Assembly (NCBI GenBank): GCA_965263355.1
Contig: CBDHHL010000046.1
Location: forward strand, 1 to 64,000
DNA from: Leptolyngbyaceae cyanobacterium
GTDB lineage: Bacteria; Cyanobacteriota; Cyanobacteriia; Phormidesmidales; Phormidesmidaceae
Direction of reading: 5' to 3'
Length of the DNA: 64,000 nucleotides
Made by a program: the position numbers and the translations under genes. The notes beneath the pieces were generated by a model. The model was given only the letters and a program-made list of their open reading frames with translations. It searched no databases and had not been told where the DNA came from. This document shows positions 1 to 64,000 of the stretch, piece after piece (within the stretch, counting starts at the first letter, position 1; each line of letters opens with the position of its first letter).

Positions 1-2
1 CA

Positions 3-206
3 ATCGTTGTAAACGTACAAAAGAATGATGACTACCTTGGCTATGCTAACCTTTCCAAGGTCCATCAAAGGCAACTGCAAATCATTGTACCGACTTTAGA
101 ACAACATTATGAGGCACCCTTCGACCCCCAAATATGGGGAGTAGACAAAAGAAAATATCTGGAACAAAAACCAGTGCTTCATGTTTCACTCACTCAACTG
201 TCGTAA
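3..206 (+). CDS. 3' end of a hypothetical protein, truncated by the window edge
   Basis: Frame open from position 3 to TAA at 204-206 (IVVNVQKND...VSLTQLS). Confidence 0.5.
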   Translation: MVVNVQKNDDYLGYANLSKVHQRQLQIIVPTLEQHYEAPFDPQIWGVDKRKYLEQKPVLHVSLTQLS

Positions 207-338
207 TTGAAGAAACAACCACAAGTGGGTAGACACCATAATTAGAAGACAGACAATAAGCCATTTACACCCGCGCAACAAAACAAACCCCCCTCTCCTC
301 TTCTTCTCTCACCTTGAGTAACTCGGTACTCTATCGCT

Positions 339-818
339 ATGCAACAAAACGGTGCTATCAACAATGAAGACACCACAGGAATGAAAACCAAAGACTTTGT
401 CATCCATATAGTAGGTGTACTCGTCACCATTGGGCTTGCATTAGCTGGGTGGAATCTAACCCAAGTCCAAGAATTGACCGTCAAGATGGCTGCCATGGAA
501 GCTAACAGATATACCTCTGAAACGGGACGACAGCACGCAATACAAATTAACAAAGACATAAACGAGCTCAGAAACACACTTGTTACTCTGCTCAACTCCC
601 AAAAGAAACAAGTCGACACAGAACTCATCATTCTCAGAAATAAAATTACAGTTCTTGAAACTGCATCTGCTGAACCTCCTGCCTGGTTAATCAAACACCT
701 AGGAAATGTAGAAAAAATTGCAACCGGTAATCACTCAAGAATAACGGATGTAAAAAACAAAATACATTCAATGGAGTTGGAGCTACAAAGATTAAATCTA
801 AAAAAACAAGGAAAATAG
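339..818 (+). CDS. Membrane-anchored coiled-coil protein
   Basis: Hydrophobic segment FVIHIVGVLVTIGLALAGW followed by heptad-rich helices; TACTCT lies 6 nt before the ATG. Confidence 0.7.
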   Translation: MQQNGAINNEDTTGMKTKDFVIHIVGVLVTIGLALAGWNLTQVQELTVKMAAMEANRYTSETGRQHAIQINKDINELRNTLVTLLNSQKKQVDTELIILRNKITVLETASAEPPAWLIKHLGNVEKIATGNHSRITDVKNKIHSMELELQRLNLKKQGK

Positions 819-875
819 GGAAAAATGACTGCCGTACTCTGATTTGGATTCTCATTTTTTGAGAAATTGCAAATT

Positions 876-891
876 AATGACACGTGTCATT
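876..891. promoter_or_regulatory. Perfect 16-bp palindrome AATGACACGTGTCATT, candidate parS or operator (copy 1)
   Basis: Intergenic perfect palindrome; an identical copy lies at 52325-52340. Confidence 0.55.
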
Positions 892-942
892 TCTAAAGAA
901 TTGGTCGTTCCCTCACCTCTCTAAAGGGCCCATAATTTAGCC

Positions 943-1287
943 ATGTTGCAAATTGTTTGGCATACGCTTATCTATTCTACAACAGATGAAATCACATCTG
1001 AACCTATCCCCATCCCAGATGAGGCTTCTTCTGCTACCATAAAGCTAGATGCTACACATGGAGGTACTTTAGACATCGACTATATGGGAGCCTCTGACAG
1101 GCAGTTTCATCAGGACATAGTTAATGCTAACTCTGGTACTCAAGCTAGGTCAGTTGGCGGTAACAACTTCTACATAGAACCCGCAGGCGGTACTGTCATT
1201 CGACTAAGATGGGCTAGTGGGACCGCAGCCGCAGGTACTCTAACTGCTACGGTAGACTCCAATGAACCCGTTTTTTCCGCTTCTTAG
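943..1287 (+). CDS. Small beta-strand-rich protein, possibly virion-associated; paralog of 2562..2975
   Basis: T/S/G-rich; C-terminal IRLRW...AAGTLTATVD resembles IRCRW...SSGSFTVTID. Confidence 0.6.
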   Translation: MLQIVWHTLIYSTTDEITSEPIPIPDEASSATIKLDATHGGTLDIDYMGASDRQFHQDIVNANSGTQARSVGGNNFYIEPAGGTVIRLRWASGTAAAGTLTATVDSNEPVFSAS

Positions 1288-1314
1288 GCTTTCTGTAACT
1301 CGTATTATTAAAAC

Positions 1315-1701
1315 ATGACAATCAACTGGATAACCGGTTCGGCCATCCTAGGTACTGCCTCCTCAAACGCCACTGTGGCTACGGGTTCCGTTTCAACAAC
1401 AAACTGTACGGCCCTGACAACTAACCAATCTGTGCGTAGCATATATGTTCGAGTGGAGAATGGTGCCACGCCCCCAACAGCTCGAGTACTTGTCCGTGTT
1501 GAGGTTTCTAACGACAACACCAACTTTGCTTCAATCTATGAAAGGGTCGGCTCTGCAAATGCGGGAGGCATTTTACAATTTCCCTTCTCGACAGAGCACT
1601 GGCAAAATATGCGGGTTGTTATCGATAACACAGGCGGAGGCGGACAAGCAGTAGGTGCTAGAATTATTGAAGGACGCAAAGATATAGTACCAAACACATA
1701 A
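1315..1701 (+). CDS. Small beta-sandwich protein, possibly virion-associated
   Basis: T/S/A/V-rich with alternating beta-strand pattern (VRVEVSNDNTNF, NMRVVIDN). Confidence 0.6.
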   Translation: MTINWITGSAILGTASSNATVATGSVSTTNCTALTTNQSVRSIYVRVENGATPPTARVLVRVEVSNDNTNFASIYERVGSANAGGILQFPFSTEHWQNMRVVIDNTGGGGQAVGARIIEGRKDIVPNT

Positions 1702-1710
1702 GGATGAGCC

Positions 1711-2565
1711 ATGCCCGCAGTATTTAGAGACCGAATTACCGCCTTTCTGACACCTTTAACAACCTTCTCAACAACGATGTCGTTTTGTGCAGAAATCCAA
1801 CCAAGAGATGCAAATCTGCCAGACTTTTTTAGTATTGGTGGACCGCTGTTTCAATCCGTAACAAATATTGGCGATTACATCATCAACTTAGATATCGATG
1901 CCGCAGGACGTGCACAAATTGCCACCACAATTGTCCATTTCTCAACGGAAGAACAATTTTACTTTTGGCGGCACGACCTTAAAATTCCTACGTCTTTTCC
2001 CAGAAAAGTTGCCATTACCGTAGATATAAACGGGTCGCCCAGAGCCCCGACAGATGTTCGTGTATATGAAAACGGGACAGAGGTAGAACTAACTACGAAC
2101 TTTTTAGACACAGGCACAGCCACAGCCCCTAACACCACTACACAGGCTTGGTTCATAGGAGGTACAAATGAGACCGGAGCATTTGCTACCAATGGTTTCA
2201 ATGGATTGATAGCAAATGCTGGCATATTTACCCGCATACTAACAGCTTCAGAGATCCAACAACTGGCTGGAGATACACGTCCTGAGAATCTCGGGGCTTC
2301 CCTAGACGCTCCATTGTATTTAAGCCCAACAGAATTAGTAAGTAACGGAGAACTCATTCGTAGGTCTAGCGAGGCTACTATCGGTGCAGACGAGTATTCT
2401 CCCAACTTCGAAAATGCTACTTTTTTCAGCTCAGACGCCATTACAGAATTTATGCTTGAAGCTCCCGCAGCTCCTGCCACACCATCAATTAGCCCTTTAA
2501 GCCCCGTTCGACTGGGCCACCAACGTGTTGGGCCTCCGAGACTCGGGCCCATTCGGATAGCCTAA
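1711..2565 (+). CDS. LamG/concanavalin-like lectin domain protein (possible tail or receptor-binding component)
   Basis: VAIT...VRVYENG...WFIGG...FNGLIANAGIFTRILTASEIQQL matches the LamG-like C-terminal pattern. Confidence 0.7.
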   Translation: MPAVFRDRITAFLTPLTTFSTTMSFCAEIQPRDANLPDFFSIGGPLFQSVTNIGDYIINLDIDAAGRAQIATTIVHFSTEEQFYFWRHDLKIPTSFPRKVAITVDINGSPRAPTDVRVYENGTEVELTTNFLDTGTATAPNTTTQAWFIGGTNETGAFATNGFNGLIANAGIFTRILTASEIQQLAGDTRPENLGASLDAPLYLSPTELVSNGELIRRSSEATIGADEYSPNFENATFFSSDAITEFMLEAPAAPATPSISPLSPVRLGHQRVGPPRLGPIRIA

Positions 2566-2975
2566 GCCACGTCATACTCAACATCTATAGTAACAGTGAA
2601 TGACCCCGAAGATGGAGCAGACAACGGTATCCAACGACACCTAATTTTTCCTTTCAATCTTCTGGATGCCTCCGTTGCTAATTGGGTATCATTTAACCCT
2701 CCGCGAAAAGCAACAGTGTTCGTACTAACACCAGAAGCTCGAGTAGCAATACGACCAACTTGTCTATATGTTTCTGGGGAACCTTCGTCCGACTTTTCTA
2801 GAAATAGCTCTCCGGCGGATTCCGAAGTTATAGTGAAGTTAACAGATGTTTCATTTCTAAACCCGCCAATAGTTCCTGCATCTATGCCTGTGGCAGCTAT
2901 GGACGTAAAGGTTGTGGTGAACGTGTATTTGTTCTCTTGCGCTGGGACAAACATACTGTGATGAGCATAGCTCAA
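2562..2975 (-). CDS. Small beta-strand-rich protein, paralog of 943..1287
   Basis: Start overlaps the DinG stop; shares strand motifs with 943..1287. Confidence 0.6.
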   Translation of the reverse strand: MSYAHHSMFVPAQENKYTFTTTFTSIAATGIDAGTIGGFRNETSVNFTITSESAGELFLEKSDEGSPETYRQVGRIATRASGVSTNTVAFRGGLNDTQLATEASRRLKGKIRCRWIPLSAPSSGSFTVTIDVEYDVA

Positions 2976-4996
2976 TCACTAAAGTCCGCAAAGAAGTGGG
3001 GAATATCCTCAATCCTTGTTGATGTCCAACAGTCCTCTGGGAAGACCGCATCTTGGATACGCTTTCCATAATTTTTCGTGTGTAACCTGCGGTCCATAAT
3101 GACCATGGCTCCATAGTCTGTCTCGCTACGAAGTAACCGACCAAATCCTTGTCTGAGCTTAACAATAGCTTCAGAGATAGAATGTCGATAAAAGGCAGCT
3201 GAATCCTTCTTGTTTAAGTACCAAAAAACAGGGTCGTCTGGTGGACAAAAAGGTATTTTATCAATGAAAACCACTGACAAGGCTTGGCCCGGAATATCTA
3301 CTCCTTGCCAAAAAGAAGCTGTTGCCAAAATTATAGCTTTCTCACCTCTATCATGTGCTTGCTTAAATTTTTCGATGATCTGCCTACGACCATCTTGTCC
3401 TTGCGTAAACACGTTTAATTGAGGGTGGCAAATATGGAGCAACCTTCGTACTTCTCTCAGATTCCGATAGGATGTGAACAAAGCAAGAATACCTCCGCGA
3501 CGCATATTCATAATCAAGGAAAAAAGGTTCTTGGCTAAGTAAGCAGGAAACTCTTCGTGATCTGGGTCGAACTCCCCTTCAGGTACTACAGCTAAAGCCC
3601 GTTTCCCGCTAAATGGAGACGGGACTATTAGGCCTTCATACTGGTCCTCTTGTAGCCCCAGCTGATTTGCTATGAATCCAAGCCCCTTACTCTTGTTAGC
3701 AGATAAAGTGGCAGAGGTTGCTATAACTGTATTCCTCGAGAACACCGTTTCTTGTAACCACTCTGCTGCATCGAGCACCTTACAACTCACTTTGTAATGC
3801 TCACTTCCAGGTCGTTGTTCGAAATAGAATACGTGCTCAGCTGGGAACTTGCCTAACGCTTTACTATTGCCAGGCTCAAATTCTAATCTGCCAAAACAAA
3901 CCGTAGCCACTCTATCCTCCAACAAGATGCAGCTAGCTATCAGCTGGTTTATTCTCTTCATTCTTTTGGGATCAATTCCAACCATGTCTCGCATCTCTGC
4001 AAGACGTTCGCGAAGGTATTTAAAACAATCTGATAACGCAGTACAAGCGCCGAAGTCATCTCCTATGGGCTCTTCTAAGATTGAAAATACTCGACCCACC
4101 TCGCTAAACTTTTTCTGCAGTAAATTGAAACTCGATTCCATACGTCGAGATATGGACGCTGCCTGAGATGTACTCGCTCGAGACAAGAATCCCTTCAAAG
4201 AATTTATGGAAGCAGGAGAGATGCTGAAGCCTCTAAAATCCATAGCTATCTGAGGGACTTCATGGGCTTCGTCCATAATTATAAAACTGTATTCAGGTAG
4301 CAGCCCTATTTCACCATTACTCGCAAGCTTAATCTGCGCATCTATAAATAGCACATGATAGTTAGTCACTATCATGTGACAATCCTTCACTGATTTTCTT
4401 GCTCGGTATACATGACAGTCACCTTTGTCAACAGAACAACTATCTTTTAGACAAGTCTCAGGGCCTACAGAGACTTTGCTCCAAATATCGTCCCCCACAT
4501 CCTGCTGCAACAAAGTCCTGTCAAATACATCTGATGTCTCATCCAGATCTTGAAGGATATTTAGTACATCTTCAGGAACTGTCCTATTTGTCTTGGCCTC
4601 TCCCAATGCAAATTTACAAAGGTAATTGTTCATTCCCTTGATTAGGCCATACTGAAACCGGTCATTTTCCTCGACGCCTTCGTCCGTAAACACATCAAGC
4701 ACTTTCTTGATAATCGCGCAGTCGGAAAAATATAATTGCTCTTGTAAGACCTTATTGGCCGTACAATAAATGACAGAGGAACCTTCAGCAGCACCATGCA
4801 AAGCTGCCGGTATCCCAGCAGCCAAAGACTTTCCCGTGCCTGTTGGGGCTTCAATGACTGCGTGTTTCTTATCCCCTAAACAGGCCATTACAGTCTTGGC
4901 CATGGTAATCTGGCCGGGTCTGCTTTTGTATGATTGGAACAACAGGGAGAGGACGCCTTCAGCATCAAACACCTCGTCAATTAAATGGAGCATCAA
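2972..4996 (-). CDS. DinG/YoaA-family SF2 helicase with Fe-S cluster
   Basis: Q motif RPGQ, Walker A EAPTGTGKS, cysteines YLC and CLKDSC...C, DEAH, SATL, FWQGVD, QGFGRLLR. Confidence 0.95.
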   Translation of the reverse strand: MMLHLIDEVFDAEGVLSLLFQSYKSRPGQITMAKTVMACLGDKKHAVIEAPTGTGKSLAAGIPAALHGAAEGSSVIYCTANKVLQEQLYFSDCAIIKKVLDVFTDEGVEENDRFQYGLIKGMNNYLCKFALGEAKTNRTVPEDVLNILQDLDETSDVFDRTLLQQDVGDDIWSKVSVGPETCLKDSCSVDKGDCHVYRARKSVKDCHMIVTNYHVLFIDAQIKLASNGEIGLLPEYSFIIMDEAHEVPQIAMDFRGFSISPASINSLKGFLSRASTSQAASISRRMESSFNLLQKKFSEVGRVFSILEEPIGDDFGACTALSDCFKYLRERLAEMRDMVGIDPKRMKRINQLIASCILLEDRVATVCFGRLEFEPGNSKALGKFPAEHVFYFEQRPGSEHYKVSCKVLDAAEWLQETVFSRNTVIATSATLSANKSKGLGFIANQLGLQEDQYEGLIVPSPFSGKRALAVVPEGEFDPDHEEFPAYLAKNLFSLIMNMRRGGILALFTSYRNLREVRRLLHICHPQLNVFTQGQDGRRQIIEKFKQAHDRGEKAIILATASFWQGVDIPGQALSVVFIDKIPFCPPDDPVFWYLNKKDSAAFYRHSISEAIVKLRQGFGRLLRSETDYGAMVIMDRRLHTKNYGKRIQDAVFPEDCWTSTRIEDIPHFFADFSD

Positions 4997-5006
4997 GCTC
5001 CACTTA

Positions 5007-5735
5007 TCAGAGGGTTCTCAGCTTTGTTAAGTCATCATCATCCAATGGAGTAAATTCTCCAGAAGATGGAGGAGACACATGAGTGAGGTGACCGTCCTGC
5101 TCTTTCTCCTCTGGAAGAAGTTCATCGAGGTCGATATCATACTCAGAGAACATAGAGCTCGCTAAGCCATCCGTTACGGTAACCTCTTCATCATCTACGT
5201 ACTGGTCTATGACTTCGTCTAACCGCCGCCTTACAGCAGTAACAGCTTGGAGCTGTTGTGAATCGTCTAGTTGACCAGTTGCCAAAATCCCCTTAATTGT
5301 AAATGGGTCCCATGCCACCAAAGTCACTCGGGAATTGTCTTGTAATTGCGGGTATGTTGATCTGAGATCACTAATTGACCCCTTCCCAGATGTCACCCCT
5401 AACTTCAATATATGCTCTTGTGATAACTCAGCCACCTTCGCTCGTATAACCGTCCTAAGACGAACACTAACGACAAACGCAGTATCTACACATGCCAGAA
5501 TAATCCTAGTTTGTGTAGATAGGTCTTTTACGTCGCCTTGCAAAAGTAGTCCCGTCGCCGTTCCTGAGAGGATATGGGCTTGGACGTAGGGAGGAGCAAA
5601 CAAGGCAGATTCCAAAGAAATCGTTCTGACAGGCTTGCTTGACTCAGAAACCCGTCGAACAAGAGAGAGAAAAGTAAAAAATTTCCACATGCTATAGGCA
5701 CAGCAACACAATATGGATTTTCTGTCTAAGGCCAC
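5007..5735 (-). CDS. Hypothetical protein with possible ASCH/PUA-like domain and acidic tail; start uncertain
   Basis: VSVRLRTVIRAKVAELSQEH...LRSTYPQL...VTLVAW resembles the ASCH pattern; D/E-rich C-terminus. Confidence 0.45.
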   Translation of the reverse strand: MALDRKSILCCCAYSMWKFFTFLSLVRRVSESSKPVRTISLESALFAPPYVQAHILSGTATGLLLQGDVKDLSTQTRIILACVDTAFVVSVRLRTVIRAKVAELSQEHILKLGVTSGKGSISDLRSTYPQLQDNSRVTLVAWDPFTIKGILATGQLDDSQQLQAVTAVRRRLDEVIDQYVDDEEVTVTDGLASSMFSEYDIDLDELLPEEKEQDGHLTHVSPPSSGEFTPLDDDDLTKLRTL

Positions 5736-5767
5736 ATTTCACTGTTTACAGAATTGACACCAAAAAC

Positions 5768-6085
5768 TTACTTAGCGAACTTCGATAGATGTCTGGGATG
5801 CTGTTGAGCTGCACGTGACGGACAAAATGGAATAAACTTACACAACAGTCTAGCTAACCTAGCTGGCCACCAGTCATACCAAGGCACATATATTTTATAC
5901 AGGTCTTCCTTCACCAAAACATAATCCAAATAGACCTTTTCAAAGTCCTTTTCTACTGATTGTCTGGCCACCAAATCCATAGCCAACACAATGTAAGCCA
6001 ACTCTAACTCTGTACGAGACATGTTTCGCACTCGTTGTTTGAGCTCTGTCTCGTTGTCACAATTCACATAGTGCGTAACTATCAA
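5768..6085 (-). CDS. Hypothetical protein
   Basis: TTG start preceded by GAGGAGG; in operon order after the DHFR-like gene. Confidence 0.6.
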   Translation of the reverse strand: MIVTHYVNCDNETELKQRVRNMSRTELELAYIVLAMDLVARQSVEKDFEKVYLDYVLVKEDLYKIYVPWYDWWPARLARLLCKFIPFCPSRAAQQHPRHLSKFAK

Positions 6086-6097
6086 AATAGCCTCCTC

Positions 6098-6577
6098 TCA
6101 AGGCTTTCTCTCATACCTTTCAAGTTGTAGACGCCCATGATATGGATGTCGTCTTGTATCCGCCAATTCAAAATGGCGACGAAGTAAATATTTAGGGAAA
6201 ATTGTTGTCGAACTCGTAACGGGAACTGGATCAGGTACCCTCGTTAGATCGACAAAACTTGTTGCACTATCTAGAAGAGCTCGCTTAAAAAGCTCTCCCC
6301 CGCCTATCACCCAACAATTTGGATAAGCTGATACAGCAGCCTCATAACTAGAAAACACTACCAGCTGCTTTGATTCTACCAACGGCCGTCTTGTCAAAAC
6401 TACGTTACGTAGATTTTTAGTAGAGACAAAAAGGTTATTGAAGGTAGCCCCTCCCATCAAAATTGTTTGATTTGTTGTCAAATCCTTAAAGCGTTTAAAA
6501 ACTTCCTTGTAACGCCAAGGGAATTTACCGTCTTGGCCAATAACATAGTCCTCATTAGCGGTAACAATAATCTTCAC
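6098..6577 (-). CDS. Dihydrofolate reductase-like protein with altered catalytic residues
   Basis: VIGQDGKFPW, FKDLTTNQTILMG, NVVLTR, WVIGGGELF; see the DHFR finding for substitutions. Confidence 0.85.
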   Translation of the reverse strand: MKIIVTANEDYVIGQDGKFPWRYKEVFKRFKDLTTNQTILMGGATFNNLFVSTKNLRNVVLTRRPLVESKQLVVFSSYEAAVSAYPNCWVIGGGELFKRALLDSATSFVDLTRVPDPVPVTSSTTIFPKYLLRRHFELADTRRHPYHGRLQLERYERKP

Positions 6578-6664
6578 ACTCGAAGCTTACCGTCATTGAT
6601 CACAAAAAATAGAACTCTGATTACCTTGCTTTTGAGAACCAGCCTAAAATGTTAAGGAGAACAC

Positions 6665-7522
6665 ATGTTAAAACCTAACGCAAAAGTGCTAGCAGACTCC
6701 AATTCACCACACGGTAATCGCCTAACAACCTTCGAGGTAACAATGCATCGATTTGTGTTGGCGGAGTTTAACACACATCGAGCGTTTAGCAGAAACTCTG
6801 CATCATCTAGAGCCATTCCGGTTAGTAAAACCATAGACTCAGTGCGAACAAGCCCTGCATTACCCCTGGAGTGGAGAGCCGAGCAAAAAGGCATGCAAGG
6901 TGGCGATTTATTGGATGATACGGTCAGCCAAGAAAATTCTGGGCGGTTGTGTGCTTTTGCAGAACAAGCGTGTCAATTGGCCGAGCAGCTTGTTGAAAGC
7001 GGCACTCATAAGTCGATTGTGAATAGATATCTGGAACCATTCTTGTGGCATACCGTAATCGTTACGAGCACAGATTGGGACAATTTCTGGGAGCAGCGCT
7101 GTAGTCCTTTGGCACAGCCTGAAATTCGAGTGGCTGCTGAGTGCATGCTGAAAGCGTATAAGGAAAGTACTCCCAAGGCGTTACTGTTTGGAGAGTGGCA
7201 CACACCTTTAATTCAACCAGATGAGACAGATGAATACTTTGAAAGGTATCTGACAGAAACCAAATCAGACATAAGTGTTGCGGAATTACGAAGAAGGGTT
7301 AGTGCTGCTCGCTGTGCTCGAGTTTCCTATCTAACTCACCAAGGTCAAAGAGAGTTATCTGCTGATTTGGCATTGTATGATAGGTTGGTAAGCGCAGAAC
7401 CGCCTCATGCATCTCCACTCGAGCATGTGGCAACTCCTTGGCCTTCTATCACCCCGGGTAATTTTAAGGGTTGGTTACAACTCAGGCATGCTATCCCCAC
7501 TATTTTTGGCCCAGTGGCTTAA
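6665..7522 (+). CDS. thyX: Flavin-dependent thymidylate synthase
   Basis: EFNTHRAFSRNSASSRAIP (xHR-x7-S motif), AQPEIR, SAARCARVSY, HASPLEH; TAAGGAG Shine-Dalgarno. Confidence 0.88.
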   Translation: MLKPNAKVLADSNSPHGNRLTTFEVTMHRFVLAEFNTHRAFSRNSASSRAIPVSKTIDSVRTSPALPLEWRAEQKGMQGGDLLDDTVSQENSGRLCAFAEQACQLAEQLVESGTHKSIVNRYLEPFLWHTVIVTSTDWDNFWEQRCSPLAQPEIRVAAECMLKAYKESTPKALLFGEWHTPLIQPDETDEYFERYLTETKSDISVAELRRRVSAARCARVSYLTHQGQRELSADLALYDRLVSAEPPHASPLEHVATPWPSITPGNFKGWLQLRHAIPTIFGPVA

Positions 7523-8080
7523 AGCCCTCTCTGCCACTGCATGGGCCTTGTTTCTCAACGCATTCAGACGACTATCATTATCCACAATCTCGTGACAAAG
7601 ACACCCTTGAATTTGCATTTCAGATGGATGTTCAGCGTTTACGATGCTGCCTCGCAACCACTTAGAACGCCTTAATTTGACAGTGTACGCACCAGCGTCT
7701 CTCAACGCTTTTGTTTCATTTGGATATCGATTATCGGAAACAAGGTACACTCTGTTCGGATCTTTTTTGGCTAACACAATTGGACTGGTTGGGGCCTTTA
7801 TCCAGATCTCCGGACTAATTAACTCCCTCATCCCATGACCTATTGCTTGGAAAAATACTCGAGGCGCCAGCCCCCAATAAGGATCTTCCACATCTTTTAA
7901 ATCCCCCCGTAATTGAGCCTCAGAAAAACCTAAAGCAACACAAAGAGAATCCTTAAAAGTATCTGCGAAGTTCTTTTGGGTAGTAGCTAAACTACTGCTT
8001 AGAAATGCATCAGCTAAATAATTACAAAAGGTGTCTTTACCCGATTGGGCTTCTGCACAAACACTAATAATCCGAACCAT
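7475..8080 (-). CDS. Deoxynucleoside monophosphate kinase
   Basis: N-terminal P-loop AQSGKDT, FADTFK, PRVFFQAIG, VSDNRYPNE, HPSE. Confidence 0.88.
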   Translation of the reverse strand: MVRIISVCAEAQSGKDTFCNYLADAFLSSSLATTQKNFADTFKDSLCVALGFSEAQLRGDLKDVEDPYWGLAPRVFFQAIGHGMRELISPEIWIKAPTSPIVLAKKDPNRVYLVSDNRYPNETKALRDAGAYTVKLRRSKWLRGSIVNAEHPSEMQIQGCLCHEIVDNDSRLNALRNKAHAVAERALSHWAKNSGDSMPEL

Positions 8081-8135
8081 AGAGAGAGAATAACAAACTA
8101 AGAATTCTCAAAAAGGCGGATTTGAAGGATAGGAA

Positions 8136-8750
8136 CTAACTCGCATATAAAATTCGTGCATTTATTGGATTTTCTTGGAATCCTAGGCCTTCTGCAATTT
8201 CACATGCATCTCTTAGCGAAGTGACGCTCTCAAAATCTGCAACGCCAATCCCAAGTTCTTGGCACCTAGCTAACCATTTAGCCATTCCTGGATTTGGAGC
8301 TCCCACGTAGAAAACAGCTATGTGGGTGTGCCGTCCTTCGGACGAGTCTTGAATGCTACGCACAATTCTCGTAATATCCGATCTCGAAAATGTTGCAGTG
8401 ATAATGAAAAGATAATCTCGACTCGCTGCCGAACCAACCCTATAGCTTTGCCAAAATCTGTTTATGACAGAAGCCACATCGTTAACAAGCCCAGCAGGCT
8501 TTAACTTTTTGATAACGTCCTCTACTGAGTTGGCACTTACCGTACTCATTTCCGTCTTCTCAGCAAAAAGGCACACAGACGCAGCCGAGGACCAGCTCAC
8601 CAACGACAGCAGCTTCTCTTCTATTGCATCAAAACGTGTAAATGCTCCCAGGTAGGGGAGCAACATCCCAGGACTCGTTGAGATGGCAAAACAATGTCTT
8701 TCAGGCCTAGCCACCTCTACCGCAGGAGGTTTGATTGATACGCTGTTCAT
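8136..8750 (-). CDS. Possible degenerate vWA-fold protein
   Basis: FAISTSPGM, LFIITAT and IAVFYVG occupy the positions of vWA strands, but the MIDAS aspartates are missing. Confidence 0.35.
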   Translation of the reverse strand: MNSVSIKPPAVEVARPERHCFAISTSPGMLLPYLGAFTRFDAIEEKLLSLVSWSSAASVCLFAEKTEMSTVSANSVEDVIKKLKPAGLVNDVASVINRFWQSYRVGSAASRDYLFIITATFSRSDITRIVRSIQDSSEGRHTHIAVFYVGAPNPGMAKWLARCQELGIGVADFESVTSLRDACEIAEGLGFQENPINARILYAS

Positions 8751-8794
8751 GTGTGACAGGTTCTACTCTTGGAGCAGAAATTTCAAGTGACGTG

Positions 8795-9496
8795 TTAGGA
8801 GGGTCTATGTGGCATTTCGAAGAACGACTCTAGTTTCTCTTTGGCTAGGCTTACCGCCTTTTCCGATATATCAATGCCTGCGAATCTTCTGTTCAACTCT
8901 AGTGCTGCTACACCCGTAGAGGCACTACCCATAAAAGGGTCTACGACTAATTCCTCATCCTCTGTTGACTGTTCAATCAATACCTTCAATAGCCCCTTAG
9001 GCTTCTCTGCCGGGTATACTTTCTTACCCTTCAACCTCTTAAAAGACAGAACGTCAGGAATACTCAGGTCTCTCAAACGCTTGCGCTTGCACTTAGTTTT
9101 TTCAAAAAACAGAATAAGTTCATGGCGGGCTCGATATGAGTACCCCATGCCTATATTCACCTTGTCCCAAATTAAAAATTTCCGCAGCGTGAAATAGGGC
9201 CCAGCAGCTTCTCTCAGATGGTAGAGGGTTTCCTGATCTGAAAATAGGTATAAATGGCTAGAAGGCTTCAATACACGATGAAATTGTTGAAACATTAGAG
9301 GAAATTTTTCATTAGCGAATGTGGAAAACCAAGGATTCGAAGAGCTCGTACTTTGACTAAGACGAGTTGTTGTTCCCACTTTTCGGTGTTTCTCTAAGGA
9401 CTCATAAGGTGGATCAGTGACCACCAAGTCTACTGACTGCTCTGCAAGAGAATCCAACCAAAGGAGAGCATCTCCTTGATATATTTCGTAGCCCAT
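8795..9496 (-). CDS. Beta-class N4-C/N6-A DNA methyltransferase, orphan
   Basis: DLVVTDPPY near the N-terminus, YPAEKP, DPFMGSAST, GIDI. Confidence 0.93.
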   Translation of the reverse strand: MGYEIYQGDALLWLDSLAEQSVDLVVTDPPYESLEKHRKVGTTTRLSQSTSSSNPWFSTFANEKFPLMFQQFHRVLKPSSHLYLFSDQETLYHLREAAGPYFTLRKFLIWDKVNIGMGYSYRARHELILFFEKTKCKRKRLRDLSIPDVLSFKRLKGKKVYPAEKPKGLLKVLIEQSTEDEELVVDPFMGSASTGVAALELNRRFAGIDISEKAVSLAKEKLESFFEMPHRPS

Positions 9497-9683
9497 TGTT
9501 TTTCTCTAGAAAGCAAAAAAGGAGAGACGACCATGAAAAAAAACAAAGAACCATTGAGATGACTTCGAGCTGGACCGCAGCCTATCTCCGCCGTCTCTCC
9601 CCAAAACAACAAACCAAGTAAGAGGACTGGGATCCGCCTACTTGAGTTAAAGAAAGCACGAAAGTCCCATTCTCACAACCCTA

Positions 9684-10826
9684 TTAACCAACTTTATCCA
9701 CTTTTCTTTTCGGCGAGGTCGTCTTTTTCTTAACCACTCTTTTTTTCTGAGTGGCTACCGCCTTCTTTTGAGTTTTTGGCGACTCCTCATTCGCTGTCTC
9801 GGGTTTTTTGGCAGAATTTTTTTGGGTCTGTTTTATGCTTGTTGCAATGACCTTGGGGCCCTCGCCGGGCAAATAAAGTTCATCAACCTCGCGGTCTCCT
9901 TGAAGTACAAAAAGCATTTCTAGGTGAGCCAACGCACGTTCATCGTTGGGGTTTTTTGTCAGATGCGCCATGACACGTTCATACAAACGCTCTGCACGTT
10001 TTTTTGCATCTGTCGCCCAAGGAAAGACTTTGAAGCCCTCAGGTTCTATCTCTGGTGGTTTTCCACGATTCTTCTTCCCTATCTTGGCCTCAGCCTGACG
10101 AACAATGGAGAGACCCTCTTCTGTGGTCTTTCCCTTCAGCTTTGGCACGACCTCTTCCCGTTCTTCTTCAGGAAGACTCGTTGCTCGAGCAGCCACTCTT
10201 ACGGGAACGTGTTCAGATTCCACGTCAGTAGCAATGGCTTGTTGTAACTCCTTAGAATTCGAATCCAACACGACCATGGTCTCTTTGAGTGTTCGCTTTG
10301 AAACACCCAAAGCAGTCGCTAAATCTTTTTCAGAAATCCCATAGGACTTCTTTAACTTGTTTAGGGCTTGGGCTTTTTCAATCTTAGAGAGAGTCTCATG
10401 TTCGTTTGCGATAAGTGCAGAGAGGAGCGCTTCTGCGTCAGGCAGCGTGCCATCTTCTGTTTCGCCACCCTCTAACAAAATTACTGGAACTTCTTTTAAC
10501 CCTAATTTTTTAGCCGCCGAAAATCTCTTATCCCCATCTACGATATAATAATGACCAGGTATTTTAGGGTTCTTTCGAACTAAAAGAGGAACCAAAATAC
10601 CTCGAGCTTCGATACTTCCTAAGAAAGCCTCTGAAAGCTCTATATGTTTACGGGGGTTGAATCCTGGCTCTGTTGACAATAATTTGATCGCAGCCTGCTT
10701 TAGACTGTCATCTGATCTGAGTTCTATTTCATCCATTTTCTTCGTTCTCTCTTTTTTCTGGATCTTCAAATGAAACTTCCCACCATACACCGTCACTGTC
10801 TTGGGCAACTTGTTGAGGTCGGCCAT
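9684..10826 (-). CDS. ParB/Spo0J-like protein (ParB domain, HTH, Lys-rich tail); start could also be 10736
   Basis: GFNPRK, GILVPLLVR, IVDGDKRFSAA, HTH GISEKDLATALGVSKRTL. Confidence 0.85.
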   Translation of the reverse strand: MADLNKLPKTVTVYGGKFHLKIQKKERTKKMDEIELRSDDSLKQAAIKLLSTEPGFNPRKHIELSEAFLGSIEARGILVPLLVRKNPKIPGHYYIVDGDKRFSAAKKLGLKEVPVILLEGGETEDGTLPDAEALLSALIANEHETLSKIEKAQALNKLKKSYGISEKDLATALGVSKRTLKETMVVLDSNSKELQQAIATDVESEHVPVRVAARATSLPEEEREEVVPKLKGKTTEEGLSIVRQAEAKIGKKNRGKPPEIEPEGFKVFPWATDAKKRAERLYERVMAHLTKNPNDERALAHLEMLFVLQGDREVDELYLPGEGPKVIATSIKQTQKNSAKKPETANEESPKTQKKAVATQKKRVVKKKTTSPKRKVDKVG

Positions 10827-11076
10827 CAAAAATAACCGGCTTAACCTTTATCGGATTTTTCCCCGGTGGGGGCATTATCGCGTCGGCATCAATAAACACC
10901 CGAGTCGGGTTGACTGCCACTATGTTGCCAAGACCATCAATAGCAAAAGCTGCAATTCCTGTACTTTTTAAGAGGTTTGCAGCCATTAAACCTAAATAAC
11001 CTATATTATTTTCATCGGAAAGATTATCCAGGGTCAAATCGACTTCGCTTTGGGGGTCAACTTGTTCATTAGACAC
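10729..11076 (-). CDS. Hypothetical protein
   Basis: 115-aa ORF with GTG start, in line with the ParB gene. Confidence 0.5.
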   Translation of the reverse strand: MSNEQVDPQSEVDLTLDNLSDENNIGYLGLMAANLLKSTGIAAFAIDGLGNIVAVNPTRVFIDADAIMPPPGKNPIKVKPVIFDGRPQQVAQDSDGVWWEVSFEDPEKRENEENG

Positions 11077-11125
11077 AGAGGCATACTGTTATATACGGAT
11101 CAAACTTATCAAGAGAACGACAAAA

Positions 11126-11332
11126 TCAACTGGAAGGCTTATTTATTCGAGGTGGCAACAGTTTGGGTCCTTGTTGCATTGTGATGCCAGCACCTGGAGC
11201 TGCACCGTTTGCCAATCGACCGCTAAGCCCATTCTTGGGGGCTAGTTTCTTAGCCAAAATTTTTTCCTGGTTCAAACAGCCTGCCAAGTTGGCCAACTTA
11301 CACAGGGCATAAGAACTCTGTAACAAACGCAT
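11126..11332 (-). CDS. Small basic protein with an N-terminal K-x-A motif
   Basis: ATG 1 nt after the tail tube stop; MRLLQSSYALCKLAN...KKLAP. Confidence 0.55.
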   Translation of the reverse strand: MRLLQSSYALCKLANLAGCLNQEKILAKKLAPKNGLSGRLANGAAPGAGITMQQGPKLLPPRINKPSS

Positions 11333-11333
11333 A

Positions 11334-12062
11334 CTACAGACCCAAAATACTTTGGTCTGATGCATCCAATCCAACCAAATCCAAAGCAGACACTGCCACG
11401 GGAACTGCTCTTTCAAATTGAAGGGCTATGTTTTCTTGGATGATAACGCCTTGAGCGTCAGTAGCTATAGTATGATTTGGGATGTAACCAGACTCCAAAT
11501 AAACAGAACCCACTGTCTCCTCATTTGAGTTGGCAAAGTAACACATCAGCCCGATAGGTTGACTAAACATATCAGAGGCCAGATTAGTAAACATGTTCTT
11601 GAAGCCAGGAGGAATCTTTACGTTATGCGGATTAGCAATTAAAGCAGCGCCAATATTTGCTCCTCCTATAACAGAAGGAATAACGGTAGGATCTAGCAGG
11701 TCCTGGTAGTACGCATACATTACACGAAGCAAAGAGGGTCCGTGATAAAGCACTCGTGATAGCCCAAGCTGTCCTATCGTTCTTCCTGAGATGAAATAAG
11801 AACGCTCAGAGCCTATCTCAAAAATACGGCTAAAGCTACGATTGTGAGATAGGCTGAAGTTTTGTGTGACTCCTAACGGAAACACGATTTCATCAATCGC
11901 GCCTCCCTCAGCATTGTCACCAATAAAATTAAACCCCCCAACATTGGCAAGTCGAGGGGGGCCCGCTGCAAGTAACGTATAAGCGGCGGACATGAATTGT
12001 CCATCTTCGAGCCCCGCCTGAACAAATCTCTGGTTGGGACTCCATTCACTGAACCTTGCCAT
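11334..12062 (-). CDS. Tail tube protein
   Basis: LGVTQNFSLSHNRSFSRIFEIGS...VYLESGYI...IQENIALQFER; lies downstream of the sheath. Confidence 0.75.
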   Translation of the reverse strand: MARFSEWSPNQRFVQAGLEDGQFMSAAYTLLAAGPPRLANVGGFNFIGDNAEGGAIDEIVFPLGVTQNFSLSHNRSFSRIFEIGSERSYFISGRTIGQLGLSRVLYHGPSLLRVMYAYYQDLLDPTVIPSVIGGANIGAALIANPHNVKIPPGFKNMFTNLASDMFSQPIGLMCYFANSNEETVGSVYLESGYIPNHTIATDAQGVIIQENIALQFERAVPVAVSALDLVGLDASDQSILGL

Positions 12063-12081
12063 GTATTACCCCTTAGGATTC

Positions 12082-12852
12082 TTAGAATCCTTCTACGAAA
12101 ATATGCAAAACATCAGTAGCAACTGGTGGAGTGGCTCCCGCAGTCATATCTATCGTCACTACATTTCTAGCCGGTACAGGCACATAGGTAGCTGTCGTAG
12201 TTGAACCATCCAAATCTCCAGAGGATGTTACATGAGCAGCCAAAGTAGCACGTAGCGGGGTGAATGGTACTTCCACGTCAAATGCAGCTGCCACATTCAC
12301 AGCATCAACTGTTACGCTCAACAAGGTTCGTTTCATTGTCGTAGCAGCTGTTCTACCAAGGTTATTCGAACTCCAAGCAGGCGTACCTGCCAATGTTGCC
12401 GAAAGAGCGATGCTGGGGAAGAAATTCTTGCGTACTCGTCCAGCTGGGAAGCCACCTTTTTGACCTTCTGCGGGTTTAATCTGCAAAAAGTCTGTGTTCA
12501 CTAACTCAGCAAAAACCAATTCAGTGCCCAATGTCGAATCATTTATAGCGGCGATCAACAAAGCCTGATCGGCCGCTAAGCTTGTACCAGACAATACAAC
12601 TGGAATAAAAGACGGGTCAGATGCTGGCAATGCAGTATTGAACTCATAAGTATCTGCACCAATTACCACTGTGTTGCCATTAACCGGCTGAGTGTTAAGT
12701 CGAATACGAGCATTCGCCGTAACGAGAGCAGAGGTCTCTTCCTCCAGAGCAGAAAAAGCTACTTCCACATCATTACGCGCATCCTGAATTGGATGGTCAG
12801 CTTTAACCCAATGTTTATTTGCGGTCTCAGACCCAAAACTCCTACTTACCAT
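12082..12852 (-). CDS. Structural protein between sheath and tube
   Basis: A/T/V-rich beta composition; TVVIGADTYEF and LIAAIND resemble the sheath insertion domains. Confidence 0.6.
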   Translation of the reverse strand: MVSRSFGSETANKHWVKADHPIQDARNDVEVAFSALEEETSALVTANARIRLNTQPVNGNTVVIGADTYEFNTALPASDPSFIPVVLSGTSLAADQALLIAAINDSTLGTELVFAELVNTDFLQIKPAEGQKGGFPAGRVRKNFFPSIALSATLAGTPAWSSNNLGRTAATTMKRTLLSVTVDAVNVAAAFDVEVPFTPLRATLAAHVTSSGDLDGSTTTATYVPVPARNVVTIDMTAGATPPVATDVLHIFVEGF

Positions 12853-12868
12853 TCTTACCTTCCTTAAA

Positions 12869-15800
12869 TCACACTACAAGAGTAACTCGTATATAGTTAC
12901 ATGGGAAAGGAACATCTAAAGTCACGTCCACAAGCAACCGATCAACTTGGGAAGAGTCTTGAACAATGTTATTCACTGAAGCTTCACTCAAAATTTGTTT
13001 CCCCTTGAGGAAACTAAATGCACCTTCAACAACTGTGGAGATCTGGTCAATAAAGGCCTGAGTGATATTTGAACGACCAATAAAATTACGAACCAAATTA
13101 CGAACAAACTTGGCTGTAAAGTCCACTACCTTGGTAATGGACAACTCCCTAGCCTCGATAGAAGTCATATCTGTAGACAATTGATGTCTTGAAGAAACAG
13201 GCCCACCCACGGCATCTTGAACCCAAATATAGACACCCCCAGCAGCCATGACATTCAATTGTCGATTACTGTATGTATCAGAACTGCCTTTGACACGAGT
13301 TAGGCCTGCCATCGGTAAGTTAGTAAAACCTTGTTGAGGGGGCTGATTAGCAACCATTCCAGCAACAACGGCATCACCATAATAACCGGGAACCAATTGC
13401 TCAACCCCACTCAAATTAATGCCAACTTGATCGGGGAAGGTATAAAATACTCGTCTTGAAGCTAAAGCTTGGCCAGTAAGTTGAACTGTCTCTGCAATTG
13501 CATCCTTATCAGGGTTCGTTGTGCCAGAAACAAGTAACAATGTACCTCGGATGGATAGTGTCCAAGTGTCAGAGACCAAACTGGAAGGAGCTGCTGTAGC
13601 ATAAAAACTGTCTGCGTTCTCACCTGTAGCAAAAGTGGTGCGCAGCGTAACAGTCGTACCGCCAGTGACTGATTGGACAAGATATTGATTAGCGTCAGTA
13701 CCAAAATCTAAGTAGACTTCATTCTCAATAGCCCCTGTCGCATCATTTATGTCCGCAGGATCTAAACCAGCATCAACAAGCGCTTGAGCTACATTGACGT
13801 CGAGAACAATCTCTCCGGGTGTCGCTGTAGTATTTGCATCTGTACCACTAGATAGGAGTGTTGGCAGTCGTCTTGTTGGGATCGCCCTGTTGTTGAATGC
13901 AATACGTTCTCCCTTTTGATCACTACCACTCATGAAATTAACATGCGTATTCAAAGCAGAGTGAATGACAGGGTCTTGAGTTCCCACGGCTACCGCATAA
14001 ACTTCCTCGGACTCCAAGAAAGAAAAACACGAAGCATAACCAGTGGACGTACCTTCTGGAGAATCAGCAGACACCTCAGGAACACCAATTGCTGCAACGG
14101 AAGTCCCAGGAGAATTTAACAAGGCCAACTGCACCATTGCAGCACCTGGATTGTCTGTTGAGATAGGATCTGCTGCTGCAGTAAGGCTGGCTGTATCAGA
14201 GAAACGCAATAAGCCGGGAGTCGCTGCATTTGGCGTAACATCCAAACGAAGACCTTTGTAAGCCATGTACATACTGGCTGAGCCATTCGCGTAAGGTAGC
14301 CCTGTTCGCCCATCTCGAATTATGTTTGCCTGAAGCAACGCATTTCCTGATGTATCAACCGCAAGATCGGGAGCTGGACGACCACTACCTGAGTTAGTCG
14401 CATTGTCCGAGAAACCTAGTATCGAATTGGCCGTGCCTGTTACCACCGTAATAGAACTCGCTTCGCCAACAATTCTTGATGTCAAGGTTAGAGCTGGGGG
14501 AGATGCTGAAGAAGCAGACGCAACACCGACAGTCTCTAAGTTGATTCGATCAATGACCTGTTGCAGACTAACGCCATCATCGTCCTCATCCGTACCTAAA
14601 GTAATAGAATAACTCTTTGGATTCCCATCCACTCGCCAGGTGAATGAGGTTCCATTGAGGTCTGTAGCTGTACCTGCCTGAGAACCAGGAGTGGCTCCAA
14701 ATGTGGCCCCACCTACTAAATCAGTACCACCAGTAATATTGATAATGGCATCAGTCCCAACATTCTCTCCTCGAGATCTAATCGCAAAATGAAGTCCACC
14801 AGTTGTTTCCACACCTGACGCGTTTGCTTCATAAGCTTCAGCGTGTAGAGCTTGGTTATTCCAATCTGTGATTGCTGCGGCTAACCCAGACGCGTCATCC
14901 GTATGAGAAGCAGACCAAGTAACTGTTTCGGCCGATTGAGCAGCACCATTGACGGTGGGCGTGAAAATCAAAGTCTCACCCGAAACCATCGGGCCACCAC
15001 TGGAACCAAAAGCTGAACCACCAACATGAATTGCAGGTGTTCCATTCTTATATCGAATGTCTTCACCCACATCAGAAACCGGGGGAGTGGCAAAGCCGAG
15101 ACCCAAGCCAGTTGACTGACTGGAGAGAGTAATTGAATTAGACTTGCCTGTGTTTGTTGCTGTCAATCTTAATCCAATACGAATATTAGAAGCAGCGACA
15201 GAAGTAGTAGAAGGCAACTCATCACCAAAAATATTGGCTCGATACGCTTCAAAATTTGTGGAAGCAGCATTTATACCCGCGATCACAGCACTGATATCTG
15301 CCCAACCTGTACCAGAGGAAATATTCTCTGTTGCTTGTGCAACTCCAGCCAATGTCACATCCACAGTGAAGGCTTCACCTGCAGGAACAGGGAATGTTGA
15401 GGCACTGCTCGAAACAATGTATGGGACAGTAGCTGCCGAAGTCGCCACGGTTCCAGTCAAAGTACCCGCGCTCGAGGCAGAAGGAGCTGGGAAAGATAAC
15501 CCATTGGCTTGAACCCAAAAATACCGAGGAGCGAATTTGGCTGTAGAGGAGAAAATATTTTGCTCCACTTCCATAACTAGGCGATTGGCAAAAACTTGGT
15601 CCACATTGCCAATGTTCGTACCATCGGCAATAATGGTGTCTCCAACAGCAATCTCCGAATCTAAAAAGCTAGGAGCTGTCGCGACTGAAGAATTTGCAGA
15701 GCCAATATCTCTTTGAGATGTTCCAGTAAAAAACTCAATCCTAGGAGATGTTATGTCACCATCAGCATCATCTATGGCATAAAAACCTGCGCCAACCGCT

Positions 15801-16486
15801 ACTTCATCATTAACCGCATCTAGGCCTAACAAAGTATTTGCAGAACCAGCACCCCGAACCAGTACAGAGCTTCGAGCACCAAATCTAGTTGATGTTAATC
15901 TGAGCTGACCGGAACCATTGTCTGATGCCAAATTTGGAATACGAGCATTAATCTGAGAAATTACATTTGCTAAGGTTAACGAGGTACCAGTGAAATCAAT
16001 ATTCACGTTGTCAGTAGATAGAAATGACCCAGCATTTGGCAAAGAAGAGCCGACTGCTCGATGAGCATCAACAGCGACAGTCAGACGAAGGCCGTCTAAA
16101 TTGACTGGGTAAGTAGCGCCGGAACCCGCCACAGAAGCGGCAGTCGCACTATTAAGCCCTACTAAAAATCCGGAAGTCTTACTAAGTTCAACCAAAGAAC
16201 CATTTTGAAGTAGGAATCCGCGGATAGTCGCTTCATCTACATCAACTTCTGCTATGTTACTTCGTGGCGAAGGAAAGCTTAATTGTGGAATTGTTAAAGC
16301 ATTCTGGTCATAGAGCGAAGTAAGCTTTGCATTCTCGTTAGTAGTGCCAGAGCTAGTCGTCACTTCAATGACTTCGTGAAATGGCGCAACAATGCAGGGT
16401 ACTAACGTAGGAATGACGATAGTTGGCGAGGCGCTTTCAAAGGTCTGGATGACCTCCACTCCAGGCCTAGGTAATGATGCAGGCAT
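12869..16486 (-). CDS. Contractile tail sheath protein with repeated insertion domains
   Basis: N-terminal RPGVEV; C-terminal ARELSITKVVDF...DRLLVDVTLDVPFPCNYIRVTL. Confidence 0.9.
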   Translation of the reverse strand: MPASLPRPGVEVIQTFESASPTIVIPTLVPCIVAPFHEVIEVTTSSGTTNENAKLTSLYDQNALTIPQLSFPSPRSNIAEVDVDEATIRGFLLQNGSLVELSKTSGFLVGLNSATAASVAGSGATYPVNLDGLRLTVAVDAHRAVGSSLPNAGSFLSTDNVNIDFTGTSLTLANVISQINARIPNLASDNGSGQLRLTSTRFGARSSVLVRGAGSANTLLGLDAVNDEVAVGAGFYAIDDADGDITSPRIEFFTGTSQRDIGSANSSVATAPSFLDSEIAVGDTIIADGTNIGNVDQVFANRLVMEVEQNIFSSTAKFAPRYFWVQANGLSFPAPSASSAGTLTGTVATSAATVPYIVSSSASTFPVPAGEAFTVDVTLAGVAQATENISSGTGWADISAVIAGINAASTNFEAYRANIFGDELPSTTSVAASNIRIGLRLTATNTGKSNSITLSSQSTGLGLGFATPPVSDVGEDIRYKNGTPAIHVGGSAFGSSGGPMVSGETLIFTPTVNGAAQSAETVTWSASHTDDASGLAAAITDWNNQALHAEAYEANASGVETTGGLHFAIRSRGENVGTDAIINITGGTDLVGGATFGATPGSQAGTATDLNGTSFTWRVDGNPKSYSITLGTDEDDDGVSLQQVIDRINLETVGVASASSASPPALTLTSRIVGEASSITVVTGTANSILGFSDNATNSGSGRPAPDLAVDTSGNALLQANIIRDGRTGLPYANGSASMYMAYKGLRLDVTPNAATPGLLRFSDTASLTAAADPISTDNPGAAMVQLALLNSPGTSVAAIGVPEVSADSPEGTSTGYASCFSFLESEEVYAVAVGTQDPVIHSALNTHVNFMSGSDQKGERIAFNNRAIPTRRLPTLLSSGTDANTTATPGEIVLDVNVAQALVDAGLDPADINDATGAIENEVYLDFGTDANQYLVQSVTGGTTVTLRTTFATGENADSFYATAAPSSLVSDTWTLSIRGTLLLVSGTTNPDKDAIAETVQLTGQALASRRVFYTFPDQVGINLSGVEQLVPGYYGDAVVAGMVANQPPQQGFTNLPMAGLTRVKGSSDTYSNRQLNVMAAGGVYIWVQDAVGGPVSSRHQLSTDMTSIEARELSITKVVDFTAKFVRNLVRNFIGRSNITQAFIDQISTVVEGAFSFLKGKQILSEASVNNIVQDSSQVDRLLVDVTLDVPFPCNYIRVTLVV

Positions 16487-16501
16487 AATCTAATTCTCTC
16501 C

Positions 16502-17245
16502 TTACTCTAAGTCTATATTCATGGACTGAGTCAGCCCAATAGGCGCCTCGGCATAATCCTCTATTGGAATGCTTCGATAAATCGCCTTACCGCCAAAGTT
16601 TGTAGGTACTGTAGGTTGTCTGACACCCAAGTTAAATCCAATTTGTCGAGCAATGGGTGCTGGTGATGTGACCCTCCATTGTGGCTGCCAAAATATTGGG
16701 AAATGCGTCACAACAGAAACAATTTCATCAGTCACCAAAGGGCCAGTAAATGCTGTCGGACCCGACTCAGCAGAAATAGATGGACTAGGTTGAATATAGT
16801 GAAGCTTACCGTGCTTTTGGATCATATTCCGAAAAACGACAGTGTAGAAGGAGGAATACCAAGCCAAATTAGAAGCTAGGTTTCCTTCCTTAGCTTGACA
16901 ATGATAAGCCATAGTTTGAGAAATGAGATCAGTATGAGTTTTAGCCCCAGTTGCAGAACTTCGTTTCTTTAGCTGATCTAAGCTCAAATTCCCCCAGGAC
17001 AGGCTACCCGGAACTACTACAATGTGTGGTCTTTTATTAAGAGTCTCAAGCCGTGGCTTTTGACCGGTAATGATTAATTCTGTATCTTCCTCAGACCGAT
17101 TCCAATACATCCCGGTTCCTCGAAATTCCTCATGAGAAAAGAACGAAGATAGGAAATGTACAAACACCTTTTGTAGCCAGGTGTGAGGGGACTCAGCTAG
17201 ATTTATTTCTAGCTTATCATAATGCTTAAGAGTTTCGCTTGGCAC
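16502..17245 (-). CDS. Probable tail completion/terminator protein
   Basis: Position between neck and sheath genes; RPHIVVVPG. Confidence 0.5.
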   Translation of the reverse strand: MPSETLKHYDKLEINLAESPHTWLQKVFVHFLSSFFSHEEFRGTGMYWNRSEEDTELIITGQKPRLETLNKRPHIVVVPGSLSWGNLSLDQLKKRSSATGAKTHTDLISQTMAYHCQAKEGNLASNLAWYSSFYTVVFRNMIQKHGKLHYIQPSPSISAESGPTAFTGPLVTDEIVSVVTHFPIFWQPQWRVTSPAPIARQIGFNLGVRQPTVPTNFGGKAIYRSIPIEDYAEAPIGLTQSMNIDLE

Positions 17246-17253
17246 TTGTCCCC

Positions 17254-18129
17254 CTAATCAAATCCAACCAGTCTTGGTCCATCTGCTTCCTGCAGATCCA
17301 TATGCCGAGTATATTCGCCCTCAGGACTGAACATAGTTGAATCGTCCAAATTTATAGGGATTTTATATCGGATATCTGCTGTAGGAATTCTGTGCAGAAC
17401 AACACTCTGACGTACGGTAGCTCTGCCTTTTCTCGTGGGTGTCACACTTTGCACTTCCCAACGAATATTTTCCCCTTCCACAAGCATGTCCTTAGGCTTC
17501 AAAGGTGGGAAGGCTCCCAACCTAGCCGTTGTATCTTGCCTGTCTTGTTCCTGAGTGTCGGTCCTCTGGATACTTTGTGCGGTTGGGTCTATTTGGATGT
17601 ACCCAATAATTGGAGAATTAAAACCACCAACAAATGTAGTATCAAAACAGGTTTGGCAATTTTGAGTTGTTTGTCTACCTATGCTAAAGCCTTGAGGTGA
17701 AACTTCATAGCAAGAAGGACAACGAAACCCAGAAGTAATAGCAGGAAACACTACCACTTTACGCCCTGCATACTCACGCAACACTAACTCAAATCTCCGC
17801 CGAACTTCCAAGGCAATAAGGTCTGGAGGCGCATCCTTATTAACGCTTTCAGTAACTACTTCTTGCTGAGTGTCTTTATCGCGGACTCGAATTCGATAAT
17901 AGTACCGACGCCAATTATGAATTTGGTTAACATCATTATCTCGAAGACGTGTCTCATTGCCTGGTAAAGGGCCTGCAATCTCAACCCAAGGACCCGCAGG
18001 CCCGTCAATAGAACGTTGGACAAATATCTCGTACCTAGACAAACGCTCTGAGGTGTCTGCAATGCTCCAGCTAAGATCTAAAAAGTCCAAATCAAATGAT
18101 CGGACTTCAACGTTTGTTATCTGGATCAT
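17254..18129 (-). CDS. Probable head-tail joining (neck) protein with Ig/FN3-like N-terminus and CxxC pairs
   Basis: DLSWS...YYYRIRVRD; CPSC...CQTC; LKPKDMLVE...RWEV. Confidence 0.55.
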   Translation of the reverse strand: MIQITNVEVRSFDLDFLDLSWSIADTSERLSRYEIFVQRSIDGPAGPWVEIAGPLPGNETRLRDNDVNQIHNWRRYYYRIRVRDKDTQQEVVTESVNKDAPPDLIALEVRRRFELVLREYAGRKVVVFPAITSGFRCPSCYEVSPQGFSIGRQTTQNCQTCFDTTFVGGFNSPIIGYIQIDPTAQSIQRTDTQEQDRQDTTARLGAFPPLKPKDMLVEGENIRWEVQSVTPTRKGRATVRQSVVLHRIPTADIRYKIPINLDDSTMFSPEGEYTRHMDLQEADGPRLVGFD

Positions 18130-18613
18130 CGTTTGGGTCCTCTAATTGCCTTCGTGTTTGAAAACTAAGCCTAGCGCCCGTCGGAGACATCCCAATGGCA
18201 GTGCGAATAGTTATGTCTCTTGGAATTTCCTGAACCCTTAGGTGTCGCCCAGAAAACGGTAATGGGATTTTTGCCTCTTCAGGCAATACATGATGTAATG
18301 GGACCCTTAGCTTCGCTATTTGGCGACTCTGATTGGGTCGCACAGGCGTAATGGCTAATCCGCTTGGTTGGAGGGTCGCTTCTCCTAAACCTTCCACTGA
18401 GTCCAATAAAACATCTTTGGAAGCCAGGATAGGGTCATCTCGAACCAGTTCTTCTCCCTCTTCCCACTCTGTTCGACCTTTTAAAGCTCTGGCCTTGATA
18501 TCATTAAATCGATTTACAGCAGAGCCAAAGCTCACAGCTGCGGCATAGGCTCGTAAAACTGCTGGACTCCACTCGGTCTTTTTACCGTCATTTCGACGAA
18601 CTCTTACCTTCAT
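18107..18613 (-). CDS. Hypothetical protein in the morphogenesis operon
   Basis: Overlaps both neighbours on the same strand. Confidence 0.55.
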   Translation of the reverse strand: MKVRVRRNDGKKTEWSPAVLRAYAAAVSFGSAVNRFNDIKARALKGRTEWEEGEELVRDDPILASKDVLLDSVEGLGEATLQPSGLAITPVRPNQSRQIAKLRVPLHHVLPEEAKIPLPFSGRHLRVQEIPRDITIRTAIGMSPTGARLSFQTRRQLEDPNDDPDNKR

Positions 18614-18939
18614 CTAGAACCATCCCCACCTGACAACATATAAGCCGCACCGCCGCCAACAACCCCAGCACCCATCAACTGATTAGCCCCTACCCTACCT
18701 GCTAAATGCCCATTACCCTCACGATAATTAAATCTCTTAGAAAGCTCATACCCATCTTTAGCCCCTTCTTGTATAGATGCGATAAGCCTTCCCAACTCTC
18801 GACCCCTAACAGAATGCACAATACCTCTAACAGTTCCTCGAACGCCACCACCAACACCACCCAAAACATTCAAAGCATCTCCAAGATAGGTTCTTGTGAA
18901 AGCTATCTTCTGTAATTCAGTCACAAAAGAATCTTCCAT
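18610..18939 (-). CDS. Small Gly-rich basic protein with F-x-x-E-L-x-K-I-A leader (candidate internal head protein)
   Basis: MEDSFVTELQKIA; ATG overlaps the upstream TGA; C-terminal GAGVVGGGAAY. Confidence 0.7.
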   Translation of the reverse strand: MEDSFVTELQKIAFTRTYLGDALNVLGGVGGGVRGTVRGIVHSVRGRELGRLIASIQEGAKDGYELSKRFNYREGNGHLAGRVGANQLMGAGVVGGGAAYMLSGGDGSR

Positions 18940-19430
18940 CAATAATACCCCCAAAATGAATTGATAAATAAATAACTGGAGTGAACTCCAGGACCTCCTT
19001 GAAGCGCACTCTCAATGTTATGGGCAATTAATATGCGCTGCTTCTTTTGCTCATACTCTGACTTCATTATTTGTAAAGTTGCCTGGATCATTTGAGGATT
19101 CTCCACTTGCATGTTTATCCCCCCGTCAGAATAACTAATAAAATTTCTGAGGTGCAGAAACATCAATGACTCAAGTAATGATATTGCTGCACCTCGAATA
19201 AAGACATGATTCCAGCGATTTCGAATAATACCTTCTAAAGTCCCATCGAAAACAAAAGGAGGAGTAGACGCCCAATCGCTTAAAGTATCCAAGATACTCC
19301 AAGCAATATGCCGGTCGCTATGGTCCAGACCTTTTGTTAGTCGATTCAAAGCAGCATAGTCCCTAAGAAAATACCGAACATTCTCGACCGTGTCCTGCAT
19401 CAAAGGATTATTTAGGTCAGCAACCGACAT
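18939..19430 (-). CDS. Probable head completion/adaptor protein
   Basis: VRYFLRD N-terminus, SYSDGG; helical; lies between capsid and neck genes. Confidence 0.6.
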   Translation of the reverse strand: MSVADLNNPLMQDTVENVRYFLRDYAALNRLTKGLDHSDRHIAWSILDTLSDWASTPPFVFDGTLEGIIRNRWNHVFIRGAAISLLESLMFLHLRNFISYSDGGINMQVENPQMIQATLQIMKSEYEQKKQRILIAHNIESALQGGPGVHSSYLFINSFWGYY

Positions 19431-19439
19431 CTTTATTTA

Positions 19440-19772
19440 CTACTCCTCAAAGACAAAATTTGTAGAAAAACTTAACCCAGATTTAGTTGGTGCAGGTTCC
19501 GGCGCCAAGGCATTTCGACCATGCGTTCGTACATGGGTTTTAGGAATCCGAGCAGAGATCATCCCTTTATCCTTTTGATAATCCTTCGGCAATGTTGGGC
19601 CAATATGTAACCCAGGAATTTTTGCTAAGAGAGAAGCAACACGTTCGTACGTGGCTTTGGGAATCACTACGGACCTTCCAGGGGCCACACTCTTTTCTAA
19701 GATAAGAACATATGGCTCCAAGCCCTGAATACTATCTCGAATGTTCCAAATGCGTACTTGCTCTGCCATCAC
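19440..19772 (-). CDS. Hypothetical protein
   Basis: Coupled to the upstream ORF; follows the capsid gene. Confidence 0.6.
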   Translation of the reverse strand: MMAEQVRIWNIRDSIQGLEPYVLILEKSVAPGRSVVIPKATYERVASLLAKIPGLHIGPTLPKDYQKDKGMISARIPKTHVRTHGRNALAPEPAPTKSGLSFSTNFVFEE

Positions 19773-20290
19773 ACTTCTTCTCCTTCTACGGTTTCTAAGG
19801 TAGCCAAAATGGCCGCGATAAGCGCGCTCTTGCTGGAGTATTGAGAAGGATTTGAGATATTATGATCCGTCTTGGCCATTCGATTTAGTCGAGAGCGACT
19901 AAACTTCGAAAAATAGGCTTCGTCCACAATTTGAACCTCTTCCCCTTCCTCTACTTCTTCAGCCTCTTCTTCCTCTACTTCTTCTGTGAATTCATGAGCA
20001 GGAGCTGTAGCTAATAAAGTTATGGTATCAGACAACTGACGTAACATCTCAGCCGTGTACTCCACTGCTTGACCTTCTCCAGAAGATTCAACTTTTATAA
20101 GACCACGTTCAATGCCTTCGCAAAATGCTCCTAGGTTTTCTACGATGAAATTTTCCGCGAACAGTTGAGGACGTCCTCGAAGAACACGTGTCCCATTAGG
20201 CAGCACAAACCCTGATCGATTCCCTGGGGACGTAATTCTTTCAATTCTTACAGAAGGGTCCCTACCTCGATGAGATACCTTAAATTCCAT
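19769..20290 (-). CDS. Protein with acidic linker and C-terminal helix-extension-helix (Rho-N-like) domain
   Basis: Poly-E stretch, then SRSRLNRMAK...SSKSALIAAIL. Confidence 0.55.
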   Translation of the reverse strand: MEFKVSHRGRDPSVRIERITSPGNRSGFVLPNGTRVLRGRPQLFAENFIVENLGAFCEGIERGLIKVESSGEGQAVEYTAEMLRQLSDTITLLATAPAHEFTEEVEEEEAEEVEEGEEVQIVDEAYFSKFSRSRLNRMAKTDHNISNPSQYSSKSALIAAILATLETVEGEEV

Positions 20291-20347
20291 ATCTAAAAAG
20301 ATTGTAGGCTGTAAGAGAGGGAGATGGAAGAAGAACTAAAACAGACT

Positions 20348-21472
20348 TTAATATTGCGCTACATCAGGGAAATGCAAACCGTCATCGACCTTATTGTTTT
20401 CAGCGCCTAGGTCTTCCTCAGCCGCTGGTAAAGCTGCCGCTGAACCAGTATCCAACTGGGTAGGACGTACACTTCCGCGATAAAGTTCTAATTTCCGTAC
20501 TGCGGCAATATTGATAATGCCCATACCAATGTCTTCCCAACACTGCCAGGTAATAACATTCGCAACTTTATCAATATAAAACTTCAACTTGTTCAGCATG
20601 TAAAACTTGCCGAAGAATTGCGGAGAAGTAAAACTGTAAATATTTCCAGGACGCAAAATGTCAGACTTAACTGTACGGCATACGCGCTTGCCTAGCATTT
20701 TGTTATATCGGTAACCTTCGACAACAGTCTCAGATTGAATCTTGTCGCCGTTGTCTTCTACAGTCCACTGTAGTTGGTCATCATGATCTGGTTCACAAAA
20801 TAGCAGAAGGTCACAACGAAGTCTGTTGCTACTATGTAGCTTGAACAGACTAACCAAGTCAGGGCGTTGTACAGGTCTAACTGTGAAGTCAGTTCCATCC
20901 GCAGCCAGCGCTAAAGAGCCCTTTACAACTGAAGTAGCTTGCGCATTTGCATTACCTGCACGAATATTAGTAGCATTATAGGCCACCGTCGTCGTCGTGT
21001 TTGTGGTGGTTTGTAGCGCCTGGACTGCTGCTTCAGAGTAAATAAGACCTTGTCGATCTTCAATCTCTTGAACATCATTTATCGAATTGTTTTCAATAAT
21101 TTTGGTTATAGGCGCTTCATAGGCAAGAAGCTCCTGTTCTGGTTTCTCAAATTTCTCGGAAGAGATTGTGAAGAATGGGATCTCTGCCTTTGGCGCTCTG
21201 ATCAATCTTGCGGTTGGCTCACCACGGAATGTCATGACCATTGCACGTGATTTAGGCTCAACATCAACAATCTTTACCAATGTATCGTGATTAGTAGAAC
21301 GTTGACAGTCCTTACGAGTCACTGGCTCAGGAGGAAGAATATGTCGAAAAAAAGAAGTCTCTCTAAGGCGGTCACGAATAAAGGTACCACCTACCTCAGC
21401 CATCTTCGCTTTGCCTTCTGCGCTGTCCAGCCGTTTGCTAAATAGTTCTACTGTAGCATCTACCAAGCTCAT
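20348..21472 (-). CDS. Major capsid protein (HK97 fold inferred)
   Basis: 374 aa; IRDRLRETSFFRHILPPEPV, EIPFFTISS, NDVQEIED; follows the protease, scaffold and decoration genes; GGAGG Shine-Dalgarno. Confidence 0.85.
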   Translation of the reverse strand: MSLVDATVELFSKRLDSAEGKAKMAEVGGTFIRDRLRETSFFRHILPPEPVTRKDCQRSTNHDTLVKIVDVEPKSRAMVMTFRGEPTARLIRAPKAEIPFFTISSEKFEKPEQELLAYEAPITKIIENNSINDVQEIEDRQGLIYSEAAVQALQTTTNTTTTVAYNATNIRAGNANAQATSVVKGSLALAADGTDFTVRPVQRPDLVSLFKLHSSNRLRCDLLLFCEPDHDDQLQWTVEDNGDKIQSETVVEGYRYNKMLGKRVCRTVKSDILRPGNIYSFTSPQFFGKFYMLNKLKFYIDKVANVITWQCWEDIGMGIINIAAVRKLELYRGSVRPTQLDTGSAAALPAAEEDLGAENNKVDDGLHFPDVAQY

Positions 21473-21491
21473 GTCATACCTCCAGCGCTTA

Positions 21492-21941
21492 CTAGCTAAG
21501 CGTTCTAATAAATCTCATAACTCCCTGAGCATTAGGAGCACGTGTGCAATATCCAACGATAATACCAGAACCTGTATGCTCAATTAGGCCTCGTCGTGTG
21601 AGACCACCAAAAGTCACGTCATTCACGGTTAACGGATCACCAGCTACAATTGAACCAGCTGTAATCACCTTGGTGTCTGCTTCAAAAGCACCCAAGTATA
21701 TAGTAGTGACTTTGCCAATGGCTTGAGTGTCATATCTACCTTGCTCAGTAAACACTGGGAAAGCTGGCGCGGTAGAAGGGTTCAATGTACCTCTATCTAG
21801 CTGGTAGGAAGCATTTAGCTCTAACCATTCGCCATCAACAAGAGGGTTCGCATTTGTGGGTTTAAGCTCTGCCGCTGTGCCATAATCAAAATCACGGCGC
21901 TGACTGGCCAAAAGAGCAGAGACAAGTACAAAGTTACTCAT
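21492..21941 (-). CDS. Capsid decoration/cement protein
   Basis: 149 aa directly before the capsid gene; GRYDTQAIGKVT, AGDPLTV, IVGYC. Confidence 0.65.
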   Translation of the reverse strand: MSNFVLVSALLASQRRDFDYGTAAELKPTNANPLVDGEWLELNASYQLDRGTLNPSTAPAFPVFTEQGRYDTQAIGKVTTIYLGAFEADTKVITAGSIVAGDPLTVNDVTFGGLTRRGLIEHTGSGIIVGYCTRAPNAQGVMRFIRTLS

Positions 21942-21944
21942 ATC

Positions 21945-22289
21945 TTATAATTCTCCTGTAAGAACAAAGGCCTCTAAAGCCTCCTTAGAGTTTACACCAT
22001 TAGAAGCCCTCTCCGAAGGAGAGCCTAAGACATTTACATGGCTGGCCAACTTAACTGCCTCACCCACCACACTCATGTCTTCGTGACTTAGGATGCTAGC
22101 AATTTTCTCGTCCATGGTTTGATCCGCACTCAAACCTTTTTCTTCCATCTCTTGGGCAATACTTCGAGCACGTTCTCGATGTTCGTACTCTGCTAACTTC
22201 ATCCGAAGTTCTTCATTATCCTTACCCAATGTAGCCACTGTCTCAGAGGCTACCTTAAGTAGCTGTTTAGCTCTCGCCACATCGGACAT
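21945..22289 (-). CDS. Scaffold-like coiled-coil protein, K-x-A rich
   Basis: Helical; KVAS, KLAE, KIAS, KLAS, KEAL; position before decoration and capsid genes. Confidence 0.6.
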   Translation of the reverse strand: MSDVARAKQLLKVASETVATLGKDNEELRMKLAEYEHRERARSIAQEMEEKGLSADQTMDEKIASILSHEDMSVVGEAVKLASHVNVLGSPSERASNGVNSKEALEAFVLTGEL

Positions 22290-22290
22290 A

Positions 22291-23313
22291 TCAGCCCTCC
22301 CCTGAAATTAACGCAGATATGTCCTCTGAATGCTCAGTAGCTATCTGGTTGAGAGCAGAGTTACCTGCCGCCGCTGTTTTAATTGCTCGAGTCAATTTTT
22401 GTTGGTTCTCAGAAGATTCAGAAGCCCACTTTGTAAGCCAGGTCTTCACCGAGGCCAGCTTAATGTCTGCGGAGGAAGCGTGATTTAGCTGAGACTGAAG
22501 AACAGAGTCGTTGGACTGACTCACACTCTGATCAAGATATGGAGCTACGCCTGCGTTTATCTCTTTCAACTGTCCTTTTGATGCCGCTGCTACAGATTCT
22601 GGAGAGACAAGGTGGTGACCCTTTGGATTACAAGGAGAACAGACCTCACCTAAATCATAGGGTGTCATGATTGGCTGTGTACCAGCTGTAATAATAGCGC
22701 CAGAGTCCTCTGCTGCGGACTTATTCATCGCAGCATTTAAAACACCCTTGATAGCTCCCTTAGGACCTGTCAAAGCACCCTTAACTACCGCATTTGCCAG
22801 ATTACTCTTCCTCGAGTCTTCCGCCTCTTTTATCAATTGAGAAGCGACTGGCGTTGGCACAACAGACTCTTGAGCAAGTTTAGATAGCCAGGCAATCTTA
22901 GCTTGTGCAATCTTATCAACCATTGCTTCGCTACCGCCAGGACAATCATTTTCTGTATCTGGTAGCTTGGAACCTTGAAGTGCAACGCGCATTGGAGGCT
23001 GATCAGTGGCTGACCCAGACTCTCCAGCATCCAGACTAGTACCAGATACATTAGATTCCATGACAACAGGATCTTGAGTAGCTAGCTTTTCATACAAAGC
23101 AACTAACTCAGCCACCTTCTGTCGAGAGGTTGGAGTTTCCTGACCCAAAGCCTCTGCCATGGTACCGCAAGCTGAGGCTACCTTTCTCCAATCTAGAGTT
23201 TGGTCAGACGCAACCTTTTCCTTAAGTTGTTTTGAGGACGGAGGACTCCATTGAGCGACTTTTTCCCTGCCTGCCTCAATAGCCTCCTCCAACATTTTCG
23301 TTACTACACTCAT
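22291..23313 (-). CDS. K-x-A-rich head core/scaffold-like protein
   Basis: About 15 of about 26 lysines have Ala at +2. Confidence 0.65.
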   Translation of the reverse strand: MSVVTKMLEEAIEAGREKVAQWSPPSSKQLKEKVASDQTLDWRKVASACGTMAEALGQETPTSRQKVAELVALYEKLATQDPVVMESNVSGTSLDAGESGSATDQPPMRVALQGSKLPDTENDCPGGSEAMVDKIAQAKIAWLSKLAQESVVPTPVASQLIKEAEDSRKSNLANAVVKGALTGPKGAIKGVLNAAMNKSAAEDSGAIITAGTQPIMTPYDLGEVCSPCNPKGHHLVSPESVAAASKGQLKEINAGVAPYLDQSVSQSNDSVLQSQLNHASSADIKLASVKTWLTKWASESSENQQKLTRAIKTAAAGNSALNQIATEHSEDISALISGEG

Positions 23314-23316
23314 AGT

Positions 23317-23565
23317 TCACGTCCTAATCATAGGTGGTGGCATCGACTTTGTACTTGCGGCAACACCACTTGCTGTCGCTGGAGGAGATGCATTAGTAAG
23401 AGAAAAATTCGTCCCCTTGGTCGAAGGTTTCAAAGATACCTTACCTGCCTTTGATGACACCACTGGCGAAGCCGGAGTCCTGTTATAATGAGATGCATTG
23501 GTTAAAACAGCATCAGCCTGTTTCACCAAACTGCTCAACTCTTCTACAAATGAATCCGGCAACAT
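23317..23565 (-). CDS. Small protein with F-x-x-E-L...K-Q-A leader and S/P/A/K-rich tail
   Basis: MLPDSFVEELSSLVKQAD. Confidence 0.6.
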   Translation of the reverse strand: MLPDSFVEELSSLVKQADAVLTNASHYNRTPASPVVSSKAGKVSLKPSTKGTNFSLTNASPPATASGVAASTKSMPPPMIRT

Positions 23566-23568
23566 GAC

Positions 23569-24390
23569 TTACTCCAAGCCATATTCAGCTGCGATCTCAA
23601 AAGCCCTCTGATTAATCAAATCTTCGAAAGATGCTTGTTTTTGCAGTTCTTGTTCAAGACGAGACTCAGCCAAGATATCTAAAAGAGAAGCTTCCTTCTT
23701 TTTGCCTCGCATCTTAGATACTCCATAAGCAGTACCACCAGCACCAGCACCATAAAGAGCACCTGTTTGAGCAGCGCCTCTCATAATATTCTTTCTTGCT
23801 TGAGGGAGGGTAGCATTTCGAACTGCGTCTGAAGCACCTCTCACAGCGCTACGCTGCTTCATCCCTTTTCGTAACCTCTTAGCCGTTGCTGCATCCCTAA
23901 GAGCCCCACCTGCCCGGCCAACAGCACCATATGCCTTGCCAGCACCACTACGAGCAGCACCGTATGCTTTGCTAGCAGCACCACGAGCCATTGAAGCTAC
24001 CGAAGCTTCTTTGTTCATAGCATTCAATTCATCTACGAATGCATGGGCCATGATTCTTCCAGAAGCATCTGCGTTCTCTGCAATCTTATGAAGCTCCGCA
24101 GTCTTCTCTTCATCTTCCTCGTCGTCTTCTTCTTCTTCTTCTTCTTTAGCTATTTTTTCCCATGCTGCAGCCGTTTCTATAGCCAAAACAGAATCCTCTC
24201 CAAACAATTCTGCAGCTACCTTATACAACTCAGGGATGGATAAGTTTTCCAAAGACATTTGATCGCCAGACTCTTTAAGGAGAAGGTCTTCTACAATTTG
24301 AGCCTGTGCTAGTTTTTCAACTGTAAGATCTTCCATTGTTGCTTGATCCGCGCCGTAAACCATATTCTGAAGGTAATCGTTCATAGACAT
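23569..24390 (-). CDS. K-x-A-rich head protein: acidic N-half plus a cationic GALYG module
   Basis: EKLA, KVA, EKIA, EKTA, KIA, KEAS (twice), KQAS; Gly/Ala/Arg-rich module between the two KEAS sites. Confidence 0.75.
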   Translation of the reverse strand: MSMNDYLQNMVYGADQATMEDLTVEKLAQAQIVEDLLLKESGDQMSLENLSIPELYKVAAELFGEDSVLAIETAAAWEKIAKEEEEEEDDEEDEEKTAELHKIAENADASGRIMAHAFVDELNAMNKEASVASMARGAASKAYGAARSGAGKAYGAVGRAGGALRDAATAKRLRKGMKQRSAVRGASDAVRNATLPQARKNIMRGAAQTGALYGAGAGGTAYGVSKMRGKKKEASLLDILAESRLEQELQKQASFEDLINQRAFEIAAEYGLE

Positions 24391-24467
24391 ATCAAATGCT
24401 CCACTGAGACAAATGTCTCACTACTATTTTTATTTTTTAAGCATGTCCTCAAGAGCGGGGAGCTCTC

Positions 24468-27419
24468 TCATGCTAAAGGCGAACCTTTTGTAGGTCCAAG
24501 TACTATTGCAGATGCCAGATCTCGGACAGCTTGATTGATAAGCTTGTCCTGCATAATAGCTTTTGCCAAAGTAGCACTACCCAAAGAGGCAAGGAATGGA
24601 TTTTTTGCAAGAAGTCTTCTTAAAAAGCCGACATCTTTTCCCTCTTCCATATCTCTTCTAGCACTCGAAGACAGGAGCAATACTACAGGCACTGTTGCTG
24701 CTGCTGTCCCCAAACTAGCCAACTCTGAAGCACTAGCCACCTTATGAAAGATATCAGAGTCTGTTAGGTTGAATACGGCTTGCTTCACCCATGGGTGGTC
24801 AGCCACAACCTCAGACGCGATATCCATCGATTGTTTAGCCATCTGCTCTTGATACCAAGCATAAGCACAAGCTACTTTCGCGAGAAGAGGAGAATCTTCA
24901 ATTTTTAAACTTTTTTGATCTCTTATTGGAGAAATTTTCAACTTTAAGATTCTTCGACAGAGTACCGGACGAAGGTATGACCTAGACTCTATCCAAGGTC
25001 TAAGTACTTCAGCAATGTTTGTATCGAACAAAGAACTGGAAATTTGACCACACCTTAGAGGACTTGTACCTGGCGAAAATATCAACCCGGAACGCTCCAA
25101 AGACTCCGCCAGTTGTGGATATCCGTTAGAGCGCAAGAAACAACTCTGAAATTCATCAGGCTTTAAATTGATGCCCAAGCCTAAAGCAGTAGATAAGACT
25201 TTTGAGAAGTCCTCTCGTGACAGGCTATCTTGAATAACTGATTGAAGACTGGGCTCAGAAAGATCCAAAACTTTAGAAACTAGTCCTGTAACACCACTTG
25301 GGCTAATTACCTTTTCTAAATCAGCGACCTTTACAGAAGCTTCTTTAGTAATACCAGAACCAGTGGCATGTGTTTTTTTGCCTTCAGATGCCCAAACACG
25401 TTGCCTCTTTCTAGCTTTATCAAAATTAGAAAACAGATCTTGAAGATCTGTTGAAGCAGTCTTTTCTTGTATAGGCACCTCTAATTTTAAAAACATGCCT
25501 CCATCTTGTAAGGAGCTATTCAGAAAAGGCTTAGGATACCTATTTGAAGCAGACCCTTTTGGAACATCCGGCCCACCATGTTTTTTTCTCCAAGACTGGT
25601 ACAGTTCATGAACCTTATCTGCATGCACAAACTTAGCTCCTATATCCATAGATGGCCAGACTAATCGACCGTCCTCGTCAGCAGACATAGTTGCTTTTTC
25701 CACATCTAGGGTCTTAGTGGCTTTAATAGCATCTCTTAAAATTTGAGAACCGATTCCACGTCTTCGATATGCAGGCTTCAAATATAAGCTATCATATTCA
25801 ACTCTGTGTTTTGGGTTGAGCCAATTTTTGTGCAAGGACAAATCAGCCGTACCATAAGAAAAAGGATGTTCTCCCTCTTCCATAAAAATAGGCCTACCTT
25901 CTTGATCTGTCATTTCAACCGAAGCACTGCCCATATTCCAGAGTCCCCACAAAGCAGGACCTTTAGACCTTATTGAGATGTCCGCAACACCCTTATCTTT
26001 GTAGTTACGTATGTCCACCGCGTCCTCAAGGGCACGTTTCAATTCCTTGTGTCGTTCAGAACGTGGAATATCTTTCATACCAGCGAGTTTTGACACGTGT
26101 CTTTTCTTGTGTAACTTGCTATTTTTACTAGGGGCGGATCTTAAAGGTGACCCACAAATTTCGGACATAGGGGAATCCGCAGCCAGCTTCTGAGCTGGCG
26201 TAGAACGCAACATTTTCTTAAATGCCTCTACAGACATCTCAGTCATTGACCGCAAGAATTCGGGTTTGTCGTAATGTTCTAGATAAGCCTGTTTGGCCTC
26301 ATCAATGGTATTGAAGCCAATCATAACTTTGTCTTCATCATAGGCGCCCTTATTTTGACCCCTAACAAAGTTCTGGTGAGCCACAAATACCTTGGAGCTG
26401 TCTAAATTTTCGCCCACGTAGACATCAACGGCATCCCCATCAACACCTTTAGTGCCCTCTATCTCTCCGTAGTGTACCTTCATCCGGCGAGACCAAGTCT
26501 TACCCGTCCTCCAAGTACCTCTTGGCACTTCTATGTTCAGCTTTAGTCCTTGCCAAAGAATGGTCCCGGCATAAGGTTTCTGTTCTCTGTGAGGAGGTGC
26601 TACCAAGTTTCCATAGAGTTCTTCAGCATCAATAATGGACTGAGGAGTACCGGAAGCGAGTTTTGCCATCGTCTTGGCTGTTCGATCAGCCCCTACAAAA
26701 ACAAAACTTATGTCGAAAAAGTTTGGGTAAGGATTAATTACTCCAACCTGCCGACCATCACTTAAAATCCTATTCATTCCAAGTTCAGTCACGTGGACAC
26801 AATAATCCTGTGGGGTGCGGGATTTGTGTCCACAGATGGTGCATATGTCGTAGGGTGTGCGGCAGCCCATTGAAACATCTGGTAGCTCTCCTCGATCAAG
26901 TCTAGCTAGAAATGTTTCAGCACCGTGCAACAAAGCTGAAGCCCTGTTTATCAGAACAACAAGCTCAACTCGTTTCATTCGCGGATTTAGACAAGACAGA
27001 ACAACCTTTCCAAAAGCTCTATTCGGGTCTTTATTCTTATGGTGCACAAAAGGATGGGCCTTTAAGAATGTACTGTAACCGTAAGGAGGTATTTTACGCT
27101 GAGTAAACGTGTCAATTGGATGGTTTGGAGGTCCTAATGTTTGTGCACCACAAAGGGCTCTTTCCACATCACAGTGATGGCTTAACGCAGGCCAGTAATA
27201 ATTATCTCCATTCCTATTCTGCCCCCAGTACTCAGAACCTCCCAGAGCATTCACGAGCACGGCTAAATGCTCTTGATCTGATTTGTACGTCCTAAGCCAA
27301 TCTCGAACCTCCGGGACGTAATCTCCTGCCAAACGACGTATGGAGCTGCCTTGTCTAAAAAGACGAAATATAGGATCCCCAGAAAAAGGCATCGAAAACG
27401 TGGAAAGCTTGGTTAGCAT
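24468..27419 (-). CDS. Prohead protease fused to an inorganic-pyrophosphatase-like domain, a GNAT domain and a C-terminal region
   Basis: Protease: HHKNKD, DVSMGC, CTICG, FFDISFV..GAD. PPase-like: NIEVPRG, YGEIEGTKGVDGDAVDVYVG, DEDKVMIGF. GNAT: LYLKPAYRRRGIGS. Start placed at MLTKL after the upstream stop. Confidence 0.8.
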   Translation of the reverse strand: MLTKLSTFSMPFSGDPIFRLFRQGSSIRRLAGDYVPEVRDWLRTYKSDQEHLAVLVNALGGSEYWGQNRNGDNYYWPALSHHCDVERALCGAQTLGPPNHPIDTFTQRKIPPYGYSTFLKAHPFVHHKNKDPNRAFGKVVLSCLNPRMKRVELVVLINRASALLHGAETFLARLDRGELPDVSMGCRTPYDICTICGHKSRTPQDYCVHVTELGMNRILSDGRQVGVINPYPNFFDISFVFVGADRTAKTMAKLASGTPQSIIDAEELYGNLVAPPHREQKPYAGTILWQGLKLNIEVPRGTWRTGKTWSRRMKVHYGEIEGTKGVDGDAVDVYVGENLDSSKVFVAHQNFVRGQNKGAYDEDKVMIGFNTIDEAKQAYLEHYDKPEFLRSMTEMSVEAFKKMLRSTPAQKLAADSPMSEICGSPLRSAPSKNSKLHKKRHVSKLAGMKDIPRSERHKELKRALEDAVDIRNYKDKGVADISIRSKGPALWGLWNMGSASVEMTDQEGRPIFMEEGEHPFSYGTADLSLHKNWLNPKHRVEYDSLYLKPAYRRRGIGSQILRDAIKATKTLDVEKATMSADEDGRLVWPSMDIGAKFVHADKVHELYQSWRKKHGGPDVPKGSASNRYPKPFLNSSLQDGGMFLKLEVPIQEKTASTDLQDLFSNFDKARKRQRVWASEGKKTHATGSGITKEASVKVADLEKVISPSGVTGLVSKVLDLSEPSLQSVIQDSLSREDFSKVLSTALGLGINLKPDEFQSCFLRSNGYPQLAESLERSGLIFSPGTSPLRCGQISSSLFDTNIAEVLRPWIESRSYLRPVLCRRILKLKISPIRDQKSLKIEDSPLLAKVACAYAWYQEQMAKQSMDIASEVVADHPWVKQAVFNLTDSDIFHKVASASELASLGTAAATVPVVLLLSSSARRDMEEGKDVGFLRRLLAKNPFLASLGSATLAKAIMQDKLINQAVRDLASAIVLGPTKGSPLA

Positions 27420-27426
27420 CTTACTA

Positions 27427-29016
27427 TTACTTCTTTCTTTTTTTCTTTCGCTGATATGCCGCAGCCCCACCAACTGCAACTCCCCCATAGAGGGCCCCTG
27501 ATCGCGCTGCGCCTCGCCTTATTTTTTCTCTCCCATATTGTTTCATTGGCTCCGCGAGGTCCTTAGCGTTAGTTATAATCTCTTGGACACGTGGCTTAGA
27601 ATATAGATGGCCTAGACGTTTAGCATTTAAACCCTCTCTAATATCCCTAAAGGTTGCAGCATTACGCACACCTTTTAATACTTTCTTAGTCCCAGACAAG
27701 ACTCCAGCCGTTTTGGGCGGAGCTGATAAAAAGGAGCTTTGCTTCTCTTGGGATTTCTTTTTATGTCTCTGATATGCCGCGGCGCCAGCGCCAGCAACTC
27801 CTCCATATAGAGCCCCTGATCTCAACACGCCTTGCCTTATTTTTTCATTTCCTGAGTCTTTCAAATTTTGACTCGTAGCACTCCAAGAATCAGAGCTCTT
27901 ACGAGGATGAAGTCTTTGGTGATCACTTCGAGCATACGTATTACCTCGCCTTCTAGCATTTAAACCCGTTCTAATATCTTTAAAGGTTGCAGCGTTAGCC
28001 ACACCCCTTACTGCTTTTTTAGCCCCAGACAAGACTCCAGCGGTTTTAGGTTGGGCTAAATTTTTTTGGACCAAGTCATAAACTGAGCTCTTCTTTTCTT
28101 TAGATTTTGCTCTTCTATAATATTGAAAGGCACCGCCTGCCCCTATTGAAGCTGCACCATAAAGTTTTCCAGCATCCTTGCGCCCTTCCGAGACCAAACG
28201 CTTACCGTATGCCGCCTGAACATCTCTAGCAAGCCCGCTTGTGTCTCCTAAAGTTTTTTGTAGCTTTCTGCCTTCTCTCACCTTTTTCAAGGTAGCTGTA
28301 TCTCCCAACCCCTTAGCTATATTTTTTACCGTGGATACAACGGAACTTTTCTTTTCTTTAGGTCCAGGCCTAGAATTTTTGCCTCTAGAGTCTTTGTTTT
28401 TTGAATCATCAGTTGGTCGAGGTCGTAAGGCTTCTTGTTCTTGTCTGACTCTGGGATTGCCTTTTCCAAAGGCTATATCTGCCATACCCGGCTGAATTAT
28501 CATAGATGATTGACCTGAACTTCTAGCCAGACTCTCTCTGGCTCTTACAAGCTCATTGACGGTCTGTATAGGCAATCGACGCATGTCTATGACTTGTTGG
28601 ACAAACTCTGAAGCTACCAATGGATCAGATGCATATTCTGGATTTAAATTATGCAAAGTATTAAAAGCCAACTCCACTTTGCCTGGATCTGCTTCTGCTA
28701 AACCATCATTAACAGCAAGCATATTGTTGAAAGCTATCTCTTTCCTTTGCCTTGATCCAATAGAGTTGATCAACTTTCGACCCTGATCTACTGCTGTGTT
28801 TGCCGCAGCATAACCAAGTGTTGCTAGACCTGCCGTAGCTAAAGACTCGCCAACATTTCTAAAAGCTTGTCCAGCATCGAGAGACATCTTCGTTAGCAAG
28901 TCTTCCAACTCTGTTGAGACCCCAGCATCCTCACTAGCCTGCTTCAAAAGTGAATCAGCATTTCTTCGAGCTTCGATAATCTCTTCTTGTGAGAAACCCA
29001 TTTGTTCTAATAACAT
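27427..29016 (-). CDS. Head-module protein with three tandem cationic Gly-rich C-terminal modules
   Basis: Repeated KTAGVLSG...NAATF.DIR.GLNA...EKIR.G..RSGALYGGVA...AAAYQR. Confidence 0.8.
   Translation of the reverse strand: MLLEQMGFSQEEIIEARRNADSLLKQASEDAGVSTELEDLLTKMSLDAGQAFRNVGESLATAGLATLGYAAANTAVDQGRKLINSIGSRQRKEIAFNNMLAVNDGLAEADPGKVELAFNTLHNLNPEYASDPLVASEFVQQVIDMRRLPIQTVNELVRARESLARSSGQSSMIIQPGMADIAFGKGNPRVRQEQEALRPRPTDDSKNKDSRGKNSRPGPKEKKSSVVSTVKNIAKGLGDTATLKKVREGRKLQKTLGDTSGLARDVQAAYGKRLVSEGRKDAGKLYGAASIGAGGAFQYYRRAKSKEKKSSVYDLVQKNLAQPKTAGVLSGAKKAVRGVANAATFKDIRTGLNARRRGNTYARSDHQRLHPRKSSDSWSATSQNLKDSGNEKIRQGVLRSGALYGGVAGAGAAAYQRHKKKSQEKQSSFLSAPPKTAGVLSGTKKVLKGVRNAATFRDIREGLNAKRLGHLYSKPRVQEIITNAKDLAEPMKQYGREKIRRGAARSGALYGGVAVGGAAAYQRKKKRKK
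27430..28050 (-). repeat. Intragenic imperfect tandem duplication with 333-bp period
   Basis: CCCAGACAAGACTCCAGC-GTTTT-GG recurs at about 27691 and 28024, along with other shared blocks such as CGCCTTATTTTTTC/TGCCTTATTTTTTC. Confidence 0.9.
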
Positions 29017-30011
29017 TATACATTACCTCTTCTTAATGGATTTTTGGCTGAGGGGTCTCCAGCCGTACGACCTTGAAGAGCCCCAGCAGTTGCCATTGAT
29101 GACGCACCTAAGCCTGTCGCTATTGTTTTAGGTGCGTTTAAAACCCCGTTCAGCAGTGTCTTGGCTACGGAAGATTTTTTCTGAAGCTCCCCATACACCT
29201 CATCCATACGTCTCAATCTATCCTCACTATCCTGCCTAGCAAATAACAACTCTGCTTGTTTTTCCAAGGCAGTAATATAACCACAGAATGATCGGACCAG
29301 AGGATCTTCAAAATTGGCCAACTTCTTAGGCTGTCTGGAAGCTTCCAGAGATTGGTCTAAATGCTCTCCTAAATCAGACAATACTGCATGCGCATATTTT
29401 GGCGCATAGGCACTTACCAAATTTACTACATCAGATACATCACAACCATTGCCTAAATACTGGCTAGTTTTAGTGTGAAAATCTGATTGAGCTTGCTTTA
29501 GTAAAATCCCATTTCCTCTTATGCCGTCATCCAAATCGCCCACTACGTGCTGTAACCCAGCTCGTAATGTTTCGAAGTTAGATAAACCATCGTCATCACA
29601 GTCCGCAGCGATCTTCTCAGGGTTGTAAGAAAATAGTTCCTCTAAAACCCTATCTTCTTCCTTGCTCTCAAAATTTGGAAGCTCACGAGAATAGTCTGAA
29701 CACGCAGCAGTTTTTACAACTGGAGTAGCTAACAAGTTCAATGTAGATAACACTGCTTTAGGTTCTGCTATCTCAAACTCGATAGTTTTTTGAGCCTCTT
29801 TTTGAAACCCGAAAAGAAAAGTGTTGCGATTTGCAGACTCCACAACTCGACGTACCTGTTCTGAAGTCATGTCCGATTGTGCTTGAGCTAATTTAACCAC
29901 AGCATCATGTAATGAAATGTCCTCGTGGAGAAACATCTTTGAAGCCGTCTTGCCCATTTCTTCAAGGTCTATTGAATTACTACCACCAAACATCCCCAAA
30001 TATTCTTGCAT
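29016..30011 (-). CDS. K-x-A-rich head-module protein
   Basis: Start MQEYLG with GGAG Shine-Dalgarno; KTAS, KLAQ, KEAQ, KTAA, KIAA, KQAQ, KLAN, KQAE, KKSS. Confidence 0.75.
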   Translation of the reverse strand: MQEYLGMFGGSNSIDLEEMGKTASKMFLHEDISLHDAVVKLAQAQSDMTSEQVRRVVESANRNTFLFGFQKEAQKTIEFEIAEPKAVLSTLNLLATPVVKTAACSDYSRELPNFESKEEDRVLEELFSYNPEKIAADCDDDGLSNFETLRAGLQHVVGDLDDGIRGNGILLKQAQSDFHTKTSQYLGNGCDVSDVVNLVSAYAPKYAHAVLSDLGEHLDQSLEASRQPKKLANFEDPLVRSFCGYITALEKQAELLFARQDSEDRLRRMDEVYGELQKKSSVAKTLLNGVLNAPKTIATGLGASSMATAGALQGRTAGDPSAKNPLRRGNV

Positions 30012-30052
30012 TAGGACTCCTGACTCAGAAAAATAACACACAGGAAAACAGC

Positions 30053-30376
30053 ATGGAAAACAGTACGCCATTAATTTCAATTGAAGAAACTGCAGCCCGA
30101 TTAGGGAAGTCTGTTTCCACAATTTATCGCTTGTGCAAAAACCATACGCTACAGATGCAAAAATGTCCGATAACTCAAATATCTAAGATATCACTTCAAA
30201 GTGTAGAACGATACAGACTAACAAGACTCAATGTTATAGACCAGCTGCTTAACCGGATTGATCAGTTAGAAAGGAGAGTAGCTCACCTAGAGAAAGAAAA
30301 ACTCGAGACAGGCGAGTCAAAGTCCCACAACCCTAAAGCCATAAAAAATATATTGAGAGACATCCACGATATCTAA
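30053..30376 (+). CDS. Excisionase/MerR-like HTH DNA-binding protein with coiled coil
   Basis: LISIEETAARLGKSVSTIYRL; LLNRIDQLERRVAHLE. Confidence 0.8.
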   Translation: MENSTPLISIEETAARLGKSVSTIYRLCKNHTLQMQKCPITQISKISLQSVERYRLTRLNVIDQLLNRIDQLERRVAHLEKEKLETGESKSHNPKAIKNILRDIHDI

Positions 30377-32110
30377 TCAAACAATGTCCAACTCTTCTCG
30401 ATATAGTCCTTCATAAAGAATATCTTCCGTCTTTTCTGGGAGAATAACATCACGACGAGGCTTGTACTTCATGGACGCCAAAAAGCAATAACACAAAGAG
30501 TGGAAAGTATCATCAGAATCACTCGGGCCTCGCTTATAAACATTTTGCTTCATAGTTTCACTATATTCAGAAAAGATATTCAGCATATCTGAAGCAAAAG
30601 GTGATTCCCATTCAGACCAGTTAGGAAATTGAAATACATTTCTACGCTTTACAGCATTAAAAACGTCAGACATAACTTCCGTGCGATGGCATAAAAATCT
30701 TGGCACTCCTAAAGACGCCTCATAAGATACTTTCTTCTTCTGCCTACCTATCCACTGATAGCGACATATTTTTTCCGCCCCGAATCTCCGTACAAGCTTA
30801 TCATTTTGATAAAAGCCTCCACCGTAGTCCACCCCAATGTAAATCACATTAAACATCTCGCACAGACCAAGTATGATATCCAATTGATGGTCTGGTTCTG
30901 CTTCTTTTCCCTTGCACTGCTTGGCGTAAAAAATCGAAAACTTGTGTGGAGCCCAAGGAAAATAGCCACCCAGCAAAATAACAGTGAAGGAGTTTTTTTC
31001 TCCAGTACCCCAGTCGATACCCATGAATACTGGATGTGCAGCATACTTCTTCTTCACATCAGCATAAGCAAACATTGAAAGCTCTTCAGAACAGTTATCT
31101 AAAACATCTTGTTGAGTTAATGGGCGGGTACCGGAGTCAAAAGATCTACCCAAAACCTCATTATAAAATTTAACCCGAGAATAAGTCTCATACTTACTTA
31201 TGATGTCCTGCCAATGAATCCAACTTACAATCAACTGAGGAATTCTATAACCCATATATGGATTACTCAAACGAACGTTCGGATTCATAGAAGCCCATTG
31301 AGCATCAGGATCATTTGGGTCAATCCGTTTCCCGCATTTGTCGCAAATAAGGCCAAATTTACCTATAGAGGCCTCAGAGGTCACATTCCAATGCCAAGAA
31401 CTAGGATCGTTTGGAGTCCCGTGCGAACGACAAGGAATCACCCACTCATTTTGCGTAGAGAATTTTGACCAGTAATGCTCGATTGCATTATCTAATGATT
31501 TAGGTGTACCGGAATATGTAAACAGCCTATGCTCAGAGTGAGAAGCACACTCTTCTATAACAGGAATATTGTCTAACAAGACATCCTGAAACTCATCGAT
31601 GGTAATCAGATCTGCGGGGACTCCACGACAACGGTCAGCATTCAAAAATGCAAAACGCAAAGATACTTTAGAACGATTAATAAACCCCTTTTCCATGAGG
31701 TTCGCTGTCAATTTCACATTTGTAAAAGATTGAAGTACCTTAGAAGTCTCTATGGCCTCTTGAATCCTAGTTCGAGAAAACTCTTTTGTTTGCATGTGTG
31801 ATGGAGAAACATACAAAGCTCTAAAACCAGGAAACAAAAATGCATAAGATAACATCTTGTTCCCAAGCAAAGTTGATTTCTCAACCTGCCTGCCCGCCAT
31901 TAGAAGTAGACGATTAGCATCTGTGTCGTAAATCTCTCGAAGGTACGGCCGACCTACAAACGAAAAATTGGTGTAATCTCCTTTTACTGGAAGAAAAAAA
32001 GCCGCCTCAGTGAATTCAGAAATGGAAATAACCAAAGTCGCATCGTCTGCAATACGGTCTTCTGAATACTCATCGGTCAATGGCTTGTCAAACCGAGCAG
32101 CATCATCCAT
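30377..32110 (-). CDS. Terminase large subunit
   Basis: RPYLREIY, variant Walker A AGRQVEKST, Walker B ITIDEFQD, SGTPK, nuclease MGIDWG, DDTFHS. Confidence 0.9.
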   Translation of the reverse strand: MDDAARFDKPLTDEYSEDRIADDATLVISISEFTEAAFFLPVKGDYTNFSFVGRPYLREIYDTDANRLLLMAGRQVEKSTLLGNKMLSYAFLFPGFRALYVSPSHMQTKEFSRTRIQEAIETSKVLQSFTNVKLTANLMEKGFINRSKVSLRFAFLNADRCRGVPADLITIDEFQDVLLDNIPVIEECASHSEHRLFTYSGTPKSLDNAIEHYWSKFSTQNEWVIPCRSHGTPNDPSSWHWNVTSEASIGKFGLICDKCGKRIDPNDPDAQWASMNPNVRLSNPYMGYRIPQLIVSWIHWQDIISKYETYSRVKFYNEVLGRSFDSGTRPLTQQDVLDNCSEELSMFAYADVKKKYAAHPVFMGIDWGTGEKNSFTVILLGGYFPWAPHKFSIFYAKQCKGKEAEPDHQLDIILGLCEMFNVIYIGVDYGGGFYQNDKLVRRFGAEKICRYQWIGRQKKKVSYEASLGVPRFLCHRTEVMSDVFNAVKRRNVFQFPNWSEWESPFASDMLNIFSEYSETMKQNVYKRGPSDSDDTFHSLCYCFLASMKYKPRRDVILPEKTEDILYEGLYREELDIV

Positions 32111-32125
32111 AGTACAAGCACTCCT

Positions 32126-32464
32126 ATGCCAGTAATCCTAAGCCAGGCAGATGAAATTTTGCCGACAAAATATAAGAGAATGCACTGGCTAAAACCTTGC
32201 CTAGAAGGGTTGAAATTTCTGTGTGGGGACGACGTACTAGACGTTAAAGCTACTTTATCCATATCGACTGACCCCCTATGTTGTCAGATTATGATACCTC
32301 TCAAGAGACCTCTGCAAAAAAATTCTAGGGAACCATGTAGGTGGTACTTGAGGTATTGGGCCATATCCGCAAATTGTGAAGTCCCCGCTATAACAATTGA
32401 CAAGCAACGCATTTACGCAAAAGTCTTCACTAAGACACGATATGAAATTAAGGAGATGAATTGA
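32126..32464 (+). CDS. Hypothetical protein
   Basis: Divergent from terminase and coupled to the RNase HII gene. Confidence 0.5.
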   Translation: MPVILSQADEILPTKYKRMHWLKPCLEGLKFLCGDDVLDVKATLSISTDPLCCQIMIPLKRPLQKNSREPCRWYLRYWAISANCEVPAITIDKQRIYAKVFTKTRYEIKEMN

Positions 32465-33024
32465 ACAAATTAATTGGGGGCCTAGACGAGGTGGGTTTGG
32501 GGGCCCTTGCAGGACCTATAATCATAGCCACGACAGCCTTTCGAGTAACCCTCAACAAGCCAAAAGGTTGTGAAGACTCTAAAAAGCTTAGCCAACTACA
32601 AAGAACAAAAATGGCTCAAACTCTGGTTGAAGAGCTTGCGTTTCTCGGCGTGGGTTGGGCCTCTGTCAAAGAAATAAATCAACTAGGCGTGGCTGAAGCC
32701 TGGCAGCTTGCTGCTGCCAGATCTCTGGAAAAATGTCCAAAGTTAGAAATGCTTGTTGTAGATGGAGAGCGCCCTGTACAGAACTATGACAGTTCCCAAA
32801 AGGTTGAGCCCAAAGCCGATCAACATTGGTGGCAATGTTCCGCAGCAAGCATAATTGCTAAAGTGGTGCGAGATACAGAAATGCGTGCCTTGGACAAGTA
32901 CTATCCTCAGTATGAATGGCTATCTAATGTCGGATACGGATCTAAGTCGCATAGACAAGCAATCCATAAACACGGCCCATGTCCCGAGCACCGAGAGCAA
33001 TTTATCAAGAATCTTAAAACTTAG
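32461..33024 (+). CDS. rnhB: Ribonuclease HII
   Basis: GLDEVGLGALAGP, DSKKLS, VVDG, KAD, SAASIIAKVVRD, NVGYG, HR. Confidence 0.95.
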   Translation: MNKLIGGLDEVGLGALAGPIIIATTAFRVTLNKPKGCEDSKKLSQLQRTKMAQTLVEELAFLGVGWASVKEINQLGVAEAWQLAAARSLEKCPKLEMLVVDGERPVQNYDSSQKVEPKADQHWWQCSAASIIAKVVRDTEMRALDKYYPQYEWLSNVGYGSKSHRQAIHKHGPCPEHREQFIKNLKT

Positions 33025-33391
33025 GAAACTTATCTACAGGCTCCTCAGGCAACCCCAGTTTAGTGTACCGTTCCAACTCCAAAGTAATAACTGTTCCAAT
33101 CAAGGAGACGCTAGATGACCAACGTCTTATATTTCTAACCTCTTCTGAACTTAACCCACGTTGACGAGCAGGTCTTAGGCCTGTAACCAACCTACAATTC
33201 AAAGCAATAGTTCTCAAACTCTCTTTTAGAATCCCTTCAGGAGTCTTTGGCACAAGTTGAGCACAAAGTGCACGTACCTCCTCAAGCTTACTCACAAGAA
33301 GCTCATCATCGAGCTGCGACGGCGTGTCCTTGTCTTTGATACTTTCCATCGTTTTTCCCTCGAGAGCCATAAGGCTTCTCAGCTGGCGCAC
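33014..33391 (-). CDS. Hypothetical protein; start uncertain (may be 33370 or 33349)
   Basis: ORF downstream of and overlapping dcd. Confidence 0.45.
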   Translation of the reverse strand: MRQLRSLMALEGKTMESIKDKDTPSQLDDELLVSKLEEVRALCAQLVPKTPEGILKESLRTIALNCRLVTGLRPARQRGLSSEEVRNIRRWSSSVSLIGTVITLELERYTKLGLPEEPVDKFPKF

Positions 33392-33884
33392 AAAGATTAA
33401 ACCGGAGCTGACATATTCCTGCGCCTATATATAGCGGCACAGGCTCACGCCCCAAATTAGTTAATTCCAAGGTCACATGCCCTGTCCAACCAGCTTCTAA
33501 TGGGGTAGTATTACACAAAATAAATTGACGAGCATATGTTGACTTCCCAACTACCCAGCCACAAATGGTTGGAGGTAGTTTTAACCGTTCTACAGTCGAA
33601 GCTAAAATAGAAGCTCCACCCTCAAGGTAATACACCTCATCAGTAAAGACATGATTTTCTCCCTCGATATCAAAATGCTTACTGAGGCGAGCATCATAAC
33701 CATGAGGACTCAGACCTGCCGATGGCGTATAAAGTCCGTTAGGTAATCGACGCGCAGCAAACTCAGCTTCAAAATGTTCAATATCAAAAAGTTCTGTCTC
33801 ATCTTGTGGTTGGTGCTCTTTTGAACTTCTGCGTTGTTTAGTTTCTTCAAGTAACTTCTTTATTTCCCAATCAGCTAAAAACAT
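33306..33884 (-). CDS. dcd: dCTP deaminase
   Basis: GLSPHGYDARL, GKSTYAR, TPLEAGWTGHVTLEL, GICQL, GKYQ. Confidence 0.92.
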   Translation of the reverse strand: MFLADWEIKKLLEETKQRRSSKEHQPQDETELFDIEHFEAEFAARRLPNGLYTPSAGLSPHGYDARLSKHFDIEGENHVFTDEVYYLEGGASILASTVERLKLPPTICGWVVGKSTYARQFILCNTTPLEAGWTGHVTLELTNLGREPVPLYIGAGICQLRFNLCAPAEKPYGSRGKNDGKYQRQGHAVAAR

Positions 33885-33892
33885 AACTCCCC

Positions 33893-34354
33893 CTACTCAA
33901 CATCCAGTAGTTGATCAAGTTGTTCTAAAAATTTATCCAACAAGCCACCCTCTTGACTTGAGGCTCCCATAAGACCTTCAAATAATAAAACGTAGGATTC
34001 TAGTTCAGGAACAAAAGAGCATTTCACATTTCCCATCCAAACTTTAGAAGCACTAGTATGCAGCAACTTCGGAAAATTTTCTGGAAATTTTAGTCCGTCT
34101 ATTTTCTGCTCACAGCGGCCAGGTACATAAGTTTTCTTGACCCACCGCCCCAAAAAATACGTATCCTCCCGACCTGCCCTAGGAAATAGTTGAACGAGTA
34201 ATCCTTCCTCTTCAACACGCCAAGAAGCAAAAAAGGTAGTAAAACAAGAGATCATCTGAAGATTCTTAGGCAAGGGAATCAAGCAAGGCTCTGCCTCTTC
34301 AACCATTTGCTTGCACAACTCAATTTGGTTTTCCGTCGTCGGAGTAACTTCCAT
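33893..34354 (-). CDS. Hypothetical protein
   Basis: Operonic ORF. Confidence 0.6.
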   Translation of the reverse strand: MEVTPTTENQIELCKQMVEEAEPCLIPLPKNLQMISCFTTFFASWRVEEEGLLVQLFPRAGREDTYFLGRWVKKTYVPGRCEQKIDGLKFPENFPKLLHTSASKVWMGNVKCSFVPELESYVLLFEGLMGASSQEGGLLDKFLEQLDQLLDVE

Positions 34355-35153
34355 TGGATGATACTAAACGAAGATCGGGTGCCTTTGTTGACCTTTTTTC
34401 CAAAACGAAATTTTTAAGCTGCTTAATAGTGCTACTCATCTGAGCACCTTCCCCAAAGCACATACTATGTAGGTTAACCAACTCCCTTGAATACTTGGCC
34501 ACAAGTGCAGCTGTCTCTGGAGTATCTGGCGCATTCCGAAGAGCATCCAATCGCATGTAAACCATCAAGTGTGTCTCTACCAGGGCAGTTCTAGGATCTA
34601 CCTGAGGATTAAACCCAGCGCGCCACAATGCTTGATCTTTCGTCCCTTGGAGGGCTGCCATATAAGCATCTTGACATGACATTCCTGCCAATAAAGCGTA
34701 CCATTGAGCAGCAGAACAATTATCTATATCCCAAAAATACTTAGCATACTGATTTATCACTTCTTCTGAGATCGAGTACTTAAACCGCTTCTCCACACGA
34801 AGACAAATCTCTGACACATCTAGACGTCCCAGAGTTAGAATCTCAATAACTTCCTTTATCTGAGGTTTGTACTGCAACTCTAATGTTTTCTTAAGCGTAG
34901 CACTCGGAAACCTAAGTTCAGATACACCCAACAAAGATAACCACTCTTGAGTATATTTGTGCCTTGGGCTACTCCAACGAACTGATTGCAAAGGCTGGGC
35001 CTCTAACAAAAGTCTATCGAAAACATCTTCAGAAACCTGAGGCAGGTTAAACGCAGACAGTATCAGATTGACTGAACTGAATTCAACTTGGTCTCCTTTT
35101 GCAATATCTTTTGCAATCAGGAACTTGATATATAACTGGCTTGGGTGCCCCAC
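34320..35153 (-). CDS. Hypothetical helical protein
   Basis: GTG start with GGAGG Shine-Dalgarno; operonic. Confidence 0.65.
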   Translation of the reverse strand: MGHPSQLYIKFLIAKDIAKGDQVEFSSVNLILSAFNLPQVSEDVFDRLLLEAQPLQSVRWSSPRHKYTQEWLSLLGVSELRFPSATLKKTLELQYKPQIKEVIEILTLGRLDVSEICLRVEKRFKYSISEEVINQYAKYFWDIDNCSAAQWYALLAGMSCQDAYMAALQGTKDQALWRAGFNPQVDPRTALVETHLMVYMRLDALRNAPDTPETAALVAKYSRELVNLHSMCFGEGAQMSSTIKQLKNFVLEKRSTKAPDLRLVSSNGSYSDDGKPN

Positions 35154-35163
35154 AAGAACCTCC

Positions 35164-37089
35164 TCAGGAAAACTTGACTTCTTTGTTCTTCAATGTCTTT
35201 AGGCCTTTGACAGTATAATCTAGTGCGACAAGTGCTCTTTCAACAGCAGTTTCTGGGACTTCTGTTATGCCTAATCTTATCGCTATAAGCAATTCTGCTA
35301 AAGAGGATAGAGTTCTTTCAAACTCTGGAATCAAAGTAACAAAAGTAGCTAAGTTTTCAGGGGTAATAAATCCCAAACTCAGGATTCTATCCACCGTCAA
35401 TGTATTTGGGATGACGGCAGCCTCTTTTAATAAGAACTGGGGCTTTGGCAAATCAAGACTAGACAGATCTTGAGCTAACAATGCCTTTGCCTCTTTTAGT
35501 TTGAGATGGTGAGGAATTATTGCTTTTGATGAAGCAAATTTTACTGATCCATGTAGCTCAGCCAATGAGAACAATTCTGGCAAATCTTTGGGATGTAAAC
35601 CACCAGCAACAGCTAGAAACTCAGCGGCACTCTTTGTCATAAAGTGCCTACTACTATCAAGATTTTGATAAGGAAACCCTCTTAGCGAGTATGAGGCTCC
35701 ATCATATATTAATTCTGCTGTCTTTACATTCTCATCTATCAGCACCTGTGAAGGTTCATCCACTAAACTTAGAGGATTTTCTTCGTCCAGCAGCATCCAC
35801 TTATAAGAAGCAGGTAAACAGATAACGCCGTCTATACCCACTGAAGGGGATGATAATTCAGCAAAAAAACAAATATCCCGTGTCAATCCCGAATGCGGAA
35901 GACTGACGGAGTATACCGCCTCCCCATCCGGAGAAACAGAAGATGCCACAACTCTCATGGGTGGAAAACATACAGCTTCCCCATCCACATAATGATAAAG
36001 GATCCCAAAACCCCCAAAAGGATCCTCAGGTAGTACGGTAGCTTCTCCAGAATACCGACCTGCTACTAAAGGCTGGTAGCTATAATTTATACCATTTGTA
36101 AACACAAAGAAATCGCTCGGTTGACCCGTCAAGGTTACAGTTGGAATGGCTATTCCTGCCAGCTGTTTTCCACTGACATCCTGCACGACCCAAGTCCCAT
36201 GCCTATCTATCAAACCAAATGAAGCGTGCTTTTTGAGAATTTTTGCTTTTGATTCTTTTGTAGAAAAAACAACACTACCCTTTTGTTCAAGTTCTTTAAA
36301 AGCTTGCTTTACTAATTGTTTGGCTGCTCTCCTATCTAATAGTTGACTTGTTTTTTCGTAAAGATCACAATTCGCCCAATTAACCTGATAGGTATCAGTG
36401 TCAGTTTTATTTACTTGAATAACATCTGGAGGAACACAGGCAGTTTTAACCGTGTCTAAGTCTGACTGGCTTATTGGTTCTAATTGAGCCGCCGTGTGGA
36501 ATGCGGCTCGAACTCCTGGGGTTGCAACAGTACTAATATGATTTAACAGAGAAGCTTCCTTTAACTTCTCTTGAAACTCAACACATTGAGTTGCATTAAC
36601 TTTGCCCTGTAGAGCGACCAGTGCGGAACCAATTTTAGTGGTCTCTACTGGAGGTTGTAAAGTAGAATAGATACTGGACTCTGGAGGTCGATTTCCAGTG
36701 GCAGAGAAAGTCTCTGGTTGAAATAGTGCCGCACGTAATCGTTCTTCGTTCAGAGGATAATACATGCCATTAAACTGAAAGACATCCAGTGGACTCATTT
36801 TGGAGTCTTTAATAATGACAGGAATCATGACAAGTTTTGGGGATTGAGTGGGTCTGCCTTGGTTTCTTGGTATAGAAGCAACAACTACAGAACCGTAGCC
36901 AGTCCCCTTATTTTCATCCACTTGTATAAGTTGTACGGTTACCTGAAACTCACTAAGATAAGGAACCTGAGAAAACGCCTCTGACAAAATCTCTGAGTTC
37001 CACTGCTCAACATTATCACTTAAAGGAGTCAGCATACCCGCAGACTTAGAAATGCCAAATCGTAATTCTGTATCAATAAAAATGGACAT
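35164..37089 (-). CDS. Large K-x-A-rich protein, candidate virion head protein
   Basis: KSAG, KEAS, KTAC, KHAS, KTAE, KSAA, KFAS, KEAK, KEAA. Confidence 0.65.
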   Translation of the reverse strand: MSIFIDTELRFGISKSAGMLTPLSDNVEQWNSEILSEAFSQVPYLSEFQVTVQLIQVDENKGTGYGSVVVASIPRNQGRPTQSPKLVMIPVIIKDSKMSPLDVFQFNGMYYPLNEERLRAALFQPETFSATGNRPPESSIYSTLQPPVETTKIGSALVALQGKVNATQCVEFQEKLKEASLLNHISTVATPGVRAAFHTAAQLEPISQSDLDTVKTACVPPDVIQVNKTDTDTYQVNWANCDLYEKTSQLLDRRAAKQLVKQAFKELEQKGSVVFSTKESKAKILKKHASFGLIDRHGTWVVQDVSGKQLAGIAIPTVTLTGQPSDFFVFTNGINYSYQPLVAGRYSGEATVLPEDPFGGFGILYHYVDGEAVCFPPMRVVASSVSPDGEAVYSVSLPHSGLTRDICFFAELSSPSVGIDGVICLPASYKWMLLDEENPLSLVDEPSQVLIDENVKTAELIYDGASYSLRGFPYQNLDSSRHFMTKSAAEFLAVAGGLHPKDLPELFSLAELHGSVKFASSKAIIPHHLKLKEAKALLAQDLSSLDLPKPQFLLKEAAVIPNTLTVDRILSLGFITPENLATFVTLIPEFERTLSSLAELLIAIRLGITEVPETAVERALVALDYTVKGLKTLKNKEVKFS

Positions 37090-37098
37090 GAAACCCCC

Positions 37099-38292
37099 TC
37101 ATGTAGTTGTATTGGTTTGCGAAAGAATCTGTTGAAGTTGCGCTACATCTGAAGCCAACGCTGGAAAAGCTTGAGGAGACCCTGGTGGCGAGGATGGGCC
37201 TGCTGTCCCTTGTACCAGCTTATTTAAAACAGAAGTCAGTAAATCAACTAGAGCAGTGCCTAAAACAAGTGGCTCACCCCCAGAACCACCTACTGCTACA
37301 TTGCCTCCGAGCACAATAGAATCCGCATCGACATCCAGAGTTGAGGCCTCAACTTGCGCGCCAGATTGGGACGTCAATGAGAATTGACCTATACTAGATA
37401 AGGACATCGTTCCTCCAGCACTCATTGACAAGTTCCCGTCTGTAGCTTCAAAAAGCAAATCACCCTCCTCCACGGTCAATGTCGTATTCCCTGTAACGAC
37501 TTGAGTCCAAGTACCCTCTATATCCCAAGTGACATTACCCTCTTGAGATACTTGAAGTGTAGCTACTGTTGCTGCGTCGGAAGCTCCAGTAGCGTTTACT
37601 AACAAGGACAATCTTAAACTCTCATCCTCTTGATGAGAACCCATTCGAAGAACCGCAGTGTGGCCTACCTCATTTGCTTGCAATTTGCTCTTTATGCTAA
37701 ACGAAGTTAATTGATTCCCATCTGTATCTTCTACAGTTCGACGAACCGTATAATCTAACTCTCCTGCTAAAGATTTTAGCTGGTAATTTTCTGCTACATC
37801 CCGGATCAGATTACCCAACGGAATATACATACGTTGAGCTAAAGGCGTGGAACCAACTTGAACTACCCCACCCCGACGAAGAATTATAAAATTTTCATCT
37901 CGAGTTTTTAGCATCATATCACCAGGATTTAAGACGCTTCGATTTGAACGGTAATTAACAGCTGGTGCTTCAGATTCTGCCTCATCACGTTCATCTACAG
38001 GAGCTGCCCAGCCTAAAACAAATGGCTGCGCCATAGCACCCGTAGAAGGCGTACACACCCAGACCAGAGAACCTACTTCTGGCATTACATATATCCCTTC
38101 TCCATTAGCAAAATGGAAATAAGGAGACATACATTGTACCTCTAAAAACTCTCTTCCACCATATTCAGAGATGGCATCCACCGTCCAATCCTGAACATTC
38201 ACATTAACTATACGAGCTTTTTCTACCAGAGCAGGAAAAAAGCCAGATTCAGCAACACCGCCAGTGACTGATTTCTTTCGTAACGTTCTCAT
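37099..38292 (-). CDS. Baseplate spike/hub protein (gpV/Gp5-like OB fold plus beta-helix)
   Basis: EGIYVMPEVGSLVWV...FVLG, then G/T/S beta repeats and EPLVLGTAL. Confidence 0.7.
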   Translation of the reverse strand: MRTLRKKSVTGGVAESGFFPALVEKARIVNVNVQDWTVDAISEYGGREFLEVQCMSPYFHFANGEGIYVMPEVGSLVWVCTPSTGAMAQPFVLGWAAPVDERDEAESEAPAVNYRSNRSVLNPGDMMLKTRDENFIILRRGGVVQVGSTPLAQRMYIPLGNLIRDVAENYQLKSLAGELDYTVRRTVEDTDGNQLTSFSIKSKLQANEVGHTAVLRMGSHQEDESLRLSLLVNATGASDAATVATLQVSQEGNVTWDIEGTWTQVVTGNTTLTVEEGDLLFEATDGNLSMSAGGTMSLSSIGQFSLTSQSGAQVEASTLDVDADSIVLGGNVAVGGSGGEPLVLGTALVDLLTSVLNKLVQGTAGPSSPPGSPQAFPALASDVAQLQQILSQTNTTT

Positions 38293-41200
38293 TTAGTATT
38301 TCCATGCTTCATCTGGGTTCTTGGATTGCCCAAACTCTAATCCAAATGCCGCAGCGGGGATAGGGTGTGTTCCGTGCAGATCACTGACCCATCCTTCAGC
38401 AGCGCCGTCAAGGATTGTATCTTTTAAGTGCGTTGCCTGCATCCGAGCAAGCCAATCAGACCTCAATTCTCTTGGAAGAACGTTGGTGCCTTTAAGGATT
38501 GGTCTAGCAAGTAATTGTTCCCCTTTAGTCACTGAGGAATTGTATCTGTTCACCTCGGAAGCAGCAACCTTGTCTCCCTTTAGGAAAGTTGGGTGGTCTT
38601 TTGGGTCTTCTATCTCCGCCAAATTGGTAAGCGTCCTTACAAACACTTCCGCGTTTTTACGCAGGATGGGCGTACGGCTATAACCACCCAAGTTGGTCAG
38701 TTCATCCGTAACGTAATTTCTTACAGCAGAGATGCCAGTTAGTGGAAGCATCTCCAAAGGATTTTTAGGGCCGCCAGAAAGTGCATCTCCTTTTTTAACT
38801 TTTTGCCCCTTAGACACAACAGGAGATTGTCTAGCAGATAAATAATGTTTAGTGCCCGACACATAAATATTCCAACCTCCAACCACTTCATCTTTTTCAA
38901 TCTTGTCTATATTGCCAGATTGTTTAGATAGGACTGCGGAACCTGGCAAATTCTGTGGGAACTTCACCAGCTGCACAACCCGGTCAAACTGACTTGCCAC
39001 ATCGGAACCTTTGGCTCCAGCAACGCCACCGGTGTGAAAGGCATTCATAGCCATCTGTGTCAAAGGCTCACCTATTGCGTGCACAGCCTTTACTCCCAAG
39101 TTGTCTCCCTTTTCTGGGAATTGACCCATTTCATTTAGACCATAACAACGAGAGCACACGCCATCATGAGCTTGGCATTTTAGAGGTGTTCGTGCAGTAA
39201 AGGCTTTTACTCCGTTGTTCTGCATGCGCGTGAGCATTTGGGGCGTAACCACTTCTCCCGCCTTCAGAACACCCTTGCCTTTCAAAGAAACATCCACAGC
39301 TAAAACCCTATCGATAGCTTGATTGTCTGTGGGCGAAAACATGTTTCCTTCTTTCGTTCCACAATCTATCTCAGACACCAGATGGTCCATAGATGTCTGC
39401 ATCATCTCTTTTACCTGAGCACCAGGAAGCTGCGTTCCCTTAACACGACCAATAGTACCCTTTCTAGCGCCATACATAGAAGCCCAATAACTAGCAGTAT
39501 CCAAACCTTCAGAGTAAGACTTCTCTATAGAAATAGGGACAATACGCTCTTTACTGTCAACAACTGCAAGAGGTGTGATTGTCATTTGCTTAAACTGGTC
39601 CCAGTTACCTCTGGCTTGAGCCTTAACCCACTGATACATCTTGTTATTAGATTTATCGAATTTGGGCTTTGTTGCCTTATCTAAAACAATGCGAGCCTTA
39701 TTGTACAACTCTGCAAGAGCCTCATTTCTCTTGGCCTTGTTTCGAACTGACTTGTGGATCTCTCTTTCTCTTTCTTTAACTTGACGAAGGATATTATCCC
39801 TAGGCCCTTTCATGGCCTTAAAGTCTTCTAACCCAAAACCATAACCAGTCGCATGCACATTACCCATGTCCTTCAATGTGTCCGCTACATCCCGAAAAGT
39901 TTCTGCATCAGCTTTTTGCCCAATCTCACTCAAAAGCTTAGTTAAGTTCCTCTTATCAAGTTGTTGACCTTTAAATAGGTGCTTATATTCCTTAGGGAGT
40001 GATTGCTCTATAAGCATACGTCCAACTGTGGTGTGCTTAGCTTTATTTTCAGAGGCCTTCTTAATTCTATCCTGCAAGAAATTAGGGACCTCTTTCGTCG
40101 CATCTCTGATCGTAACTACGTCTGTGATCCCAATCTTTCCTTGTTTAACCGCTTTGGCTGCCGCAGCACCTGTTTGAAACACCAAGCCTGTTTTCTTTCC
40201 ATCTGTTCTTGTTAATTGGTGCAGCCCCAATAAGGATTCATGAGTAGGTCTAAACATCAGACCTCCATGAGAAGAACTAAACAGGTTTTTTGACGGAAGC
40301 ATTTTCCAGGCCTCATCTACCGCCTTATTAGAAATAGGGACAAAGGCAGCCATCTTATCTCCGTCAAAGTCGGCATTAAAACCACCTGTAGCGAGAGGGT
40401 GAATTTTAATCGCACTGCCTTTTGTCAAGACGGGCTTAAAGGCTTGGACGCCGTATTTATGTAATACAGGGTCACGCTTCAACAGTACAGGCCTGCTTTT
40501 CATCTCAGCTTCTAACATGTTGTAGACGATCGGCTCTTTGTCTTTTATAGCCTGCACTGCTTGTCCTGGAGCATAGCCAGATTGTCTCATTCGTCGCATG
40601 ACGAAAGGTTTATAAGCCGCCATTGCAGCAGATTCAGGCAAAGCGACCTCATCCATTCCCAAACTAGGCTCTGGAACGATTACGCCTCGCATGGACATAT
40701 CCTGCCGTTTACCAATGACTTTAGATTGGAAGAAAGCATTCTTCGGTTGAGTCATGCCCGACTTTCCGCCAATCAACTCAAGGATGCCCTTTCGGTGTCT
40801 TTGTTTGTACTCCATCCCAGTTAAACTCAGACCCTTTAGACCGTCATACAGACTGGCACCCAAAGATGTCATTTCTTCCGCCTCTTTTGGTACACCTAAA
40901 TCTTGGAGATCTTTTAACTGTGTGTTTATCGTACCCAACTGACGATACATCTCAGTCACATCGTCAGTCCTTATGTCACCGCTATCTAACACAGTTACTG
41001 GTCGCATTTTGGGCGGTAACACAGGAATATGTTGTAGCGTATACGCCTGACGTGCATTCAACTTTCGCTCATTCAGCACTCTCAGATATTTTATTTTTCT
41101 AGAAGCATCATTTAACCTGGGGCCTTTCAAACCTTGTACAGAAGCTTCCAGCTTTTGTAACTCACTACTAACATCGATTTTATCTAGTGCAGAAACTATA

Positions 41201-44200
41201 GCCTCTGGACCTGTGGCACCATCTATCTTTTGAGACCCGGCAATAACATTTTCATAAGCCTTTTGAGTTAGCCCTAACAAGGAACGTATAGGCTTCTCAA
41301 ATGTCGGGTTAGGGAGACGTTCTGTTAATTTCATGTGTCCCCAACGCTCACCTAACCCATGAGTTATAGAAGTCGTTCCCGTAATTTTCGGATCGAACAA
41401 GCCTCCAGGCTCAGGCAAGATCTCATTCGCGCTTGAATGCTTCAAAGGTATATCTGGCTTGGTGATTTCGCCATTAGACATTGATAGGACTTGCTCATCT
41501 GTAAGTGGCCCTAAGTGTAATTTGTTGCCCTCTTTATTTACGTCAACTCCCATAGTTTTGAGGTACCCAACAAATTTACGATAAGCGAAAGGAGTTTCTG
41601 GGGCTGGAGGAACTTCTCCATTTTGTAAGGCTGCCCAGTAATCATCATTTCTTTCCCCCTTTATAGCCTGAAATTCGCGTATGTTCTCTCGAGCACCGTG
41701 AGCCAACATGGCGTAAAGTCCCCCAGAATCCATTGTGACGCCAGAAGCTTTTCCACCTTGTTTGGGTTGCATGTTTGAATCGTAACGACCTACATTTCTA
41801 GCAGACACACCCTTTTCAGCCATGTGCTCGAGCTTTAGAATGTATTGTGGACCAGTCAAAGTTTCATAAACTTCTCCCGATCTTGGGTCAGTTATCTTTT
41901 CCTTATCTGAAATACCTACCTTCTTTAAGTCCTTCAAAACCTTTTCTGTATAATCTTTTATGTCTGCATTAAAGTTATCAACAACGTATGGCTTTCCAGT
42001 TTTTTGGGCTATCTTTCCCGCTGCTGTTTCCAAACACTGACCTAAATTAATTCTCGTACTAATTCCCGCAGGGTTTAGAAGTACATCAACAGGTCGACCA
42101 TTCTGTTTATGAGGCATCTCATTATCTGCAACAATATGAGTTACAATACCCTTATTTCCATGCCGACCCACTAACTTGTCACCAATAACAACAGGAGACT
42201 GCGACTTTACATGTACCGTGATGTCTTTACCGCTTTTAAAGACTTCCACAACTTCGCCTTCATAATCTGCTTCCCAAATAACTGGCTGAGCCTTTACAGG
42301 ACGAAATGCTGATTTACTAATCTTCTGAAGCTCTTGTAACTCTCTTGATGCTTCTGTCTTTTTGAGCACTGCAATCAACAAATCCCCGGGCTTTACACGT
42401 GTACCCTTTTTCACAACCCCAAGTTCATCTAAATTATTTGATTGTCGGTTTGTCCACTGGCCTGCAGTTTCTGCCATGAATCTGTTTTTATCTAAAATCG
42501 TAGACTCACCAGCTTGTACAGAGTGTCGTGTCATATGCTCTGAAGTGAGTTTTTTAGCAGCAGTTTCGGAGATGACAATTCCGTCCTCAAAGTTGTATCC
42601 CTGATAAGGCATGTAGCTGACTTCTAGATTTTTTCCTAAGGCCAATTTTCCATTACGTGTAAAATTTGTATCTGCTACTAGCTGGCCCTTCTTTACAGTA
42701 TCGCCCACCTTAACTAAGGGCTGACTATTTATGGCAGACTTATTATCATTCAAAGGGAAATCTTTGTAGAGTTCTACTTCATGTTTTTTTCTATTGGTAC
42801 CTTGAATAATAATACGGTCTTCTTTTACATCTATAACTTGACCATCCACAGGAGCAGTATGGGAGTTAAGCTTTCCTAATACCTCTTCGAAAGTAAAATT
42901 ACCGTCCGTCTTGTTTTGGACAAGAGGCTCTTCTCGGTCAACCAAAGCCACCGACTGCTCTAACTGTTTAGCCGCCACTGAAGTTCGGTTACCTTGATTG
43001 TTTTGCAAAAACGGGATGGAGTTAGCAGAAAAATCAAACATACCCTTTGGACTACTAATTACATATTGAACCTTATTGGCTGATACAGCACGTACCTCAT
43101 TAGAGGCATCCATAACCTTAACTTCCGTATTCCTAGGAACGTAATCCTTGCCTACCTTCTTGTACTGATCTGGGAATGCAATAATGGCCTTATTTGCTTG
43201 TTCTGAATTTAGCCACTCATATTGTTTGGTCTTTAGGTTGAAAACACGGGTCTTCAACTCTTTACCATGCTTAGCAGCGCCTAGTGCTATTTGAAGGATA
43301 CCACCAATTCTTGAAGATTCTGGTGTTTGAACAGGATCTAAAAAGCCCATCTGAGTTGGATTTATAGACTGAGCTTCAGGAGTAAATTGATTCTCATTCA
43401 AAATACCTCCTTCACCGAAGATAGTTGTTCTACGATGACCGCTAATAAACCCCATCGGATTTAGCTGCTTGGGGCGGTCAGACACAGAACTAGAAGAGAA
43501 AAAACTATCTATAGCCTTACCAAATGTATCTATCGTAACAACCTTAGAAACCGAGTCGGCATTATCTATTTTTCGCTTTAGCTTTCTTTGAATTTCTGAA
43601 CGTCCTCGAGTACTGATTCGCTCTTCTAAGTGATCTTCTGCCCCAAACACATCTTTGAATTGTAATTGGTCTCTCTCATCAGCTTCTTCCACACCACGTA
43701 TAACATTTAAAAGCTTCTTACTGCCAAGGACTAGAGCAGAACCATCTACTTGTTTTAATTCCTTGCCTAGAGTCAACTTAGTTGAATCTGGTCTCAACTC
43801 CGTTTTGTCAAAAGCCGCACGTATATTTGTTTGTGCTTCTTTCAAAGAGTCGGAAGATTGGCCTGTAAGTCGTTGACTAAGATGCAAAAGATTTGACGTC
43901 TCTACCCGCCCGGTAACTCGGTTGGCATTAAGGATTTCCTTTCCCCAAGTTCTCTCTAAATCTTCATCATCCACGCCCAACGTTTTTAAGATCGAGTAAG
44001 CAGGATAGCTTTTAGTGCCATACTGAATTCGGAATTTCTTTGTGTCGGAATCAAAGTCCATGCTGAACCCTAACCCCTTTGACAGGTTCCACTCCTGAGA
44101 AATACCACCCGCTTGAGTTTCTTTTGTGTAAACACCAGATTTTAAGCGGAGTTGATTGTGAATTTGCCGCTCTTCACCTCTTACAATGTATGAAAATCTT

Positions 44201-44493
44201 CGAGTTGGTTTAGGCAAAGTCCCCAAAGAAACGCGTCCTGAATCAATAACTTTGCCTGTTGCTTTATCTACCAGCTCAACCTCTCCGTAGATTGGAGCTC
44301 CCCACGTTTTGCCTTTCAGCTTTACATCCTTCTGTTTTGCTACGGAATCCACATGAGTGTTGTCATCCTTCACAGATACACTCTTTAGCCTCAGGATCCG
44401 TTTTTTACCTTCAACAGGGAAATGCGTGGAGATAGATTTTATTGTCGCTTTGCGCAACGCCTCAAAAGTCTCTTGTGGATCTAAACCGGCCAT
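38293..44493 (-). CDS. Single-polypeptide DNA-directed RNA polymerase (beta-beta' fusion)
   Basis: Beta motifs GYNFEDG, GDKLVGRHGNKG, LNPAGISTRINLGQ, YILKLEH; beta' motifs GKRQD, RDPVLH, NADFDGD (40357-40377), GARKG, GEPLTQMAMNAFHTGG. Confidence 0.97.
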   Translation of the reverse strand: MAGLDPQETFEALRKATIKSISTHFPVEGKKRILRLKSVSVKDDNTHVDSVAKQKDVKLKGKTWGAPIYGEVELVDKATGKVIDSGRVSLGTLPKPTRRFSYIVRGEERQIHNQLRLKSGVYTKETQAGGISQEWNLSKGLGFSMDFDSDTKKFRIQYGTKSYPAYSILKTLGVDDEDLERTWGKEILNANRVTGRVETSNLLHLSQRLTGQSSDSLKEAQTNIRAAFDKTELRPDSTKLTLGKELKQVDGSALVLGSKKLLNVIRGVEEADERDQLQFKDVFGAEDHLEERISTRGRSEIQRKLKRKIDNADSVSKVVTIDTFGKAIDSFFSSSSVSDRPKQLNPMGFISGHRRTTIFGEGGILNENQFTPEAQSINPTQMGFLDPVQTPESSRIGGILQIALGAAKHGKELKTRVFNLKTKQYEWLNSEQANKAIIAFPDQYKKVGKDYVPRNTEVKVMDASNEVRAVSANKVQYVISSPKGMFDFSANSIPFLQNNQGNRTSVAAKQLEQSVALVDREEPLVQNKTDGNFTFEEVLGKLNSHTAPVDGQVIDVKEDRIIIQGTNRKKHEVELYKDFPLNDNKSAINSQPLVKVGDTVKKGQLVADTNFTRNGKLALGKNLEVSYMPYQGYNFEDGIVISETAAKKLTSEHMTRHSVQAGESTILDKNRFMAETAGQWTNRQSNNLDELGVVKKGTRVKPGDLLIAVLKKTEASRELQELQKISKSAFRPVKAQPVIWEADYEGEVVEVFKSGKDITVHVKSQSPVVIGDKLVGRHGNKGIVTHIVADNEMPHKQNGRPVDVLLNPAGISTRINLGQCLETAAGKIAQKTGKPYVVDNFNADIKDYTEKVLKDLKKVGISDKEKITDPRSGEVYETLTGPQYILKLEHMAEKGVSARNVGRYDSNMQPKQGGKASGVTMDSGGLYAMLAHGARENIREFQAIKGERNDDYWAALQNGEVPPAPETPFAYRKFVGYLKTMGVDVNKEGNKLHLGPLTDEQVLSMSNGEITKPDIPLKHSSANEILPEPGGLFDPKITGTTSITHGLGERWGHMKLTERLPNPTFEKPIRSLLGLTQKAYENVIAGSQKIDGATGPEAIVSALDKIDVSSELQKLEASVQGLKGPRLNDASRKIKYLRVLNERKLNARQAYTLQHIPVLPPKMRPVTVLDSGDIRTDDVTEMYRQLGTINTQLKDLQDLGVPKEAEEMTSLGASLYDGLKGLSLTGMEYKQRHRKGILELIGGKSGMTQPKNAFFQSKVIGKRQDMSMRGVIVPEPSLGMDEVALPESAAMAAYKPFVMRRMRQSGYAPGQAVQAIKDKEPIVYNMLEAEMKSRPVLLKRDPVLHKYGVQAFKPVLTKGSAIKIHPLATGGFNADFDGDKMAAFVPISNKAVDEAWKMLPSKNLFSSSHGGLMFRPTHESLLGLHQLTRTDGKKTGLVFQTGAAAAKAVKQGKIGITDVVTIRDATKEVPNFLQDRIKKASENKAKHTTVGRMLIEQSLPKEYKHLFKGQQLDKRNLTKLLSEIGQKADAETFRDVADTLKDMGNVHATGYGFGLEDFKAMKGPRDNILRQVKEREREIHKSVRNKAKRNEALAELYNKARIVLDKATKPKFDKSNNKMYQWVKAQARGNWDQFKQMTITPLAVVDSKERIVPISIEKSYSEGLDTASYWASMYGARKGTIGRVKGTQLPGAQVKEMMQTSMDHLVSEIDCGTKEGNMFSPTDNQAIDRVLAVDVSLKGKGVLKAGEVVTPQMLTRMQNNGVKAFTARTPLKCQAHDGVCSRCYGLNEMGQFPEKGDNLGVKAVHAIGEPLTQMAMNAFHTGGVAGAKGSDVASQFDRVVQLVKFPQNLPGSAVLSKQSGNIDKIEKDEVVGGWNIYVSGTKHYLSARQSPVVSKGQKVKKGDALSGGPKNPLEMLPLTGISAVRNYVTDELTNLGGYSRTPILRKNAEVFVRTLTNLAEIEDPKDHPTFLKGDKVAASEVNRYNSSVTKGEQLLARPILKGTNVLPRELRSDWLARMQATHLKDTILDGAAEGWVSDLHGTHPIPAAAFGLEFGQSKNPDEAWKY

Positions 44494-44561
44494 TAATTCC
44501 TCTCACAATAACACAGTCAACTGACTGCAAGATTATCATAATTGTTGGGATAAGAAGACTA

Positions 44562-44684
44562 GTGCGTAGTTATTACGAAGAACAAAACCAGTCCTCTACA
44601 GAGGATTTCAACAAGCAGCACCTCGCCATGCTAGGCGAATCTCAAGATGAAGAAGAAAAGGAAGAAGAACAATGTGGGCAATGA
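44562..44684 (+). CDS. Small acidic peptide (40 aa)
   Basis: GTG start; E-rich; TGA overlaps the next ATG. Confidence 0.4.
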   Translation: MRSYYEEQNQSSTEDFNKQHLAMLGESQDEEEKEEEQCGQ

Positions 44685-44773
44685 AAAATTTAGCAGCAAA
44701 AGTACTGGCTATAATTGTGATGGAAGTAGCCTCCATTATAATCTCCGTCATTGAAAAATGGCACGACAAATAA
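44681..44773 (+). CDS. Small hydrophobic peptide (30 aa)
   Basis: MKNLAAKVLAIIVMEVASIIISVIEKWHDK; ATGA overlap with the upstream ORF. Confidence 0.45.
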   Translation: MKNLAAKVLAIIVMEVASIIISVIEKWHDK

Positions 44774-44779
44774 CGGGTA

Positions 44780-44829
44780 AAAGAAAAAAAGAAGGAGAAA
44801 AGGAAGGGAGGATGTGTTCCTCCCTTCCT
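44780..44829 (-). terminator. Intrinsic terminator after the portal gene
   Basis: Perfect 12-bp stem AGGAAGGGAGGA/TCCTCCCTTCCT with 5-nt loop (44801-44829), followed on the minus strand by a U-rich run; 3 nt after the portal stop. Confidence 0.8.
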
Positions 44830-44832
44830 CCC

Positions 44833-46698
44833 TTAGGTAGTAGACTCAGGCCCTCTTCTCGGTGCCTTTTGTTGTGGGTCTGGACTTTGGGCAGAGCTTT
44901 GATGCGCCCCTTGTCGCTCTGCTAAAGCTGGTGCAACAAGCTCCCAAAACATAGGATTCTCTTGTTGGATTTGAGCGATATATTGTGCTCGAGTAGCCTC
45001 ATCGAGCTGGTCTAACTGAGCTGCAACACTTTGAACTAATTTTTCTATCGGCACACCTCCAGGAGTTACTGGAGACTCTGCGCCAGGAACACCAGATTGA
45101 GGCATTTCTGGGCTCTCTTGCCCCTCCTGCGGCTGTTGTTCCATTGGCGTGCCTGGCGCCAGTTCCGACATAACTTTCTGAGCTCGAGCCTGATATTTTA
45201 TGCCTGTTAACTGCGCTTCACCTTGAATCTGTGATTGAGCCACAGCCTGACTTAGTTGACTCTCTGCCAGCAACTCCTGTTCAACCGCAATCTGTTTTCT
45301 TTCTGCGTCAGCATCCCATTCTGTATCTTCCAGCAAAGTCTTATCTGAAATCTTCCCTGCTTGGTTAAGCTGTAAGTTGAATGCACTTCTTTGAAGGTCA
45401 TCCGCCATTTTAAACCTGCGAAAATATGCAGGCGCTGGCACCCAACTCATGAAAGCACCAACTCGTTCCATGATCCAATTGACCAGATTGATATGGTCCG
45501 ACTTATAATCCAAGAAATGATTTTCCAACATTCTCAAGGAAACACTCGAACCAGAGTAACTTAAGCCTCCGAATATAAACTCATTGGGAACACCCATACC
45601 AGCCACAATATGTTCAGCCCAAACTCGGTATTCTTGGCTCAGCATCAAAGCACGACCTTGTGCCCCTAATGTTTGTTGACCTATTGGAATAGGTAAAATA
45701 GGAATATAGTTGTTATCCAGCCGCCAACGTTGAATCTCTATCTCTATCTGCTTCTTCCAAGCACTCAAGTTAGTTGTCGGGTAAGGATCGCTAGAACCAG
45801 AAGCAACCTGCGGAAAAAGGACTCGAAGAGGTACAATATGCTCTACAGCTATAGCCTCCTGAGCTTTTCTCAATATCTGCAAATAGAACACGTCTTTCAA
45901 CACAGGAAGAATCATCGAAAGCCCCCAACCCTTATCCTTCTGAGCGATTGTAGGCCTTTTCATATGAAAAATATTATTCGGGTTAAAAATAACATCCTTA
46001 TTCTGTTTCATTGCCTCAATGAAACTCGTAGGAGTTTTTTCAATAATATCCTTCTTCCCCATTTGAATATCATTTTTCAAGGTAGTAGGTATGCTATAAT
46101 AATAAGTGTTCTTACCTACCAATTCATTATGTCGAATTGTTATTCGTTCTGGGCTCCAACGAATCAGATGTATATCTCTCCAACTTTTTACATACGTATC
46201 CTGGGCTTTAAACTCTCCATAATGACCGCACTTCTTACAGGAACCTTGATAACCAAAATTACGGAATATGTAGCTTGTCTTTTCTATAGGCATGGAATGC
46301 CCACAATTTGAGCACACTAAAAACTTTTTGAATGGGTAATTCACAGAGATAAAGCAATTACCGTAACAATTATAATCTAATCCTGCCTCCACTTGAAATT
46401 TTTTAAACTTCAATTGCAACTTAAAAAAGTCATCCCACTTACTTCTAAGATTTTCGTCACTGGAGTCAATAATTAAGTCAGTGACTGGGTACTCAGACAT
46501 CTTGTAAACAACAGAGTTTATCAAGGGATTTGATATAAAATAGTACTCACACCACTTCAATAACGTCTTAAACGACGTAGGTAAGTACATATGACTTATA
46601 TCAAAAAATGGAGAAGGATACCGAATTGTCCCCACATGATCGGAAAGCAAAGATCGACTTGCAGGGCCAAAACTTCCAGGAACCGGAGTCACACTCAT
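44833..46698 (-). CDS. Portal protein with zinc-ribbon insertion and Q/P-rich tail
   Basis: NPLINSVV, YGNCFI, IFHMKRP...GWGLSMILPVLK, GVPNEFIFG; CSNC...CKKC insert. Confidence 0.85.
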   Translation of the reverse strand: MSVTPVPGSFGPASRSLLSDHVGTIRYPSPFFDISHMYLPTSFKTLLKWCEYYFISNPLINSVVYKMSEYPVTDLIIDSSDENLRSKWDDFFKLQLKFKKFQVEAGLDYNCYGNCFISVNYPFKKFLVCSNCGHSMPIEKTSYIFRNFGYQGSCKKCGHYGEFKAQDTYVKSWRDIHLIRWSPERITIRHNELVGKNTYYYSIPTTLKNDIQMGKKDIIEKTPTSFIEAMKQNKDVIFNPNNIFHMKRPTIAQKDKGWGLSMILPVLKDVFYLQILRKAQEAIAVEHIVPLRVLFPQVASGSSDPYPTTNLSAWKKQIEIEIQRWRLDNNYIPILPIPIGQQTLGAQGRALMLSQEYRVWAEHIVAGMGVPNEFIFGGLSYSGSSVSLRMLENHFLDYKSDHINLVNWIMERVGAFMSWVPAPAYFRRFKMADDLQRSAFNLQLNQAGKISDKTLLEDTEWDADAERKQIAVEQELLAESQLSQAVAQSQIQGEAQLTGIKYQARAQKVMSELAPGTPMEQQPQEGQESPEMPQSGVPGAESPVTPGGVPIEKLVQSVAAQLDQLDEATRAQYIAQIQQENPMFWELVAPALAERQGAHQSSAQSPDPQQKAPRRGPESTT

Positions 46699-46702
46699 TC
46701 TG

Positions 46703-47335
46703 TTATTTCCCCCTCACCCGTCTAGACTTCCGCCCTGGTTTGCGGCCAGCCAAACGATCTATTCGCTTACCTACGTATTTACCTACTTCGGCCGCACCGA
46801 TAGTAGCTGGAGCGGAAGCAAGTAACCCAGTCCCTCCAGTCAAAACGCCGCCTGCCGCAAAACCTAAGTTTTCTCCTATGGCTTCACCAAGTCCTTGGTC
46901 AGATTGCCCTCTAGCTGCTGCTGCGATAGAAGGTACAGCCATAGCTGTACCCACAACCATTTGACTCTTTGCGCCTACTGGAGCATATTTCAATGCTTTG
47001 CTAGTACCTGTCCAACCAGACCGAGAAGCTTGTTCTGCAAAACCTCGATATCCCGTTGCGCCAGTATCACCCAATAAATGCTCACCCTGTCCGAAAATAT
47101 CCCTAAAAACACGAGAAACAGGCCCACTGCCCTTATTTGCTATGGCTTTCTCATCTATGGTTGGAGCAAAAGCATCCCAACCTTCTTTTAAGCCCTTACG
47201 ACCTGACTTCGTTCGGCGGCCTATCGTTAAAAGGTCCTTTACCACTCCCCATTCTCGAGGGTTCCATGTCATGGGATTTAACTTCTTCTTAGCCATAGCA
47301 ATCTTTTGAAGCTCTAAAGTGAATGCCTCATTCAT
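46703..47335 (-). CDS. Basic Gly-rich protein with F-x-x-E-L-x-K-I-A leader and glycine-zipper-like C-terminus
   Basis: MNEAFTLELQKIA; GLGEAIGENLGFAAGGVLTGGTGLL...GKYVGKRID. Confidence 0.75.
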   Translation of the reverse strand: MNEAFTLELQKIAMAKKKLNPMTWNPREWGVVKDLLTIGRRTKSGRKGLKEGWDAFAPTIDEKAIANKGSGPVSRVFRDIFGQGEHLLGDTGATGYRGFAEQASRSGWTGTSKALKYAPVGAKSQMVVGTAMAVPSIAAAARGQSDQGLGEAIGENLGFAAGGVLTGGTGLLASAPATIGAAEVGKYVGKRIDRLAGRKPGRKSRRVRGK

Positions 47336-48135
47336 GACAACGCCTCCAATTGTTCAGCCATTTGCGTTGTTCTCATACCTGCATACCGATAAGCCACAAC
47401 TAACTTGGCTGCTTGAACAGCAACAAAGTCTGTATCTGAAAAGGACAACTCTGCTTGGTCCTTCATCAAATAAAATCTATTTTTCACAGGATCGCTATTT
47501 ACCCTCTTCACAACCAAGCGAACCCAATCCTCTTGCAACAACGGACAATTGGTCGGAGTCCCCTCCTCATTGAAAGGAAACTCAGTGTCGTAAGAAACAA
47601 TACACTTCATACTTTCGCTATCTAAATCTACGACATGATCACAAGTAGGACATCGAAAATATGGTCGCTCAATATATGGCAAGGCATCTTGCAAGGGTTC
47701 CGGAAGCCAAGTAATACCTTGATCTAATGCACAAGCAGCAACATACTTATGAATGTCCTCGCTCCAAGTCTCTCCTCCTCGGATCTCATTTATAATATTG
47801 ACGCCATTCCACAATTGAGCCACAGAGCACTTTTGGACTGAGGCCGGTGTAGGCATAACATTATTCAATGCCAATATTATTTTCTCAAAAATTTCCCACT
47901 CATACCAAACAGACGTTGCTTGCAATATTGCCCGAAAAGCTTGTATCTTTTGCCAATTGAGCGCAGCTATAGAGTTAGCGCGAAAGACATCTTTGATACT
48001 GGATCTCAAGACATCCGACTCCCAATCCAGCATTTCTGGACCTAATTCTCGTATCAGTAAAGTCCCGAGAACAGTTGGGTGTGCATCATGCCAACCAAAA
48101 AATAGATTTAACTTGGGTATTTTAGATGCCGTCAT
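47332..48135 (-). CDS. Hypothetical protein in the portal operon
   Basis: Start set at MTASK, overlapping the upstream stop; CPTC motif. Confidence 0.65.
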   Translation of the reverse strand: MTASKIPKLNLFFGWHDAHPTVLGTLLIRELGPEMLDWESDVLRSSIKDVFRANSIAALNWQKIQAFRAILQATSVWYEWEIFEKIILALNNVMPTPASVQKCSVAQLWNGVNIINEIRGGETWSEDIHKYVAACALDQGITWLPEPLQDALPYIERPYFRCPTCDHVVDLDSESMKCIVSYDTEFPFNEEGTPTNCPLLQEDWVRLVVKRVNSDPVKNRFYLMKDQAELSFSDTDFVAVQAAKLVVAYRYAGMRTTQMAEQLEALS

Positions 48136-49231
48136 GCCAAAGACTCTGCCCTTCTGTTTTCCCAGAAAACCGCATATCCTCTCCCAGGCGAGCAACTATT
48201 CGTTTGAGCCTAGTAGGTAATTTTCGAAAAGTGCCAACAGGGTCTTTGTTGAAGTCACTCATAATATTATCGGAAAATAACTCATCGAAATCTCCAGCAT
48301 ATTCAGTTGACAACAGCAGCAAGGCTTCTTCTGTTAGCCTATCTGGACCACTCTCCCAAATAACATTAGCTCGTTTAGCAATCCCATAAGTACTTTGAAA
48401 CGGGTCAGGAATACCTTCTCCCCAAGAATAAGAAAGTCCATTATCTTCATCAAACTTAGCCAATAGATATGCATATTTTTCCGGAGAGAGTTCACCACGC
48501 ATTCCGGCTAATTTGGCTAGTACGGGCTGTGCTCGATGCTCATGCGGCAGAGCACTCATCCGGTCTACTAAAGCGTTATCCAATTGCACATCTGGACCGT
48601 AATCATTTGAAGCAGCTTCTTTCACCTGTTCCGCAGTTTCTACGCCCAACTCTGTCGCACGCTGTTGAATGTTAACCGCAAAACTTCTACGCACCCCTAC
48701 AGGCATATGAGCCTGTTTCTCCACCCAATACTCATTCGCTTGCTGAACTTGTGCAATCGTTGTTAGCGGAAAATAATTCTTGCCATTATATTGAACCCCC
48801 CAGTGCTCCTCAGCCTCTTTCACAAACACAGGCGCTGGTTTCTGTCCTGACACATCTACCACGTTTGAAGAAAGGGAACCAAATCCTGCCACTTTAGTTA
48901 ACGTGGCAGAAGGTAAAGACCCATACGACATTACAGCATTTGTTATGAAGTGCGCTGCCACCTTTTGTGCCGATTCAGGTAACTTATCCCCATGCCTTTG
49001 AAAATATAACTCTGAAATTTTTGTTACACCATTATTATAAATTGGATATCTAGGATGAGCTACACCTTCATCCATAACAACCAAAGCAAAATCCGACGTA
49101 GCAAGTTCATCTCTCCCAATGAACTCTGCATGCTTTATAACGTCCGGAACCCTACTTAAAGACGGGTAGACCTCTTTTAGCGTCTCTCCACCATCATCAT
49201 AAATGTCTAAAACAACCCCTGAAAATTTCAT
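48122..49231 (-). CDS. K-x-A-rich protein, first gene of the minus-strand block
   Basis: KHAE, KVAA, KVAG, KEAE, KQAH, KEAA, KLAG, KRAN; TAGAAT lies 10 nt before the ATG at 49231. Confidence 0.7.
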   Translation of the reverse strand: MKFSGVVLDIYDDGGETLKEVYPSLSRVPDVIKHAEFIGRDELATSDFALVVMDEGVAHPRYPIYNNGVTKISELYFQRHGDKLPESAQKVAAHFITNAVMSYGSLPSATLTKVAGFGSLSSNVVDVSGQKPAPVFVKEAEEHWGVQYNGKNYFPLTTIAQVQQANEYWVEKQAHMPVGVRRSFAVNIQQRATELGVETAEQVKEAASNDYGPDVQLDNALVDRMSALPHEHRAQPVLAKLAGMRGELSPEKYAYLLAKFDEDNGLSYSWGEGIPDPFQSTYGIAKRANVIWESGPDRLTEEALLLLSTEYAGDFDELFSDNIMSDFNKDPVGTFRKLPTRLKRIVARLGEDMRFSGKTEGQSLWHDGI

Positions 49232-49322
49232 CTCTTCTTGCATTCTAGTTCAAATGACGACTGCACCAAATAACCTTGAAAATTGCTCGTGAACTCACGT
49301 CACTCCAGTTTATACAGCCTAC

Positions 49323-49733
49323 ATGAAGACCAGAGAAACTGCAGCTCTTGGACACTTCCTGACAACCCTTAGACGCAACTCCGCACTTAAAGACCAATAC
49401 GCGCTCAGCTCAAAACTGGGTATAAGCTACCCAACCCTTAGAAAGTGGGAGACCGGAGAGGCCACAATATCGAGAAGGAGCCTGGACAACTTCCTGCTTG
49501 CCACAAAAGCCAATAGCCATGAGCGTAAAAAAGCCTTACTGCTCAGAGATCAATTTCCACGAAAAAGAACACTAGAAGGACTGTCCCAAAAAAATAAAAA
49601 CAAAGCAGTGAGAAGGCTATTCAAGTACATTAAGGAACTGTGTGAATATAACGACTATGTTATATCTCCAAAATTGCAGCACGACATCAAAATAGATATA
49701 AAAAGAATTATCGAGGAAGAATTAGAAAAATGA
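49323..49733 (+). CDS. XRE-family HTH regulator
   Basis: LTTLRR...QYALSSKLGISYPTLRKWETGE. Confidence 0.85.
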   Translation: MKTRETAALGHFLTTLRRNSALKDQYALSSKLGISYPTLRKWETGEATISRRSLDNFLLATKANSHERKKALLLRDQFPRKRTLEGLSQKNKNKAVRRLFKYIKELCEYNDYVISPKLQHDIKIDIKRIIEEELEK

Positions 49734-51157
49734 CTAAGACTCAATTACTTCTATATGAACCACACAAGGGCTACAGAGCCGACAATCTAATAATACCTAG
49801 GAAGTCTCTTAACGAAAAAATGTTAGAACAAGCTCTAACGTTTCAGATAGGGGAAACTTGGGAAGTTGACGATATGAATGTTAGGACTGGTCGACTGGTT
49901 CCTAAATACTTACGTCTTATGGGAAAGAACAAAAACCATCTCATTATCCCTCGCAACTTTCCAGCCCTCTGGGGCAAGGATTTTGTCAATGGTACAAAAA
50001 TTGAACAGTATAGACCAAACTATAAAAAGATAGTTTATCCGGACAATATTACTTTGCGCCCTACCCAAGCGAGAGCGATAAAACACATGTTAAGGCATCG
50101 CTCAGGAACAGTACAACTAGCTTGTGGACGAGGAAAAACTGTTTTAGCACTTCACTATATAGTAAAAAGACAAATGCCCGCAATAGTGATAGTGAACCAA
50201 ACTGGATTGCTTGACCAATGGATAGAACAGATCCACCAACACATAGATCCAAATCTTCGAGTAGGAGTCATTCAAGGTTCGTCTAATGATTGGGATGCTC
50301 CAATCGTACTGGCTACAGTACAAACCTTAGCTAAAAGACGATCAGAACTACCTCAGCAATTCAGAGAACAATTTGGTATCACGTTCTATGACGAATGCCA
50401 TCACATGTCTGCGCCTTATTTTTCTAGGACAGCAGACCTGTTTTACGGTGACAGGTTTGGATTAACTGCTACTGCACGACGTACCGACAACCTCGAAGCC
50501 ATCTATATGGCCCACCTCGGCCCCATAATCTACAAAGATCTGACCCAAGATTTGATCCCAAATTGCACATTTCACCTCTTAAATTGGGCACCATCGGAGA
50601 AACAAAGACAAGAGTCTGTGGACAAAACAGGCAAAACACACCATAGAAAACTATGCTCTATGTTTGGTAAGGTAGCTGTTCGGAATTACTTCATAATGCA
50701 GAATGTACAAGAGGACATAAACAACGGCAGAATGGTTCTCGTTTTAGCACATTCCATTGATGGGGTGCGCGAATTGTTTTATCAATGGCCAGGCACCAAC
50801 GCTGGTTTGATCACAGGGAAAGATGGAGCTAAACGAGGAAGAATCAAAGTGCTTAGAGAGTGCAATCCAGTATTTGCGACTTTTGAACTAGCTCGAGAAG
50901 CTCTTGATAAAAAACATCTCGATTCGCTGCATTTGACCACGCCTTTTCAATCCCCTTTTGACTTACAACAAAGTGTTGGCCGTATTCAAAGGACAGCAGA
51001 AGGCAAACAAACCCCCACAGCTCATTTTTACGAAGACAAGAATTTCCCCCTTTCCCGAAGACAATCCGCTGAACTCAGAAAATATCTGACAGCGCTGGGG
51101 TACCCCTACAAAATTAGAGAAAGCAGGATCGATGGACTGGACGCCAAAAACCGTTGA
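49730..51157 (+). CDS. SF2 DExH helicase (UvsW/XPB-like)
   Basis: [33 protein letters not shown]. Confidence 0.93.
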
Positions 51158-51821
51158 AAGAAGAATAGACAAACTAAGGAAGGAGTGGGCCGATTGCAAA
51201 AAATGCAAACTCCACAGAACACGCACAAATGTGGTCTTTGGACAAGGCAATCCTACGGCCTCAATATTATTCATTGGAGAAGGCCCGGGAGAAATGGAGG
51301 ATAAGACAGGAATACCATTCCATCCGGAAGCGGCCTCTGGGCTTCTCCTAGCAGACCTTTTAGAAGCTGTGGGACTAGACAGGAACGATTGCTATATCAC
51401 AAACGCTGTTTGCTGTCGACCACCAGAAAACCGAGATCCTACCAAAATTGAACAGGATGCTTGTTACCCAAGGCTTCGAAACCTTATCTATAATATTGAT
51501 CCAATAATTATTGTTCCCATCGGTAAGATAGCCATGAAACAACTAATTAAAGGAGCAGGAACTTCCATTAAAAACAATCAAGGTCAACTGTTTGAAATTG
51601 AAATAGAAGGAGTTTACAGTAAAGTCACCTATCCCGCAATTCCAATACTGCATCCTGCCTTTATTAACAGAACAGATGCTGTTAATCCAAAAACTGGCAT
51701 GTGGCCATCTGGCGGTAATTTTGCCAAAACACTAGACACCCTTGTGCGCATCAAACAAATCGTCGAATTTTTGCAAGATGGGTATGAGCGAGGAAAGAAA
51801 TTAAGGATTATCAATGAGTAG
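51132..51821 (+). CDS. Family 4 uracil-DNA glycosylase
   Basis: [35 protein letters not shown]. Confidence 0.93.
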
Positions 51822-52329
51822 GCTTAAAAAAACCTCGACTAAAATAGGTAAACCCAAGAAGAAGAAATCCGAGGCTGAGAAAGCTGTCACGGAGTTTGAG
51901 GAGGTACTAGAAGAGTACGAAACAGAAGTAGCAGCATGGAGAGAGGAGTATAAAGAAGCTGCGAGCTCTTTAGATACCTTAGAAGAAATGCGGGCAGAAG
52001 TGATTGCAAAAAGTAATGCAGCAAAGCAACTAGTATCCAAAGAGGGGGGTACTATCGGACGATTCATTCTTACGGAAAGGAGGAGTAGTCCAAAGTATTG
52101 CGGAGAAAAACTATTGAACTTGATTAAAAAAAGGAAAATAAGCGACAAGCAAATTGCCGGCCTTTTCCGAAAAAAGGCAGTTGCTTTGGTCAAGATCGAT
52201 CAAAGCATGGCGAAATTACTTGTTGATGTGGGGGATGAAAACCTTCAACAGGTATTGTCTGACATATTTGACCCTGGTGGAGATTTAGTTTCCAACGCTG
52301 TGACCGTACCAAAATGGGACAAGAAATGA
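51814..52329 (+). CDS. Hypothetical protein with coiled-coil N-half
   Basis: Operonic ORF. Confidence 0.65.
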   Translation: MSRLKKTSTKIGKPKKKKSEAEKAVTEFEEVLEEYETEVAAWREEYKEAASSLDTLEEMRAEVIAKSNAAKQLVSKEGGTIGRFILTERRSSPKYCGEKLLNLIKKRKISDKQIAGLFRKKAVALVKIDQSMAKLLVDVGDENLQQVLSDIFDPGGDLVSNAVTVPKWDKK

Positions 52330-52341
52330 CACGTGTCATTT
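52324..52341. promoter_or_regulatory. Perfect 18-bp palindrome AAATGACACGTGTCATTT, candidate parS or operator (copy 2)
   Basis: Contains the same 16-mer as 876-891; spans a stop/start junction. Confidence 0.55.
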
Positions 52342-52757
52342 GTACGGACCTACAAGTCCAAAATGTTAAGGCTAATGTCTTTGCAAAAAGGGGCAATCGA
52401 GAGGTTCGTAAGGATTGGAAAATAACATTGAGTAAAAAACAACTAAGCCAACTTGAAGATCTTGTTGGTGATGGACTAGGTAAGGTAACCGTTGGAGTCG
52501 AACTGAAAGAGTCTGACTTCGGGACCGCAGCAGGGTGTTTTGTTTCTGTAACTCTTACCTGCGGTCAAACAATGCCTGAAATAGAGAAAGCTCATGCCAA
52601 AGCAGAAAAAATGGCCCTTCATTGGGTAAATGAAGGGCACAAAAAGGCCGCAGATCTACTGAATGAAATCATGAATGAGGAAGAGGAGGAGGAGGAGGAA
52701 GATGATAATAGAATGACAAAACAACGACCTAAATCAAAACCGAAGTTTATAAGGTGA
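52326..52757 (+). CDS. Hypothetical protein
   Basis: ATGA overlap with the upstream stop; poly-E near the C-terminus. Confidence 0.65.
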   Translation: MTRVICTDLQVQNVKANVFAKRGNREVRKDWKITLSKKQLSQLEDLVGDGLGKVTVGVELKESDFGTAAGCFVSVTLTCGQTMPEIEKAHAKAEKMALHWVNEGHKKAADLLNEIMNEEEEEEEEDDNRMTKQRPKSKPKFIR

Positions 52758-52761
52758 TGCG

Positions 52762-53073
52762 ATGATATCTGTAACAGATCCAAACATAAATATTCGCAAC
52801 ATTCGAACCAAGGAGATCCGCATCTCGACGCACAGGGCGATTGTTTGTGATATATCTTATCTAGGGGAAAAAGGTCCTTTAGGCACGATAACTATCTCTA
52901 ATCAAGTCACACAATTCCCAAACATCATTTCGGAAGCTTCCTTGGAACTAATGGAGAAGCTGTGTCAATCTCTAGAAGAAGACGTAGCCAAGGAAGTATT
53001 TAACCAAGCGAGACAAACTCCGGCTGAAAAACGAACGAGTCTTGGAACAAACGAGGACAGTTTATGGCGATGA
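52762..53073 (+). CDS. Hypothetical protein
   Basis: Operonic ORF with AAGG upstream. Confidence 0.6.
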   Translation: MISVTDPNINIRNIRTKEIRISTHRAIVCDISYLGEKGPLGTITISNQVTQFPNIISEASLELMEKLCQSLEEDVAKEVFNQARQTPAEKRTSLGTNEDSLWR

Positions 53074-54650
53074 GCAGCGCTCTAGAAGCTCGAGTCATAT
53101 CCGCCATACTTCTTCAGAAAAACCTCAAGCCGGCAATTAAGCAAGGCCTGAGTGTGGACCATTTCTCTGATCGAGAACTAGGTAGGATCTACGAATTAAT
53201 CATCAAGCACTATAACAGTATTGATGCGCCTAAAACATTCCCGTCTACGAAGACAATTAAGTCCCGGTTTCCGGGATTTAAACTCCTCAAAAGCAACGGG
53301 GATGAACTAGCTGCTTTGGTCAAAGAACTCAGATATGCTTGTCTGTCCTCAGACCTCAACAGTATGGCTGCAACAATCACCGAGATTGTTGCAGAAGAAG
53401 AACCAGAAGTCGCTTTAGAATTTCTTCGAGATTCTCTTGGAACCATCAAACACAAGTTGTCTGGCAACAACGGCATGCGAATGTCGAACATGCTTAGCCA
53501 AATAGTATCCCAATATGAGACAGCGCAACAGGGCGGAAGCTACGGCCTCCCGTGGCCCTTTCCTTGTTTAACTGAAGATACTCTAGGTAAGCGGCCCGGC
53601 GACTTGATTTTTATATACGGTCGCCCCAAGAGCATGAAGACGTGGATAGCTGTTAAATCAGCCATGTATGATTATGAGAAGTCAAAAGCCCGCGTCCTGT
53701 TCTGGTCTCGAGAAATGCAAGAAGAGCAACTCGCTCTACGTTTTGGCTCCATAATTGGTCGTGTAGATTACCAATTGCTCAAGAGGGGCAAGCTGCCCCC
53801 AGCTGTTTGGGAACGAGCAAGAGGCAAAATTGTAGAACTGCAACAAGTGTTGCGACGTGATGAGAAAGAAAGAAAGAGGAGACGAGATAGAGACCTCAAC
53901 GACTTCATAATTTACGCTGGAAGAAATGCGCCTCGAGACTTCCTAGAACTGCGAACGATCATTGAAGAGGCAGAAGCAGATATTGCCTATCTAGACTCTT
54001 TTTACCATTTACAACACCCTACAAAAGGGGGGCGTTCCGATGTCGAAAGACTAAGAAACCTAATAGAAGAGGCCAAACAGTTAGCCTTAGATCTTGGTAT
54101 ACCTGTGGTATTAATACACCAAGCTAACAGAGAAGGAGAAAACACACACGGAGACACCATGCGAGATATCGCTCGAGCCGATGCCGCTGCGGCAGAATGT
54201 GACTTGGCACTGAGAGTGCTTAAGAAGAAAGTTTCAAGCATATGGGAAGAAGACTATGAAGGCTACTTCGAGAAGGAAGGGAAGGAGAAAAGCCGAAAGA
54301 TTTTTGCTCGAGGATCCAAGCTCAACAAAAAGAAAAAGAAACCAGTAGAAGGAACAATCAAAACCACACCGTACAGTAGAACTAAAGCGGAATTGGCCAT
54401 CATGTTGGCAGGATCTAGAGACGGTGTAAAAGATGGGTTTATTATTTCCGCAAATCCTGGATATGAGTTTGAGGTCATTAACGATGATGTAAATGCTGAT
54501 GATGTAAAACGGTGGCTGAAAAAAGAAGAAGAATTAGCTGAAAAGGCCGACAAGCGGGAAAAACAACAAAAGCAGGAAGCCTCATCATATAAACGCAATC
54601 CTGAGGCTGCGAAGCAACTAATGAAATCCAACGTCCGACTTCGGAGATAG
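53064..54650 (+). CDS. DnaB-like replicative helicase
   Basis: GLPWPF, DLIFIYGRPKSMKT, VLFWSREM, AYLDSFY, KQLALDLGIPVVLIHQANR. Confidence 0.88.
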   Translation: MAMSSALEARVISAILLQKNLKPAIKQGLSVDHFSDRELGRIYELIIKHYNSIDAPKTFPSTKTIKSRFPGFKLLKSNGDELAALVKELRYACLSSDLNSMAATITEIVAEEEPEVALEFLRDSLGTIKHKLSGNNGMRMSNMLSQIVSQYETAQQGGSYGLPWPFPCLTEDTLGKRPGDLIFIYGRPKSMKTWIAVKSAMYDYEKSKARVLFWSREMQEEQLALRFGSIIGRVDYQLLKRGKLPPAVWERARGKIVELQQVLRRDEKERKRRRDRDLNDFIIYAGRNAPRDFLELRTIIEEAEADIAYLDSFYHLQHPTKGGRSDVERLRNLIEEAKQLALDLGIPVVLIHQANREGENTHGDTMRDIARADAAAAECDLALRVLKKKVSSIWEEDYEGYFEKEGKEKSRKIFARGSKLNKKKKKPVEGTIKTTPYSRTKAELAIMLAGSRDGVKDGFIISANPGYEFEVINDDVNADDVKRWLKKEEELAEKADKREKQQKQEASSYKRNPEAAKQLMKSNVRLRR

Positions 54651-54651
54651 C

Positions 54652-55704
54652 ATGTCCATTGCAGATCTTGCCTGGGAGCTTGCACAAGAACACCTAGAAA
54701 AAGCAAGAATTCAAAGTGAAGCCTTTATCTATTCTGCATGCCCTTTCCACAACGACAACAAACCAAGTTTCTATATTTCTCGCACAACAGGGTCTTGGAA
54801 TTGTTGGTCTTGTCATACAAGTGGATCCTCGTTGGAGGAGCTGCTCAAGGCTTTAGGGGTCAAAGGGTCCTACAAAGTCCACAAGGAGATTGCACAGCTC
54901 AAAAAAGAAGCTAAAAAAGCGAAAAAGCTTGAAAGGCTAAAAAAGGAGGCGATCAGAAAAAAGACATTTAAAGCCAAGCACGTACTGCCTGAGGATCTAT
55001 TGGGTGTTTATGATTGGACGCCGACTTCTCTTGTTGAGACATTCGGGGTAGATCTATTGGAAGATCACCAAATAGGTTTTGATCAAATACACAATAGAGT
55101 AACTTACCCCATTCGAGACATTCATGGGAATTTGATAGGGATCAGTGGGAGAAAGCTAGAAAAGGACTACGGTCCGAAATACAAAATATACAACGGAGTG
55201 CACCAGAACATGGACGGCATTCAAACACCGGGAGAATTGGGGGAGTGGTACCCTTGGTATTCCGCAGAAGGAATTAAAGATCATCTGTGGAGAGGGGAGC
55301 GAGTCTTCTGGGAAATTTACGAAGGTCGTATGAACGACCTCATAATCACAGAAGGATTTAAAGCTGCGCTGTGGCTAGTCTTGTGTGGCTACGAAAATGT
55401 AGTGGCACTTATGCAGTCCAAAATGACAGCTGCCCAAGAAGCCCTTATTCGACGCATGGGGACACCGACCTGGATTTTTTTGGACAATGACACTGCTGGC
55501 CGATCAGGCGCTGAAGATGCTGCACAAAGACTTGGCAACGCACCTTTTCCTGTGTATATTACTCGCTATCCGGAGTGGGCAAGTAGCTCTGCCCAACCTG
55601 ACGATTTGGATGAGTCTACGATAGATCGTTGTCTCTTTCATGCGGAAGTGGTCGTCAGCAAAAGTCGGCATAGATATCGACGGAAATCTTTTGCACGGGT
55701 TTGA
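54652..55704 (+). CDS. DnaG-type primase (CHC2 zinc finger plus TOPRIM)
   Basis: CPFHND.KPSF...CWSC, YPIRD..G..IG.SGR, PKYK, ITEGF, FLDNDTAG. Confidence 0.92.
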   Translation: MSIADLAWELAQEHLEKARIQSEAFIYSACPFHNDNKPSFYISRTTGSWNCWSCHTSGSSLEELLKALGVKGSYKVHKEIAQLKKEAKKAKKLERLKKEAIRKKTFKAKHVLPEDLLGVYDWTPTSLVETFGVDLLEDHQIGFDQIHNRVTYPIRDIHGNLIGISGRKLEKDYGPKYKIYNGVHQNMDGIQTPGELGEWYPWYSAEGIKDHLWRGERVFWEIYEGRMNDLIITEGFKAALWLVLCGYENVVALMQSKMTAAQEALIRRMGTPTWIFLDNDTAGRSGAEDAAQRLGNAPFPVYITRYPEWASSSAQPDDLDESTIDRCLFHAEVVVSKSRHRYRRKSFARV

Positions 55705-55755
55705 TTGGGTCTGTTTAAAAATTAATTGGGTTTGTAAAAAGTAAAGTTGGGTCTG
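55705..55755. repeat. Three TTGGGTYTG boxes at exact 21-bp spacing with A-rich spacers
   Basis: Boxes start at 55705, 55726 and 55747 in the intergenic gap after primase. Confidence 0.8.
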
Positions 55756-55769
55756 AAAAGGATTAGAAT

Positions 55770-57083
55770 ATGGAAGAAAAAACAATTGGCGGTCGCCTAT
55801 CGACCAGAAGAACAACAGCAAAAATAATGAGGTCCTCTTCTAGAAAAGGGGGACTTCATTATTTAGGATATCGTCTAAAACTAACAGAACGAAGCACTAG
55901 ATTGCACTTCACTCGTTCGCTCGATGAGGATGGCAATAAGATCTTGTACCCCAATCCTGAGATAGAAGATCTCTGGCACGAATGGAAGATTGGAAAGAGT
56001 TATTTTGTTAAAACTCAAACAAGGCCAAAAGGAATGCCGGTCGAGTGGTCTCCTAAAAACAATCTTATAGAGGCCTACCGATTCCCAGCTCAGTATGGGG
56101 TTGAGGACCGGGAAGAGTTATCAGCTGGGGCATTTCTCAAAGAATTTTATCCAAAGCTGTACTTCTGTACAAGTGGCTGGGTAGAGGAGTGGTACCACCT
56201 GGTTCAAGTGAAAAAGAAAGACGGAAGCGGTACGTATACTGACCGAATTAGGTGCGAAGGCAAAGGATGTAAGCACTGCGAGGAGAAATGGCCTCGTGTT
56301 TTCGGAAATCGTTTCTGGATAGACTTCAGTCCAGGTCAATGGACCAATGTTATTGACAGAACAATGGAAGAAATGGATCGGCTTCCTCTTGAAGGAGGCT
56401 ATGTTTATCCATCCCACTACGAGTGTGAAGGTTGTGGAGAAATCCTATCTTTTACGGACGAGAAATCTGGACGAGAATATACATTAGATCTAACAAACTC
56501 ATGTGACTGCGGAGCCACGGGAGAAGACATAGGCTTAGACGCCGAAAGACATATGGCTGTGTGTCAATTGTGTGGGCAAGAATGGACATTACTCACGCAT
56601 GAAAATGGTGTAATGAAGTCCAGCTTGGACAAAGAGTTGAAGTGTAACAACTGTGGACATGTAGGGTATGCTAAAGGCGTCTTTAAACATATCCCCCAGG
56701 ACGAAGATGGGGAAGAGCTAGAAGAGTGGACTCCAGTAAGTTTGTTCGATGCTCAAGTGACTATGTTCAGAGAGGCAGGTACGGAGAAAAAGAATGGTAA
56801 CATCAATATTACCAACTGGAAAGTTCAAGAGCCTGACCCACGTCTCTTCGACCCTCGCTACCAAGGATGGGACGGTAACCCAAAAAATGTAGATGAGAAG
56901 AAAATTGCGGAAATGTGGGTACAAAGACATAAACAAACTTTGAACCTGAACGACATCCACCAAGTTTTAGACCCGGATGAAGTCGCAGATAAACTTGGAT
57001 TGTGTAATATCCTGGCACCAGCCCCATCAAAAAAACGGCAGGAATTCCAGCCGAGAGTGGGGCGCATAAAGAAAAAGAAGTGA
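55770..57083 (+). CDS. Cys-rich replication protein, possible ssDNA-binding protein
   Basis: Lies between primase and polymerase; CEGKGCKHC, CEGC, CDC, CQLC, CNNC. Confidence 0.55.
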   Translation: MEEKTIGGRLSTRRTTAKIMRSSSRKGGLHYLGYRLKLTERSTRLHFTRSLDEDGNKILYPNPEIEDLWHEWKIGKSYFVKTQTRPKGMPVEWSPKNNLIEAYRFPAQYGVEDREELSAGAFLKEFYPKLYFCTSGWVEEWYHLVQVKKKDGSGTYTDRIRCEGKGCKHCEEKWPRVFGNRFWIDFSPGQWTNVIDRTMEEMDRLPLEGGYVYPSHYECEGCGEILSFTDEKSGREYTLDLTNSCDCGATGEDIGLDAERHMAVCQLCGQEWTLLTHENGVMKSSLDKELKCNNCGHVGYAKGVFKHIPQDEDGEELEEWTPVSLFDAQVTMFREAGTEKKNGNINITNWKVQEPDPRLFDPRYQGWDGNPKNVDEKKIAEMWVQRHKQTLNLNDIHQVLDPDEVADKLGLCNILAPAPSKKRQEFQPRVGRIKKKK

Positions 57084-57084
57084 T

Positions 57085-60000
57085 ATGGCCCTGAACTTAA
57101 AAATCCCGCCAGTAACAGCTGCACTAGACGACGAATCCGCAGCACAAGCTAGACAAGCCTTTCTAAACAAGATTGAACAAGAGCCGGAAGACTGGATTGG
57201 TTTTGATACAGAAACTCACGGACTAAAAATTGTAAAGGAGGGAGTAAAGCCAACTCGGGCAGACCCATTAGATTGGATGAATGACACCGTAACTTTCTGG
57301 TCGCTTGCGGCAAAATTTAATGGAGAATACAAACGATTTTGTTTTGACCAAAATCACTTTCAATTTTTTGCCCCTGTACTAGAACACCCTAAAGCCAAGC
57401 TGGCTGGATGGAACCTAAAGTATGATGCTCATATAGCTTGGAACTGCGGCATCAACATTTGGAACTGTGCACGTGCTGTAGACTTCCTAATGGCTGGCTC
57501 TATGCTAGATGAGAATGTGACTCGAAGCGAGATGTCACTAAAACAAGTTACGCCTCGAGGATATAACTCAGAGTGGCGAAGAGCAGTAGCAAGAACTGTA
57601 CAATCAGAGATGGGATATACAGACTTTTGTGATATTCCAAGAGAGGTCTATCTAGAAGTACAAGAAGAAGTAGAGAGACGTATAACGCCTTGGGAAGGTT
57701 TCCAAATGACACCTTTCAAAGCCCTATTCAAAGGCTGCATAGACCCAAACACCAGAAAGCCTGCTGTAGAATTTCAAACAAGCCTCTATGATCTACCTGT
57801 TGATAGGGTTGCAAATTATGCTTCGTTGGACGCCTTAGCCCATCTTTGGCTAGGCGAACATATCCAACAAGTTATGCAGGCACACAAATCTGAAGACTAT
57901 TGTGCCTACCCAAACATGTGGGATTACTATTGCGAAGCAGAAGACCCCATAACTCAAGTGCTTTGGCGCCTAGAACGCCGAGGTCTACCACTTAACAAGA
58001 AACATTTAGAAGCACTAGTCGACCCACTTGAAGAAGAAATTGCAGCTATAACTAAAGAAATAAATCGGAAAGCTCAAAAGCCCATAAATCTCAGGTCACC
58101 CCAACAAGTGGCAAATTTCTTATATGGAGATTTTCCAAAAGATGCCTATGAGGATCCAAGATGGAGGAAAATAATCCCTGCCTGGACAGGCACCCTCCAA
58201 CCTAAAACTGATGCAGAAACTTTAGAGCTTCTTGCCGCCGCAGGAAATGATGCGGCAAAACTTATTAACCGGCATCGAAAAATCGAAAAGATTTATGGGA
58301 CCTATGTAACGAAACTCATATTTTGTCATGATTATTTTAAAGATGGGCGGGTACACACTCAATTTCGGCAAAATGGAACTAGGACAGGTCGTTGCTCGAC
58401 TGGGGATCCTGTTAACTCTCAGAATCTCCCAAACCCTGAAAATGATGAATTTCAAATCCGAGTAGCATTCTGCTCAAAGTCTTCAAAGGAAAAATCAGTC
58501 ACCAAAAAGCCCTACAAGCGCAAGTTGGTTTGTGGGGACTATGCACAATTAGAGATGCGCATCATGGCCCATTTTTGTCTGTATAAATGTATGAGGATAT
58601 CCGTCTGTGAAGGCGACACTAGAGCCATAAGTATCCTCGTAAATCAACGACGGAAACCTTATGTTAGATCTTTCGATTTTTCCTTAAACACACACGTGAA
58701 TAAACAAATCACCAACCACTTTAAGAACGGAGATCATGTTAGTTACGCCCCAACTACCGCTGGTATGAAGCCAGAAGATTGGCTGATTGTACGTCACGAT
58801 GCGGCCCCAAACGGGATGCCTCTCATCATTACACCACAACATCGGGTGCTTAGATCAGATGGGAGCAAAATCCCTATTGGGGATTTAGAAGTAGGTGATT
58901 ACTTATTATACGATGAACCAAAGTTAATCGGACTCCACCTGCAGATGGTTATCATCCAAGTCATCAATAACAAAGAATTCAAACACCGCATTGAGTGGAA
59001 AGAGAATGAGGGAGTCCCATACGAACACAGAACTTTTGATGAAAAATACTGCCAGTTTAAACAAAATGTGCTGAAACAACTTGAAGCTAAAAATCATGGG
59101 AGCCCGTCTCTCAATCATATCAAACGTCGCATTAGACCAACAAAACAACTCTGGGAAATCGTGGATAATATGGCCGATAAACACCGGCCAAAAAAAGAAC
59201 TTTTGGAACAAATTGGTCCGGCCGGTTTAGCCATCTGGTATTGTGATACGGGAACAATATATGGTCATCTAGGCTCAAGCTTCATCAAGATTTCAATGCC
59301 CAGAACATGTGCAGAAGACGTTGAAATACTCAATAAACTAGGTACAAATTTTATAACTATGAGCAATGGCTTTGGTCTGTTGTCCAAAGACTTTGAGTCT
59401 TTCTTCCAGATTGTAGGTCCATACATTCCTTGGTGCATGAGCTATAAAGTGCCTAAAGAATTTCACCATTATATAGGCACCGCTTCGGAAGAATGGGAAG
59501 TTCCTATGCCCCCCATTCGCCCTGTGACTATTATTGAGAAGCGGCCAGCGAAATTAGAAGATCTCGAAAGAGGTTACGGGTCTAAATACGACATAGAAGT
59601 AGAAGATACACACAACTACTTTGCGCAAAATATCTTGGTATCTAACAGCACAGACAATGCCATGATTGATGCCATTTGGTCCGGGAAAGATATGCATTGC
59701 ATCACCGTGGAAAGGATGTGGGGCATACCGTATGAAGAAGTCAAAGAGGCTAAAAAAGCTAAAGAAGCCGGCACAGCCACAGAAGAACAACTGGGACACG
59801 CGAAAAAACGTTCAGATTCAAAAGCTGTAGGATTTGGAATTTTTTATGGAGCCCAAGAGAAAAACATAAGTATCCGTTTAGAGTGCTCAAGAGAACGAGC
59901 CAGAGAACTCATAAACCTATACTTTAAAGCATACCCCAAAGTAAAACGATTCATCAATGAAACACACTGGCGTTGCAGACAAATGCAATTTGTAACAACA

Positions 60001-60357
60001 CTATTAGGTCGAAGAAGAAATTTACCTGACATCAATAGTAATAATTTCTCCATTAGAAGTCATGCAGAGCGTGAATCCGTAAACTCTATCATCCAAGGAA
60101 CTGCTGCTGACCTTATAAAGACAGCAATGATAAATATCGAATTTGATGACATCCTAAATAGCATGGGTGTAGAAATGATAAATCAGATTCACGATGAGTT
60201 AACTCTTCTAGGGCCGACTAAGGAACAAGATGAAGAAGCATGCGTCGAACGCATCAAAAACTTCATGGAGCATCCCTTCGAAGAAGGCAAACACCCTCTA
60301 TTAGTGCCCGTACCTGTGGACATAAAATTAGTGTCGAATTGGGGAGAAGCAAAATGA
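57085..60357 (+). CDS. polA: Family A DNA polymerase with 3'-5' exonuclease and one intein
   Basis: FDTETHG, WNLKYD, YASLDA; TRTGR, motif A DYAQLEMR, motif B RSDSKAVGFGIFYG, IQGTAAD, motif C QIHDEL. Confidence 0.96.
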   Translation: MALNLKIPPVTAALDDESAAQARQAFLNKIEQEPEDWIGFDTETHGLKIVKEGVKPTRADPLDWMNDTVTFWSLAAKFNGEYKRFCFDQNHFQFFAPVLEHPKAKLAGWNLKYDAHIAWNCGINIWNCARAVDFLMAGSMLDENVTRSEMSLKQVTPRGYNSEWRRAVARTVQSEMGYTDFCDIPREVYLEVQEEVERRITPWEGFQMTPFKALFKGCIDPNTRKPAVEFQTSLYDLPVDRVANYASLDALAHLWLGEHIQQVMQAHKSEDYCAYPNMWDYYCEAEDPITQVLWRLERRGLPLNKKHLEALVDPLEEEIAAITKEINRKAQKPINLRSPQQVANFLYGDFPKDAYEDPRWRKIIPAWTGTLQPKTDAETLELLAAAGNDAAKLINRHRKIEKIYGTYVTKLIFCHDYFKDGRVHTQFRQNGTRTGRCSTGDPVNSQNLPNPENDEFQIRVAFCSKSSKEKSVTKKPYKRKLVCGDYAQLEMRIMAHFCLYKCMRISVCEGDTRAISILVNQRRKPYVRSFDFSLNTHVNKQITNHFKNGDHVSYAPTTAGMKPEDWLIVRHDAAPNGMPLIITPQHRVLRSDGSKIPIGDLEVGDYLLYDEPKLIGLHLQMVIIQVINNKEFKHRIEWKENEGVPYEHRTFDEKYCQFKQNVLKQLEAKNHGSPSLNHIKRRIRPTKQLWEIVDNMADKHRPKKELLEQIGPAGLAIWYCDTGTIYGHLGSSFIKISMPRTCAEDVEILNKLGTNFITMSNGFGLLSKDFESFFQIVGPYIPWCMSYKVPKEFHHYIGTASEEWEVPMPPIRPVTIIEKRPAKLEDLERGYGSKYDIEVEDTHNYFAQNILVSNSTDNAMIDAIWSGKDMHCITVERMWGIPYEEVKEAKKAKEAGTATEEQLGHAKKRSDSKAVGFGIFYGAQEKNISIRLECSRERARELINLYFKAYPKVKRFINETHWRCRQMQFVTTLLGRRRNLPDINSNNFSIRSHAERESVNSIIQGTAADLIKTAMINIEFDDILNSMGVEMINQIHDELTLLGPTKEQDEEACVERIKNFMEHPFEEGKHPLLVPVPVDIKLVSNWGEAK
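58576..59646 (+). mobile_element. Intein (357 aa) with degenerate LAGLIDADG-like domain
   Basis: HF|CLYK start, block B TPQH, GLAIWYCDTG, YDIEVEDTHNYFAQNILVSN|S end. Confidence 0.92.
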
Positions 60358-60821
60358 AACGAGCCCAAATAATTCAACATGTGGCTGCCGTGTCTGGCTA
60401 CAAACAAAAAGATGTGGAAAAAGTGCTTTCCGCTTTTTTTACATTGCTTCCAAGTATTGTTAATTCAGGAGAACCTGTTCAGATTAAAAACTTTGCCTCC
60501 TTTAACTGGGTCGAACGAGCCGAAAGAAAATTTCGAGTCCCTAACACAGGACGTATAATTCATATACCTGCGAGAAGAGGTCTAAAAATCACCTTCTCTT
60601 CCGCATATAAAAGGAGCCTACCTATGGAAAAGTACGGAGTAGAATTAAATCAAACCAAAATAGCGACAGAAACAAAACCAAATCAATGTCCTTGGTGCCA
60701 AGAACTACTCGACGACGCGGGTTTATGTCCTGTACATGGTTCTGAACCATTCGAGGACAACAATGACGACTTCCAAAAAGAAGACCTCTTCAAAGAAGAA
60801 ACCAGTACAACCGAAAACTGA
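60354..60821 (+). CDS. HU/IHF-like DNA-binding protein with a C-terminal zinc-ribbon extension
   Basis: MKRAQIIQHVA...GEPVQIKNFASF...RKFRVPNTGRIIHIPARR.LKITFS, then CPWC...CPVH. Confidence 0.85.
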   Translation: MKRAQIIQHVAAVSGYKQKDVEKVLSAFFTLLPSIVNSGEPVQIKNFASFNWVERAERKFRVPNTGRIIHIPARRGLKITFSSAYKRSLPMEKYGVELNQTKIATETKPNQCPWCQELLDDAGLCPVHGSEPFEDNNDDFQKEDLFKEETSTTEN

Positions 60822-61986
60822 AGTGGCACTATGGGTTGAGGCGATGAATAAAAATCGCCAATACAAAGGCCATGCACAAATCCGGTTAGCCTCTGAAGTA
60901 AACACAGTATATGACCTCAGAAGACCAACAGGCATCCTATCTTTGGATATTGCCTTAGGTGGCGGTATTCATGCGGGAGGAGCAACAGAGCTCTACGGGG
61001 CAGAATCCTCCGGCAAGACCACCCTGCTGTGGCGCATCTTCGCGCAAAATCAACAAATACACGGGGAAGATTCTAAACTACTCTTGTTGAGCACAGAGCT
61101 TCGTCCAGACAGAGGACAAGCCAGATTGGCTGGCTGTTGCATAGCCTACTCAGACCAAGAGATCTTGCAACTAGATGTTGCCAGGAAAAAAGCAGGCCAC
61201 AAAACATTTACCTCCGATGACGTAGAAGACCTCAAAAAGCAGATAGGTGATATTGTCATCGTTACAACAGGAACCGCAGATCATGGGTTAGACGTTGTGG
61301 TGGATGCGCTACGCTTTGGCAAATTTCAGATAGCAGCAATAGACTCTCTAGGAAACCTCCTTACACCTGCCGTCGAAGAAGGGTCCACCGGCGACGCGCA
61401 CTATGCAGGACCCGCCAGAATAGTGACGCAATTCCAAAATAAAGTGGCTCCCATGTATGCTATCGATCGAGAGGATGGTTCTATGTTAGAGACATCCTTG
61501 ATCGGCATAAATCAGGTTCGTGCCAAAATCGGGGCTAGTAAATTTGAAGACCCCGATAAAGGTGCCATGGGCGCCTGGGCCTGGAAGCACGGTCTTCTCG
61601 TTTCACTTAAACTTACCAAAGGAGCAAAGCTAAAAGTGAACAATGAGACAGTAGGTCATCGAGTTAACTGGATAACAAGAAAAGGAAAAGCAGGAACACA
61701 CGATGGAAAGGTCGGAAGCTACGAATATTATCATATCCCTAAACTGGCTCCCGTATTTTGGCGAGATGTTTGTGCATACAACTATGGGGGCGTTGGTGAG
61801 TTTGAAGACTATGTTCAAGTAGGTGTTAGCAATGGACTCATTACAAAAACAGGCTCTTACTATGAATGCGCCGACTTCAATATTCGTACTCAAGGTATTA
61901 AAAGCTTTGCGGAGAAAGTGGCTAATAATGACGATTTAGCCAAGTACATCAAAGAAGAAAGCCTAAGAAAAAGTCAACTACTGTGA
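60763..61986 (+). CDS. recA: RecA-like recombinase
   Basis: PTGILSLDIALGGG, ELYGAESSGKTT, AAIDSL, INQVRAKIG; start at MTTSK with GAGGA upstream. Confidence 0.93.
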   Translation: MTTSKKKTSSKKKPVQPKTEVALWVEAMNKNRQYKGHAQIRLASEVNTVYDLRRPTGILSLDIALGGGIHAGGATELYGAESSGKTTLLWRIFAQNQQIHGEDSKLLLLSTELRPDRGQARLAGCCIAYSDQEILQLDVARKKAGHKTFTSDDVEDLKKQIGDIVIVTTGTADHGLDVVVDALRFGKFQIAAIDSLGNLLTPAVEEGSTGDAHYAGPARIVTQFQNKVAPMYAIDREDGSMLETSLIGINQVRAKIGASKFEDPDKGAMGAWAWKHGLLVSLKLTKGAKLKVNNETVGHRVNWITRKGKAGTHDGKVGSYEYYHIPKLAPVFWRDVCAYNYGGVGEFEDYVQVGVSNGLITKTGSYYECADFNIRTQGIKSFAEKVANNDDLAKYIKEESLRKSQLL

Positions 61987-61993
61987 GATACCA

Positions 61994-62476
61994 ATGAAAG
62001 TAACCTGCCCTCATTGCCTCCAAGAAATCACGTTCAACCCTCTAGTGCTTGAACGAAGGTTGTCGAGTACTCTTGTTTGTCCCTCATGCAAATCAGAGTT
62101 CCCCAAACCAGAAATCTTTAAAAAAAGGGGCAAAAATAATGCTCGTAAACGAAGTAACAAACAAGAGAAGAAAGTAGCAAAACAATACGGTGCGAAGGTG
62201 CAGCCGGGCTCCGGGTCTATGGCTCACGCCAAGGCAGATGTGATCTTAGAGGGGACCTATCGAATAGAATGCAAACACACGGTCAAAGAAAGTATTTCCC
62301 TGAAGCGGGCATGGCTAAAAAAACTGTCAGAGGAAGCTCGAGCAGGGGAGCTTGCCATTCTTGAAATTGAGTTCCAAGGCGTTTCTCCGCCAGAGCAATA
62401 TGCAGTTATTCGTTCTCAAGACTTAAGAGACCTTCTTTTTTTGAAAGAACATAGAGGCCTTCTAGATGAAGATTAA
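61994..62476 (+). CDS. PD-(D/E)XK nuclease, Holliday junction resolvase-like, with N-terminal zinc ribbon
   Basis: CPHC...CPSC; QEKKVAK...PGSG...KADV...IECK. Confidence 0.75.
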   Translation: MKVTCPHCLQEITFNPLVLERRLSSTLVCPSCKSEFPKPEIFKKRGKNNARKRSNKQEKKVAKQYGAKVQPGSGSMAHAKADVILEGTYRIECKHTVKESISLKRAWLKKLSEEARAGELAILEIEFQGVSPPEQYAVIRSQDLRDLLFLKEHRGLLDED

Positions 62477-63293
62477 AACCATCGCAGATTTGAAACGCGC
62501 TTCCCCCGTTCAAATTGAGACGGCTAAGCTCTCCGCAAAGTTGATAAAAGACTTACAAATTTACCTTCTCTGGCTAAAATCTAGCCAAGGACGACCAGTA
62601 GAAGGACAATTTTCTTTAGGTTACAAAGAACGATCTTTGGGCATCCATCCAAGCACAGTGTCAAAAGCCGACTTTTGCAAATTACAAGCATACTACGAAG
62701 TTACTGGGGAAGTCTTACCCGAAAAGCAAGGAGACCCAGAGAAGTTTGCTAAGTTGGAATTAACTTTTGATACGGGCACCATGGTGCACTTAATGTTTCA
62801 AGCCTTCTTCAAGGATATGTACGGAGAGCGCTTTAAGGATGAGGTCTCACTCAAAGATAAAAACTTGAGGATCTCAAGCCACACAGATGGAACCCTAGAA
62901 CTCCAGAATATACGCACAGTGCTAGAGATAAAATCCATCAAGGAAGGTGGTGGATTTGGCGTAGATACAATCCGTGCTAAGCCCATGCTCGATCACGTAA
63001 GACAATCTCACTACTATATGGCGCTAAGTGATATTCCATTTTGTAACGTGTTTTACTTCTGTAAGAATACTTCGGAGGTAATCGAGCATGTGATTGAGTT
63101 CGTCCCGGAACTTTGGGATGAACTTCTTGCAGAGATCGAGCCAGTGCTGGAGTCTGTCGATAAAGGAAAAGAGCCCAAAGCTAATGTTGGTTTTCATTGT
63201 AGAAGTTGCCGATATCTACACGGGTGTGTAAAGGGACAAAATTATGTCCACAAAAGGCAAAGAATCCGAAACCGTGGCAGTTCAAGATCATGA
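62466..63293 (+). CDS. Cas4/RecB-like exonuclease
   Basis: HPS...C, GTMVH, TDG, EIKS, QSHYY, CRSC.....C. Confidence 0.8.
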   Translation: MKIKTIADLKRASPVQIETAKLSAKLIKDLQIYLLWLKSSQGRPVEGQFSLGYKERSLGIHPSTVSKADFCKLQAYYEVTGEVLPEKQGDPEKFAKLELTFDTGTMVHLMFQAFFKDMYGERFKDEVSLKDKNLRISSHTDGTLELQNIRTVLEIKSIKEGGGFGVDTIRAKPMLDHVRQSHYYMALSDIPFCNVFYFCKNTSEVIEHVIEFVPELWDELLAEIEPVLESVDKGKEPKANVGFHCRSCRYLHGCVKGQNYVHKRQRIRNRGSSRS

Positions 63294-63987
63294 ATTTCAG
63301 CTGGATGAATTTGAGCTAGAAGAACAATATTCGCACGCTCAAGTAGTAGAGAAGCACCTCCAAGCAATGGGGCTGACCTCAGTTCAAAGACCGAGTGCCA
63401 CCAAGGACATGGCTCGGTTACTGCATGTAGATGAAGGTACCTATTTTGATGGACGGTTGCCTCCGTCCCTCAAAAACTTAACCATGGAAGACCTGTCAGA
63501 CCTACATGTACTTCACGCAAGCTGGATCCATTACCTGACAGTCTTGCTCAACAAAGTTTCTTTAGAACGTTCAGAGGTTACTCCGCGCAAGGAAGCTGTT
63601 TGGGGGATGACTAGGATGTTTCACAAAAAAACCTCAAAGAACTTGGCTGGGGTCAACCTGACAGATCAACAATGCTCAGACCTGGCGAGATACGACAGGC
63701 GTTTTGTGAACGTAAACTCTAGGTACCAGCAACTCACAGCCCATAGAGACTGCTTAGAAGCCTTACTCAAAGTAGCAGAGCAAAACTGTGCAGTCGTTTC
63801 CAGGGAAGTAACTCGACGAGAAGCTACCCTATACGCCTCGCGCAGGAGTCAGAACATCGAACTCCATCACCAAGAACAACCCATGAGACAAGCCTACCGA
63901 AGAGGAGGAGTACGTGAACAAGCTCAACAAAAACACCCGCCGACGTCCAAGTTCGATAAAAGCAAAAAACCAGGGCTCAAGCGTTAA
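63244..63987 (+). CDS. Hypothetical coiled-coil protein in the recombination block
   Basis: Operonic ORF with predicted long helices. Confidence 0.65.
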   Translation: MSTKGKESETVAVQDHEFQLDEFELEEQYSHAQVVEKHLQAMGLTSVQRPSATKDMARLLHVDEGTYFDGRLPPSLKNLTMEDLSDLHVLHASWIHYLTVLLNKVSLERSEVTPRKEAVWGMTRMFHKKTSKNLAGVNLTDQQCSDLARYDRRFVNVNSRYQQLTAHRDCLEALLKVAEQNCAVVSREVTRREATLYASRRSQNIELHHQEQPMRQAYRRGGVREQAQQKHPPTSKFDKSKKPGLKR

Positions 63988-64000
63988 GTCGAAACCGTTA

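Follow-up and report, generated by a model that had tools for sequence, protein, structure and literature searches.

The window, a stretch of 64,000 nucleotides, belongs to an uncultured large phage with many relatives. Its reverse strand contains genes that appear to encode a major capsid protein, a polyprotein headed by a predicted prohead protease domain, a large terminase, a portal protein, a multisubunit-type RNA polymerase and a series of further proteins (Table 1). The assigned start of the polyprotein at 27419 agrees with its homologues, which align from residue 1. The sequence-only reading had placed the portal among the proteins clustered with the protease; the portal gene is instead 44833..46698, which does not adjoin the protease gene. 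Sheath and tube were not identified in the window with Pfam or PHROGs. A Gly/Ala-rich basic module is common to 23569..24390, where it accompanies an acidic stretch, and to 27427..29016, which also has internal repeats.

Table 1. Genes, domains and predicted sites in the window
Feature	Position	Strand	Details
Small protein with N-terminal leader MEDSFVTELQKIA	18610..18954	-	leader counted from internal ATG at 18939
Major capsid protein	20348..21472	-	374 aa; phrog_2522 major head protein
K23-M-A25 of major capsid protein	21398..21406	-	predicted propeptide end
Small head-module protein	21945..22289	-	114 aa; 5 K-x-A among 8 Lys
Predicted scaffold/core protein	22291..23313	-	340 aa; 15 K-x-A among 26 Lys
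Small protein	23317..23565	-	82 aa; single K-x-A at residue 15 closes N-terminal leader MLPDSFVEELSSLVKQA
Head-module protein	23569..24390	-	273 aa; 8 K-x-A
Protease polyprotein	24468..27419	-	983 aa; 13 K-x-A
Predicted prohead protease domain	26634..27419	-	modelled T4 gp21/herpesvirus assemblin fold; about residues 32-250
K253-L-A255, then S256	26655..26663	-	predicted self-release site closing protease domain
InPase module of polyprotein	residues 285-404		Pfam InPase 4.6e-37
GNAT acetyltransferase module of polyprotein	residues 506-575		Pfam Acetyltransf_1 4.7e-06
Helical C-terminal module of polyprotein	residues about 712-973
Basic repeat protein	27427..29016	-	529 aa; K-x-A 5 vs 6.3 expected, unenriched overall
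Head-module protein	29016..30011	-	331 aa; 9 K-x-A; between terminase and basic repeat protein
Large terminase (negative control)	30377..32110	-	phrog_675 5.4e-68
Predicted head-internal substrate	35164..37089	-	641 aa; 10 K-x-A
Fused beta/beta' multisubunit-type RNA polymerase	38293..44493	-	2066 aa; Pfam Rpb2_6 6e-62 and Rpb1 domains
Portal protein	44833..46698	-	621 aa; BLASTP to phage G portal gp14, E 7e-22
Protein with N-terminal leader MNEAFTLELQKIA ending K11-I-A	46703..47335	-	210 aa
Predicted head-internal substrate	48122..49231	-	369 aa; 10 K-x-A; upstream of portal

Lysine followed at one-residue spacing by alanine (K-x-A) is strongly over-represented in seven of the 63 window proteins. 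Measured against 2000 shuffles per protein, each retaining that protein's own composition, 22291..23313 contains 15 sites for a shuffle mean of 3.64 (z 6.8), and the excess recurs in 21945..22289 (5 vs 0.96), 23569..24390 (8 vs 3.54), 29016..30011 (9 vs 2.01), 35164..37089 (10 vs 3.03), 48122..49231 (10 vs 1.71) and the protease polyprotein (13 vs 5.75), with empirical p values between 0.0005 and 0.0145. The counts given in the sequence-only reading hold for the lysine fractions of the first two, and the next four, put there at eight to nine sites each, have 8, 9, 10 and 10. None of the other 56 proteins reaches p<0.08 in the same shuffles, and taken together they neither favour nor avoid the motif (85 vs 88.4 expected). 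Pooled, the seven have 70 sites vs 20.5 expected (z 10.9), an excess that outlasts correction for composition and spacing: K-A (11), K-xx-A (22), K-xxx-A (28), K-x4-A (16) and K-x5-A (17) are all flat in these proteins vs about 20.4 expected each, and because only the one-residue spacing is enriched, helix periodicity is no explanation. In a blind scan that scored every residue pair at gaps 0-5 in the full set of 63, without picking any protein in advance, K-x-A comes second (155 vs 108.9, z 4.4), behind C-xx-C. The excess is real, specific to one-residue spacing and restricted to certain head-module proteins. The large terminase, described beforehand as inconspicuous, is indeed at expectation (2 vs 1.96); the portal (1 vs 2.5) and the RNA polymerase (11 vs 14.0, with no site at its beta/beta' junction) are likewise unenriched.

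The sites are conserved in homologues, as the sequence-only reading required. Four of five sites in 21945..22289 are retained in each of three orthologues (35-42% identity), as are four of eight in each of three orthologues of 23569..24390. Syntenic orthologues of 22291..23313 (490-642 aa) have 11-16 sites; its earliest K-x-A is at residue 18, and the N-terminal K-x-A is retained in the relatives L002, L021 and L023. Three orthologues of 48122..49231 contain 11-12 sites vs 2.6-3.7 expected, with four of ten positions retained throughout and one more retained in two, and four orthologues of 35164..37089 (32-43% identity) contain 11-13 vs 3.3-4.2 expected, with sites 15 and 555 retained by position. 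The number of sites is kept even where positions shift, as in 29016..30011 (7-14 sites in orthologues, 1-4 of nine positions retained). Overall, both K and A are retained in 76 of 178 site-by-orthologue comparisons, where about 10% joint retention would be expected given the baselines for other lysines (30%) and other alanines (34%).

These data bear on whether the excess could arise artefactually, through composition, helical periodicity or duplications within low-complexity proteins rich in Ala and Lys. Ala is rather abundant in the enriched proteins, reaching 18.7% in 23569..24390, and one neighbour has internal repeats, both of which would favour such an origin. We nonetheless consider it extremely improbable, given shuffles that preserve the composition of each protein, enrichment at gap 1 alone, nothing reported by Tandem Repeats Finder in 27000..29500, orthologues that at 25-45% identity retain site number and many positions, and the consistency of the excess among protease homologues described below.

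The residues around the motif are also constrained. Ser directly follows Ala at 18 of the 70 sites in the seven window proteins (2.9x), and Gly at only 4 (0.8x), so that of the K-x-A(S/G) form originally proposed the serine stands and the glycine falls away. Counting Ala as P1, the C-terminal extensions of protease homologues show Ser at P1' (3.1x), a scarcity of Pro at x (0.08x) and at P1' (0.22x), and enrichment of M/F/L two residues ahead of Lys; the near-variants K-x-S (1.01x), K-x-G (0.72x) and R-x-A (0.83x) are not enriched.

The candidate enzyme is the N-terminal domain of 24468..27419. It matches no peptidase family in Pfam and only function-unknown families in PHROGs, a profile search of PDB sequences found nothing, and no Foldseek match passed E<=0.001, the best being to herpesvirus proteases at 0.0095. 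VIA-align of its structure model (pLDDT 82.4) gave T4 gp21 (5jbl_A; Z 10.0, rmsd 2.8, 130 aligned residues) and a herpesvirus (VZV) protease (1vzv_A; Z 9.9), with the next match at Z 6.7; as modelled, the first ~260 residues fold like T4 gp21/assemblin. The domain contains a C-x2-C...C-x-H insertion, and 38 sequences share without exception H126 and H127 (27039..27044) and, within DVSMG, S183 (26871..26873), the VSMG serine singled out earlier. Fold and invariant residues support the earlier choice of this gene as the protease. Inteins favour active-site motifs, and an intein lies directly behind DVSMG in 8 of the 12 intein-bearing homologues inspected.

K-x-A occurs in the polyprotein at residues 253, 357, 376, 411, 444, 461, 548, 653, 692, 697, 848, 879 and 893. 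The first, within a low-confidence linker (251-277) of the structure model, is nearly invariant at both K253 and A255 in 40 sequences, and an 'AKVMAKLA' context around the end of the protease domain is seen in homologues. Exact retention in 37 homologues is highest at 253 (24), 411 (29), 653 (21), 697 (25) and 893 (26); four of these five lysines are in low-confidence linkers and the remaining one (411) is at a linker edge. For all 13 sites the full-length model indicates only a modest excess in linkers, with seven lysines in regions of pLDDT<50 that cover 305 of 983 residues (31%), and five sites in confidently folded parts (357, 376, 848, 879, and 461 in a helix). In 36 proteins K-x-A density is 2.67 per 100 aa in the InPase flanks vs 0.83 in the InPase core.

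Motif and protease domain occur together in relatives. L002 has a K-x-A excess in syntenic genes, and no residue pair outranks K-x-A in the head modules of phage G (55 vs 29.9) or Salmonella phage Arash (55 vs 29.8). Phage G gp19, encoded between the portal and capsid genes, is a homologue of the window protease and is named head maturation protease in excerpts of a published description (PMC12484599). Distant family members show a fainter or uneven signal: only gp103 (18 vs 8.1) stands out in mycobacteriophage I3, K-x-A is outside the six top pooled pairs in Vibrio phage D69, yet four proteins there reach z 3-4.4, and Rhodococcus phage E3 (protease 7 vs 4.5) has no pooled K-x-A signal. Observed K-x-A exceeds expectation in 150 of 150 protease-domain homologues (1552 vs 692 in total); in the varied C-terminal extensions of these proteins it leads all pairs (1026 vs 441.8). 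These counts are not independent events, because the homologues are related to one another. Among all ORFs of five protease-carrying loci, K-x-A ranks 3, 2, 1, 1 and 20 (the last in L024) out of ~1500-1600 combinations, and in 11 InPase-only loci it ranks 17 to 1385, with the excess absent from 10 of them. K-x-A thus accompanies the protease domain across Bacillus/Lysinibacillus, Salmonella, Vibrio and Mycobacterium phages, and not the InPase domain alone.

We conclude that K-x-A probably marks where the prohead protease encoded by the phage itself cuts, with Lys at P3, Ala at P1 and often Ser at P1'; the earlier reading of the motif as a prohead-protease recognition site is supported. Both cleavage at the motif and its placement after Ala are inferred, the latter by analogy. 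Weighing against this reading are the other window proteins, which do not avoid the motif, the sites in confidently folded parts of the polyprotein, the uneven signal in distant relatives and the missing Pfam peptidase match. Literature searches found neither a K-x-A cleavage code in print nor measured cleavage in the family of the window phage. A cleavage signal cut at a different bond, for example after Lys, or by a different enzyme of host or phage, appears distinctly unlikely. Many proteases prefer Lys at P1, which together with a bond placed by analogy favours this variant. On the other side, the strict requirement for Ala, with K-x-S and K-x-G unenriched, is more easily explained by a small S1 pocket than by selectivity at P2', and T4-type enzymes as a rule recognise three residues in a P3-x-P1 format, as far as excerpts of the literature describe them. 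The motif tracks the phage protease domain across hosts and is absent from most InPase-only loci, making a host enzyme unlikely, and no further peptidase family was found among window proteins scanned with Pfam and PHROGs.

K-x-A also occurs near N-termini. It is conserved close to the capsid-protein N-terminus in six phages (in relatives, KLA 23-25 in L002, KEA 27-29 in Arash and D69, KLA 45-47 in I3 and E3). Orthologues of 23317..23565 in L002, L021 and L023 retain it at residues 15-20, the orthologues L021_15989 and L023_15750 retain the early site of 18610..18954, and 27427..29016 has K25-Q-A followed by S; across the window N-terminal sites by themselves are not significant (13 of 63 proteins vs 10.4 expected). 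Such leaders could instead indicate a docking or targeting motif, bound without cutting by the capsid interior, scaffold lattice or a protease exosite and drawing proteins into the procapsid. Leaders ending in K-x-A are common to several small proteins and resemble the T4 capsid-targeting sequence as excerpted from PMC9026906, and several copies per protein would fit multivalent binding. We think this unlikely, since the motif is placed as expected of processing sites, at polyprotein module boundaries and the protease-domain end, and the Pro depletion at x and P1' with Ser at P1' matches protease subsite patterns such as that described for SPN3US gp245 (see below). When the blind scan used on the window was applied to T4 gp67, gp68, gp21 and gp22, the two leading pairs were I-x-E (15 vs 5.9) and L-x-E (16 vs 7.0), and K-x-A was unenriched. 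I/L-x-E is the T4 cleavage code, so that scanning core proteins in this way recovers a true code, a point in favour of the cleavage reading and against docking. The T4 targeting leader itself ends in a cleavage motif, and docking and cleavage are therefore not mutually exclusive.

If K-x-A is the cutting signal, the protease would be produced as the 983-aa polyprotein and enter the procapsid via its C-terminal modules. Upon activation it would free itself at K253-L-A255, cut the conserved linker sites flanking the InPase, acetyltransferase and C-terminal modules, trim a ~25-residue propeptide off the capsid protein at K23-M-A25, and strip several small proteins of their short N-terminal leaders. 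Scaffold/core proteins dense in sites, 22291..23313 and 21945..22289 among them, would be chopped into small pieces able to exit the head ahead of DNA packaging. That the released pieces are the 'cargo' of the sequence-only reading, with the freed enzyme domains delivered to the host, is a more tentative suggestion.

The proposed code can be set beside those of known prohead proteases. As excerpted from PMC9026906, the phiKZ enzyme cuts after S/A-X-E, a motif highly reminiscent of that of T4, in propeptides with multiple redundant sites; SPN3US gp245, in excerpts of PMC10052503, cuts after A-X-E (P3-P2-P1) with Ser preferred at P1', which resembles the Ser following K-x-A in the family of the window phage. 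K-x-A as proposed has the same three-residue format as the T4-type enzymes in these excerpts. The phages studied so far cut after glutamate, whereas the window phage, if the K-x-A code is true, follows a different rule.

The 63 non-nested ORFs of the window were translated, and Lys-any-Ala (K-x-A) was counted in each product against 2000 shuffles of the same protein. Seven proteins, listed with their counts in the table, together hold 70 sites against 20.5 expected, an over-representation of a P3-x-P1-type tripeptide in core- or scaffold-like proteins. The other 56 hold 85 against 88.4, none of them reaching p<0.08, and these presumed non-substrates thus show no avoidance of the motif. The sequence-only reading had claimed that K-x-A(S/G) is enriched in head-module proteins, and its lysine counts are exact (15 of the 26 Lys in 22291..23313 and 5 of 8 in 21945..22289 follow the motif). 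The excess stays in the seven proteins when each is compared with its shuffles, and it recurs in relatives. The extension of the motif stands in part: Ser follows Ala 2.9-fold more often than expected (18 of 70 sites), whereas Gly is not enriched (4 of 70). Two residues ahead of the Lys, L, V and M are favoured among the 70 window sites.

Coordinates of the features discussed, with K-x-A counts for the seven enriched proteins
Feature	Coordinates	ORF as scored	Strand	K-x-A observed	Shuffle mean
Nucleotide/DNA-metabolism set, first part	2972..10829
Thymidylate synthase	6665..7522		+
Region searched for sheath/tube	11334..18613
Small protein with shared leader	18610..18939		-
Capsid protein	20348..21472		-
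Site-rich protein	21945..22289			5	0.96
Site-rich protein	22291..23313			15	3.64
Small protein with shared leader	23317..23565		-
Site-rich protein with one repeat module	23569..24390			8	3.54
Polyprotein, 983 aa	24468..27419	24468..27488	-	13	5.75
Protease domain of polyprotein	26634..27419		-
Basic protein with three repeat modules, 529 aa	27427..29016
Site-rich protein	29016..30011	29016..30122		9	2.01
Terminase	30377..32110		-
Nucleotide/DNA-metabolism set, second part	33306..33884
Site-rich protein	35164..37089			10	3.03
Fused RNA polymerase, 2066 aa	38293..44493		-
Portal	44833..46698		-
Small protein with shared leader	46703..47335		-
Site-rich protein	48122..49231	48122..49243		10	1.71

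When all residue pairs at gaps of 0-5 were ranked across the 63 proteins, none preselected, K-x-A came second after C-xx-C (155 observed, 108.9 expected). Helical periodicity could in principle produce such a pairing, and is ruled out as its source because only the one-residue spacing is raised: in the seven proteins the counts at other spacings (K-A 11, K-xx-A 22, K-xxx-A 28, K-x4-A 16, K-x5-A 17) are flat against an expectation of about 20.4. Neither E-x-A nor other pairs are enriched where K-x-A is, and thus Glu at P1 is not what these proteins display.

The cleavage code of T4 gp21 is I/L-x-E. As a control, the identical pair scan was run on gp67, gp68, gp21 and gp22 from the T4 record, and its top two pairs were I-x-E (15 vs 5.9 expected) and L-x-E (16 vs 7.0); K-x-A was flat in all nine T4 proteins tested. 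Recovery of the T4 code indicates that a prohead-protease motif leaves a statistical trace of this kind, and the K-x-A trace in the window is several times stronger than that of I/L-x-E in T4.

The window represents part of the genome of a large tailed phage. Structural and nucleotide-metabolism genes occupy the minus strand from approximately 2.5 kb to 49.2 kb, and from 49.3 kb the plus strand carries a replication module (helicases, a DnaB-like helicase, primase, DNA polymerase, a UvsX-like recombinase, a resolvase and a Cas4-like exonuclease). A nucleotide/DNA-metabolism set, comprising a helicase, thymidylate synthase, dNMP kinase, DNA methyltransferase, a ParB-like protein and dCTP deaminase, lies amid the structural genes. 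No tRNA genes were found in the window; 11334..18613 gave no match in Pfam (E<=0.05) or PHROGs, which leaves sheath and tube unnamed by these searches. Megablast of 20000..32000 against phage records returned no match, and the close relatives, uncultured viral contigs, measure 177-202 kb; two of them bear terminal repeats and are rated complete. The head-module order of terminase, protease, site-rich small proteins and capsid is kept in five relatives and in phage G. The portal aligns with phage G gp14 and has some 40 extra residues where the latter has a gap; these hold two C-x2-C pairs (CSNCGH...CKKCGH), a possible zinc ribbon inserted in the portal.

A search of a library of 1.84 billion proteins with the first 285 residues of the polyprotein found 3094 cluster representatives at E<=0.001, most with long C-terminal extensions. 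Alignments with the homologues start at residue 1, and the homologues reach 1718 aa in length, the protease forming the N-terminus of a longer polypeptide. Cultured phages contribute phage G gp19, Arash gp222, Vibrio phage D69 VPHD69_0270 and, from cluster C mycobacteriophages, giant proteins of the gp103 type. An annotation as prohead or capsid maturation protease is attached to Rhodococcus phage E3 gp77 and to a homologue from a Gordonia phage. The gene for phage G gp19 sits between those for portal and capsid, and its product has been named a head maturation protease (PMC12484599). Sequence-level searches are less informative: the domain has no Pfam peptidase match at E<=0.01, its PHROG matches are only to phrog_2774 and phrog_16951, both of unknown function, and a profile of its alignment returned only chance rows from PDB sequences (E 0.75 and 2.2).

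A model of the domain built on 40 sequences (pLDDT 82.4) likewise had no Foldseek match in the PDB at E<=0.001, the weak top rows being herpesvirus proteases and gp21. It was the VIA-align wide search alone that settled the assignment, matching T4 gp21 (5jbl_A, Z 10.0, rmsd 2.8, 130 of 165 residues aligned) and the varicella-zoster protease (1vzv_A, Z 9.9) ahead of an unrelated next match at Z 6.7; as modelled, the protease domain has the T4 gp21/herpesvirus assemblin fold. The putative catalytic residues H126, H127 and S183, the last being the serine of the VSMG motif singled out by the sequence-only reading, are invariant in 38 sequences. Directly after the putative catalytic-serine motif comes a C-x2-C...C-x-H cluster (residues 193-209), whose cysteines C193, C196 and C207 are invariant in the 38 sequences; H209 is almost invariant in 40. 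Of 12 intein-bearing homologues inspected, 8 have the intein directly after DVSMG. Inteins occur in many of the protease homologues (P0005, P0016, P0024, P0027-P0029, P0032, P0041, P0047, P0048, P0053, P0056, P0062, P0070, P0080, P0086 and P0087), and LAGLIDADG endonuclease domains accompany some of them. Right after DVSMG is where most are inserted, with a few following a Cys of the zinc cluster; P0032 appears to hold two.

The motif travels with this protease. In L002, a relative whose protease is ~55% identical, the syntenic proteins hold 13 vs 4.1, 22 vs 10.7, 8 vs 4.4, 3 vs 0.5, 16 vs 7.6 and 5 vs 1.3 expected sites, and K-x-A is the top pair in the head regions of both Arash (13 genes, 55 vs 29.8) and phage G (26 genes, 55 vs 29.9). 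Mycobacteriophage I3 gp103 has 18 against 8.1. The signal becomes weak or patchy in distant members: E3 (7 vs 4.5), the relative L024, and D69 when pooled, where acidic repeats lead the list and four individual proteins reach z 3-4.4. With all ORFs counted, K-x-A ranks 3, 2, 1, 1 and 20 of approximately 1500-1600 combinations in five protease-holding loci, and 17, 108, 677, 298, 884, 1385, 427, 1127, 942, 400 and 108 in eleven loci with the inorganic pyrophosphatase-like (InPase) domain only. The control locus L003, matched through polyprotein residues 246-404, has a moderate excess (38 vs 24.1, rank 17); since its match starts ahead of the InPase domain, a diverged protease of this family may be present there.

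Within the family, K-x-A exceeds expectation in all 150 best homologues (1552 vs 692, a count inflated by shared ancestry). It is also the top pair in 144 C-terminal extensions of at least 100 aa with varied domains (1026 vs 441.8, ancestry again being shared). The extensions show how strict the motif is: K-x-S stands at 1.01x, K-x-G at 0.72x and R-x-A at 0.83x expectation, Pro is nearly excluded at x and P1', and Ser is raised 3.1x at P1'. A single Arg-for-Lys case was seen in L021_1574_2833, an orthologue of 29016..30011, which has R-R-A at a conserved N-terminal site where the others have K-x-A. As far as we found, Lys-x-Ala is not in print as a head-processing code: the literature searched on prohead proteases and these phages gave no description of K-x-A as a cleavage motif and no measured cleavage in any member of the protease family. 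The Arash virion proteome (PMC10585845) lists 116 proteins, metabolic enzymes included, with coverage figures only and no word on cleavage.

The polyprotein joins several unrelated effector-type domains in one head-associated polypeptide, the protease being followed by InPase (285-404) and GNAT (506-575). InPase is present in 36 of 45 long protease homologues scanned, and in these 36 proteins K-x-A density is 0.83 per 100 aa in the InPase core and 2.67 in the 60-residue flanks. Among 37 homologues, site 253 is kept exactly in 24, site 411 in 29, site 653 in 21, site 697 in 25 and site 893 in 26. The full-length model (pLDDT 68.3) places low-confidence linkers at 251-277, 413-457, 635-663, 689-711 and 888-900 between folded blocks. 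The lysines of four of these conserved sites fall within the linkers, and the fifth site, 411, is at the edge of one. Where the protease joins the remainder of the chain, K253-x-A255 is nearly invariant and is found in a linker of this kind. Linkers account for 31% of the chain and hold 7 of the 13 site lysines, a modest excess in a single polyprotein, and sites 357, 376, 848 and 879 are in confidently folded parts of the model, with 461 in a helix. We read the polyprotein as a precursor whose modules would be separated by cutting, comparable to the protease-scaffold precursor of herpesviruses.

Elsewhere, the sites tend to lie early in structural proteins. The capsid protein carries K23-M-A25 near its N-terminus, a predicted propeptide site; the same position holds KLA in L002, I3 and E3 and KEA in Arash and D69. 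The window capsid protein has no match among PDB sequences; that of I3 matches phage G gp27 (6wkk) from I3 residue 36 on. Eleven structural-block proteins have K-x-A within their first 36 residues, kept by their orthologues. Window-wide, N-terminal K-x-A occurs in 13 of 63 proteins against 10.4 expected, which is not significant; the case for it comes from the location of 11 of the 13 in the structural block and from conservation. Three small proteins share the leader form M..(S/A)F(V/T).EL...K-x-A, which may be a capsid-targeting peptide. The strict pattern recurs in only one protein of the relatives; orthologues still keep the early K-x-A.

Across six orthologue sets, K and A are both kept at 76 of 178 sites, compared with 124 of 407 other Lys and 245 of 714 other Ala, and where positions are lost the number of sites is preserved. 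Orthologues of 35164..37089 and 48122..49231 at 32-43% identity have 11-13 sites vs 2.6-4.2 expected. Neither protein had a tblastn match in phages; in the ESM Atlas 35164..37089 had no usable match, and 48122..49231 matched only viral clusters without names, at 0.78-0.82. The protein 27427..29016 has three copies, and 23569..24390 one copy, of a module some 80-150 aa long (BLASTP E 5e-09 to 9e-06); every copy closes with a Gly/Ala-rich hydrophobic stretch (GALYGG..A.G.AAY) and then a Lys-rich run. The copies are not a tandem repeat at the DNA level, and a scan of 27000..29500 for tandem DNA repeats found none.

The RNA polymerase, of the multisubunit type, is a single fusion of a beta-like half (Rpb2 domains, ~340-913) with a beta'-like half (Rpb1 domains, ~1150-1967), and the Arash counterparts of its halves are separate virion proteins, gp206 and gp216. 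It shows no K-x-A excess, and splitting of the fusion at K-x-A was considered and dropped, there being no site in the beta/beta' junction or near the N-terminus.

Herpesvirus assemblin cuts Ala|Ser after (V/L/I)-x-A. We propose that the excess, which is specific in its residues, conserved, and co-occurs with a protease of this fold, reflects T4-type multi-substrate head processing with a different code and a polyprotein-borne protease. The protease would enter the procapsid as the polyprotein, cut after the Ala of exposed K-x-A, free itself at K253-L-A255 and separate the polyprotein modules; it would likewise take the leaders off small proteins, trim the capsid protein and fragment the site-dense scaffold-like proteins. 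The cut is placed after Ala by analogy with the P3-P2-P1 format of SPN3US and phiKZ, by the Ser and Pro pattern here and by the Ala|Ser rule of assemblin. With less assurance, the InPase and GNAT modules might be cargo for the host, as suggested by the polyvalent-protein idea (excerpts of PMC5512222).

A broader and rather doubtful joint reading is that the 3094 protease clusters, phage G and cluster C mycobacteriophages among them, form a very large, mostly uncultured clade with its own head code. A short N-terminal leader ending in (hydrophobic)-x-K-x-A would address proteins to the procapsid, where the N-terminal assemblin-fold protease, as head of an enzyme-carrying polyprotein, would cut after every exposed K-x-A. 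One motif might then do three jobs, the scaffold being dissolved, the shell matured and the packaged enzymes (pyrophosphatase-like, acetyltransferase) released to be injected with the DNA. If this were true, foreign proteins could be loaded into these capsids by means of K-x-A leaders, which would serve as a portable tag.

The T4-type phage prohead proteases with mapped cut sites, in the portions of literature examined, all cut after glutamate. If true, a Lys-x-Ala rule would give this fold a second class of specificity, nearer the Ala|Ser rule of assemblin, and would hold in thousands of phage lineages, including several in culture. Annotators could then spot scaffold, core and internal head proteins by sequence alone in 'dark' jumbo-phage genomes, and those building cryo-EM models would have predicted mature termini to work with. 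In the protease-InPase polyprotein there is one more example of presumptive cargo joined to a head protease, which bears on how proteins are loaded into capsids.

T4 gp21, the best structural match of the protease domain, likewise serves many head proteins with a three-residue code over-represented in core proteins (its substrates taken for comparison being gp22, gp67, gp68, gp23, gp24 and internal proteins), and T4 internal proteins lose N-terminal leaders (excerpts of PMC9026906). The codes differ, I/L-x-E being enriched in T4 and K-x-A, which lacks Glu, in the window; gp21 is small (212 aa) and stands alone, whereas the window protease heads a much longer polyprotein, and no Pfam or PHROG sequence-family link between the two was found. 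phiKZ gp175 and SPN3US gp245 also come from large phages, which have a gene for a virion-type multisubunit RNA polymerase and process many of their head proteins (as predicted here). The phiKZ enzyme cuts after S/A-X-E, in propeptides with multiple redundant sites (PMC9026906, in part), and gp245 recognizes A-X-E as P3-P2-P1 with Ser preferred at P1' (PMC10052503, in part). These have Glu at P1, in contrast to Lys at P3 and Ala at P1 here; their cleavages were measured by mass spectrometry, whereas the window's sites are known from sequence alone, and the window RNA polymerase is without a motif excess.

Phage G gp19, Arash gp222, D69 VPHD69_0270 and I3 gp103 are true homologues (29-35% identity, same gene position) in shorter or longer fusions of 300 to 1408 aa, and they or their neighbours share the K-x-A excess; no cleavage motif is described for them in the literature examined. 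Polyvalent proteins are multidomain, head-associated and packaged in the head, and include InPase domains; a peptidase within them is predicted to split them into units. In the excerpts concerned (PMC5512222), the assemblin-like peptidase is described only at C-termini and no cut-site motif is given, unlike the N-terminal protease and K-x-A here, and the family of the window protease is separately represented by its thousands of clusters. Herpesvirus protease precursors of the pPR/UL26 type are fused to a longer assembly polypeptide and free themselves at R and M sites (PMC8537868, PMC11565193, both in part). In the window, of bacterial host, the fused part has enzyme domains and not only scaffold, and many separate proteins carry many sites. 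The herpesvirus protease is the second-best match of the fold, and its P3 is hydrophobic where Lys stands here; its cleavage rule would nonetheless share with K-x-A both Ala at P1 and Ser at P1'.

Follow-up and report, generated by a model that had tools for sequence, protein, structure and literature searches.

In phage T4, prohead cutting takes place after Glu, at a hydrophobic-x-E motif. Accounts of T4 head maturation give LIE as the logo of this motif and describe a scaffold that is reduced to small fragments, together with internal proteins (IPs) that are small and basic, are present in about 300 copies each, bind DNA in low salt, are non-essential and poorly conserved, and are largely ejected (PMC9026906). 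One T4 IP blocks a restriction enzyme, and the roles of IPII and IPIII are described as unresolved (PMC9026906). For the large phage SPN3US it is reported that most head proteins can remain uncut (PMC10052503), which counts against the interpretation favored below.

The locus described here lies in a window of 64,000 nt, the whole stretch of DNA analyzed, which is part of a large tailed phage. Four small basic modules are located in its head cluster, and the two genes carrying them (here A and B) are flanked by family matches to a terminase, a major head protein and a head protease (Table 1). With a probability of roughly 60%, the best explanation is that the modules are basic Gly/Ala cassettes within head-assembly proteins, which would be freed at K-x-A by a T4-type protease and kept as DNA-binding peptides. 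The window also includes a single-chain RNA polymerase, a baseplate-hub-like gene and a DNA polymerase A, and the contig of the gene A protein measures 162,553 bases. Moraphages were ruled out as the lineage of this phage, their reported marker being a family B polymerase (PMC12619734).

Table 1. Features of the head cluster and neighboring genes, in positions of the 64,000-nt window.
Feature	Position	Strand	Description
Major head protein	20348-21472		family match
Gene B, 273 aa	23569..24390	-	acidic scaffold-like carrier, eight K-x-A sites, one optional cargo slot
Module B, aa 130-235 of gene B	23686..24003	-	bounded by two KEAS; Gly/Ala run 23716-23778
KEAS sites of gene B	24001-24012 and 23686-23697	-	
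Prohead protease domain, predicted cutting enzyme	26655..27419	-	start of 983-aa gene; model and fold match
Gene A, 529 aa	27427..29016	-	acidic leader to K-Q-A (aa 25-27), conserved core, three basic modules
Module A3, aa 438-529 of gene A	27430..27705	-	follows PKTAG, runs to stop; Gly/Ala run 27451-27501
PKTAG, predicted K-x-A cut site preceding A3	27703..27717	-	
EKQSS	27733-27747	-	
Module A2, aa 327-428 of gene A	27733..28038	-	follows PKTAG; Gly/Ala run 27769-27819
PKTAG, predicted K-x-A cut site preceding A2	28036..28050	-	
Second EKKSS	28084-28098	-	3' boundary of A1
Module A1, aa 225-311 of gene A	28084..28344	-	flanked by two EKKSS; Gly/Ala run 28117-28164
EKKSS, possible weak K-x-S site preceding A1	28342..28356	-	
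Terminase	30377-32110		family match
Single-chain beta/beta' RNA polymerase	38293-44493		

Between gene A and gene B sits a 983-aa protease gene (24468-27419), the first 255 residues of which form the protease domain; a 1006-aa start for this ORF was dropped, since orthologs start at the Met at 27419, the likely start. The predicted model of the domain (pLDDT 84, pTM 0.81) has its best structural match in T4 gp21 (5jbl; Z 9.3, rmsd 2.7, 130 aligned), with herpes proteases ranking after it. Foldseek also placed the gp21 family first, yet with an E of only 0.06-0.14, and the protease profile gave no meaningful match to the sequences of solved structures. His and Ser are invariant in the protease alignment, and a K-x-A (K253, A255) terminates the domain in nearly all of 56 sequences. 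The gene also encodes InPase and GNAT domains, typical of polyvalent proteins. Within one viral collection, 407 protease matches were confirmed.

The original prediction had described four modules and seven delimiting sites, all of which translate as claimed at the coordinates in Table 1. The modules (87, 102, 92 and 106 aa; 9.2-11.9 kDa) each have 20-24 Lys and Arg vs 3-7 Asp and Glu residues, with a pI of 10.4-11.7; the rest of the carrier proteins is acidic (pI 4.1-5.7). Common to them are an AT-x-K/R-x-I/V/L-R-x-G block and a subsequent G-x(4)-G-A/K-L-Y-G, after which come a charge-free Gly/Ala run of 16-21 residues and a basic tail. The copy in gene B had been claimed to be related to the others, and it is so beyond low complexity: pairwise local scores are 80-239, and for each of the six pairs all 2000 shuffles, which kept the composition, scored lower (maxima 57-76). 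A low-complexity artefact is excluded by these scores and by the gene B module of a relative, P0013, which bridges both genes, scoring 119-154 against A1-A3 (154 against A2) and 212 against module B of the window (1000 shuffles, maxima 62-95). A profile of the four modules, a search proposed with the original prediction, finds exactly four copies when run within the window. Outside it, PHROGs and Pfam gave no match for gene A, gene B or 12 modules, a blank that says little on homology to IPI-III, since IPs are poorly conserved; Pfam and NCBIfam hold no fitting family for the modules, and no enzyme family was matched in either gene. The predicted model of A3 is all-helical, with three helices (pLDDT 72.6, pTM 0.48), and a fold search with it returned nothing at E 0.001. 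In the ESM Atlas, A3 found only viral clusters without names (0.81-0.86), and the gene A core found no match.

Against 1.84 billion representatives, the four-module profile finds eight proteins, the window's own and seven others. By inspection, two of the seven are B orthologs, one is an A ortholog and one an acidic paralog of B; the others are a scaffold-like protein, a stand-alone protein of 109 aa (P0004) and a protein of 296 aa in which the module occurs twice. Two further B orthologs came from a 12-member profile, which, run over the fetched loci (10,166 distinct ORFs), matched L087 and, partially, L028, with nothing below E 0.35 in a reversed-sequence control. Counting all relatives, the module is found in no fewer than five kinds of host protein, which supports the earlier suggestion that it has moved between genes. 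In all six parsed family matches the module is preceded by a K-x-A site; in the stand-alone form, an 18-residue leader ends in K-E-A. The size of the family is underestimated, because a search of short proteins with the 12-member profile, which returned nothing at E 0.01, missed even its own member P0004. An iterated module profile drifted to a different slot module (L039, L043), counted as marginal, and the alignment of the modules varies too much to be used in scanning loci. Neither viral contigs (searched with the module region) nor metagenomes (with gene B) yielded a close relative in its DNA context, so that the closest relatives, P0002, P0003 and P0013, are known only as proteins; P0003 and P0013, whose contigs both measure 49,141 bases, probably share one.

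Gene B-like ORFs were found in 80 of 85 loci. The position of the module behaves as an optional slot: it is basic and at least 40 residues long in 36 of the 62 distinct ORFs with both anchors (eight others without an anchor were left out of this count), 32 of the 62 pass a stricter Gly-run filter, and the remaining slots are short or acidic. About half of these orthologs have a basic Gly/Ala module, and the others have little or nothing. On a quick protease tree of 66 rows, in which five of the eight anchor-less ORFs were labeled and one further ORF (L047) was relabeled as filled by eye, the slot is filled in 39 rows and empty in about 27. Its state changes at least 11 times, seven of these changes being forced by starred branches, vs 21 changes with shuffled labels; slot state is therefore clustered, yet often gained or lost, gain and loss not being separated by the protease tree. 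Median pairwise identity between slot modules is 0.33. Among the eight closest B relatives, two have this module, four a different Gly/Ala module and two none.

The gene A core, by comparison, is present in all 85 loci, and C-terminal modules follow it in one of 75 distinct orthologs from the fetched loci (the window's own); none of 44 A-like ORFs from later loci matches the module profile. On the basis of these 75 orthologs and 44 ORFs, gene A gained the module rarely, and the module was tripled in the window phage. The A ortholog P0003 carries a single module, and the K-x-S site 5' of A1 is a K-x-A site there. The EKKSS and EKQSS ends are similar to those found 3' in B slots, and by the simplest and most likely route the module would have passed from the B slot into gene A and been amplified there. 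A2 and A3 are tandem duplicates, with a 333-nt period at the KTAG sites. The duplication had been predicted to span 333 bp and to be recent: the period stands, but the event is not very recent, given identities of only 78% and 76% in the two conserved blocks (offsets 333 and 318), where silent divergence has reached 0.21 and 0.46, and a middle that is saturated. In the conserved blocks, pN is below pS (0.13/0.21 and 0.14/0.46). The identity of 76-78% also excludes an assembly artefact.

The distribution of K-x-A is the main clue to how the modules might be released. In the window, the motif is above shuffles (z 2.9-7.0) in seven genes (21945, 22291, 23569, 24468, 29016, 35164 and 48122), with no excess in the gene A (5 vs 6.2 expected), terminase, capsid and polymerase genes. 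Across loci, five families of acidic head proteins have an excess of the motif, namely X (3.3x), D (3.5x), B (2.3x), the protease (2.2x) and C (1.9x). The terminase (0.82x) does not; the capsid stands at 1.23x, and gene A orthologs show no excess as a family (1.12x), which counts against the best explanation. The site consensus is hydrophobic-E-K-[LTVE]-A-[SAEG]; hydrophobic-x-E stands at 0.97-1.36x in head families and 1.09x in the terminase. The most informative test of the cut code is avoidance of the motif inside the cargo, which is itself rich in Lys and Ala. In 27 non-redundant B-slot modules, delimited by a motif-blind trim, K-x-A occurs 10 times vs 39.3 expected, a 4-fold depletion, A-x-K 48 times vs 39.3, and R-x-A 42 times vs 21.7. 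K-x-A is likewise low in 11 held-out metagenome module sequences (4 vs 14.3), where the R-x-A excess is not replicated (7 vs 5.8), and in 10 narrow-family modules (5 vs 15.6), related sequences in these counts not being independent samples. Seven control proteins of the window have no bias (18 vs 17.6), and the depletion does not reach significance when the count is confined to the window's four modules (2 vs 5.1, with 161 of 2000 shuffles as low). K-x-A is a likely cut site because it is directional, frequent in the carriers and avoided in the cargo, the pattern to be expected if the cargo has to survive cutting. The cut would fall after the Ala of the motif, if herpes assemblin is a guide.

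The modules had been predicted to be released as basic peptides, which is likely at K-x-A, given its enrichment around the modules, its depletion inside them and the adjoining gp21-like protease, and is weakly supported at K-x-S. An in-silico digest of gene B at K-[TEQLIV]-A gives eight pieces of 6-31 aa with net charges between 0 and -11, plus a single 105-aa piece of net +19; for gene A, the predicted products are of 111 aa (+16, A2) and 92 aa (+18, A3), and A1 would come off the core only with an additional cut at K-x-S. Starting from cassettes whose homology, optional slot, acidic carrier and motif pattern are established at the sequence level, the proposed mechanism would be as follows. 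The acidic carrier (gene B, or the leader and core of gene A) would take the module into the prohead core, where K-x-A cutting would reduce the acidic parts of gene B to pieces of 6-31 residues able to exit the head, the module being spared because the motif is avoided within it. A2, A3 and B would be freed by K-x-A cuts alone, and A1 only with a K-x-S cut also. The released peptides of 10-12 kDa would remain in the capsid, where they likely bind packaged DNA, and they may accompany it on ejection; the Gly/Ala helix, which is weakly hydrophobic and has basic ends, would most likely pack against other copies. DNA binding is predicted from the charge of the modules and from analogy. The release mechanism is likely, and would place the modules in a known class, protease-matured internal head cargo; what is new here is that a single family can be traced as it moves from gene to gene, that its slot is optional, and that avoidance of the motif served as a test.

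A tentative alternative, with appreciably less chance of being correct, is that the modules act on membranes once they are released and ejected, the Gly/Ala helix oligomerising in the host inner membrane with effects such as a small pore, depolarisation, a superinfection block or protection of the entering DNA. This idea and the best explanation have the release step in common and differ in the target. Extended to the phage lineage, and to be regarded as similarly doubtful, it would have a slot between K-x-A sites load swappable cationic glycine-zipper peptides into the capsid for injection as membrane-active effectors, with cargo that evolves to avoid the motif and cassettes that are copied from one head gene to another and amplified into polyproteins. 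Several properties of the Gly/Ala run are suggestive of such a role. The charge-free run has a median length of 17 residues (15-23 in 29 of 38 modules; shuffled median 11), an aromatic residue lies near its end in 22 of 38, its flanks are basic, and a G-xxx-G-xxx-G-like pattern, partly expected from the high Gly content, is found in all four window modules and 27 of the 38 in the wider set; in addition, the middle of the duplicates diverges fast and slot content turns over among close relatives, as in host-facing proteins. Hydrophobicity is low: KD19 of the Gly/Ala stretches is 0.47-0.94 in the window and has a median of 0.86 in the wider set, where 1 of 38 reaches 1.6; a plain membrane segment, also from the window, scores 2.22. 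The glycine-zipper-like membrane segment of the original prediction is retained as to spacing, length and basic flanks, but not as to hydrophobicity, and its amphipathic N-terminal helix is weaker than predicted, the hydrophobic moment being no higher than in shuffles (10-44% of 500 reach it). None of 12 members matches the glycine-zipper or toxin families of Pfam at E up to 1, short low-complexity segments being easily missed in such a search, and the absence of a fold match at E 0.001 also speaks against this alternative. An ejection channel, likewise suggested earlier, finds little favor: the channels formed by T7 gp14-like proteins are described as essential and have several helices (PMC8954989), whereas the module, at 87-106 aa with one marginal hydrophobic stretch, falls short of the approximately 200 aa and several membrane helices of gp14-like proteins, and about 27 of 66 relatives have an empty slot. 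Because the module is optional, it is unlikely to serve as an essential channel.

It is improbable, though some observations fit, that the modules stay attached as basic tails tying the scaffold to DNA or membrane, with K-x-A marking a helical or binding repeat. A1 is bounded by K-x-S only, and K-x-S is doubtful as a cut site: it is enriched only in gene B (1.64x) and is not avoided inside modules (13 vs 12.3 expected), although 11 of 32 filled slots have no other site at the 3' end. With the K-x-S cut only weakly supported, A1 may remain attached to the core of gene A. Cultured relatives also bear on this. The protease is about 35% identical to those of three Vibrio phages and Salmonella phage Arash, described as a myovirus (PMC10585845); four of the 218 matching protease records cover 80%. 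The head genes of these phages are K-x-A-rich and encode basic Gly-rich proteins (Arash gp224, Vibrio phage D69 VPHD69_0272). Arash gp224 falls outside the narrow module profile; its presence in purified particles, with 8 peptides and 222 spectra (PMC10585845 Table 2), is suggestive of head cargo as in the best explanation. The acidic scaffold-like gp223 and gp225 are in the same particles at 80-100% coverage (PMC10585845), as expected if precursors stay whole; the particle list is unselective, however, with 116 proteins (PMC10585845), and because it is broad and covers acidic proteins almost fully, the list as published there neither shows nor excludes processing. A repeat with a structural role would also be hard to reconcile with a motif that is directional, dense in carriers and avoided in cargo (where A-x-K is not avoided), and that closes both the protease domain in nearly all of the 56 sequences and the P0004 leader. 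Very improbable, finally, is that the modules are near-neutral low-complexity filler, spread by duplication or recombination at repeated cut-site codons and tolerated since it is trimmed off: slots empty in many relatives, the saturated middle and the low median identity of slot modules (0.33) would fit, but avoidance of the cut motif is not what filler doomed to degradation would show, the conserved blocks are under purifying selection, and the same layout recurs across the lineage.

If protease-freed, DNA-binding cassettes are the correct reading, they would provide a sequence rule for head contents, in which a motif-dense acidic carrier is discarded and motif-free basic cargo is kept, and this rule would cover a large, widespread phage lineage. 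The role of basic internal head peptides would become testable in a second system, using presence/absence variants and the cultured Arash and D69. Foreign proteins, too, could be loaded into capsids by means of a two-sided cargo slot.

The published literature, with subscription journals mostly uncovered, contained no description of a K-x-A phage protease motif or of these modules, but several described systems resemble the locus in part. Polyvalent proteins also have several units per chain, predicted protease separation and delivery with DNA, according to the account of them; their units are enzymes, usually cut by an embedded zincin (PMC5512222), and the modules lack an enzyme domain. T7 gp14-like ejection proteins are, like the modules, internal, helical, small virion proteins (PMC8954989). 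They are reported to be about 200 aa long and essential, with four or five predicted membrane helices and a measured pore (PMC8954989), unlike modules that are optional and have one marginal stretch. In SPN3US, the prohead protease gp245 is described as stripping long propeptides from ejection proteins at several A-X-E sites, a motif of three residues, so that mature internal proteins are left, a likeness to the predicted processing here; its propeptides are terminal and its products large (PMC10052503), whereas here the product is of about 100 aa and flanked on both sides. Arash gp224 and D69 VPHD69_0272 accompany the same protease family and are basic, Gly-rich, K-x-A-containing and in the head cluster, as the modules are, but they are separate genes and fall outside the narrow family by profile. 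The T4 IPs, too, are described as products of separate genes, with an N-terminal targeting propeptide of 10-19 residues (PMC9026906), in contrast to internal or tandem cassettes in an acidic carrier, where a leader is found only in the relative P0004. The predicted motif here is K-x-A, vs cutting after Glu in T4, and the modules differ from the IPs in their Gly/Ala helix, their poly-Lys tail and the absence of a family match. In other respects the likeness is close: IPI, IPII and IPIII are reported to be basic, non-essential and poorly conserved proteins of 8-20 kDa (PMC9026906), and gp21, which matures them, shares its fold with the protease domain modeled here.

The conserved core of gene A, which precedes its three basic C-terminal modules, has at its start (about aa 45-80 of 27427-29016) a helix and Gly/Ala stretch that follow the leader ending in K-x-A, the predicted cut motif of the head protease. 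This element is found across the lineage, so that an essential role is more plausible for it than for the modules, which are optional. In orthologs of gene B, the acidic scaffold-like carrier, many of the short slots contain a small, charged peptide in which the word P-P-F or F-P-F recurs 5' of the slot's 3' site (L012, L034, L037, L111, L112, L114 and L116).

The protease gene, which likely starts at 27419 rather than 27488, may itself carry cargo: because different inserts occupy the InPase/GNAT position in the orthologs from related phage loci L001 and L003, this region looks like a second cargo slot. Two small basic Gly-rich proteins of the window share a near-identical short N-terminal leader (last residues E-L-Q-K-I-A) and probably belong to the same class of cargo as the basic Gly-rich modules, in stand-alone form. 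Basic Gly-zipper proteins are also encoded near the head cluster in four related loci, fused there to what looks by eye, from an H-P-D motif, like a J-domain.

Features of the window and of related phage loci (L numbers)
Feature	Position	Remark
InPase domain + GNAT domain, between K-x-A sites	in protease gene, 24468-27419	InPase E 5e-37
Small basic Gly-rich proteins	46703-47335; 18610-18954	
Basic Gly-zipper proteins fused to J-domain-like part	L040:532-1332; L050:704-1549; L072:2360-3058; L024:3-1274	
Small helix-turn-helix gene, between terminase and head genes	29912-30376	(+), opposite strand
RNA polymerase, 2066 aa, beta and beta' domains in single chain	38293-44493	
DNA polymerase A, split by intein-like segment	57085-60357	weak LAGLIDADG match

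The helix-turn-helix gene keeps its place in L001, L002 and L003. Outside the head cluster, two unannotated proteins, 35164-37089 and 48122-49243, have an excess of K-x-A (z 4.1 and 7.0, respectively) and are probably further core proteins; the RNA polymerase shows no such enrichment (11 sites vs. 14.1 expected). By inspection, 35164-37089 resembles gp218 of the cultured Salmonella phage Arash, and 34320-35153 resembles its gp219. In Arash, beta and beta' are separate subunits and the most abundant virion proteins.

Follow-up and report, generated by a model that had tools for sequence, protein, structure and literature searches.

Why should the enzyme that matures a phage head carry two unrelated enzymes within its own polypeptide? 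The question is raised by P0001, a protein encoded in a window of 64,000 nucleotides (the whole stretch of DNA that was analysed) assembled with a Leptolyngbyaceae cyanobacterium. P0001 is a capsid-maturation protease, from an uncultured phage of the jumbo type, with two extra enzymes aboard: the protease (aa 1-255) is followed by a pyrophosphatase-like domain (InPase, 281-408), then by a GNAT cassette (447-652) and last by a conserved C-terminal domain. The motif K-x-A stands at the junctions. A first-pass annotation made from the letters alone had proposed this order, and Pfam matches to InPase and GNAT together with the AF2 fold of the protease agree with it; the motifs it had placed (AKLASG 26649-26666, QKLAAD 26175-26192, SKLAGM 26076-26093 and EKTAST 25449-25466) are all exact. 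The parts of the locus are as follows.

24468..27419, minus strand: prohead protease polyprotein P0001, 983 aa (from ORF translation, homolog starts and contig coverage)
26655..27419, minus strand: protease domain, aa 1-255, T4 gp21/assemblin fold, with invariant H122, H127, S183 (VSMG), D236 and S238
26655..26663, minus strand: K253-L-A255 at the protease end, predicted self-release site
26196..26579, minus strand: InPase domain, aa 281-408, PF18823 (Pfam, model and homolog alignment)
26181..26189, minus strand: K411-L-A413, directly after InPase (motif position)
26082..26090, minus strand: K444-L-A446, before the GNAT cassette (motif position)
25464..26081, minus strand: GNAT cassette, aa 447-652, PF00583 core 506-575 with motif YLKPAYRRRGIGS (Pfam and carrier comparison)
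25455..25463, minus strand: K653-T-A655, after GNAT (motif position and model)
25323..25346, minus strand: K692-E-A and K697-V-A, before the C-terminal domain, in 59/63 and 38/66 aligned rows
24735..25322, minus strand: conserved C-terminal domain, aa 700-895, mostly helical, present in cargo-free homologs and ending in K893-V-A895
24471..24734, minus strand: C-terminal helices, aa 896-983, which include the 19-mer of highest hydrophobicity in P0001 (mean Kyte-Doolittle 1.74 at aa 900)

The reading frame runs through all 983 residues with no internal stop, and its start matches homolog starts in the alignment; an upstream ATG at 27488 was rejected as the start, since homologs begin at the position equal to 27419. 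Nor is P0001 an assembly chimera or artefact, because the full gene lies, with 0 differences, on single contigs from two runs of the same sample and because the closest homolog, P0003, has the same architecture.

That the N-terminal part is a prohead serine protease, its activity predicted, is close to certain. The AF2 model of this domain is matched best by T4 gp21 (5jbl; VIA-align Z 9.7, rmsd 2.9, 131 residues aligned) and next by herpes assemblins (1vzv, Z 8.3); Foldseek likewise put herpes proteases on top, yet with E above 0.001. The assemblin/gp21 fold, the lack of which would have counted against the N-terminal protease first proposed, is therefore present in the model. S183, H122 and H127 are invariant in 17 of 17 aligned homologs, and S183 and H127 in 66 of 66; going by the motif, we take S183 and His to be the putative catalytic residues. 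The gene lies between those for terminase (30377-32110) and the major capsid protein (20348-21472), on the same strand, and the domain is homologous to gp19 of Bacillus phage G. Against Pfam the protease matched no peptidase family, and against PHROG it gave a weak match to a head maturation protease (phrog_18299, E 0.0049).

The first passenger is well defined. Pfam PF18823 covers aa 285-404 with 127.3 bits against a cut-off of 26.8 (E 4.6e-37), and the top Foldseek rows for its model are soluble PPases of the type I fold (E 1.3e-3); in polyvalent proteins this InPase family is described as missing a beta-hairpin insert (PMC5512222). Y317, D327, D332, D361, E362 and K364 are invariant in 104 of 104 sequences, as is D/E at 329, and judged by these residues the domain appears catalytically intact. 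It is kept in all 65 members of the P0001 clade and is co-inherited with the protease (Mantel rho 0.835, reached in 0/300 permutations, n=87), the clade being intact in both trees; 42 of 263 proteins, with inteins or long inserts, were excluded from tree building. A freely swapped InPase was therefore rejected for this clade. The first reading had suggested a variable cargo slot for both passengers; the two differ, GNAT being a sporadic mobile cassette and InPase, in this clade, a fixed resident co-inherited with the protease. Its suggested role as helper of a packaged RNA polymerase fares worse. The window does encode an RNA polymerase, the mReC-phage trait of a tailed phage that encodes beta and beta' RNAP subunits (PMC7481178):

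38293..44493, minus strand: fused beta-beta' RNA polymerase, 2066 aa, which marks the phage group

RNAP is encoded by 12 of 12 near-complete relatives and InPase by only 6 of the 12; InPase is also found on PB1-like portals (Pa193 gp19, PDB 9b41) and Cbastvirus ClpP-type proteases (phiST, Larrie). An obligatory partnership with the RNAP, considered as a candidate, is unsupported by this distribution. Among 36 related records, many of them fragments, InPase is absent from 20.

The second passenger matches Pfam PF00583 over aa 506-575 with 27.3 bits against a cut-off of 20.7. The same cassette occurs in five carriers (P0001, P0003, P0047, P0242 and L117:5620-8226), all of which keep the acetyl-CoA-binding motif A, LKP-x-Y/F-RR-x-GIG, one with I for L. 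Its place varies: it follows InPase in P0001 and P0003, precedes it in the protease P0047, and in P0242 (InPase-GNAT-SET) and L117:5620-8226 it sits, with K-x-A/S at its ends, in K-x-A polyproteins that have no protease domain. In the L117 phage the protease slot is short, and InPase and GNAT sit on other head-region genes. GNAT is poorly modelled in the full-length structure because only 2 of 66 alignment rows carry it. Searches with the cassette gave no match in cultured phages, in viral contigs (a single query) or in metagenome contigs, and otherwise weak leads in the Atlas and PDB (best PDB match E 0.0075); L118 gave a match at E 3e-4.

Both passengers lie in what the first-pass annotation had called a variable cargo slot, and comparison with homologs bears this out. 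Among the 297 homologs with both end domains (15 of 312 were dropped for an incomplete protease or C-terminal match), the slot ranges from 5 to 1106 aa, with a median of 55 aa without InPase (n=174) and 440 aa with it (n=123). In other homologs the slot is occupied by NUDIX, SET, RRM, DUF5661 or glycine-zipper modules, and the aligned proteases do show different domains swapped between K-x-A signals. The ART-like cassettes of P0007 and P0165 matched no named family and are so labelled by inspection. For the C-terminal domain there was no Pfam, PHROG or NCBIfam match and no usable Atlas match, and the full model, when searched by fold, returned generic helical rows only. The best explanation of these architectures is an ancestral form of some 520-600 aa, comprising a protease, a short K-x-A-rich linker and the conserved C-terminal domain.

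What would cut the cargo free? Across 263 non-redundant proteins the slots hold 1445 K-x-A against 516 when shuffled, a 2.8-fold excess in counts that come from sequences of common descent and are not independent. Control motifs are not enriched (observed/shuffled: KA 403/508, KxxA 509/515, AxK 470/519, RxA 243/303, KxG 228/374, KxS 273/338), and P0001 itself has 13 K-x-A against 5.6 expected, a number reached by 5 of 1000 shuffles. Because K-x-A also occurs inside folded domains (InPase 153 against 81 shuffled, C-terminal 762 against 435), the motif alone is no predictor of a cut. The sites differ in constancy: at the protease end, P1 is A in 206 of 263 homologs, G in 34 and S in 5, with no site in 18; 103 of 104 InPase-bearing homologs have a K-x-A no more than 17 aa from the end of that domain; K893-V-A895 is kept in 43 of 65 rows; and K444-L-A446 (SKLAG) is missing in P0003, three other carriers having K-x-S or K-x-A. 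The claim that the motifs fall at domain boundaries holds, with qualifications. Sites 411/444, 653, 692/697 and 893 do border or fall within low-confidence segments of the full-length model (413-453, 637-666, 687-708 and 891-897), but six of the 13 (357, 376, 461, 548, 848 and 879) are within domains, and the site upstream of InPase is about 27 aa before it.

The motif extends beyond the protease gene, and two neighbouring features bear on how it is used.

21945..24390, minus strand: three K-x-A-rich scaffold-like ORFs, between the protease and capsid genes
21398..21406, minus strand: K23-M-A25 of the major capsid protein (20348-21472), aligned with Ala27 of phage G gp27, the inferred maturation cut

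In the window, ten head-module ORFs hold 77 K-x-A against 29.1 and 14 other ORFs 46 against 47.3, the ten ORFs and the strict motif having been picked after looking at the data; by sequence, K-x-A appears to be a code of the whole head module, and the three scaffold-like ORFs are likely substrates of the protease. In the capsid alignment, K is present in 70 of 75 rows and A in 74. By N-terminal sequencing, maturation shortens phage G gp27 from 282 to 255 residues (PMC5646251 Table 1), a loss of 27 residues that places the cut after Ala27 if the C-terminus is intact; P3 is Ala there, not Lys, and the cut anchors P1 = Ala only. Cleavage after K-x-A, which the first reading had proposed as self-processing, is thus predicted with good confidence, the motif statistics and the phage G cut both pointing to it indirectly.

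Herpesvirus assemblin cuts after Ala, often before Ser, with a hydrophobic P3 where K-x-A has Lys, and T4 gp21 cuts after Glu (L/I-x-E). The herpesvirus assemblin-scaffold polyprotein is like P0001 in its fold and in an N-terminal protease released from the C-terminal part, but is without enzyme passengers. T4 gp21 and SPN3US gp245 share with P0001 the fold (5jbl), C-terminal self-cleavage and a three-residue motif common to head proteins; gp245 cleaves off its own C-terminal propeptide at such a motif (PMC10052503), though after Glu (A-x-E), unlike the Ala predicted here, and T4/SPN3US cargo comes from separate genes with N-terminal leaders whereas that of P0001 lies inside the protease. Polyvalent proteins (Iyer 2017, PMC5512222) anticipate the concept. 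They also join unrelated enzyme domains, including InPase PF18823 and GNAT (two RimI-like families are described), in one virion-linked polypeptide, show shuffled architectures like the P0001 family, and have an assemblin-like peptidase proposed as processor. P0001 similarly combines at least two unrelated effector-type domains in a single chain, encoded among virion genes. In the polyvalent subtype described, however, the peptidase is C-terminal, whereas in P0001 it is N-terminal and is the head module's own core protease; the cargo of P0001 sits between two conserved domains, its boundaries marked by a defined motif. We found no description of this architecture or of the K-x-A motif as seen in P0001 in the open-access literature. 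The PB1-like portal and the Cbastvirus InPase-ClpP protease likewise place the same InPase family on a prohead-built protein, but on another carrier, as a terminal fusion, with no hypervariable slot seen and no GNAT. Homologous but cargo-free proteases occur in phage G (gp19, 300 aa), Arash (gp222, 491 aa) and Vibrio phage D69 (471 aa). Bxz1-like protease-scaffold proteins (Myrna gp97, Alice gp90 and Finch gp17; 989-1511 aa) have a homologous protease domain and a variable middle, but another C-terminal part, no InPase, and R-x-A besides K-x-A. K-x-A enrichment is found in this phage G/Arash/D69/Bxz1-like group too.

We propose that the polyprotein is built into the prohead, as its family and gene position suggest. 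A homolog, gp222 of Salmonella phage Arash, was found in particle preparations at 84.93% coverage (PMC10585845); because the same table has K-x-A-rich gp223 at 100% coverage and lists non-structural enzymes too, these data show neither cleavage nor clean virions. The protease would cut after Ala in exposed K-x-A, at a consensus of approximately [ML]-E-K-[TLVA]-A/[SAE] (the slash marking the cut), with phage G as one experimental anchor; it would cut its own chain, the scaffold-like proteins and the N-terminus of the capsid protein. On T4/SPN3US precedent, an 18 kDa InPase fragment (aa 256-413) and a 24 kDa GNAT fragment (aa 447-655) would remain in the head as short peptides exit. It seems reasonably probable that the cargo is assembled together with the protease, is released by cleavage after Ala and then stays enclosed in the head. 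The fragments would then enter the next host with the DNA, where InPase would most likely hydrolyse PPi or nucleotide-linked pyrophosphate and GNAT would acetylate a host or phage protein; enzyme action in the host is the least supported step, and for cargo ejected and active there, with ejection and targets both conjectural, our confidence falls a little short of even. Because the linker would be cut at maturation, it would tolerate insertions and could so have become a cargo slot. The observed distribution of cassettes suggests that head polyproteins, the protease slot included, trade them, presumably by recombination, and that K-x-A/S signals mark their ends.

Might the slot instead be a disposable propeptide, its pieces cleared or acting only late in the producing cell, and most cassettes neutral hitch-hikers from neighbouring K-x-A genes? 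We think this unlikely: folded domains of 18-24 kDa exceed the short peptides that exit heads, and the conservation of InPase (catalytic residues in 104/104, domain retained in 65/65 of the clade), with its repeated fusion to head-assembly proteins (PB1-like portal, Cbastvirus ClpP-type protease), points to selection for presence in the head. It would account for the 88 singletons among 164 cassettes of 60 aa or more (smaller ones were excluded), many of them low-complexity or glycine-rich, for the rarity of GNATs (PF00583 precomputed in 2 of 119 homologs among those listed, one further found separately) and for the many cargo-free relatives; SPN3US propeptides mostly leave the head (PMC10052503), and cargo could do likewise. 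Less probable still is a job inside the particle for cut and retained cargo, ejection being unneeded, in which InPase clears PPi or protects the Mg-nucleotide balance in assembly or storage and GNAT acetylates phage proteins. Terminase ATPases release Pi, not PPi, and InPase is missing in half of the near-complete relatives. GNAT, SET and NUDIX cargo could act on phage proteins or nucleotides, and InPase is fused to portals, which remain in the capsid (PDB 9b41; PMC5512222), but rapid cassette turnover would fit host conflict better than housekeeping (PMC5512222). An uncut polyvalent protein, packaged or working whole like N4 virion RNAP with K-x-A as linker or targeting signal, is similarly improbable, for although N4 vRNAP and ArdC have peptidase domains yet are not processed (PMC5512222 section 8), K-L-G replaces K-L-A at the protease end of many clade members (34/263) and peptides span 85% of Arash gp222 (PMC10585845), the motif coincides with the phage G capsid cut position, K-x-A is dense in scaffold-like proteins of the kind such proteases degrade, and related proteases self-cleave (SPN3US gp245, PMC10052503).

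Cargo freed and kept in the head remains our preferred reading, with its injection into the next host a more tentative step. In the widest form of this reading, held tentatively and at slightly under even strength, a large group of RNAP-carrying phages would possess a plug-in system in which K-x-A/S-bounded cassettes are swapped among head polyproteins, the essential maturation protease included. As the protease would cut after Ala within the prohead, whatever cassette enters the slot would be packaged at the copy number of the protease, then freed and injected. The locus offers a testable route from polyvalent phage proteins to separate enzymes, with predicted cut sites, fragment sizes and a putative catalytic Ser. 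It also suggests that a prohead protease can be specific for cleavage after Ala, for which one published phage G datum provides the anchor, and cultured relatives (Arash, Vibrio D69, phage G and Bxz1-like mycobacteriophages) make the cleavage rule testable now. Recruitment of the same InPase to three different head-assembly proteins sharpens the question of its role. Should the plug-in system prove true, the slot would amount to an inventory of effectors used early against the host (GNATs, NUDIX, SET, ART-like and InPase) and would offer a natural way to load proteins into capsids.

The window is a piece of a tailed-phage genome. Besides terminase and head genes it encodes a 2066-aa fused beta-beta' RNA polymerase (RNAP), DNA polymerase A, DnaB, primase and RecA, a gene content consistent with the mReC-type phages, which encode an RNAP (PMC7481178). 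The record of P0001, the 983-aa prohead protease polyprotein, sits on a 162.5-kb contig.

Window ORFs
20348-21472, major capsid protein
23569-24390 (-) and 27427-29016 (-), ORFs flanking P0001, with repeated basic segments that run out into Gly/Ala-rich hydrophobic stretches; no family match found for either
24468-27419 (-), P0001
29912-30376 (+), small HTH_17 ORF between terminase and head genes, on the opposite strand
30377-32110, terminase
48122-49243 (-), ORF away from the capsid-terminase block, rich in K-x-A (10 against 1.7 expected), with no family match found
57085-60357 (+), DNA polymerase A, which carries an intein/LAGLIDADG insert

The observation on P0001 is real. Its ORF and every motif named in the first-pass annotation were confirmed at the positions given for them, and contigs of two runs from one sample span the gene with 0 differences. 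A low-depth contig of 1070 bases in run X1 agrees with the GNAT region over 46 bases (25821-25866) before it diverges, perhaps representing a relative with the same cassette. Both passengers, the inorganic-pyrophosphatase-like domain (InPase) and the GNAT acetyltransferase-type domain, score above the Pfam cut-off. A Pfam search with the N-terminal domain gave no match; the structural model of this domain resembles T4 gp21 (Z 9.7, rmsd 2.9, 131 aligned) and herpes assemblins, which supports the protease fold, and His and Ser are invariant in the family's protease domains. In some homologous proteases an intein that often carries a LAGLIDADG domain directly follows the VSMG motif holding the putative catalytic Ser (L022-L025, P0008, P0023, P0041, P0042, P0061, P0068, P0069, P0072, P0144 and others). 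The full-length P0001 model (66 alignment rows, mean pLDDT 71, pTM 0.37) is confident for the protease, InPase and C-terminal domains and poor for GNAT. At the junctions the motifs coincide with low-confidence segments of the model; 6 of the 13 K-x-A matches are inside domains.

Of 312 homologs, 297 have both end domains, the protease and a conserved C-terminal one, and the variable cargo slot first suggested from P0001 holds for the stretch between them, with length and module content differing across homologs. Its median length is 55 aa without InPase (n=174) against 440 aa with it (n=123). Modules other than InPase are gained and lost, glycine-zipper segments being many among them; the repeated segments of the two ORFs flanking P0001, with their Gly/Ala-rich stretches, resemble these.

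Slot modules in homologs
GNAT, P0001 type: P0003 (closest homolog), P0047
GNAT, second type: P0038; weakly P0025
NUDIX: P0027
SET: P0075
RRM: L051
DUF5661: P0007, P0029, P0031, P0042, P0065, P0072, L039
DUF6321: P0206

DUF5661 cassettes also match non-protease ORFs in four loci. Cassettes opening with a YHGT/WHGS motif (P0007, aa about 510-700; P0165, aa 291-428; L117:3614-5647) matched no named family and, by inspection, look like ADP-ribosyltransferase folds. By the protease domain, the cultured relatives (229 records) are Vibrio phages D69/D181/D148, Salmonella phage Arash, Bacillus phage G and Bxz1-like actinophages. Bxz1-like protease proteins (L112:6836-9805, L113:6788-10423, L114:6836-10105, L115:6788-11323) measure 989-1511 aa with a variable middle part, which holds an L5 gp82 domain in Alice and a weak methyltransferase match in Myrna; K-x-A is about twofold enriched in them, and R-x-A also in Finch and Myrna. 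The 'tape measure' annotation of Myrna gp97 is probably wrong.

The GNAT cassette is mobile. Searching with a profile built from three sequences recovered the P0001 type in at least five proteins, a lower bound because the searches were word-seeded and their best matches listed. It follows InPase in P0001 and P0003, precedes it in P0047, and occurs without a protease domain in P0242 (InPase-GNAT-SET) and L117:5620-8226. Homology begins right behind a K-x-A or K-x-S and ends at a K-x-A in four of the five carriers, the exception being P0047, where the next site lies ~30 aa beyond. In the L117 phage the slot of the P0001-family protease is short, and InPase and GNAT are encoded by other genes of the head region.

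InPase, its acidic ligands intact, is a stable resident of the protease, as the correlation of InPase with protease distances indicates (rho 0.835). In a homolog search restricted to 540-1721 aa it was present in all 87 best non-self matches and 101 of the 119 listed; in a FastTree phylogeny of 221 proteins, in 65/65 of the window's clade (support 0.86), 20/27 of a second clade and two isolated proteins. Five records whose sampled protease is without InPase have it in other ORFs. L100, L101, L102, L103 and L104, from related phages, carry it in ORFs other than the protease: small stand-alone ones and two longer frames, one of 1221 aa that by inspection also holds a helicase-like part, the other of 621 aa whose additional part looks glycosyltransferase-like. 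Record G011 holds two matches (C1:118073-118462 and 127806-128207), one in a protease-family ORF, the other in a 758-aa frame. The same family rides on PB1-like portals and Cbastvirus ClpP-type proteases (in Larrie and phiST, L098:1734-3455 and L099:3911-5983, InPase is the N-terminal part of the fusion and the ClpP-type protease has an acidic tail), which suggests selection for presence in the head, whatever the substrate. That InPase helps a packaged RNAP has become less credible, RNAP occurring in 35/36 records against 16/36 for InPase (12/12 and 6/12 in near-complete records).

K-x-A is strongly enriched in slots (1445 observed against 516 in shuffles of 263 non-redundant proteins), where nine control patterns were at or below expectation; the logo is about [ML]-E-K-[TLVA]-A-[SAE]. 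Enrichment extends less strongly to InPase (153/81, observed/shuffled), C-terminal (762/435) and protease (327/232) domains. Ten head-type window ORFs, picked after looking, hold 77 against 29.1 expected, and 14 others 46 against 47.3. For 15 cargo domains delimited by hand, the median distance to the nearest strict K-x-A was 33 aa on the upstream side and 13 aa on the downstream side, and 3 sites lay inside; control patterns gave 67-106, 31-135 and 7-13; these short distances partly reflect motif density. In capsid proteins, K at the position of K23 in the window's capsid protein is kept in 70/75 rows and A at that of A25 in 74/75. Phage G gp27 Ala27 aligns with A25, and mature gp27 has 255/282 residues by N-terminal sequencing (Hua et al., accessible text of PMC5646251), which together place a real cut after Ala at the K-x-A-aligned site of a phage whose protease is homologous. 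Its P3 residue is Ala, so the phage G cut lends the Lys no confirmation.

Known prohead proteases that share this fold cut themselves and process head proteins at short sequence motifs (PMC10052503). P0001 would be cut after A255, A413, A446, A655, A694/A699 and A895 into pieces of about 29, 18, 24 and 22 kDa; folded pieces would stay in the head and may be ejected. Cutting and retention of the cargo seem to us rather probable; its ejection and activity we hold to be slightly less likely than not. The Arash homolog gp222 (84.93% coverage) and RNAP are present in particle preparations, whose list of 116 proteins, as available from PMC10585845, may contain contaminants and makes no cut visible.

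InPase, GNAT and assemblin-like domains were described in polyvalent proteins, with processing during assembly proposed, by Iyer et al. 2017 (PMC5512222, available sections), who had already given the InPase roles suggested in the first-pass annotation. P0001 would work like such a protein and like T4/SPN3US head processing. The peptidase of those polyvalent proteins, in the same sections, is always C-terminal, whereas the P0001 protease is N-terminal, outside the described C-terminal-assemblin subtype. No published account of this architecture or of the K-x-A motif was found in the open-access literature. New here are the placement of the core protease at the N-terminus of a polyprotein that holds, internally, a hypervariable cargo slot bounded by the motif, with cassettes common to the protease and other head polyproteins, and the link of the K-x-A position to the phage G capsid cut.

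Follow-up and report, generated by a model that had tools for sequence, protein, structure and literature searches.

Here we describe a single open reading frame that encodes both large subunits of a multisubunit RNA polymerase, beta followed by beta', on a 64,000-nucleotide stretch of DNA (the window) which comes from an uncultured virus of bacteria. Judged from its sequence, the gene product is probably an active, streamlined two-barrel DNA-dependent RNA polymerase of a lineage related to Salmonella phage Arash, packaged together with a phage sigma factor and starting transcription at a GG-N-ATAAG element. A preliminary description of this DNA had proposed the single 2066-residue beta-then-beta' frame without naming its strand. 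The frame is borne out and lies on the minus strand, where it comprises the following features:

38293..44493, minus: gene for the single-chain beta-beta' RNA polymerase, 2066 residues, ATG start.
41539..44493, minus: beta half (residues 1-985), without the counterparts of E. coli beta 226-351, 935-1046 and 1126-1179.
38296..41538, minus: beta' half (residues 986-2066), missing, relative to E. coli beta', the zinc domain, residues 146-176 and 947-1132, and the C-terminal tail.
42289..42372, minus: flap-tip helix (residues ~708-735), docking site for sigma region 4, with the interface seen in a relative's model.
42151..42177, minus: basic residues K773 and K781 of the beta barrel (E. coli K1065 and K1073).
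41344..41376, minus: 11-residue Cys-free loop (residues 1040-1050) in place of the beta' zinc-binding domain.
40828..41025, minus: lid and clamp helices (residues ~1157-1222), docking site for sigma region 2, also from a relative's model.
40357..40377, minus: catalytic NADFDGD (residues 1373-1379), conserved in all 120 homologs listed.
39424..39426, minus: bridge-helix proline P1690, at the position of E. coli beta' S793.
39145..39363, minus: C-terminal zinc site (C1711, C1773, C1780, C1783), kept in 117-118 of the 120 homologs listed.
39025..39057, minus: trigger-loop motif with H1820 (E. coli H936).

Within this one frame, the Pfam domains are arranged in the order Rpb2_3 (residues 342-405) and Rpb2_6 (548-913, E 6e-62), followed by the beta' domains Rpb1_1 (1150-1211), Rpb1_2 (1329-1398), Rpb1_3 and Rpb1_5. 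Alignment with E. coli RpoB and RpoC places the junction between V985 and N986 (window positions 41539/41538), in agreement with the position near 41540 proposed before. The chain is 25-28% identical to E. coli and carries the features of a cellular-type two-barrel enzyme, namely bridge helix, trigger loop, clamp, flap and second zinc site. Both the DxDGD triad on the beta' barrel and the two lysines on the beta barrel are found; the NADFDGD motif is intact, as had been claimed, at residues 1373-1379, and K781 is present in 120 of the 120 homologs listed. The bridge hinge and the position of E. coli R933, which is Asn in the window's polymerase, diverge from cellular-type polymerases. The rifampicin pocket is altered relative to bacteria at the positions of E. 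coli Q513, F514, D516, H526 and S531. An AlphaFold2 model of residues 620-1815, spanning the junction, reached a pLDDT of 88 and a pTM of 0.83, and its top Foldseek matches were bacterial beta' chains (E 1e-54, TM about 0.6). Both halves reside in one chain in all 120 homologs listed and in 62 of 63 IMG/VR ORFs, the remaining one being cut by its own contig end. Thus, a chance or frameshift artefact is ruled out as the origin of the fusion.

The absence of the beta' N-terminal zinc domain and the retention of the C-terminal Cys cluster, both stated in the preliminary description, were confirmed. Eleven Cys-free residues connect G1039 to W1051 where E. coli has C70, C72, C85 and C88, and C1711, C1773, C1780 and C1783 are all present. 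This gap comprises 6-14 residues without any Cys in the 120 homologs listed; it is equally devoid of Cys in 63/63 IMG/VR family rows, as compared to four Cys in 68/68 bacterial rows. Since fusion and Cys loss occur in all 120 listed homologs, they represent a lineage trait of these ~180-kb myoviruses. Deletion of the zinc domain leaves E. coli polymerase active with sigma70 on lacUV5, and the domain is required for sigma28 and weak -35 promoters (bioRxiv 10.1101/2020.01.02.893370). It would be dispensable in the phage enzyme because this is predicted to serve one sigma and one strong promoter class. Furthermore, the bridge helix carries a proline, P1690, in 120/120 of the listed homologs and 60/63 IMG/VR rows at a position where bacteria have Ser or Ala (68/68 rows). 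The helix is broken at P1690 in the AlphaFold2 model, and the proline may pre-kink it. In an archaeal polymerase, an engineered proline at the equivalent position makes the enzyme superactive; natural prolines at this hinge position are reported only for plant Pol IV/V (PMC2988716).

The window's phage belongs to the Arash-like lineage, as seen from the branch of its polymerase, the portal-adjacent location of the gene and the shared capsid. The lineage comprises Salmonella phage Arash, the Vibrio phages D69, D148 and D181 (Arash and D69 being cultured) and many uncultured phages; these relatives infect different hosts, range from 44 to 62% in GC content and, in more than 180 independent sequences, share the same polymerase architecture. 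The surroundings of the polymerase gene contain the following elements:

44833..46698, minus: probable portal gene, the conserved upstream neighbour, 35% identical to Arash gp204, which is annotated as portal.
44798..44832, minus: terminator-like hairpin directly after the portal gene.
37099..38292, minus: baseplate hub/spike-like gene abutting the polymerase stop codon (PHROG 4540, E 5.6e-6).
30377..32110, minus: terminase large subunit of the GpA ATPase type.
20348..21472, minus: major capsid protein, sharing 28% identity with Arash gp226.

Homologs of the portal gene and of the hub/spike-like gene were found near the polymerase gene in 60 and 49 of 69 loci, respectively. The capsid protein had no Pfam match at E up to 1. 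The terminase matches PF05876 and not PF03237, that of Arash weakly matches both. A conserved 641-residue neighbour gave no usable ESM Atlas match, so that no alpha substitute was identified. Arash (gp206, gp216 and gp10; OQ632216; PMC10585845) and the three Vibrio phages share with the window the polymerase branch, the fusion, the lack of the zinc domain, the hinge proline, a polymerase gene directly after the portal gene, a homologous capsid and the same sigma family and promoter word. They differ in that their polymerases are only ~32% identical to that of the window, that the part of beta' beyond residue ~1454 is encoded by a second gene, and that they possess a second, RpoS-like sigma. 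The protein listing in the Arash paper (PMC10585845) does not describe the fusion, the zinc-domain loss or the promoters.

In line with the preliminary description, no alpha, omega or sigma gene was detected in the window by Pfam and PHROG searches covering 57 and 49 of the window's ORFs, and the best match of a sigma profile within the window had an E value of only 0.51. The tail/baseplate gene block that holds sigma in the relatives is absent from the window. Neither a scan of metagenomes (nine loci, none near-complete) nor protein searches on a contig of matching length recovered the window's own sigma, and the available part of the nearest relative (G001, 70% complete) contains none. As the analysis covers the window rather than the whole genome, gene absence for this phage is judged from its relatives. 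A sigma70-type gene is present in all nine IMG/VR genomes that are at least 90% complete, five of which lie outside the six-row sigma profile, and in D69 and Arash. Overall, the family was found in 22 of 31 genomes, all nine misses being at most 70% complete. All six profile members match the SigB/F/G, FliA and RpoD models below cut-off, and the family matches the SigA structure with E 4e-17. Pfam Sigma70_r2 alone exceeded the cut-off in 5/20 genomes, so that the custom profile was needed to find the family. Among the relatives, neither alpha (PF01000 in 0/20 and PF01193 in 0/12 genomes) nor omega (PF01192 in 0/20 genomes) exceeded the cut-off; the positive controls of these searches were recovered in 14/14 cases. 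The preliminary description would have been refuted if alpha and sigma genes elsewhere in the genome proved to be required. Judged from the relatives, half of this probably applies, in that a sigma gene would lie elsewhere in the genome; no alpha gene exceeded the cut-off in the genomes searched. Moreover, when the polymerase fragment of a relative (G011) and its cognate sigma were subjected to complex prediction, the pair scored 0.81 and the best control 0.00; the runs shared at least 93% of contacts, and the partner pLDDT was at least 82. The mark applied was reached by 116/157 solved pairs and 2/215 mismatched pairs. Because similar complexes have already been solved, this score may reflect memorisation by the predictor.

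Upstream of non-virion genes in Arash we found the element GG-N-ATAAG (-14 to -7) in sigma70 geometry, a putative promoter. In this phage, an unbiased ranking of the 8-mers preceding minus-strand genes puts GGTATAAG first (14/64 versus 0.51 expected), and 28 of 39 sites are followed by a ribosome site and a start codon. The window contains one full site at the conserved place:

44526..44561, plus: candidate promoter for the phage sigma (TGCAAG, 15 nt, GGGATAAG, predicted start 44561), pointing away from the polymerase gene.

No ribosome site follows it, and none of the eight GG[TCG]ATAAG sites of the window has a ribosome site and start codon within the next 50 nt. In 36/64 loci the element lies no more than 200 bp from the start of the polymerase gene, as compared to 4.3% of random windows and 1/64 on the opposite strand, an enrichment that is partly circular as the pattern was chosen in view of an earlier result. 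Independent tests are provided by Arash and by positions outside the searched pattern, which show T at -1 in 29/35 and a purine at +1 in 34/35 sites. The earlier view that promoter recognition is unknown was thus too pessimistic, since a phage sigma70-type factor in all complete relatives, together with this conserved element, is a strong candidate for it. The GG-N-ATAAG sites have a weak -35 element, with AA in 26 and 29 of 35, which counts against dispensability of the zinc domain. Read on the opposite strand (CTTAT..), the promoter word was considered to serve the polymerase gene; this reading was rejected, as it is in the GG-N-ATAAG orientation that a ribosome site and start codon come after the word. 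Literature searches on GGTATAAG, a mReC fusion and the Vibrio phages yielded no relevant work beyond the papers cited here; subscription papers lay outside these searches.

Taken together, we infer that the polymerase gene would be expressed late together with the head genes and that its product would be packaged into the particle with a phage sigma of the Arash gp10 family. After injection, both would start transcription at GG-N-ATAAG before early and replication-related genes, and the covalent beta-beta' link may take over part of alpha's assembly role. According to PMC10585845, Arash particles contain gp206 as the most detected protein (128 unique peptides), gp216 and the sigma gp10; the second sigma, gp196, is not in the particle list. 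This proteome is permissive (116/252 proteins, with primase and ribonucleotide reductase among them), and carry-over is conceded as a possibility by its authors. The Arash polymerase is only 32% identical to that of the window, with beta' in two pieces. A fully specified form of this proposal, i.e. a virion-delivered machine of two polypeptides, the beta-beta' chain and a sigma70-type factor, with no alpha, omega or zinc domain, a kinked bridge helix and a -10 element of its own with G at -7, has in our estimation an even chance of being correct.

Since the alpha-facing surfaces are partly kept, with the beta segments (E. coli 1205-1230) and the beta' 515-550 helix still alignable, host alpha might be used, and the fused chain could need a host alpha dimer, perhaps with omega, to assemble or work as a hybrid phage-host enzyme; all cellular enzymes use alpha (PMC7598289). 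We regard such dependence as unlikely, as the phiKZ non-virion polymerase functions without alpha or omega (PMC8287921). Furthermore, the fusion is lineage-wide in relatives that differ in hosts and GC content, and the omega-binding beta' tail is absent. Phage sigmas such as T4 gp55 and SPO1 gp28 redirect the host core enzyme. Slightly less probable still is a non-virion middle or late polymerase made after infection, where the phage sigma may direct the host core to GG-N-ATAAG. The sigma-on-clamp model would be expected on a host core too, many non-structural enzymes are in the Arash particle list, and a host-like TAnnnT word, whose reader is unspecified, precedes the polymerase gene in 21/44 loci versus 7.2 in shuffles. 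Against this, the polymerase gene lies among head genes in 60 of 69 loci and the sigma gene within the block for tail and baseplate, locations expected of products that are made late and packaged; gp206 ranks first in the Arash particles, from whose list gp196 is missing, and the GG-N-ATAAG sites stand before non-virion genes.

The packaged Arash-like enzyme also has to be set against two other origins. In our trees, which included 22 and 16 bacterial rows, not from all phyla, as well as 2 verified mReC rows with 9 relatives and no human-gut mReC, the fused lineage forms its own deep branch outside the bacteria. This agrees with the earlier expectation of a cellular-like phage enzyme outside bacterial rpoBC and unlike the split phiKZ enzymes. 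The preliminary description had further placed the phage in a described lineage of tailed phages with deeply branching cellular-like RNAPs, which corresponds to the mReC phages (Weinheimer and Aylward 2020, PMC7481178). Like those, it is a tailed phage with alignable beta and beta' matches and an NADxDGD motif, branching outside cells; the zinc domain is absent from one mReC type as well (5/5 rows), and uniting both in a single clade was not rejected (p-AU 0.125). This assignment is nevertheless not supported, and that the window simply encodes a fused mReC enzyme working as those do is improbable: free trees keep the two apart (fused 100, mReC-type 98-99 SH-aLRT, backbone open), and mReC has separate genes (in the 22 rows covered of the 234 in the supplement of PMC7481178, and in L206, L207 and L220), the gene order beta'-beta, Ser/Thr instead of the hinge proline, a PF07068 capsid and mostly PF03237 terminases, families that the capsid and terminase of the window do not match. 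Six IMG taxon ids of fused-family contigs are not in the mReC contig list, a weak point since fused genes may have escaped that screen. That the gene is a degenerate bacterial rpoBC captured in recent times, or an artefact of assembly, is highly improbable. Among solved structures and Pfam models, the nearest ones are those of bacteria, and long branches can hide a nested origin, but none of 80 bacterial loci exceeds 32% identity, bacteria form their own branch with support 100, nesting with Pseudomonadota/Myxococcota is rejected (p-AU 5e-47), and the architecture recurs across the lineage.

The virion and non-virion polymerases of phiKZ and AR9 are likewise two-barrel enzymes without alpha or omega, one set being packaged, but consist of four or five chains in two sets per genome with no sequence-recognisable sigma (PMC7598289, PMC8287921 and PMC13282480). 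CrAssphage/YonO-type polymerases also unite both barrels in one polypeptide, but, as described in PMC7481178 and PMC7824862, they are too divergent for the COG0085/0086 models, whereas the window's chain aligns collinearly to bacterial beta-beta' and has retained the flap, clamp, lid and zipper. With a bacterial core and a group 3 sigma it shares the fold, catalytic residues, second zinc site, sigma-docking surfaces and promoter geometry; it differs in being fused, ~680 residues shorter and without the beta' zinc domain, in the bridge proline, the G at -7 and the altered rifampicin pocket, and, judged from relatives, in lacking alpha and omega genes. Natural rpoBC fusions exist in Helicobacter and Wolbachia; our literature search found no paper on them.

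Reviews describe multisubunit polymerases of jumbo phages as split over many chains and without recognisable sigma (PMC13282480, PMC7598289, PMC7824862). A true sigma working with a one-chain core would reveal which bacterial parts (alpha, omega, zinc domain, inserts) are dispensable, and the bridge-helix proline is a natural test of the hinge model. As Arash is cultured, what is predicted for the promoter, for insensitivity to drugs and for packaging is testable, and a compact orthogonal transcription system is a possible use. If the two-polypeptide machine proves true, no smaller sigma-dependent holoenzyme would be known, and its phage branch would equal mReC in depth yet be separate from it.

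In the window ORF, Pfam found the domains of both large RNA polymerase subunits in one frame, those of beta first and those of beta' after. Its main features are as follows:

44493 to 38293, minus strand: single-chain beta-beta' polymerase ORF, 2066 aa
Residues 1373-1379: catalytic NADFDGD, present
K773 and K781: beta lysines, present
H1820: trigger-loop histidine, present
C1711, C1773, C1780 and C1783: second zinc site, present

Alignment with E. coli RpoB and RpoC placed the beta/beta' junction at V985/N986 (window 41539/41538), with an aligned identity of 25% for beta and 28% for beta'. Eleven Cys-free residues stand in place of the beta' N-terminal zinc domain. Counterparts of E. coli beta 226-351, 935-1046 and 1126-1179 and of beta' 146-176, 947-1132 and the C-terminal tail are also missing; flap tip, clamp helices, lid and zipper are retained. 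An AlphaFold2 model of residues 620-1815 across the junction (pLDDT 88, pTM 0.83) had bacterial beta' chains as its best Foldseek matches. The one-chain ORF with intact NADFDGD, the missing beta' zinc domain and the kept C-terminal Cys cluster of the preliminary description were all borne out.

The best 120 matches of a protein search comprised the query and 119 relatives with 40-74% identity on contigs of up to 204 kb. Among these listed matches, both halves were in one chain in 120 of 120, the junction measured 13 residues in 119 and 14 in one, and the zinc-domain gap (6-14 residues) held no Cys in 120 of 120. In IMG/VR, 62 of 63 polymerase ORFs were fused, the remaining one being truncated by the contig end, and a portal homolog was located inside the polymerase locus in 60 of 69 loci. 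The one-chain architecture without the zinc domain is a lineage trait. The cultured relatives, Salmonella phage Arash and Vibrio phages D69, D148 and D181, are 30-32% identical to the query; in Arash and D69 the fusion takes in beta and only the first part of beta', the last ~600 residues being encoded by a second gene. Inteins were seen in many polymerases, portals and terminases of the family (L001, L002, L051, L070, P0008-P0120), with intein-bearing polymerases of up to 3591 aa; the window polymerase and portal have none. Separately, a Vicinamibacterales MAG carries rpoB and rpoC in one 2697-aa ORF (L142:4977-13070), either a real fusion or an assembly error.

Trees of beta' (62 rows, LG+G4) and of beta plus beta' (49 rows, C20 mixture, 13 near-duplicates or rows omitted to save time being left out) were quick ones, without bootstrap and with long rows included. 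In both, the fused family, Arash and D69 formed one branch (SH-aLRT 100); bacteria (SH-aLRT 100) and mReC-type enzymes (98-99) each formed their own, the backbone being open. Nesting of the fused family with Pseudomonadota/Myxococcota was rejected (p-AU 5e-47), and the proposed position outside bacterial rpoBC was supported for the bacterial rows in the trees; a captured rpoBC or an artefact is extremely improbable. The union with mReC was not rejected (p-AU 0.125), yet it was absent from the trees. Three mReC contigs were recognised in IMG/VR (L206, L207, L220) by taxon id and length, both matching Dataset 1 of PMC7481178, and their beta' and beta are separate genes. The mReC families named there, PF07068 for the capsid and PF03237 for the terminase, had no match in the window capsid and terminase. 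Given the separate genes and own branch of mReC and the unmatched families, the window enzyme should be kept apart from mReC, although its predicted mode of action is that of an mReC-grade enzyme; the membership originally assigned to it was not supported. That it is a plain mReC member, a reading that overlaps the others, has a low probability.

The fused family is not alone in lacking the beta' zinc domain: the mReC type with L206 and L207 has none either (5/5 rows), whereas the domain is present in a second mReC type and in TM30, Carin-5 and GN1. One IMG/VR mReC-type contig (L204 and L214) carries two polymerase sets, one with and one without this domain, possibly a virion/non-virion pair. 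In Cobetia phage Carin-5, an annotated sigma gene immediately precedes beta' and beta; together with Yersinia phage GN1, Carin-5 forms a further long branch with the motif DYDGD (L200:3541-10366, L201). Zinc-domain loss is compatible with catalysis, since in bioRxiv 10.1101/2020.01.02.893370 E. coli polymerase minus the zinc domain retained sigma70 activity on lacUV5; sigma28 and weak -35 promoter activity were lost. The -35 element found here is weak too, which sits uneasily with the loss.

In the bridge helix, the counterpart of E. coli beta' S793, just before Gly-Tyr, is P1690. Proline occupies this hinge in 120 of 120 of the matches listed and in 60 of 63 IMG/VR family rows; in bacteria the residue is either Ser or Ala (68 of 68 rows). 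The AlphaFold2 helix is broken at P1690, and the following Tyr is also variable. Thr is kept in 3 of 63 members (L065/L066/L081 group), of which L066 and L081 (TGY/TGF) branch near the base and offer a natural comparison for the hinge proline. According to PMC2776397 and PMC2988716, S824P in the same Ser-Gly-Tyr hinge of Methanocaldococcus gave about 210% activity, and natural hinge prolines are reported for plant Pol IV/V only. By analogy, P1690 may speed the window enzyme.

The window is phage DNA encoding capsid, terminase, hub/spike, PolA, DnaB, primase and RecA, most genes being virion and replication genes. Near-identical perfect palindromes with a CACGTG core, resembling bacterial parS, lie at 873-895 and 52322-52340, with a partial copy at 26089-26110; no full palindrome was found in G001, the nearest related genome (70% complete). 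ParB is encoded at 9684-10829. A polyvalent-type 1006-aa head-operon protein (24468-27488, minus strand) has an inorganic pyrophosphatase (E 5e-37) and GNAT domains inserted in it, only its N-terminal part being common to the relatives' versions. A 529-aa head-operon gene has internal repeats of 106-127 nt (27430-28057), and short K-x-A motifs recur in several head-operon proteins. The PolA gene (57085-60357, plus strand, 1090 aa) has an intein-like segment between two PHROG-model stretches.

As initially described, the 64-kb window holds no recognisable sigma, alpha or omega gene. Of 20 related genomes, 5 had a Pfam Sigma70_r2 match above cut-off, but the weak matches form one family with Arash gp10. 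A custom profile of 6 rows, to which Arash and 4 of the genomes at least 90% complete contributed, matched 22 of 31 genomes including D69 and Arash. All 9 genomes with a completeness of 90% or more were positive, and all 9 misses were at most 70% complete. Members of the gp10-type family resemble SigB/F/G, FliA and RpoD models with scores under the respective cut-offs, and they match SigA structures at E 4e-17. The sigma gene sits in a tail/baseplate block missing from the window and from partial G001; the window phage's copy, not found in protein and metagenome searches, is therefore expected beyond 64000. The predicted complex of a polymerase fragment of the related genome G011 with its own sigma scored 0.81 (best control 0.00; the mark was reached by 116/157 solved and 2/215 mismatched pairs), with at least 93% of contacts agreeing between runs and a partner pLDDT of at least 82. 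Contacts are predicted on the flap tip, the zipper, the lid and the clamp helices. As like complexes are already solved, this prediction shows likeness to them, not binding.

Close to the polymerase start, 36 of 64 loci have a word in common (4.3% of random windows, 1/64 on the opposite strand, shuffles mean 5), a count whose search pattern was picked after the word was first seen in the data. On the strand directed away from the polymerase gene, the word reads GG-N-ATAAG. Genome-wide, intergenic sites numbered 13/32 in related genome G008 (1.6 expected), 5/13 in G011 (0.5) and 10/24 in G001 (1.2), and a ribosome site and start followed in 18/28, 8/13 and 8/15, respectively (random 13-17%). 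Outside the searched pattern, 35 polymerase-side sites from 60 loci have T at -1 in 29, a purine at +1 in 34 and A at -32 and -31 in 26 and 29. Judged by this spacing, the element is a putative sigma70-family promoter with its hexamer at -12 to -7; sigma70 promoters have a conserved T at -7, as opposed to G here. In an unbiased count, GGTATAAG was the top 8-mer upstream of Arash minus-strand genes (14/64 vs 0.51 expected), most of which have metabolic, replication or unknown annotations, and a ribosome site and start followed 28 of 39 Arash sites. Arash plus-strand virion genes have a different word, CTAAAAT (5/26 vs 0.09 expected). Sites with a ribosome site made up 54/117 in fused-family, 0/11 in mReC-type and 4/50 in bacterial loci. 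The window has one candidate:

44526-44561, plus strand: candidate full promoter site at the conserved place

None of the window's 8 GG-N-ATAAG sites is followed by a ribosome site. Downstream (44555-44700, plus strand), where relatives often have a small gene, there is no clear gene, only an 18-codon acidic ORF; the candidate promoter might serve this ORF or an RNA with its end close to the portal terminator. For promoter recognition, previously called unknown, the relatives supply strong candidates, a sigma70-type gene and the GG-N-ATAAG element; no sigma gene was found in the window itself.

In PMC10585845, gp206 is the most detected Arash particle protein, with 3516 spectra and 128 peptides; the particle list includes gp216 and sigma gp10 but lacks gp196, the second sigma. 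This evidence for packaging of polymerase and sigma is suggestive only, as the list has 116 proteins and its authors allow for carry-over. A non-virion enzyme, with the phage sigma acting on the host core, appears unlikely. In 21 of 44 loci a host-like TAnnnT word lies upstream of the polymerase start (7.2 in shuffles, with a maximum of 14). Alpha and omega models produced no match above cut-off in 20, 20 and 12 related genomes (controls positive 14/14). That the polymerase requires host alpha is a minor possibility.

In the passages covered, four reviews (PMC13282480, PMC7598289, PMC7824862, PMC8287921) describe jumbo-phage enzymes as split and sigma-less and do not mention the fused lineage. 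Literature searches on fusion in mReC, Arash, GGTATAAG and the Vibrio phages, in a library short of most subscription journals, returned only the papers cited here. Overall, the polymerase observation is real, and the fused lineage is uncharacterised and testable: its polymerase would probably be synthesised late in infection, packaged with its own phage sigma, injected and then used at GG-N-ATAAG promoters, with transcription proceeding without phage alpha or omega.
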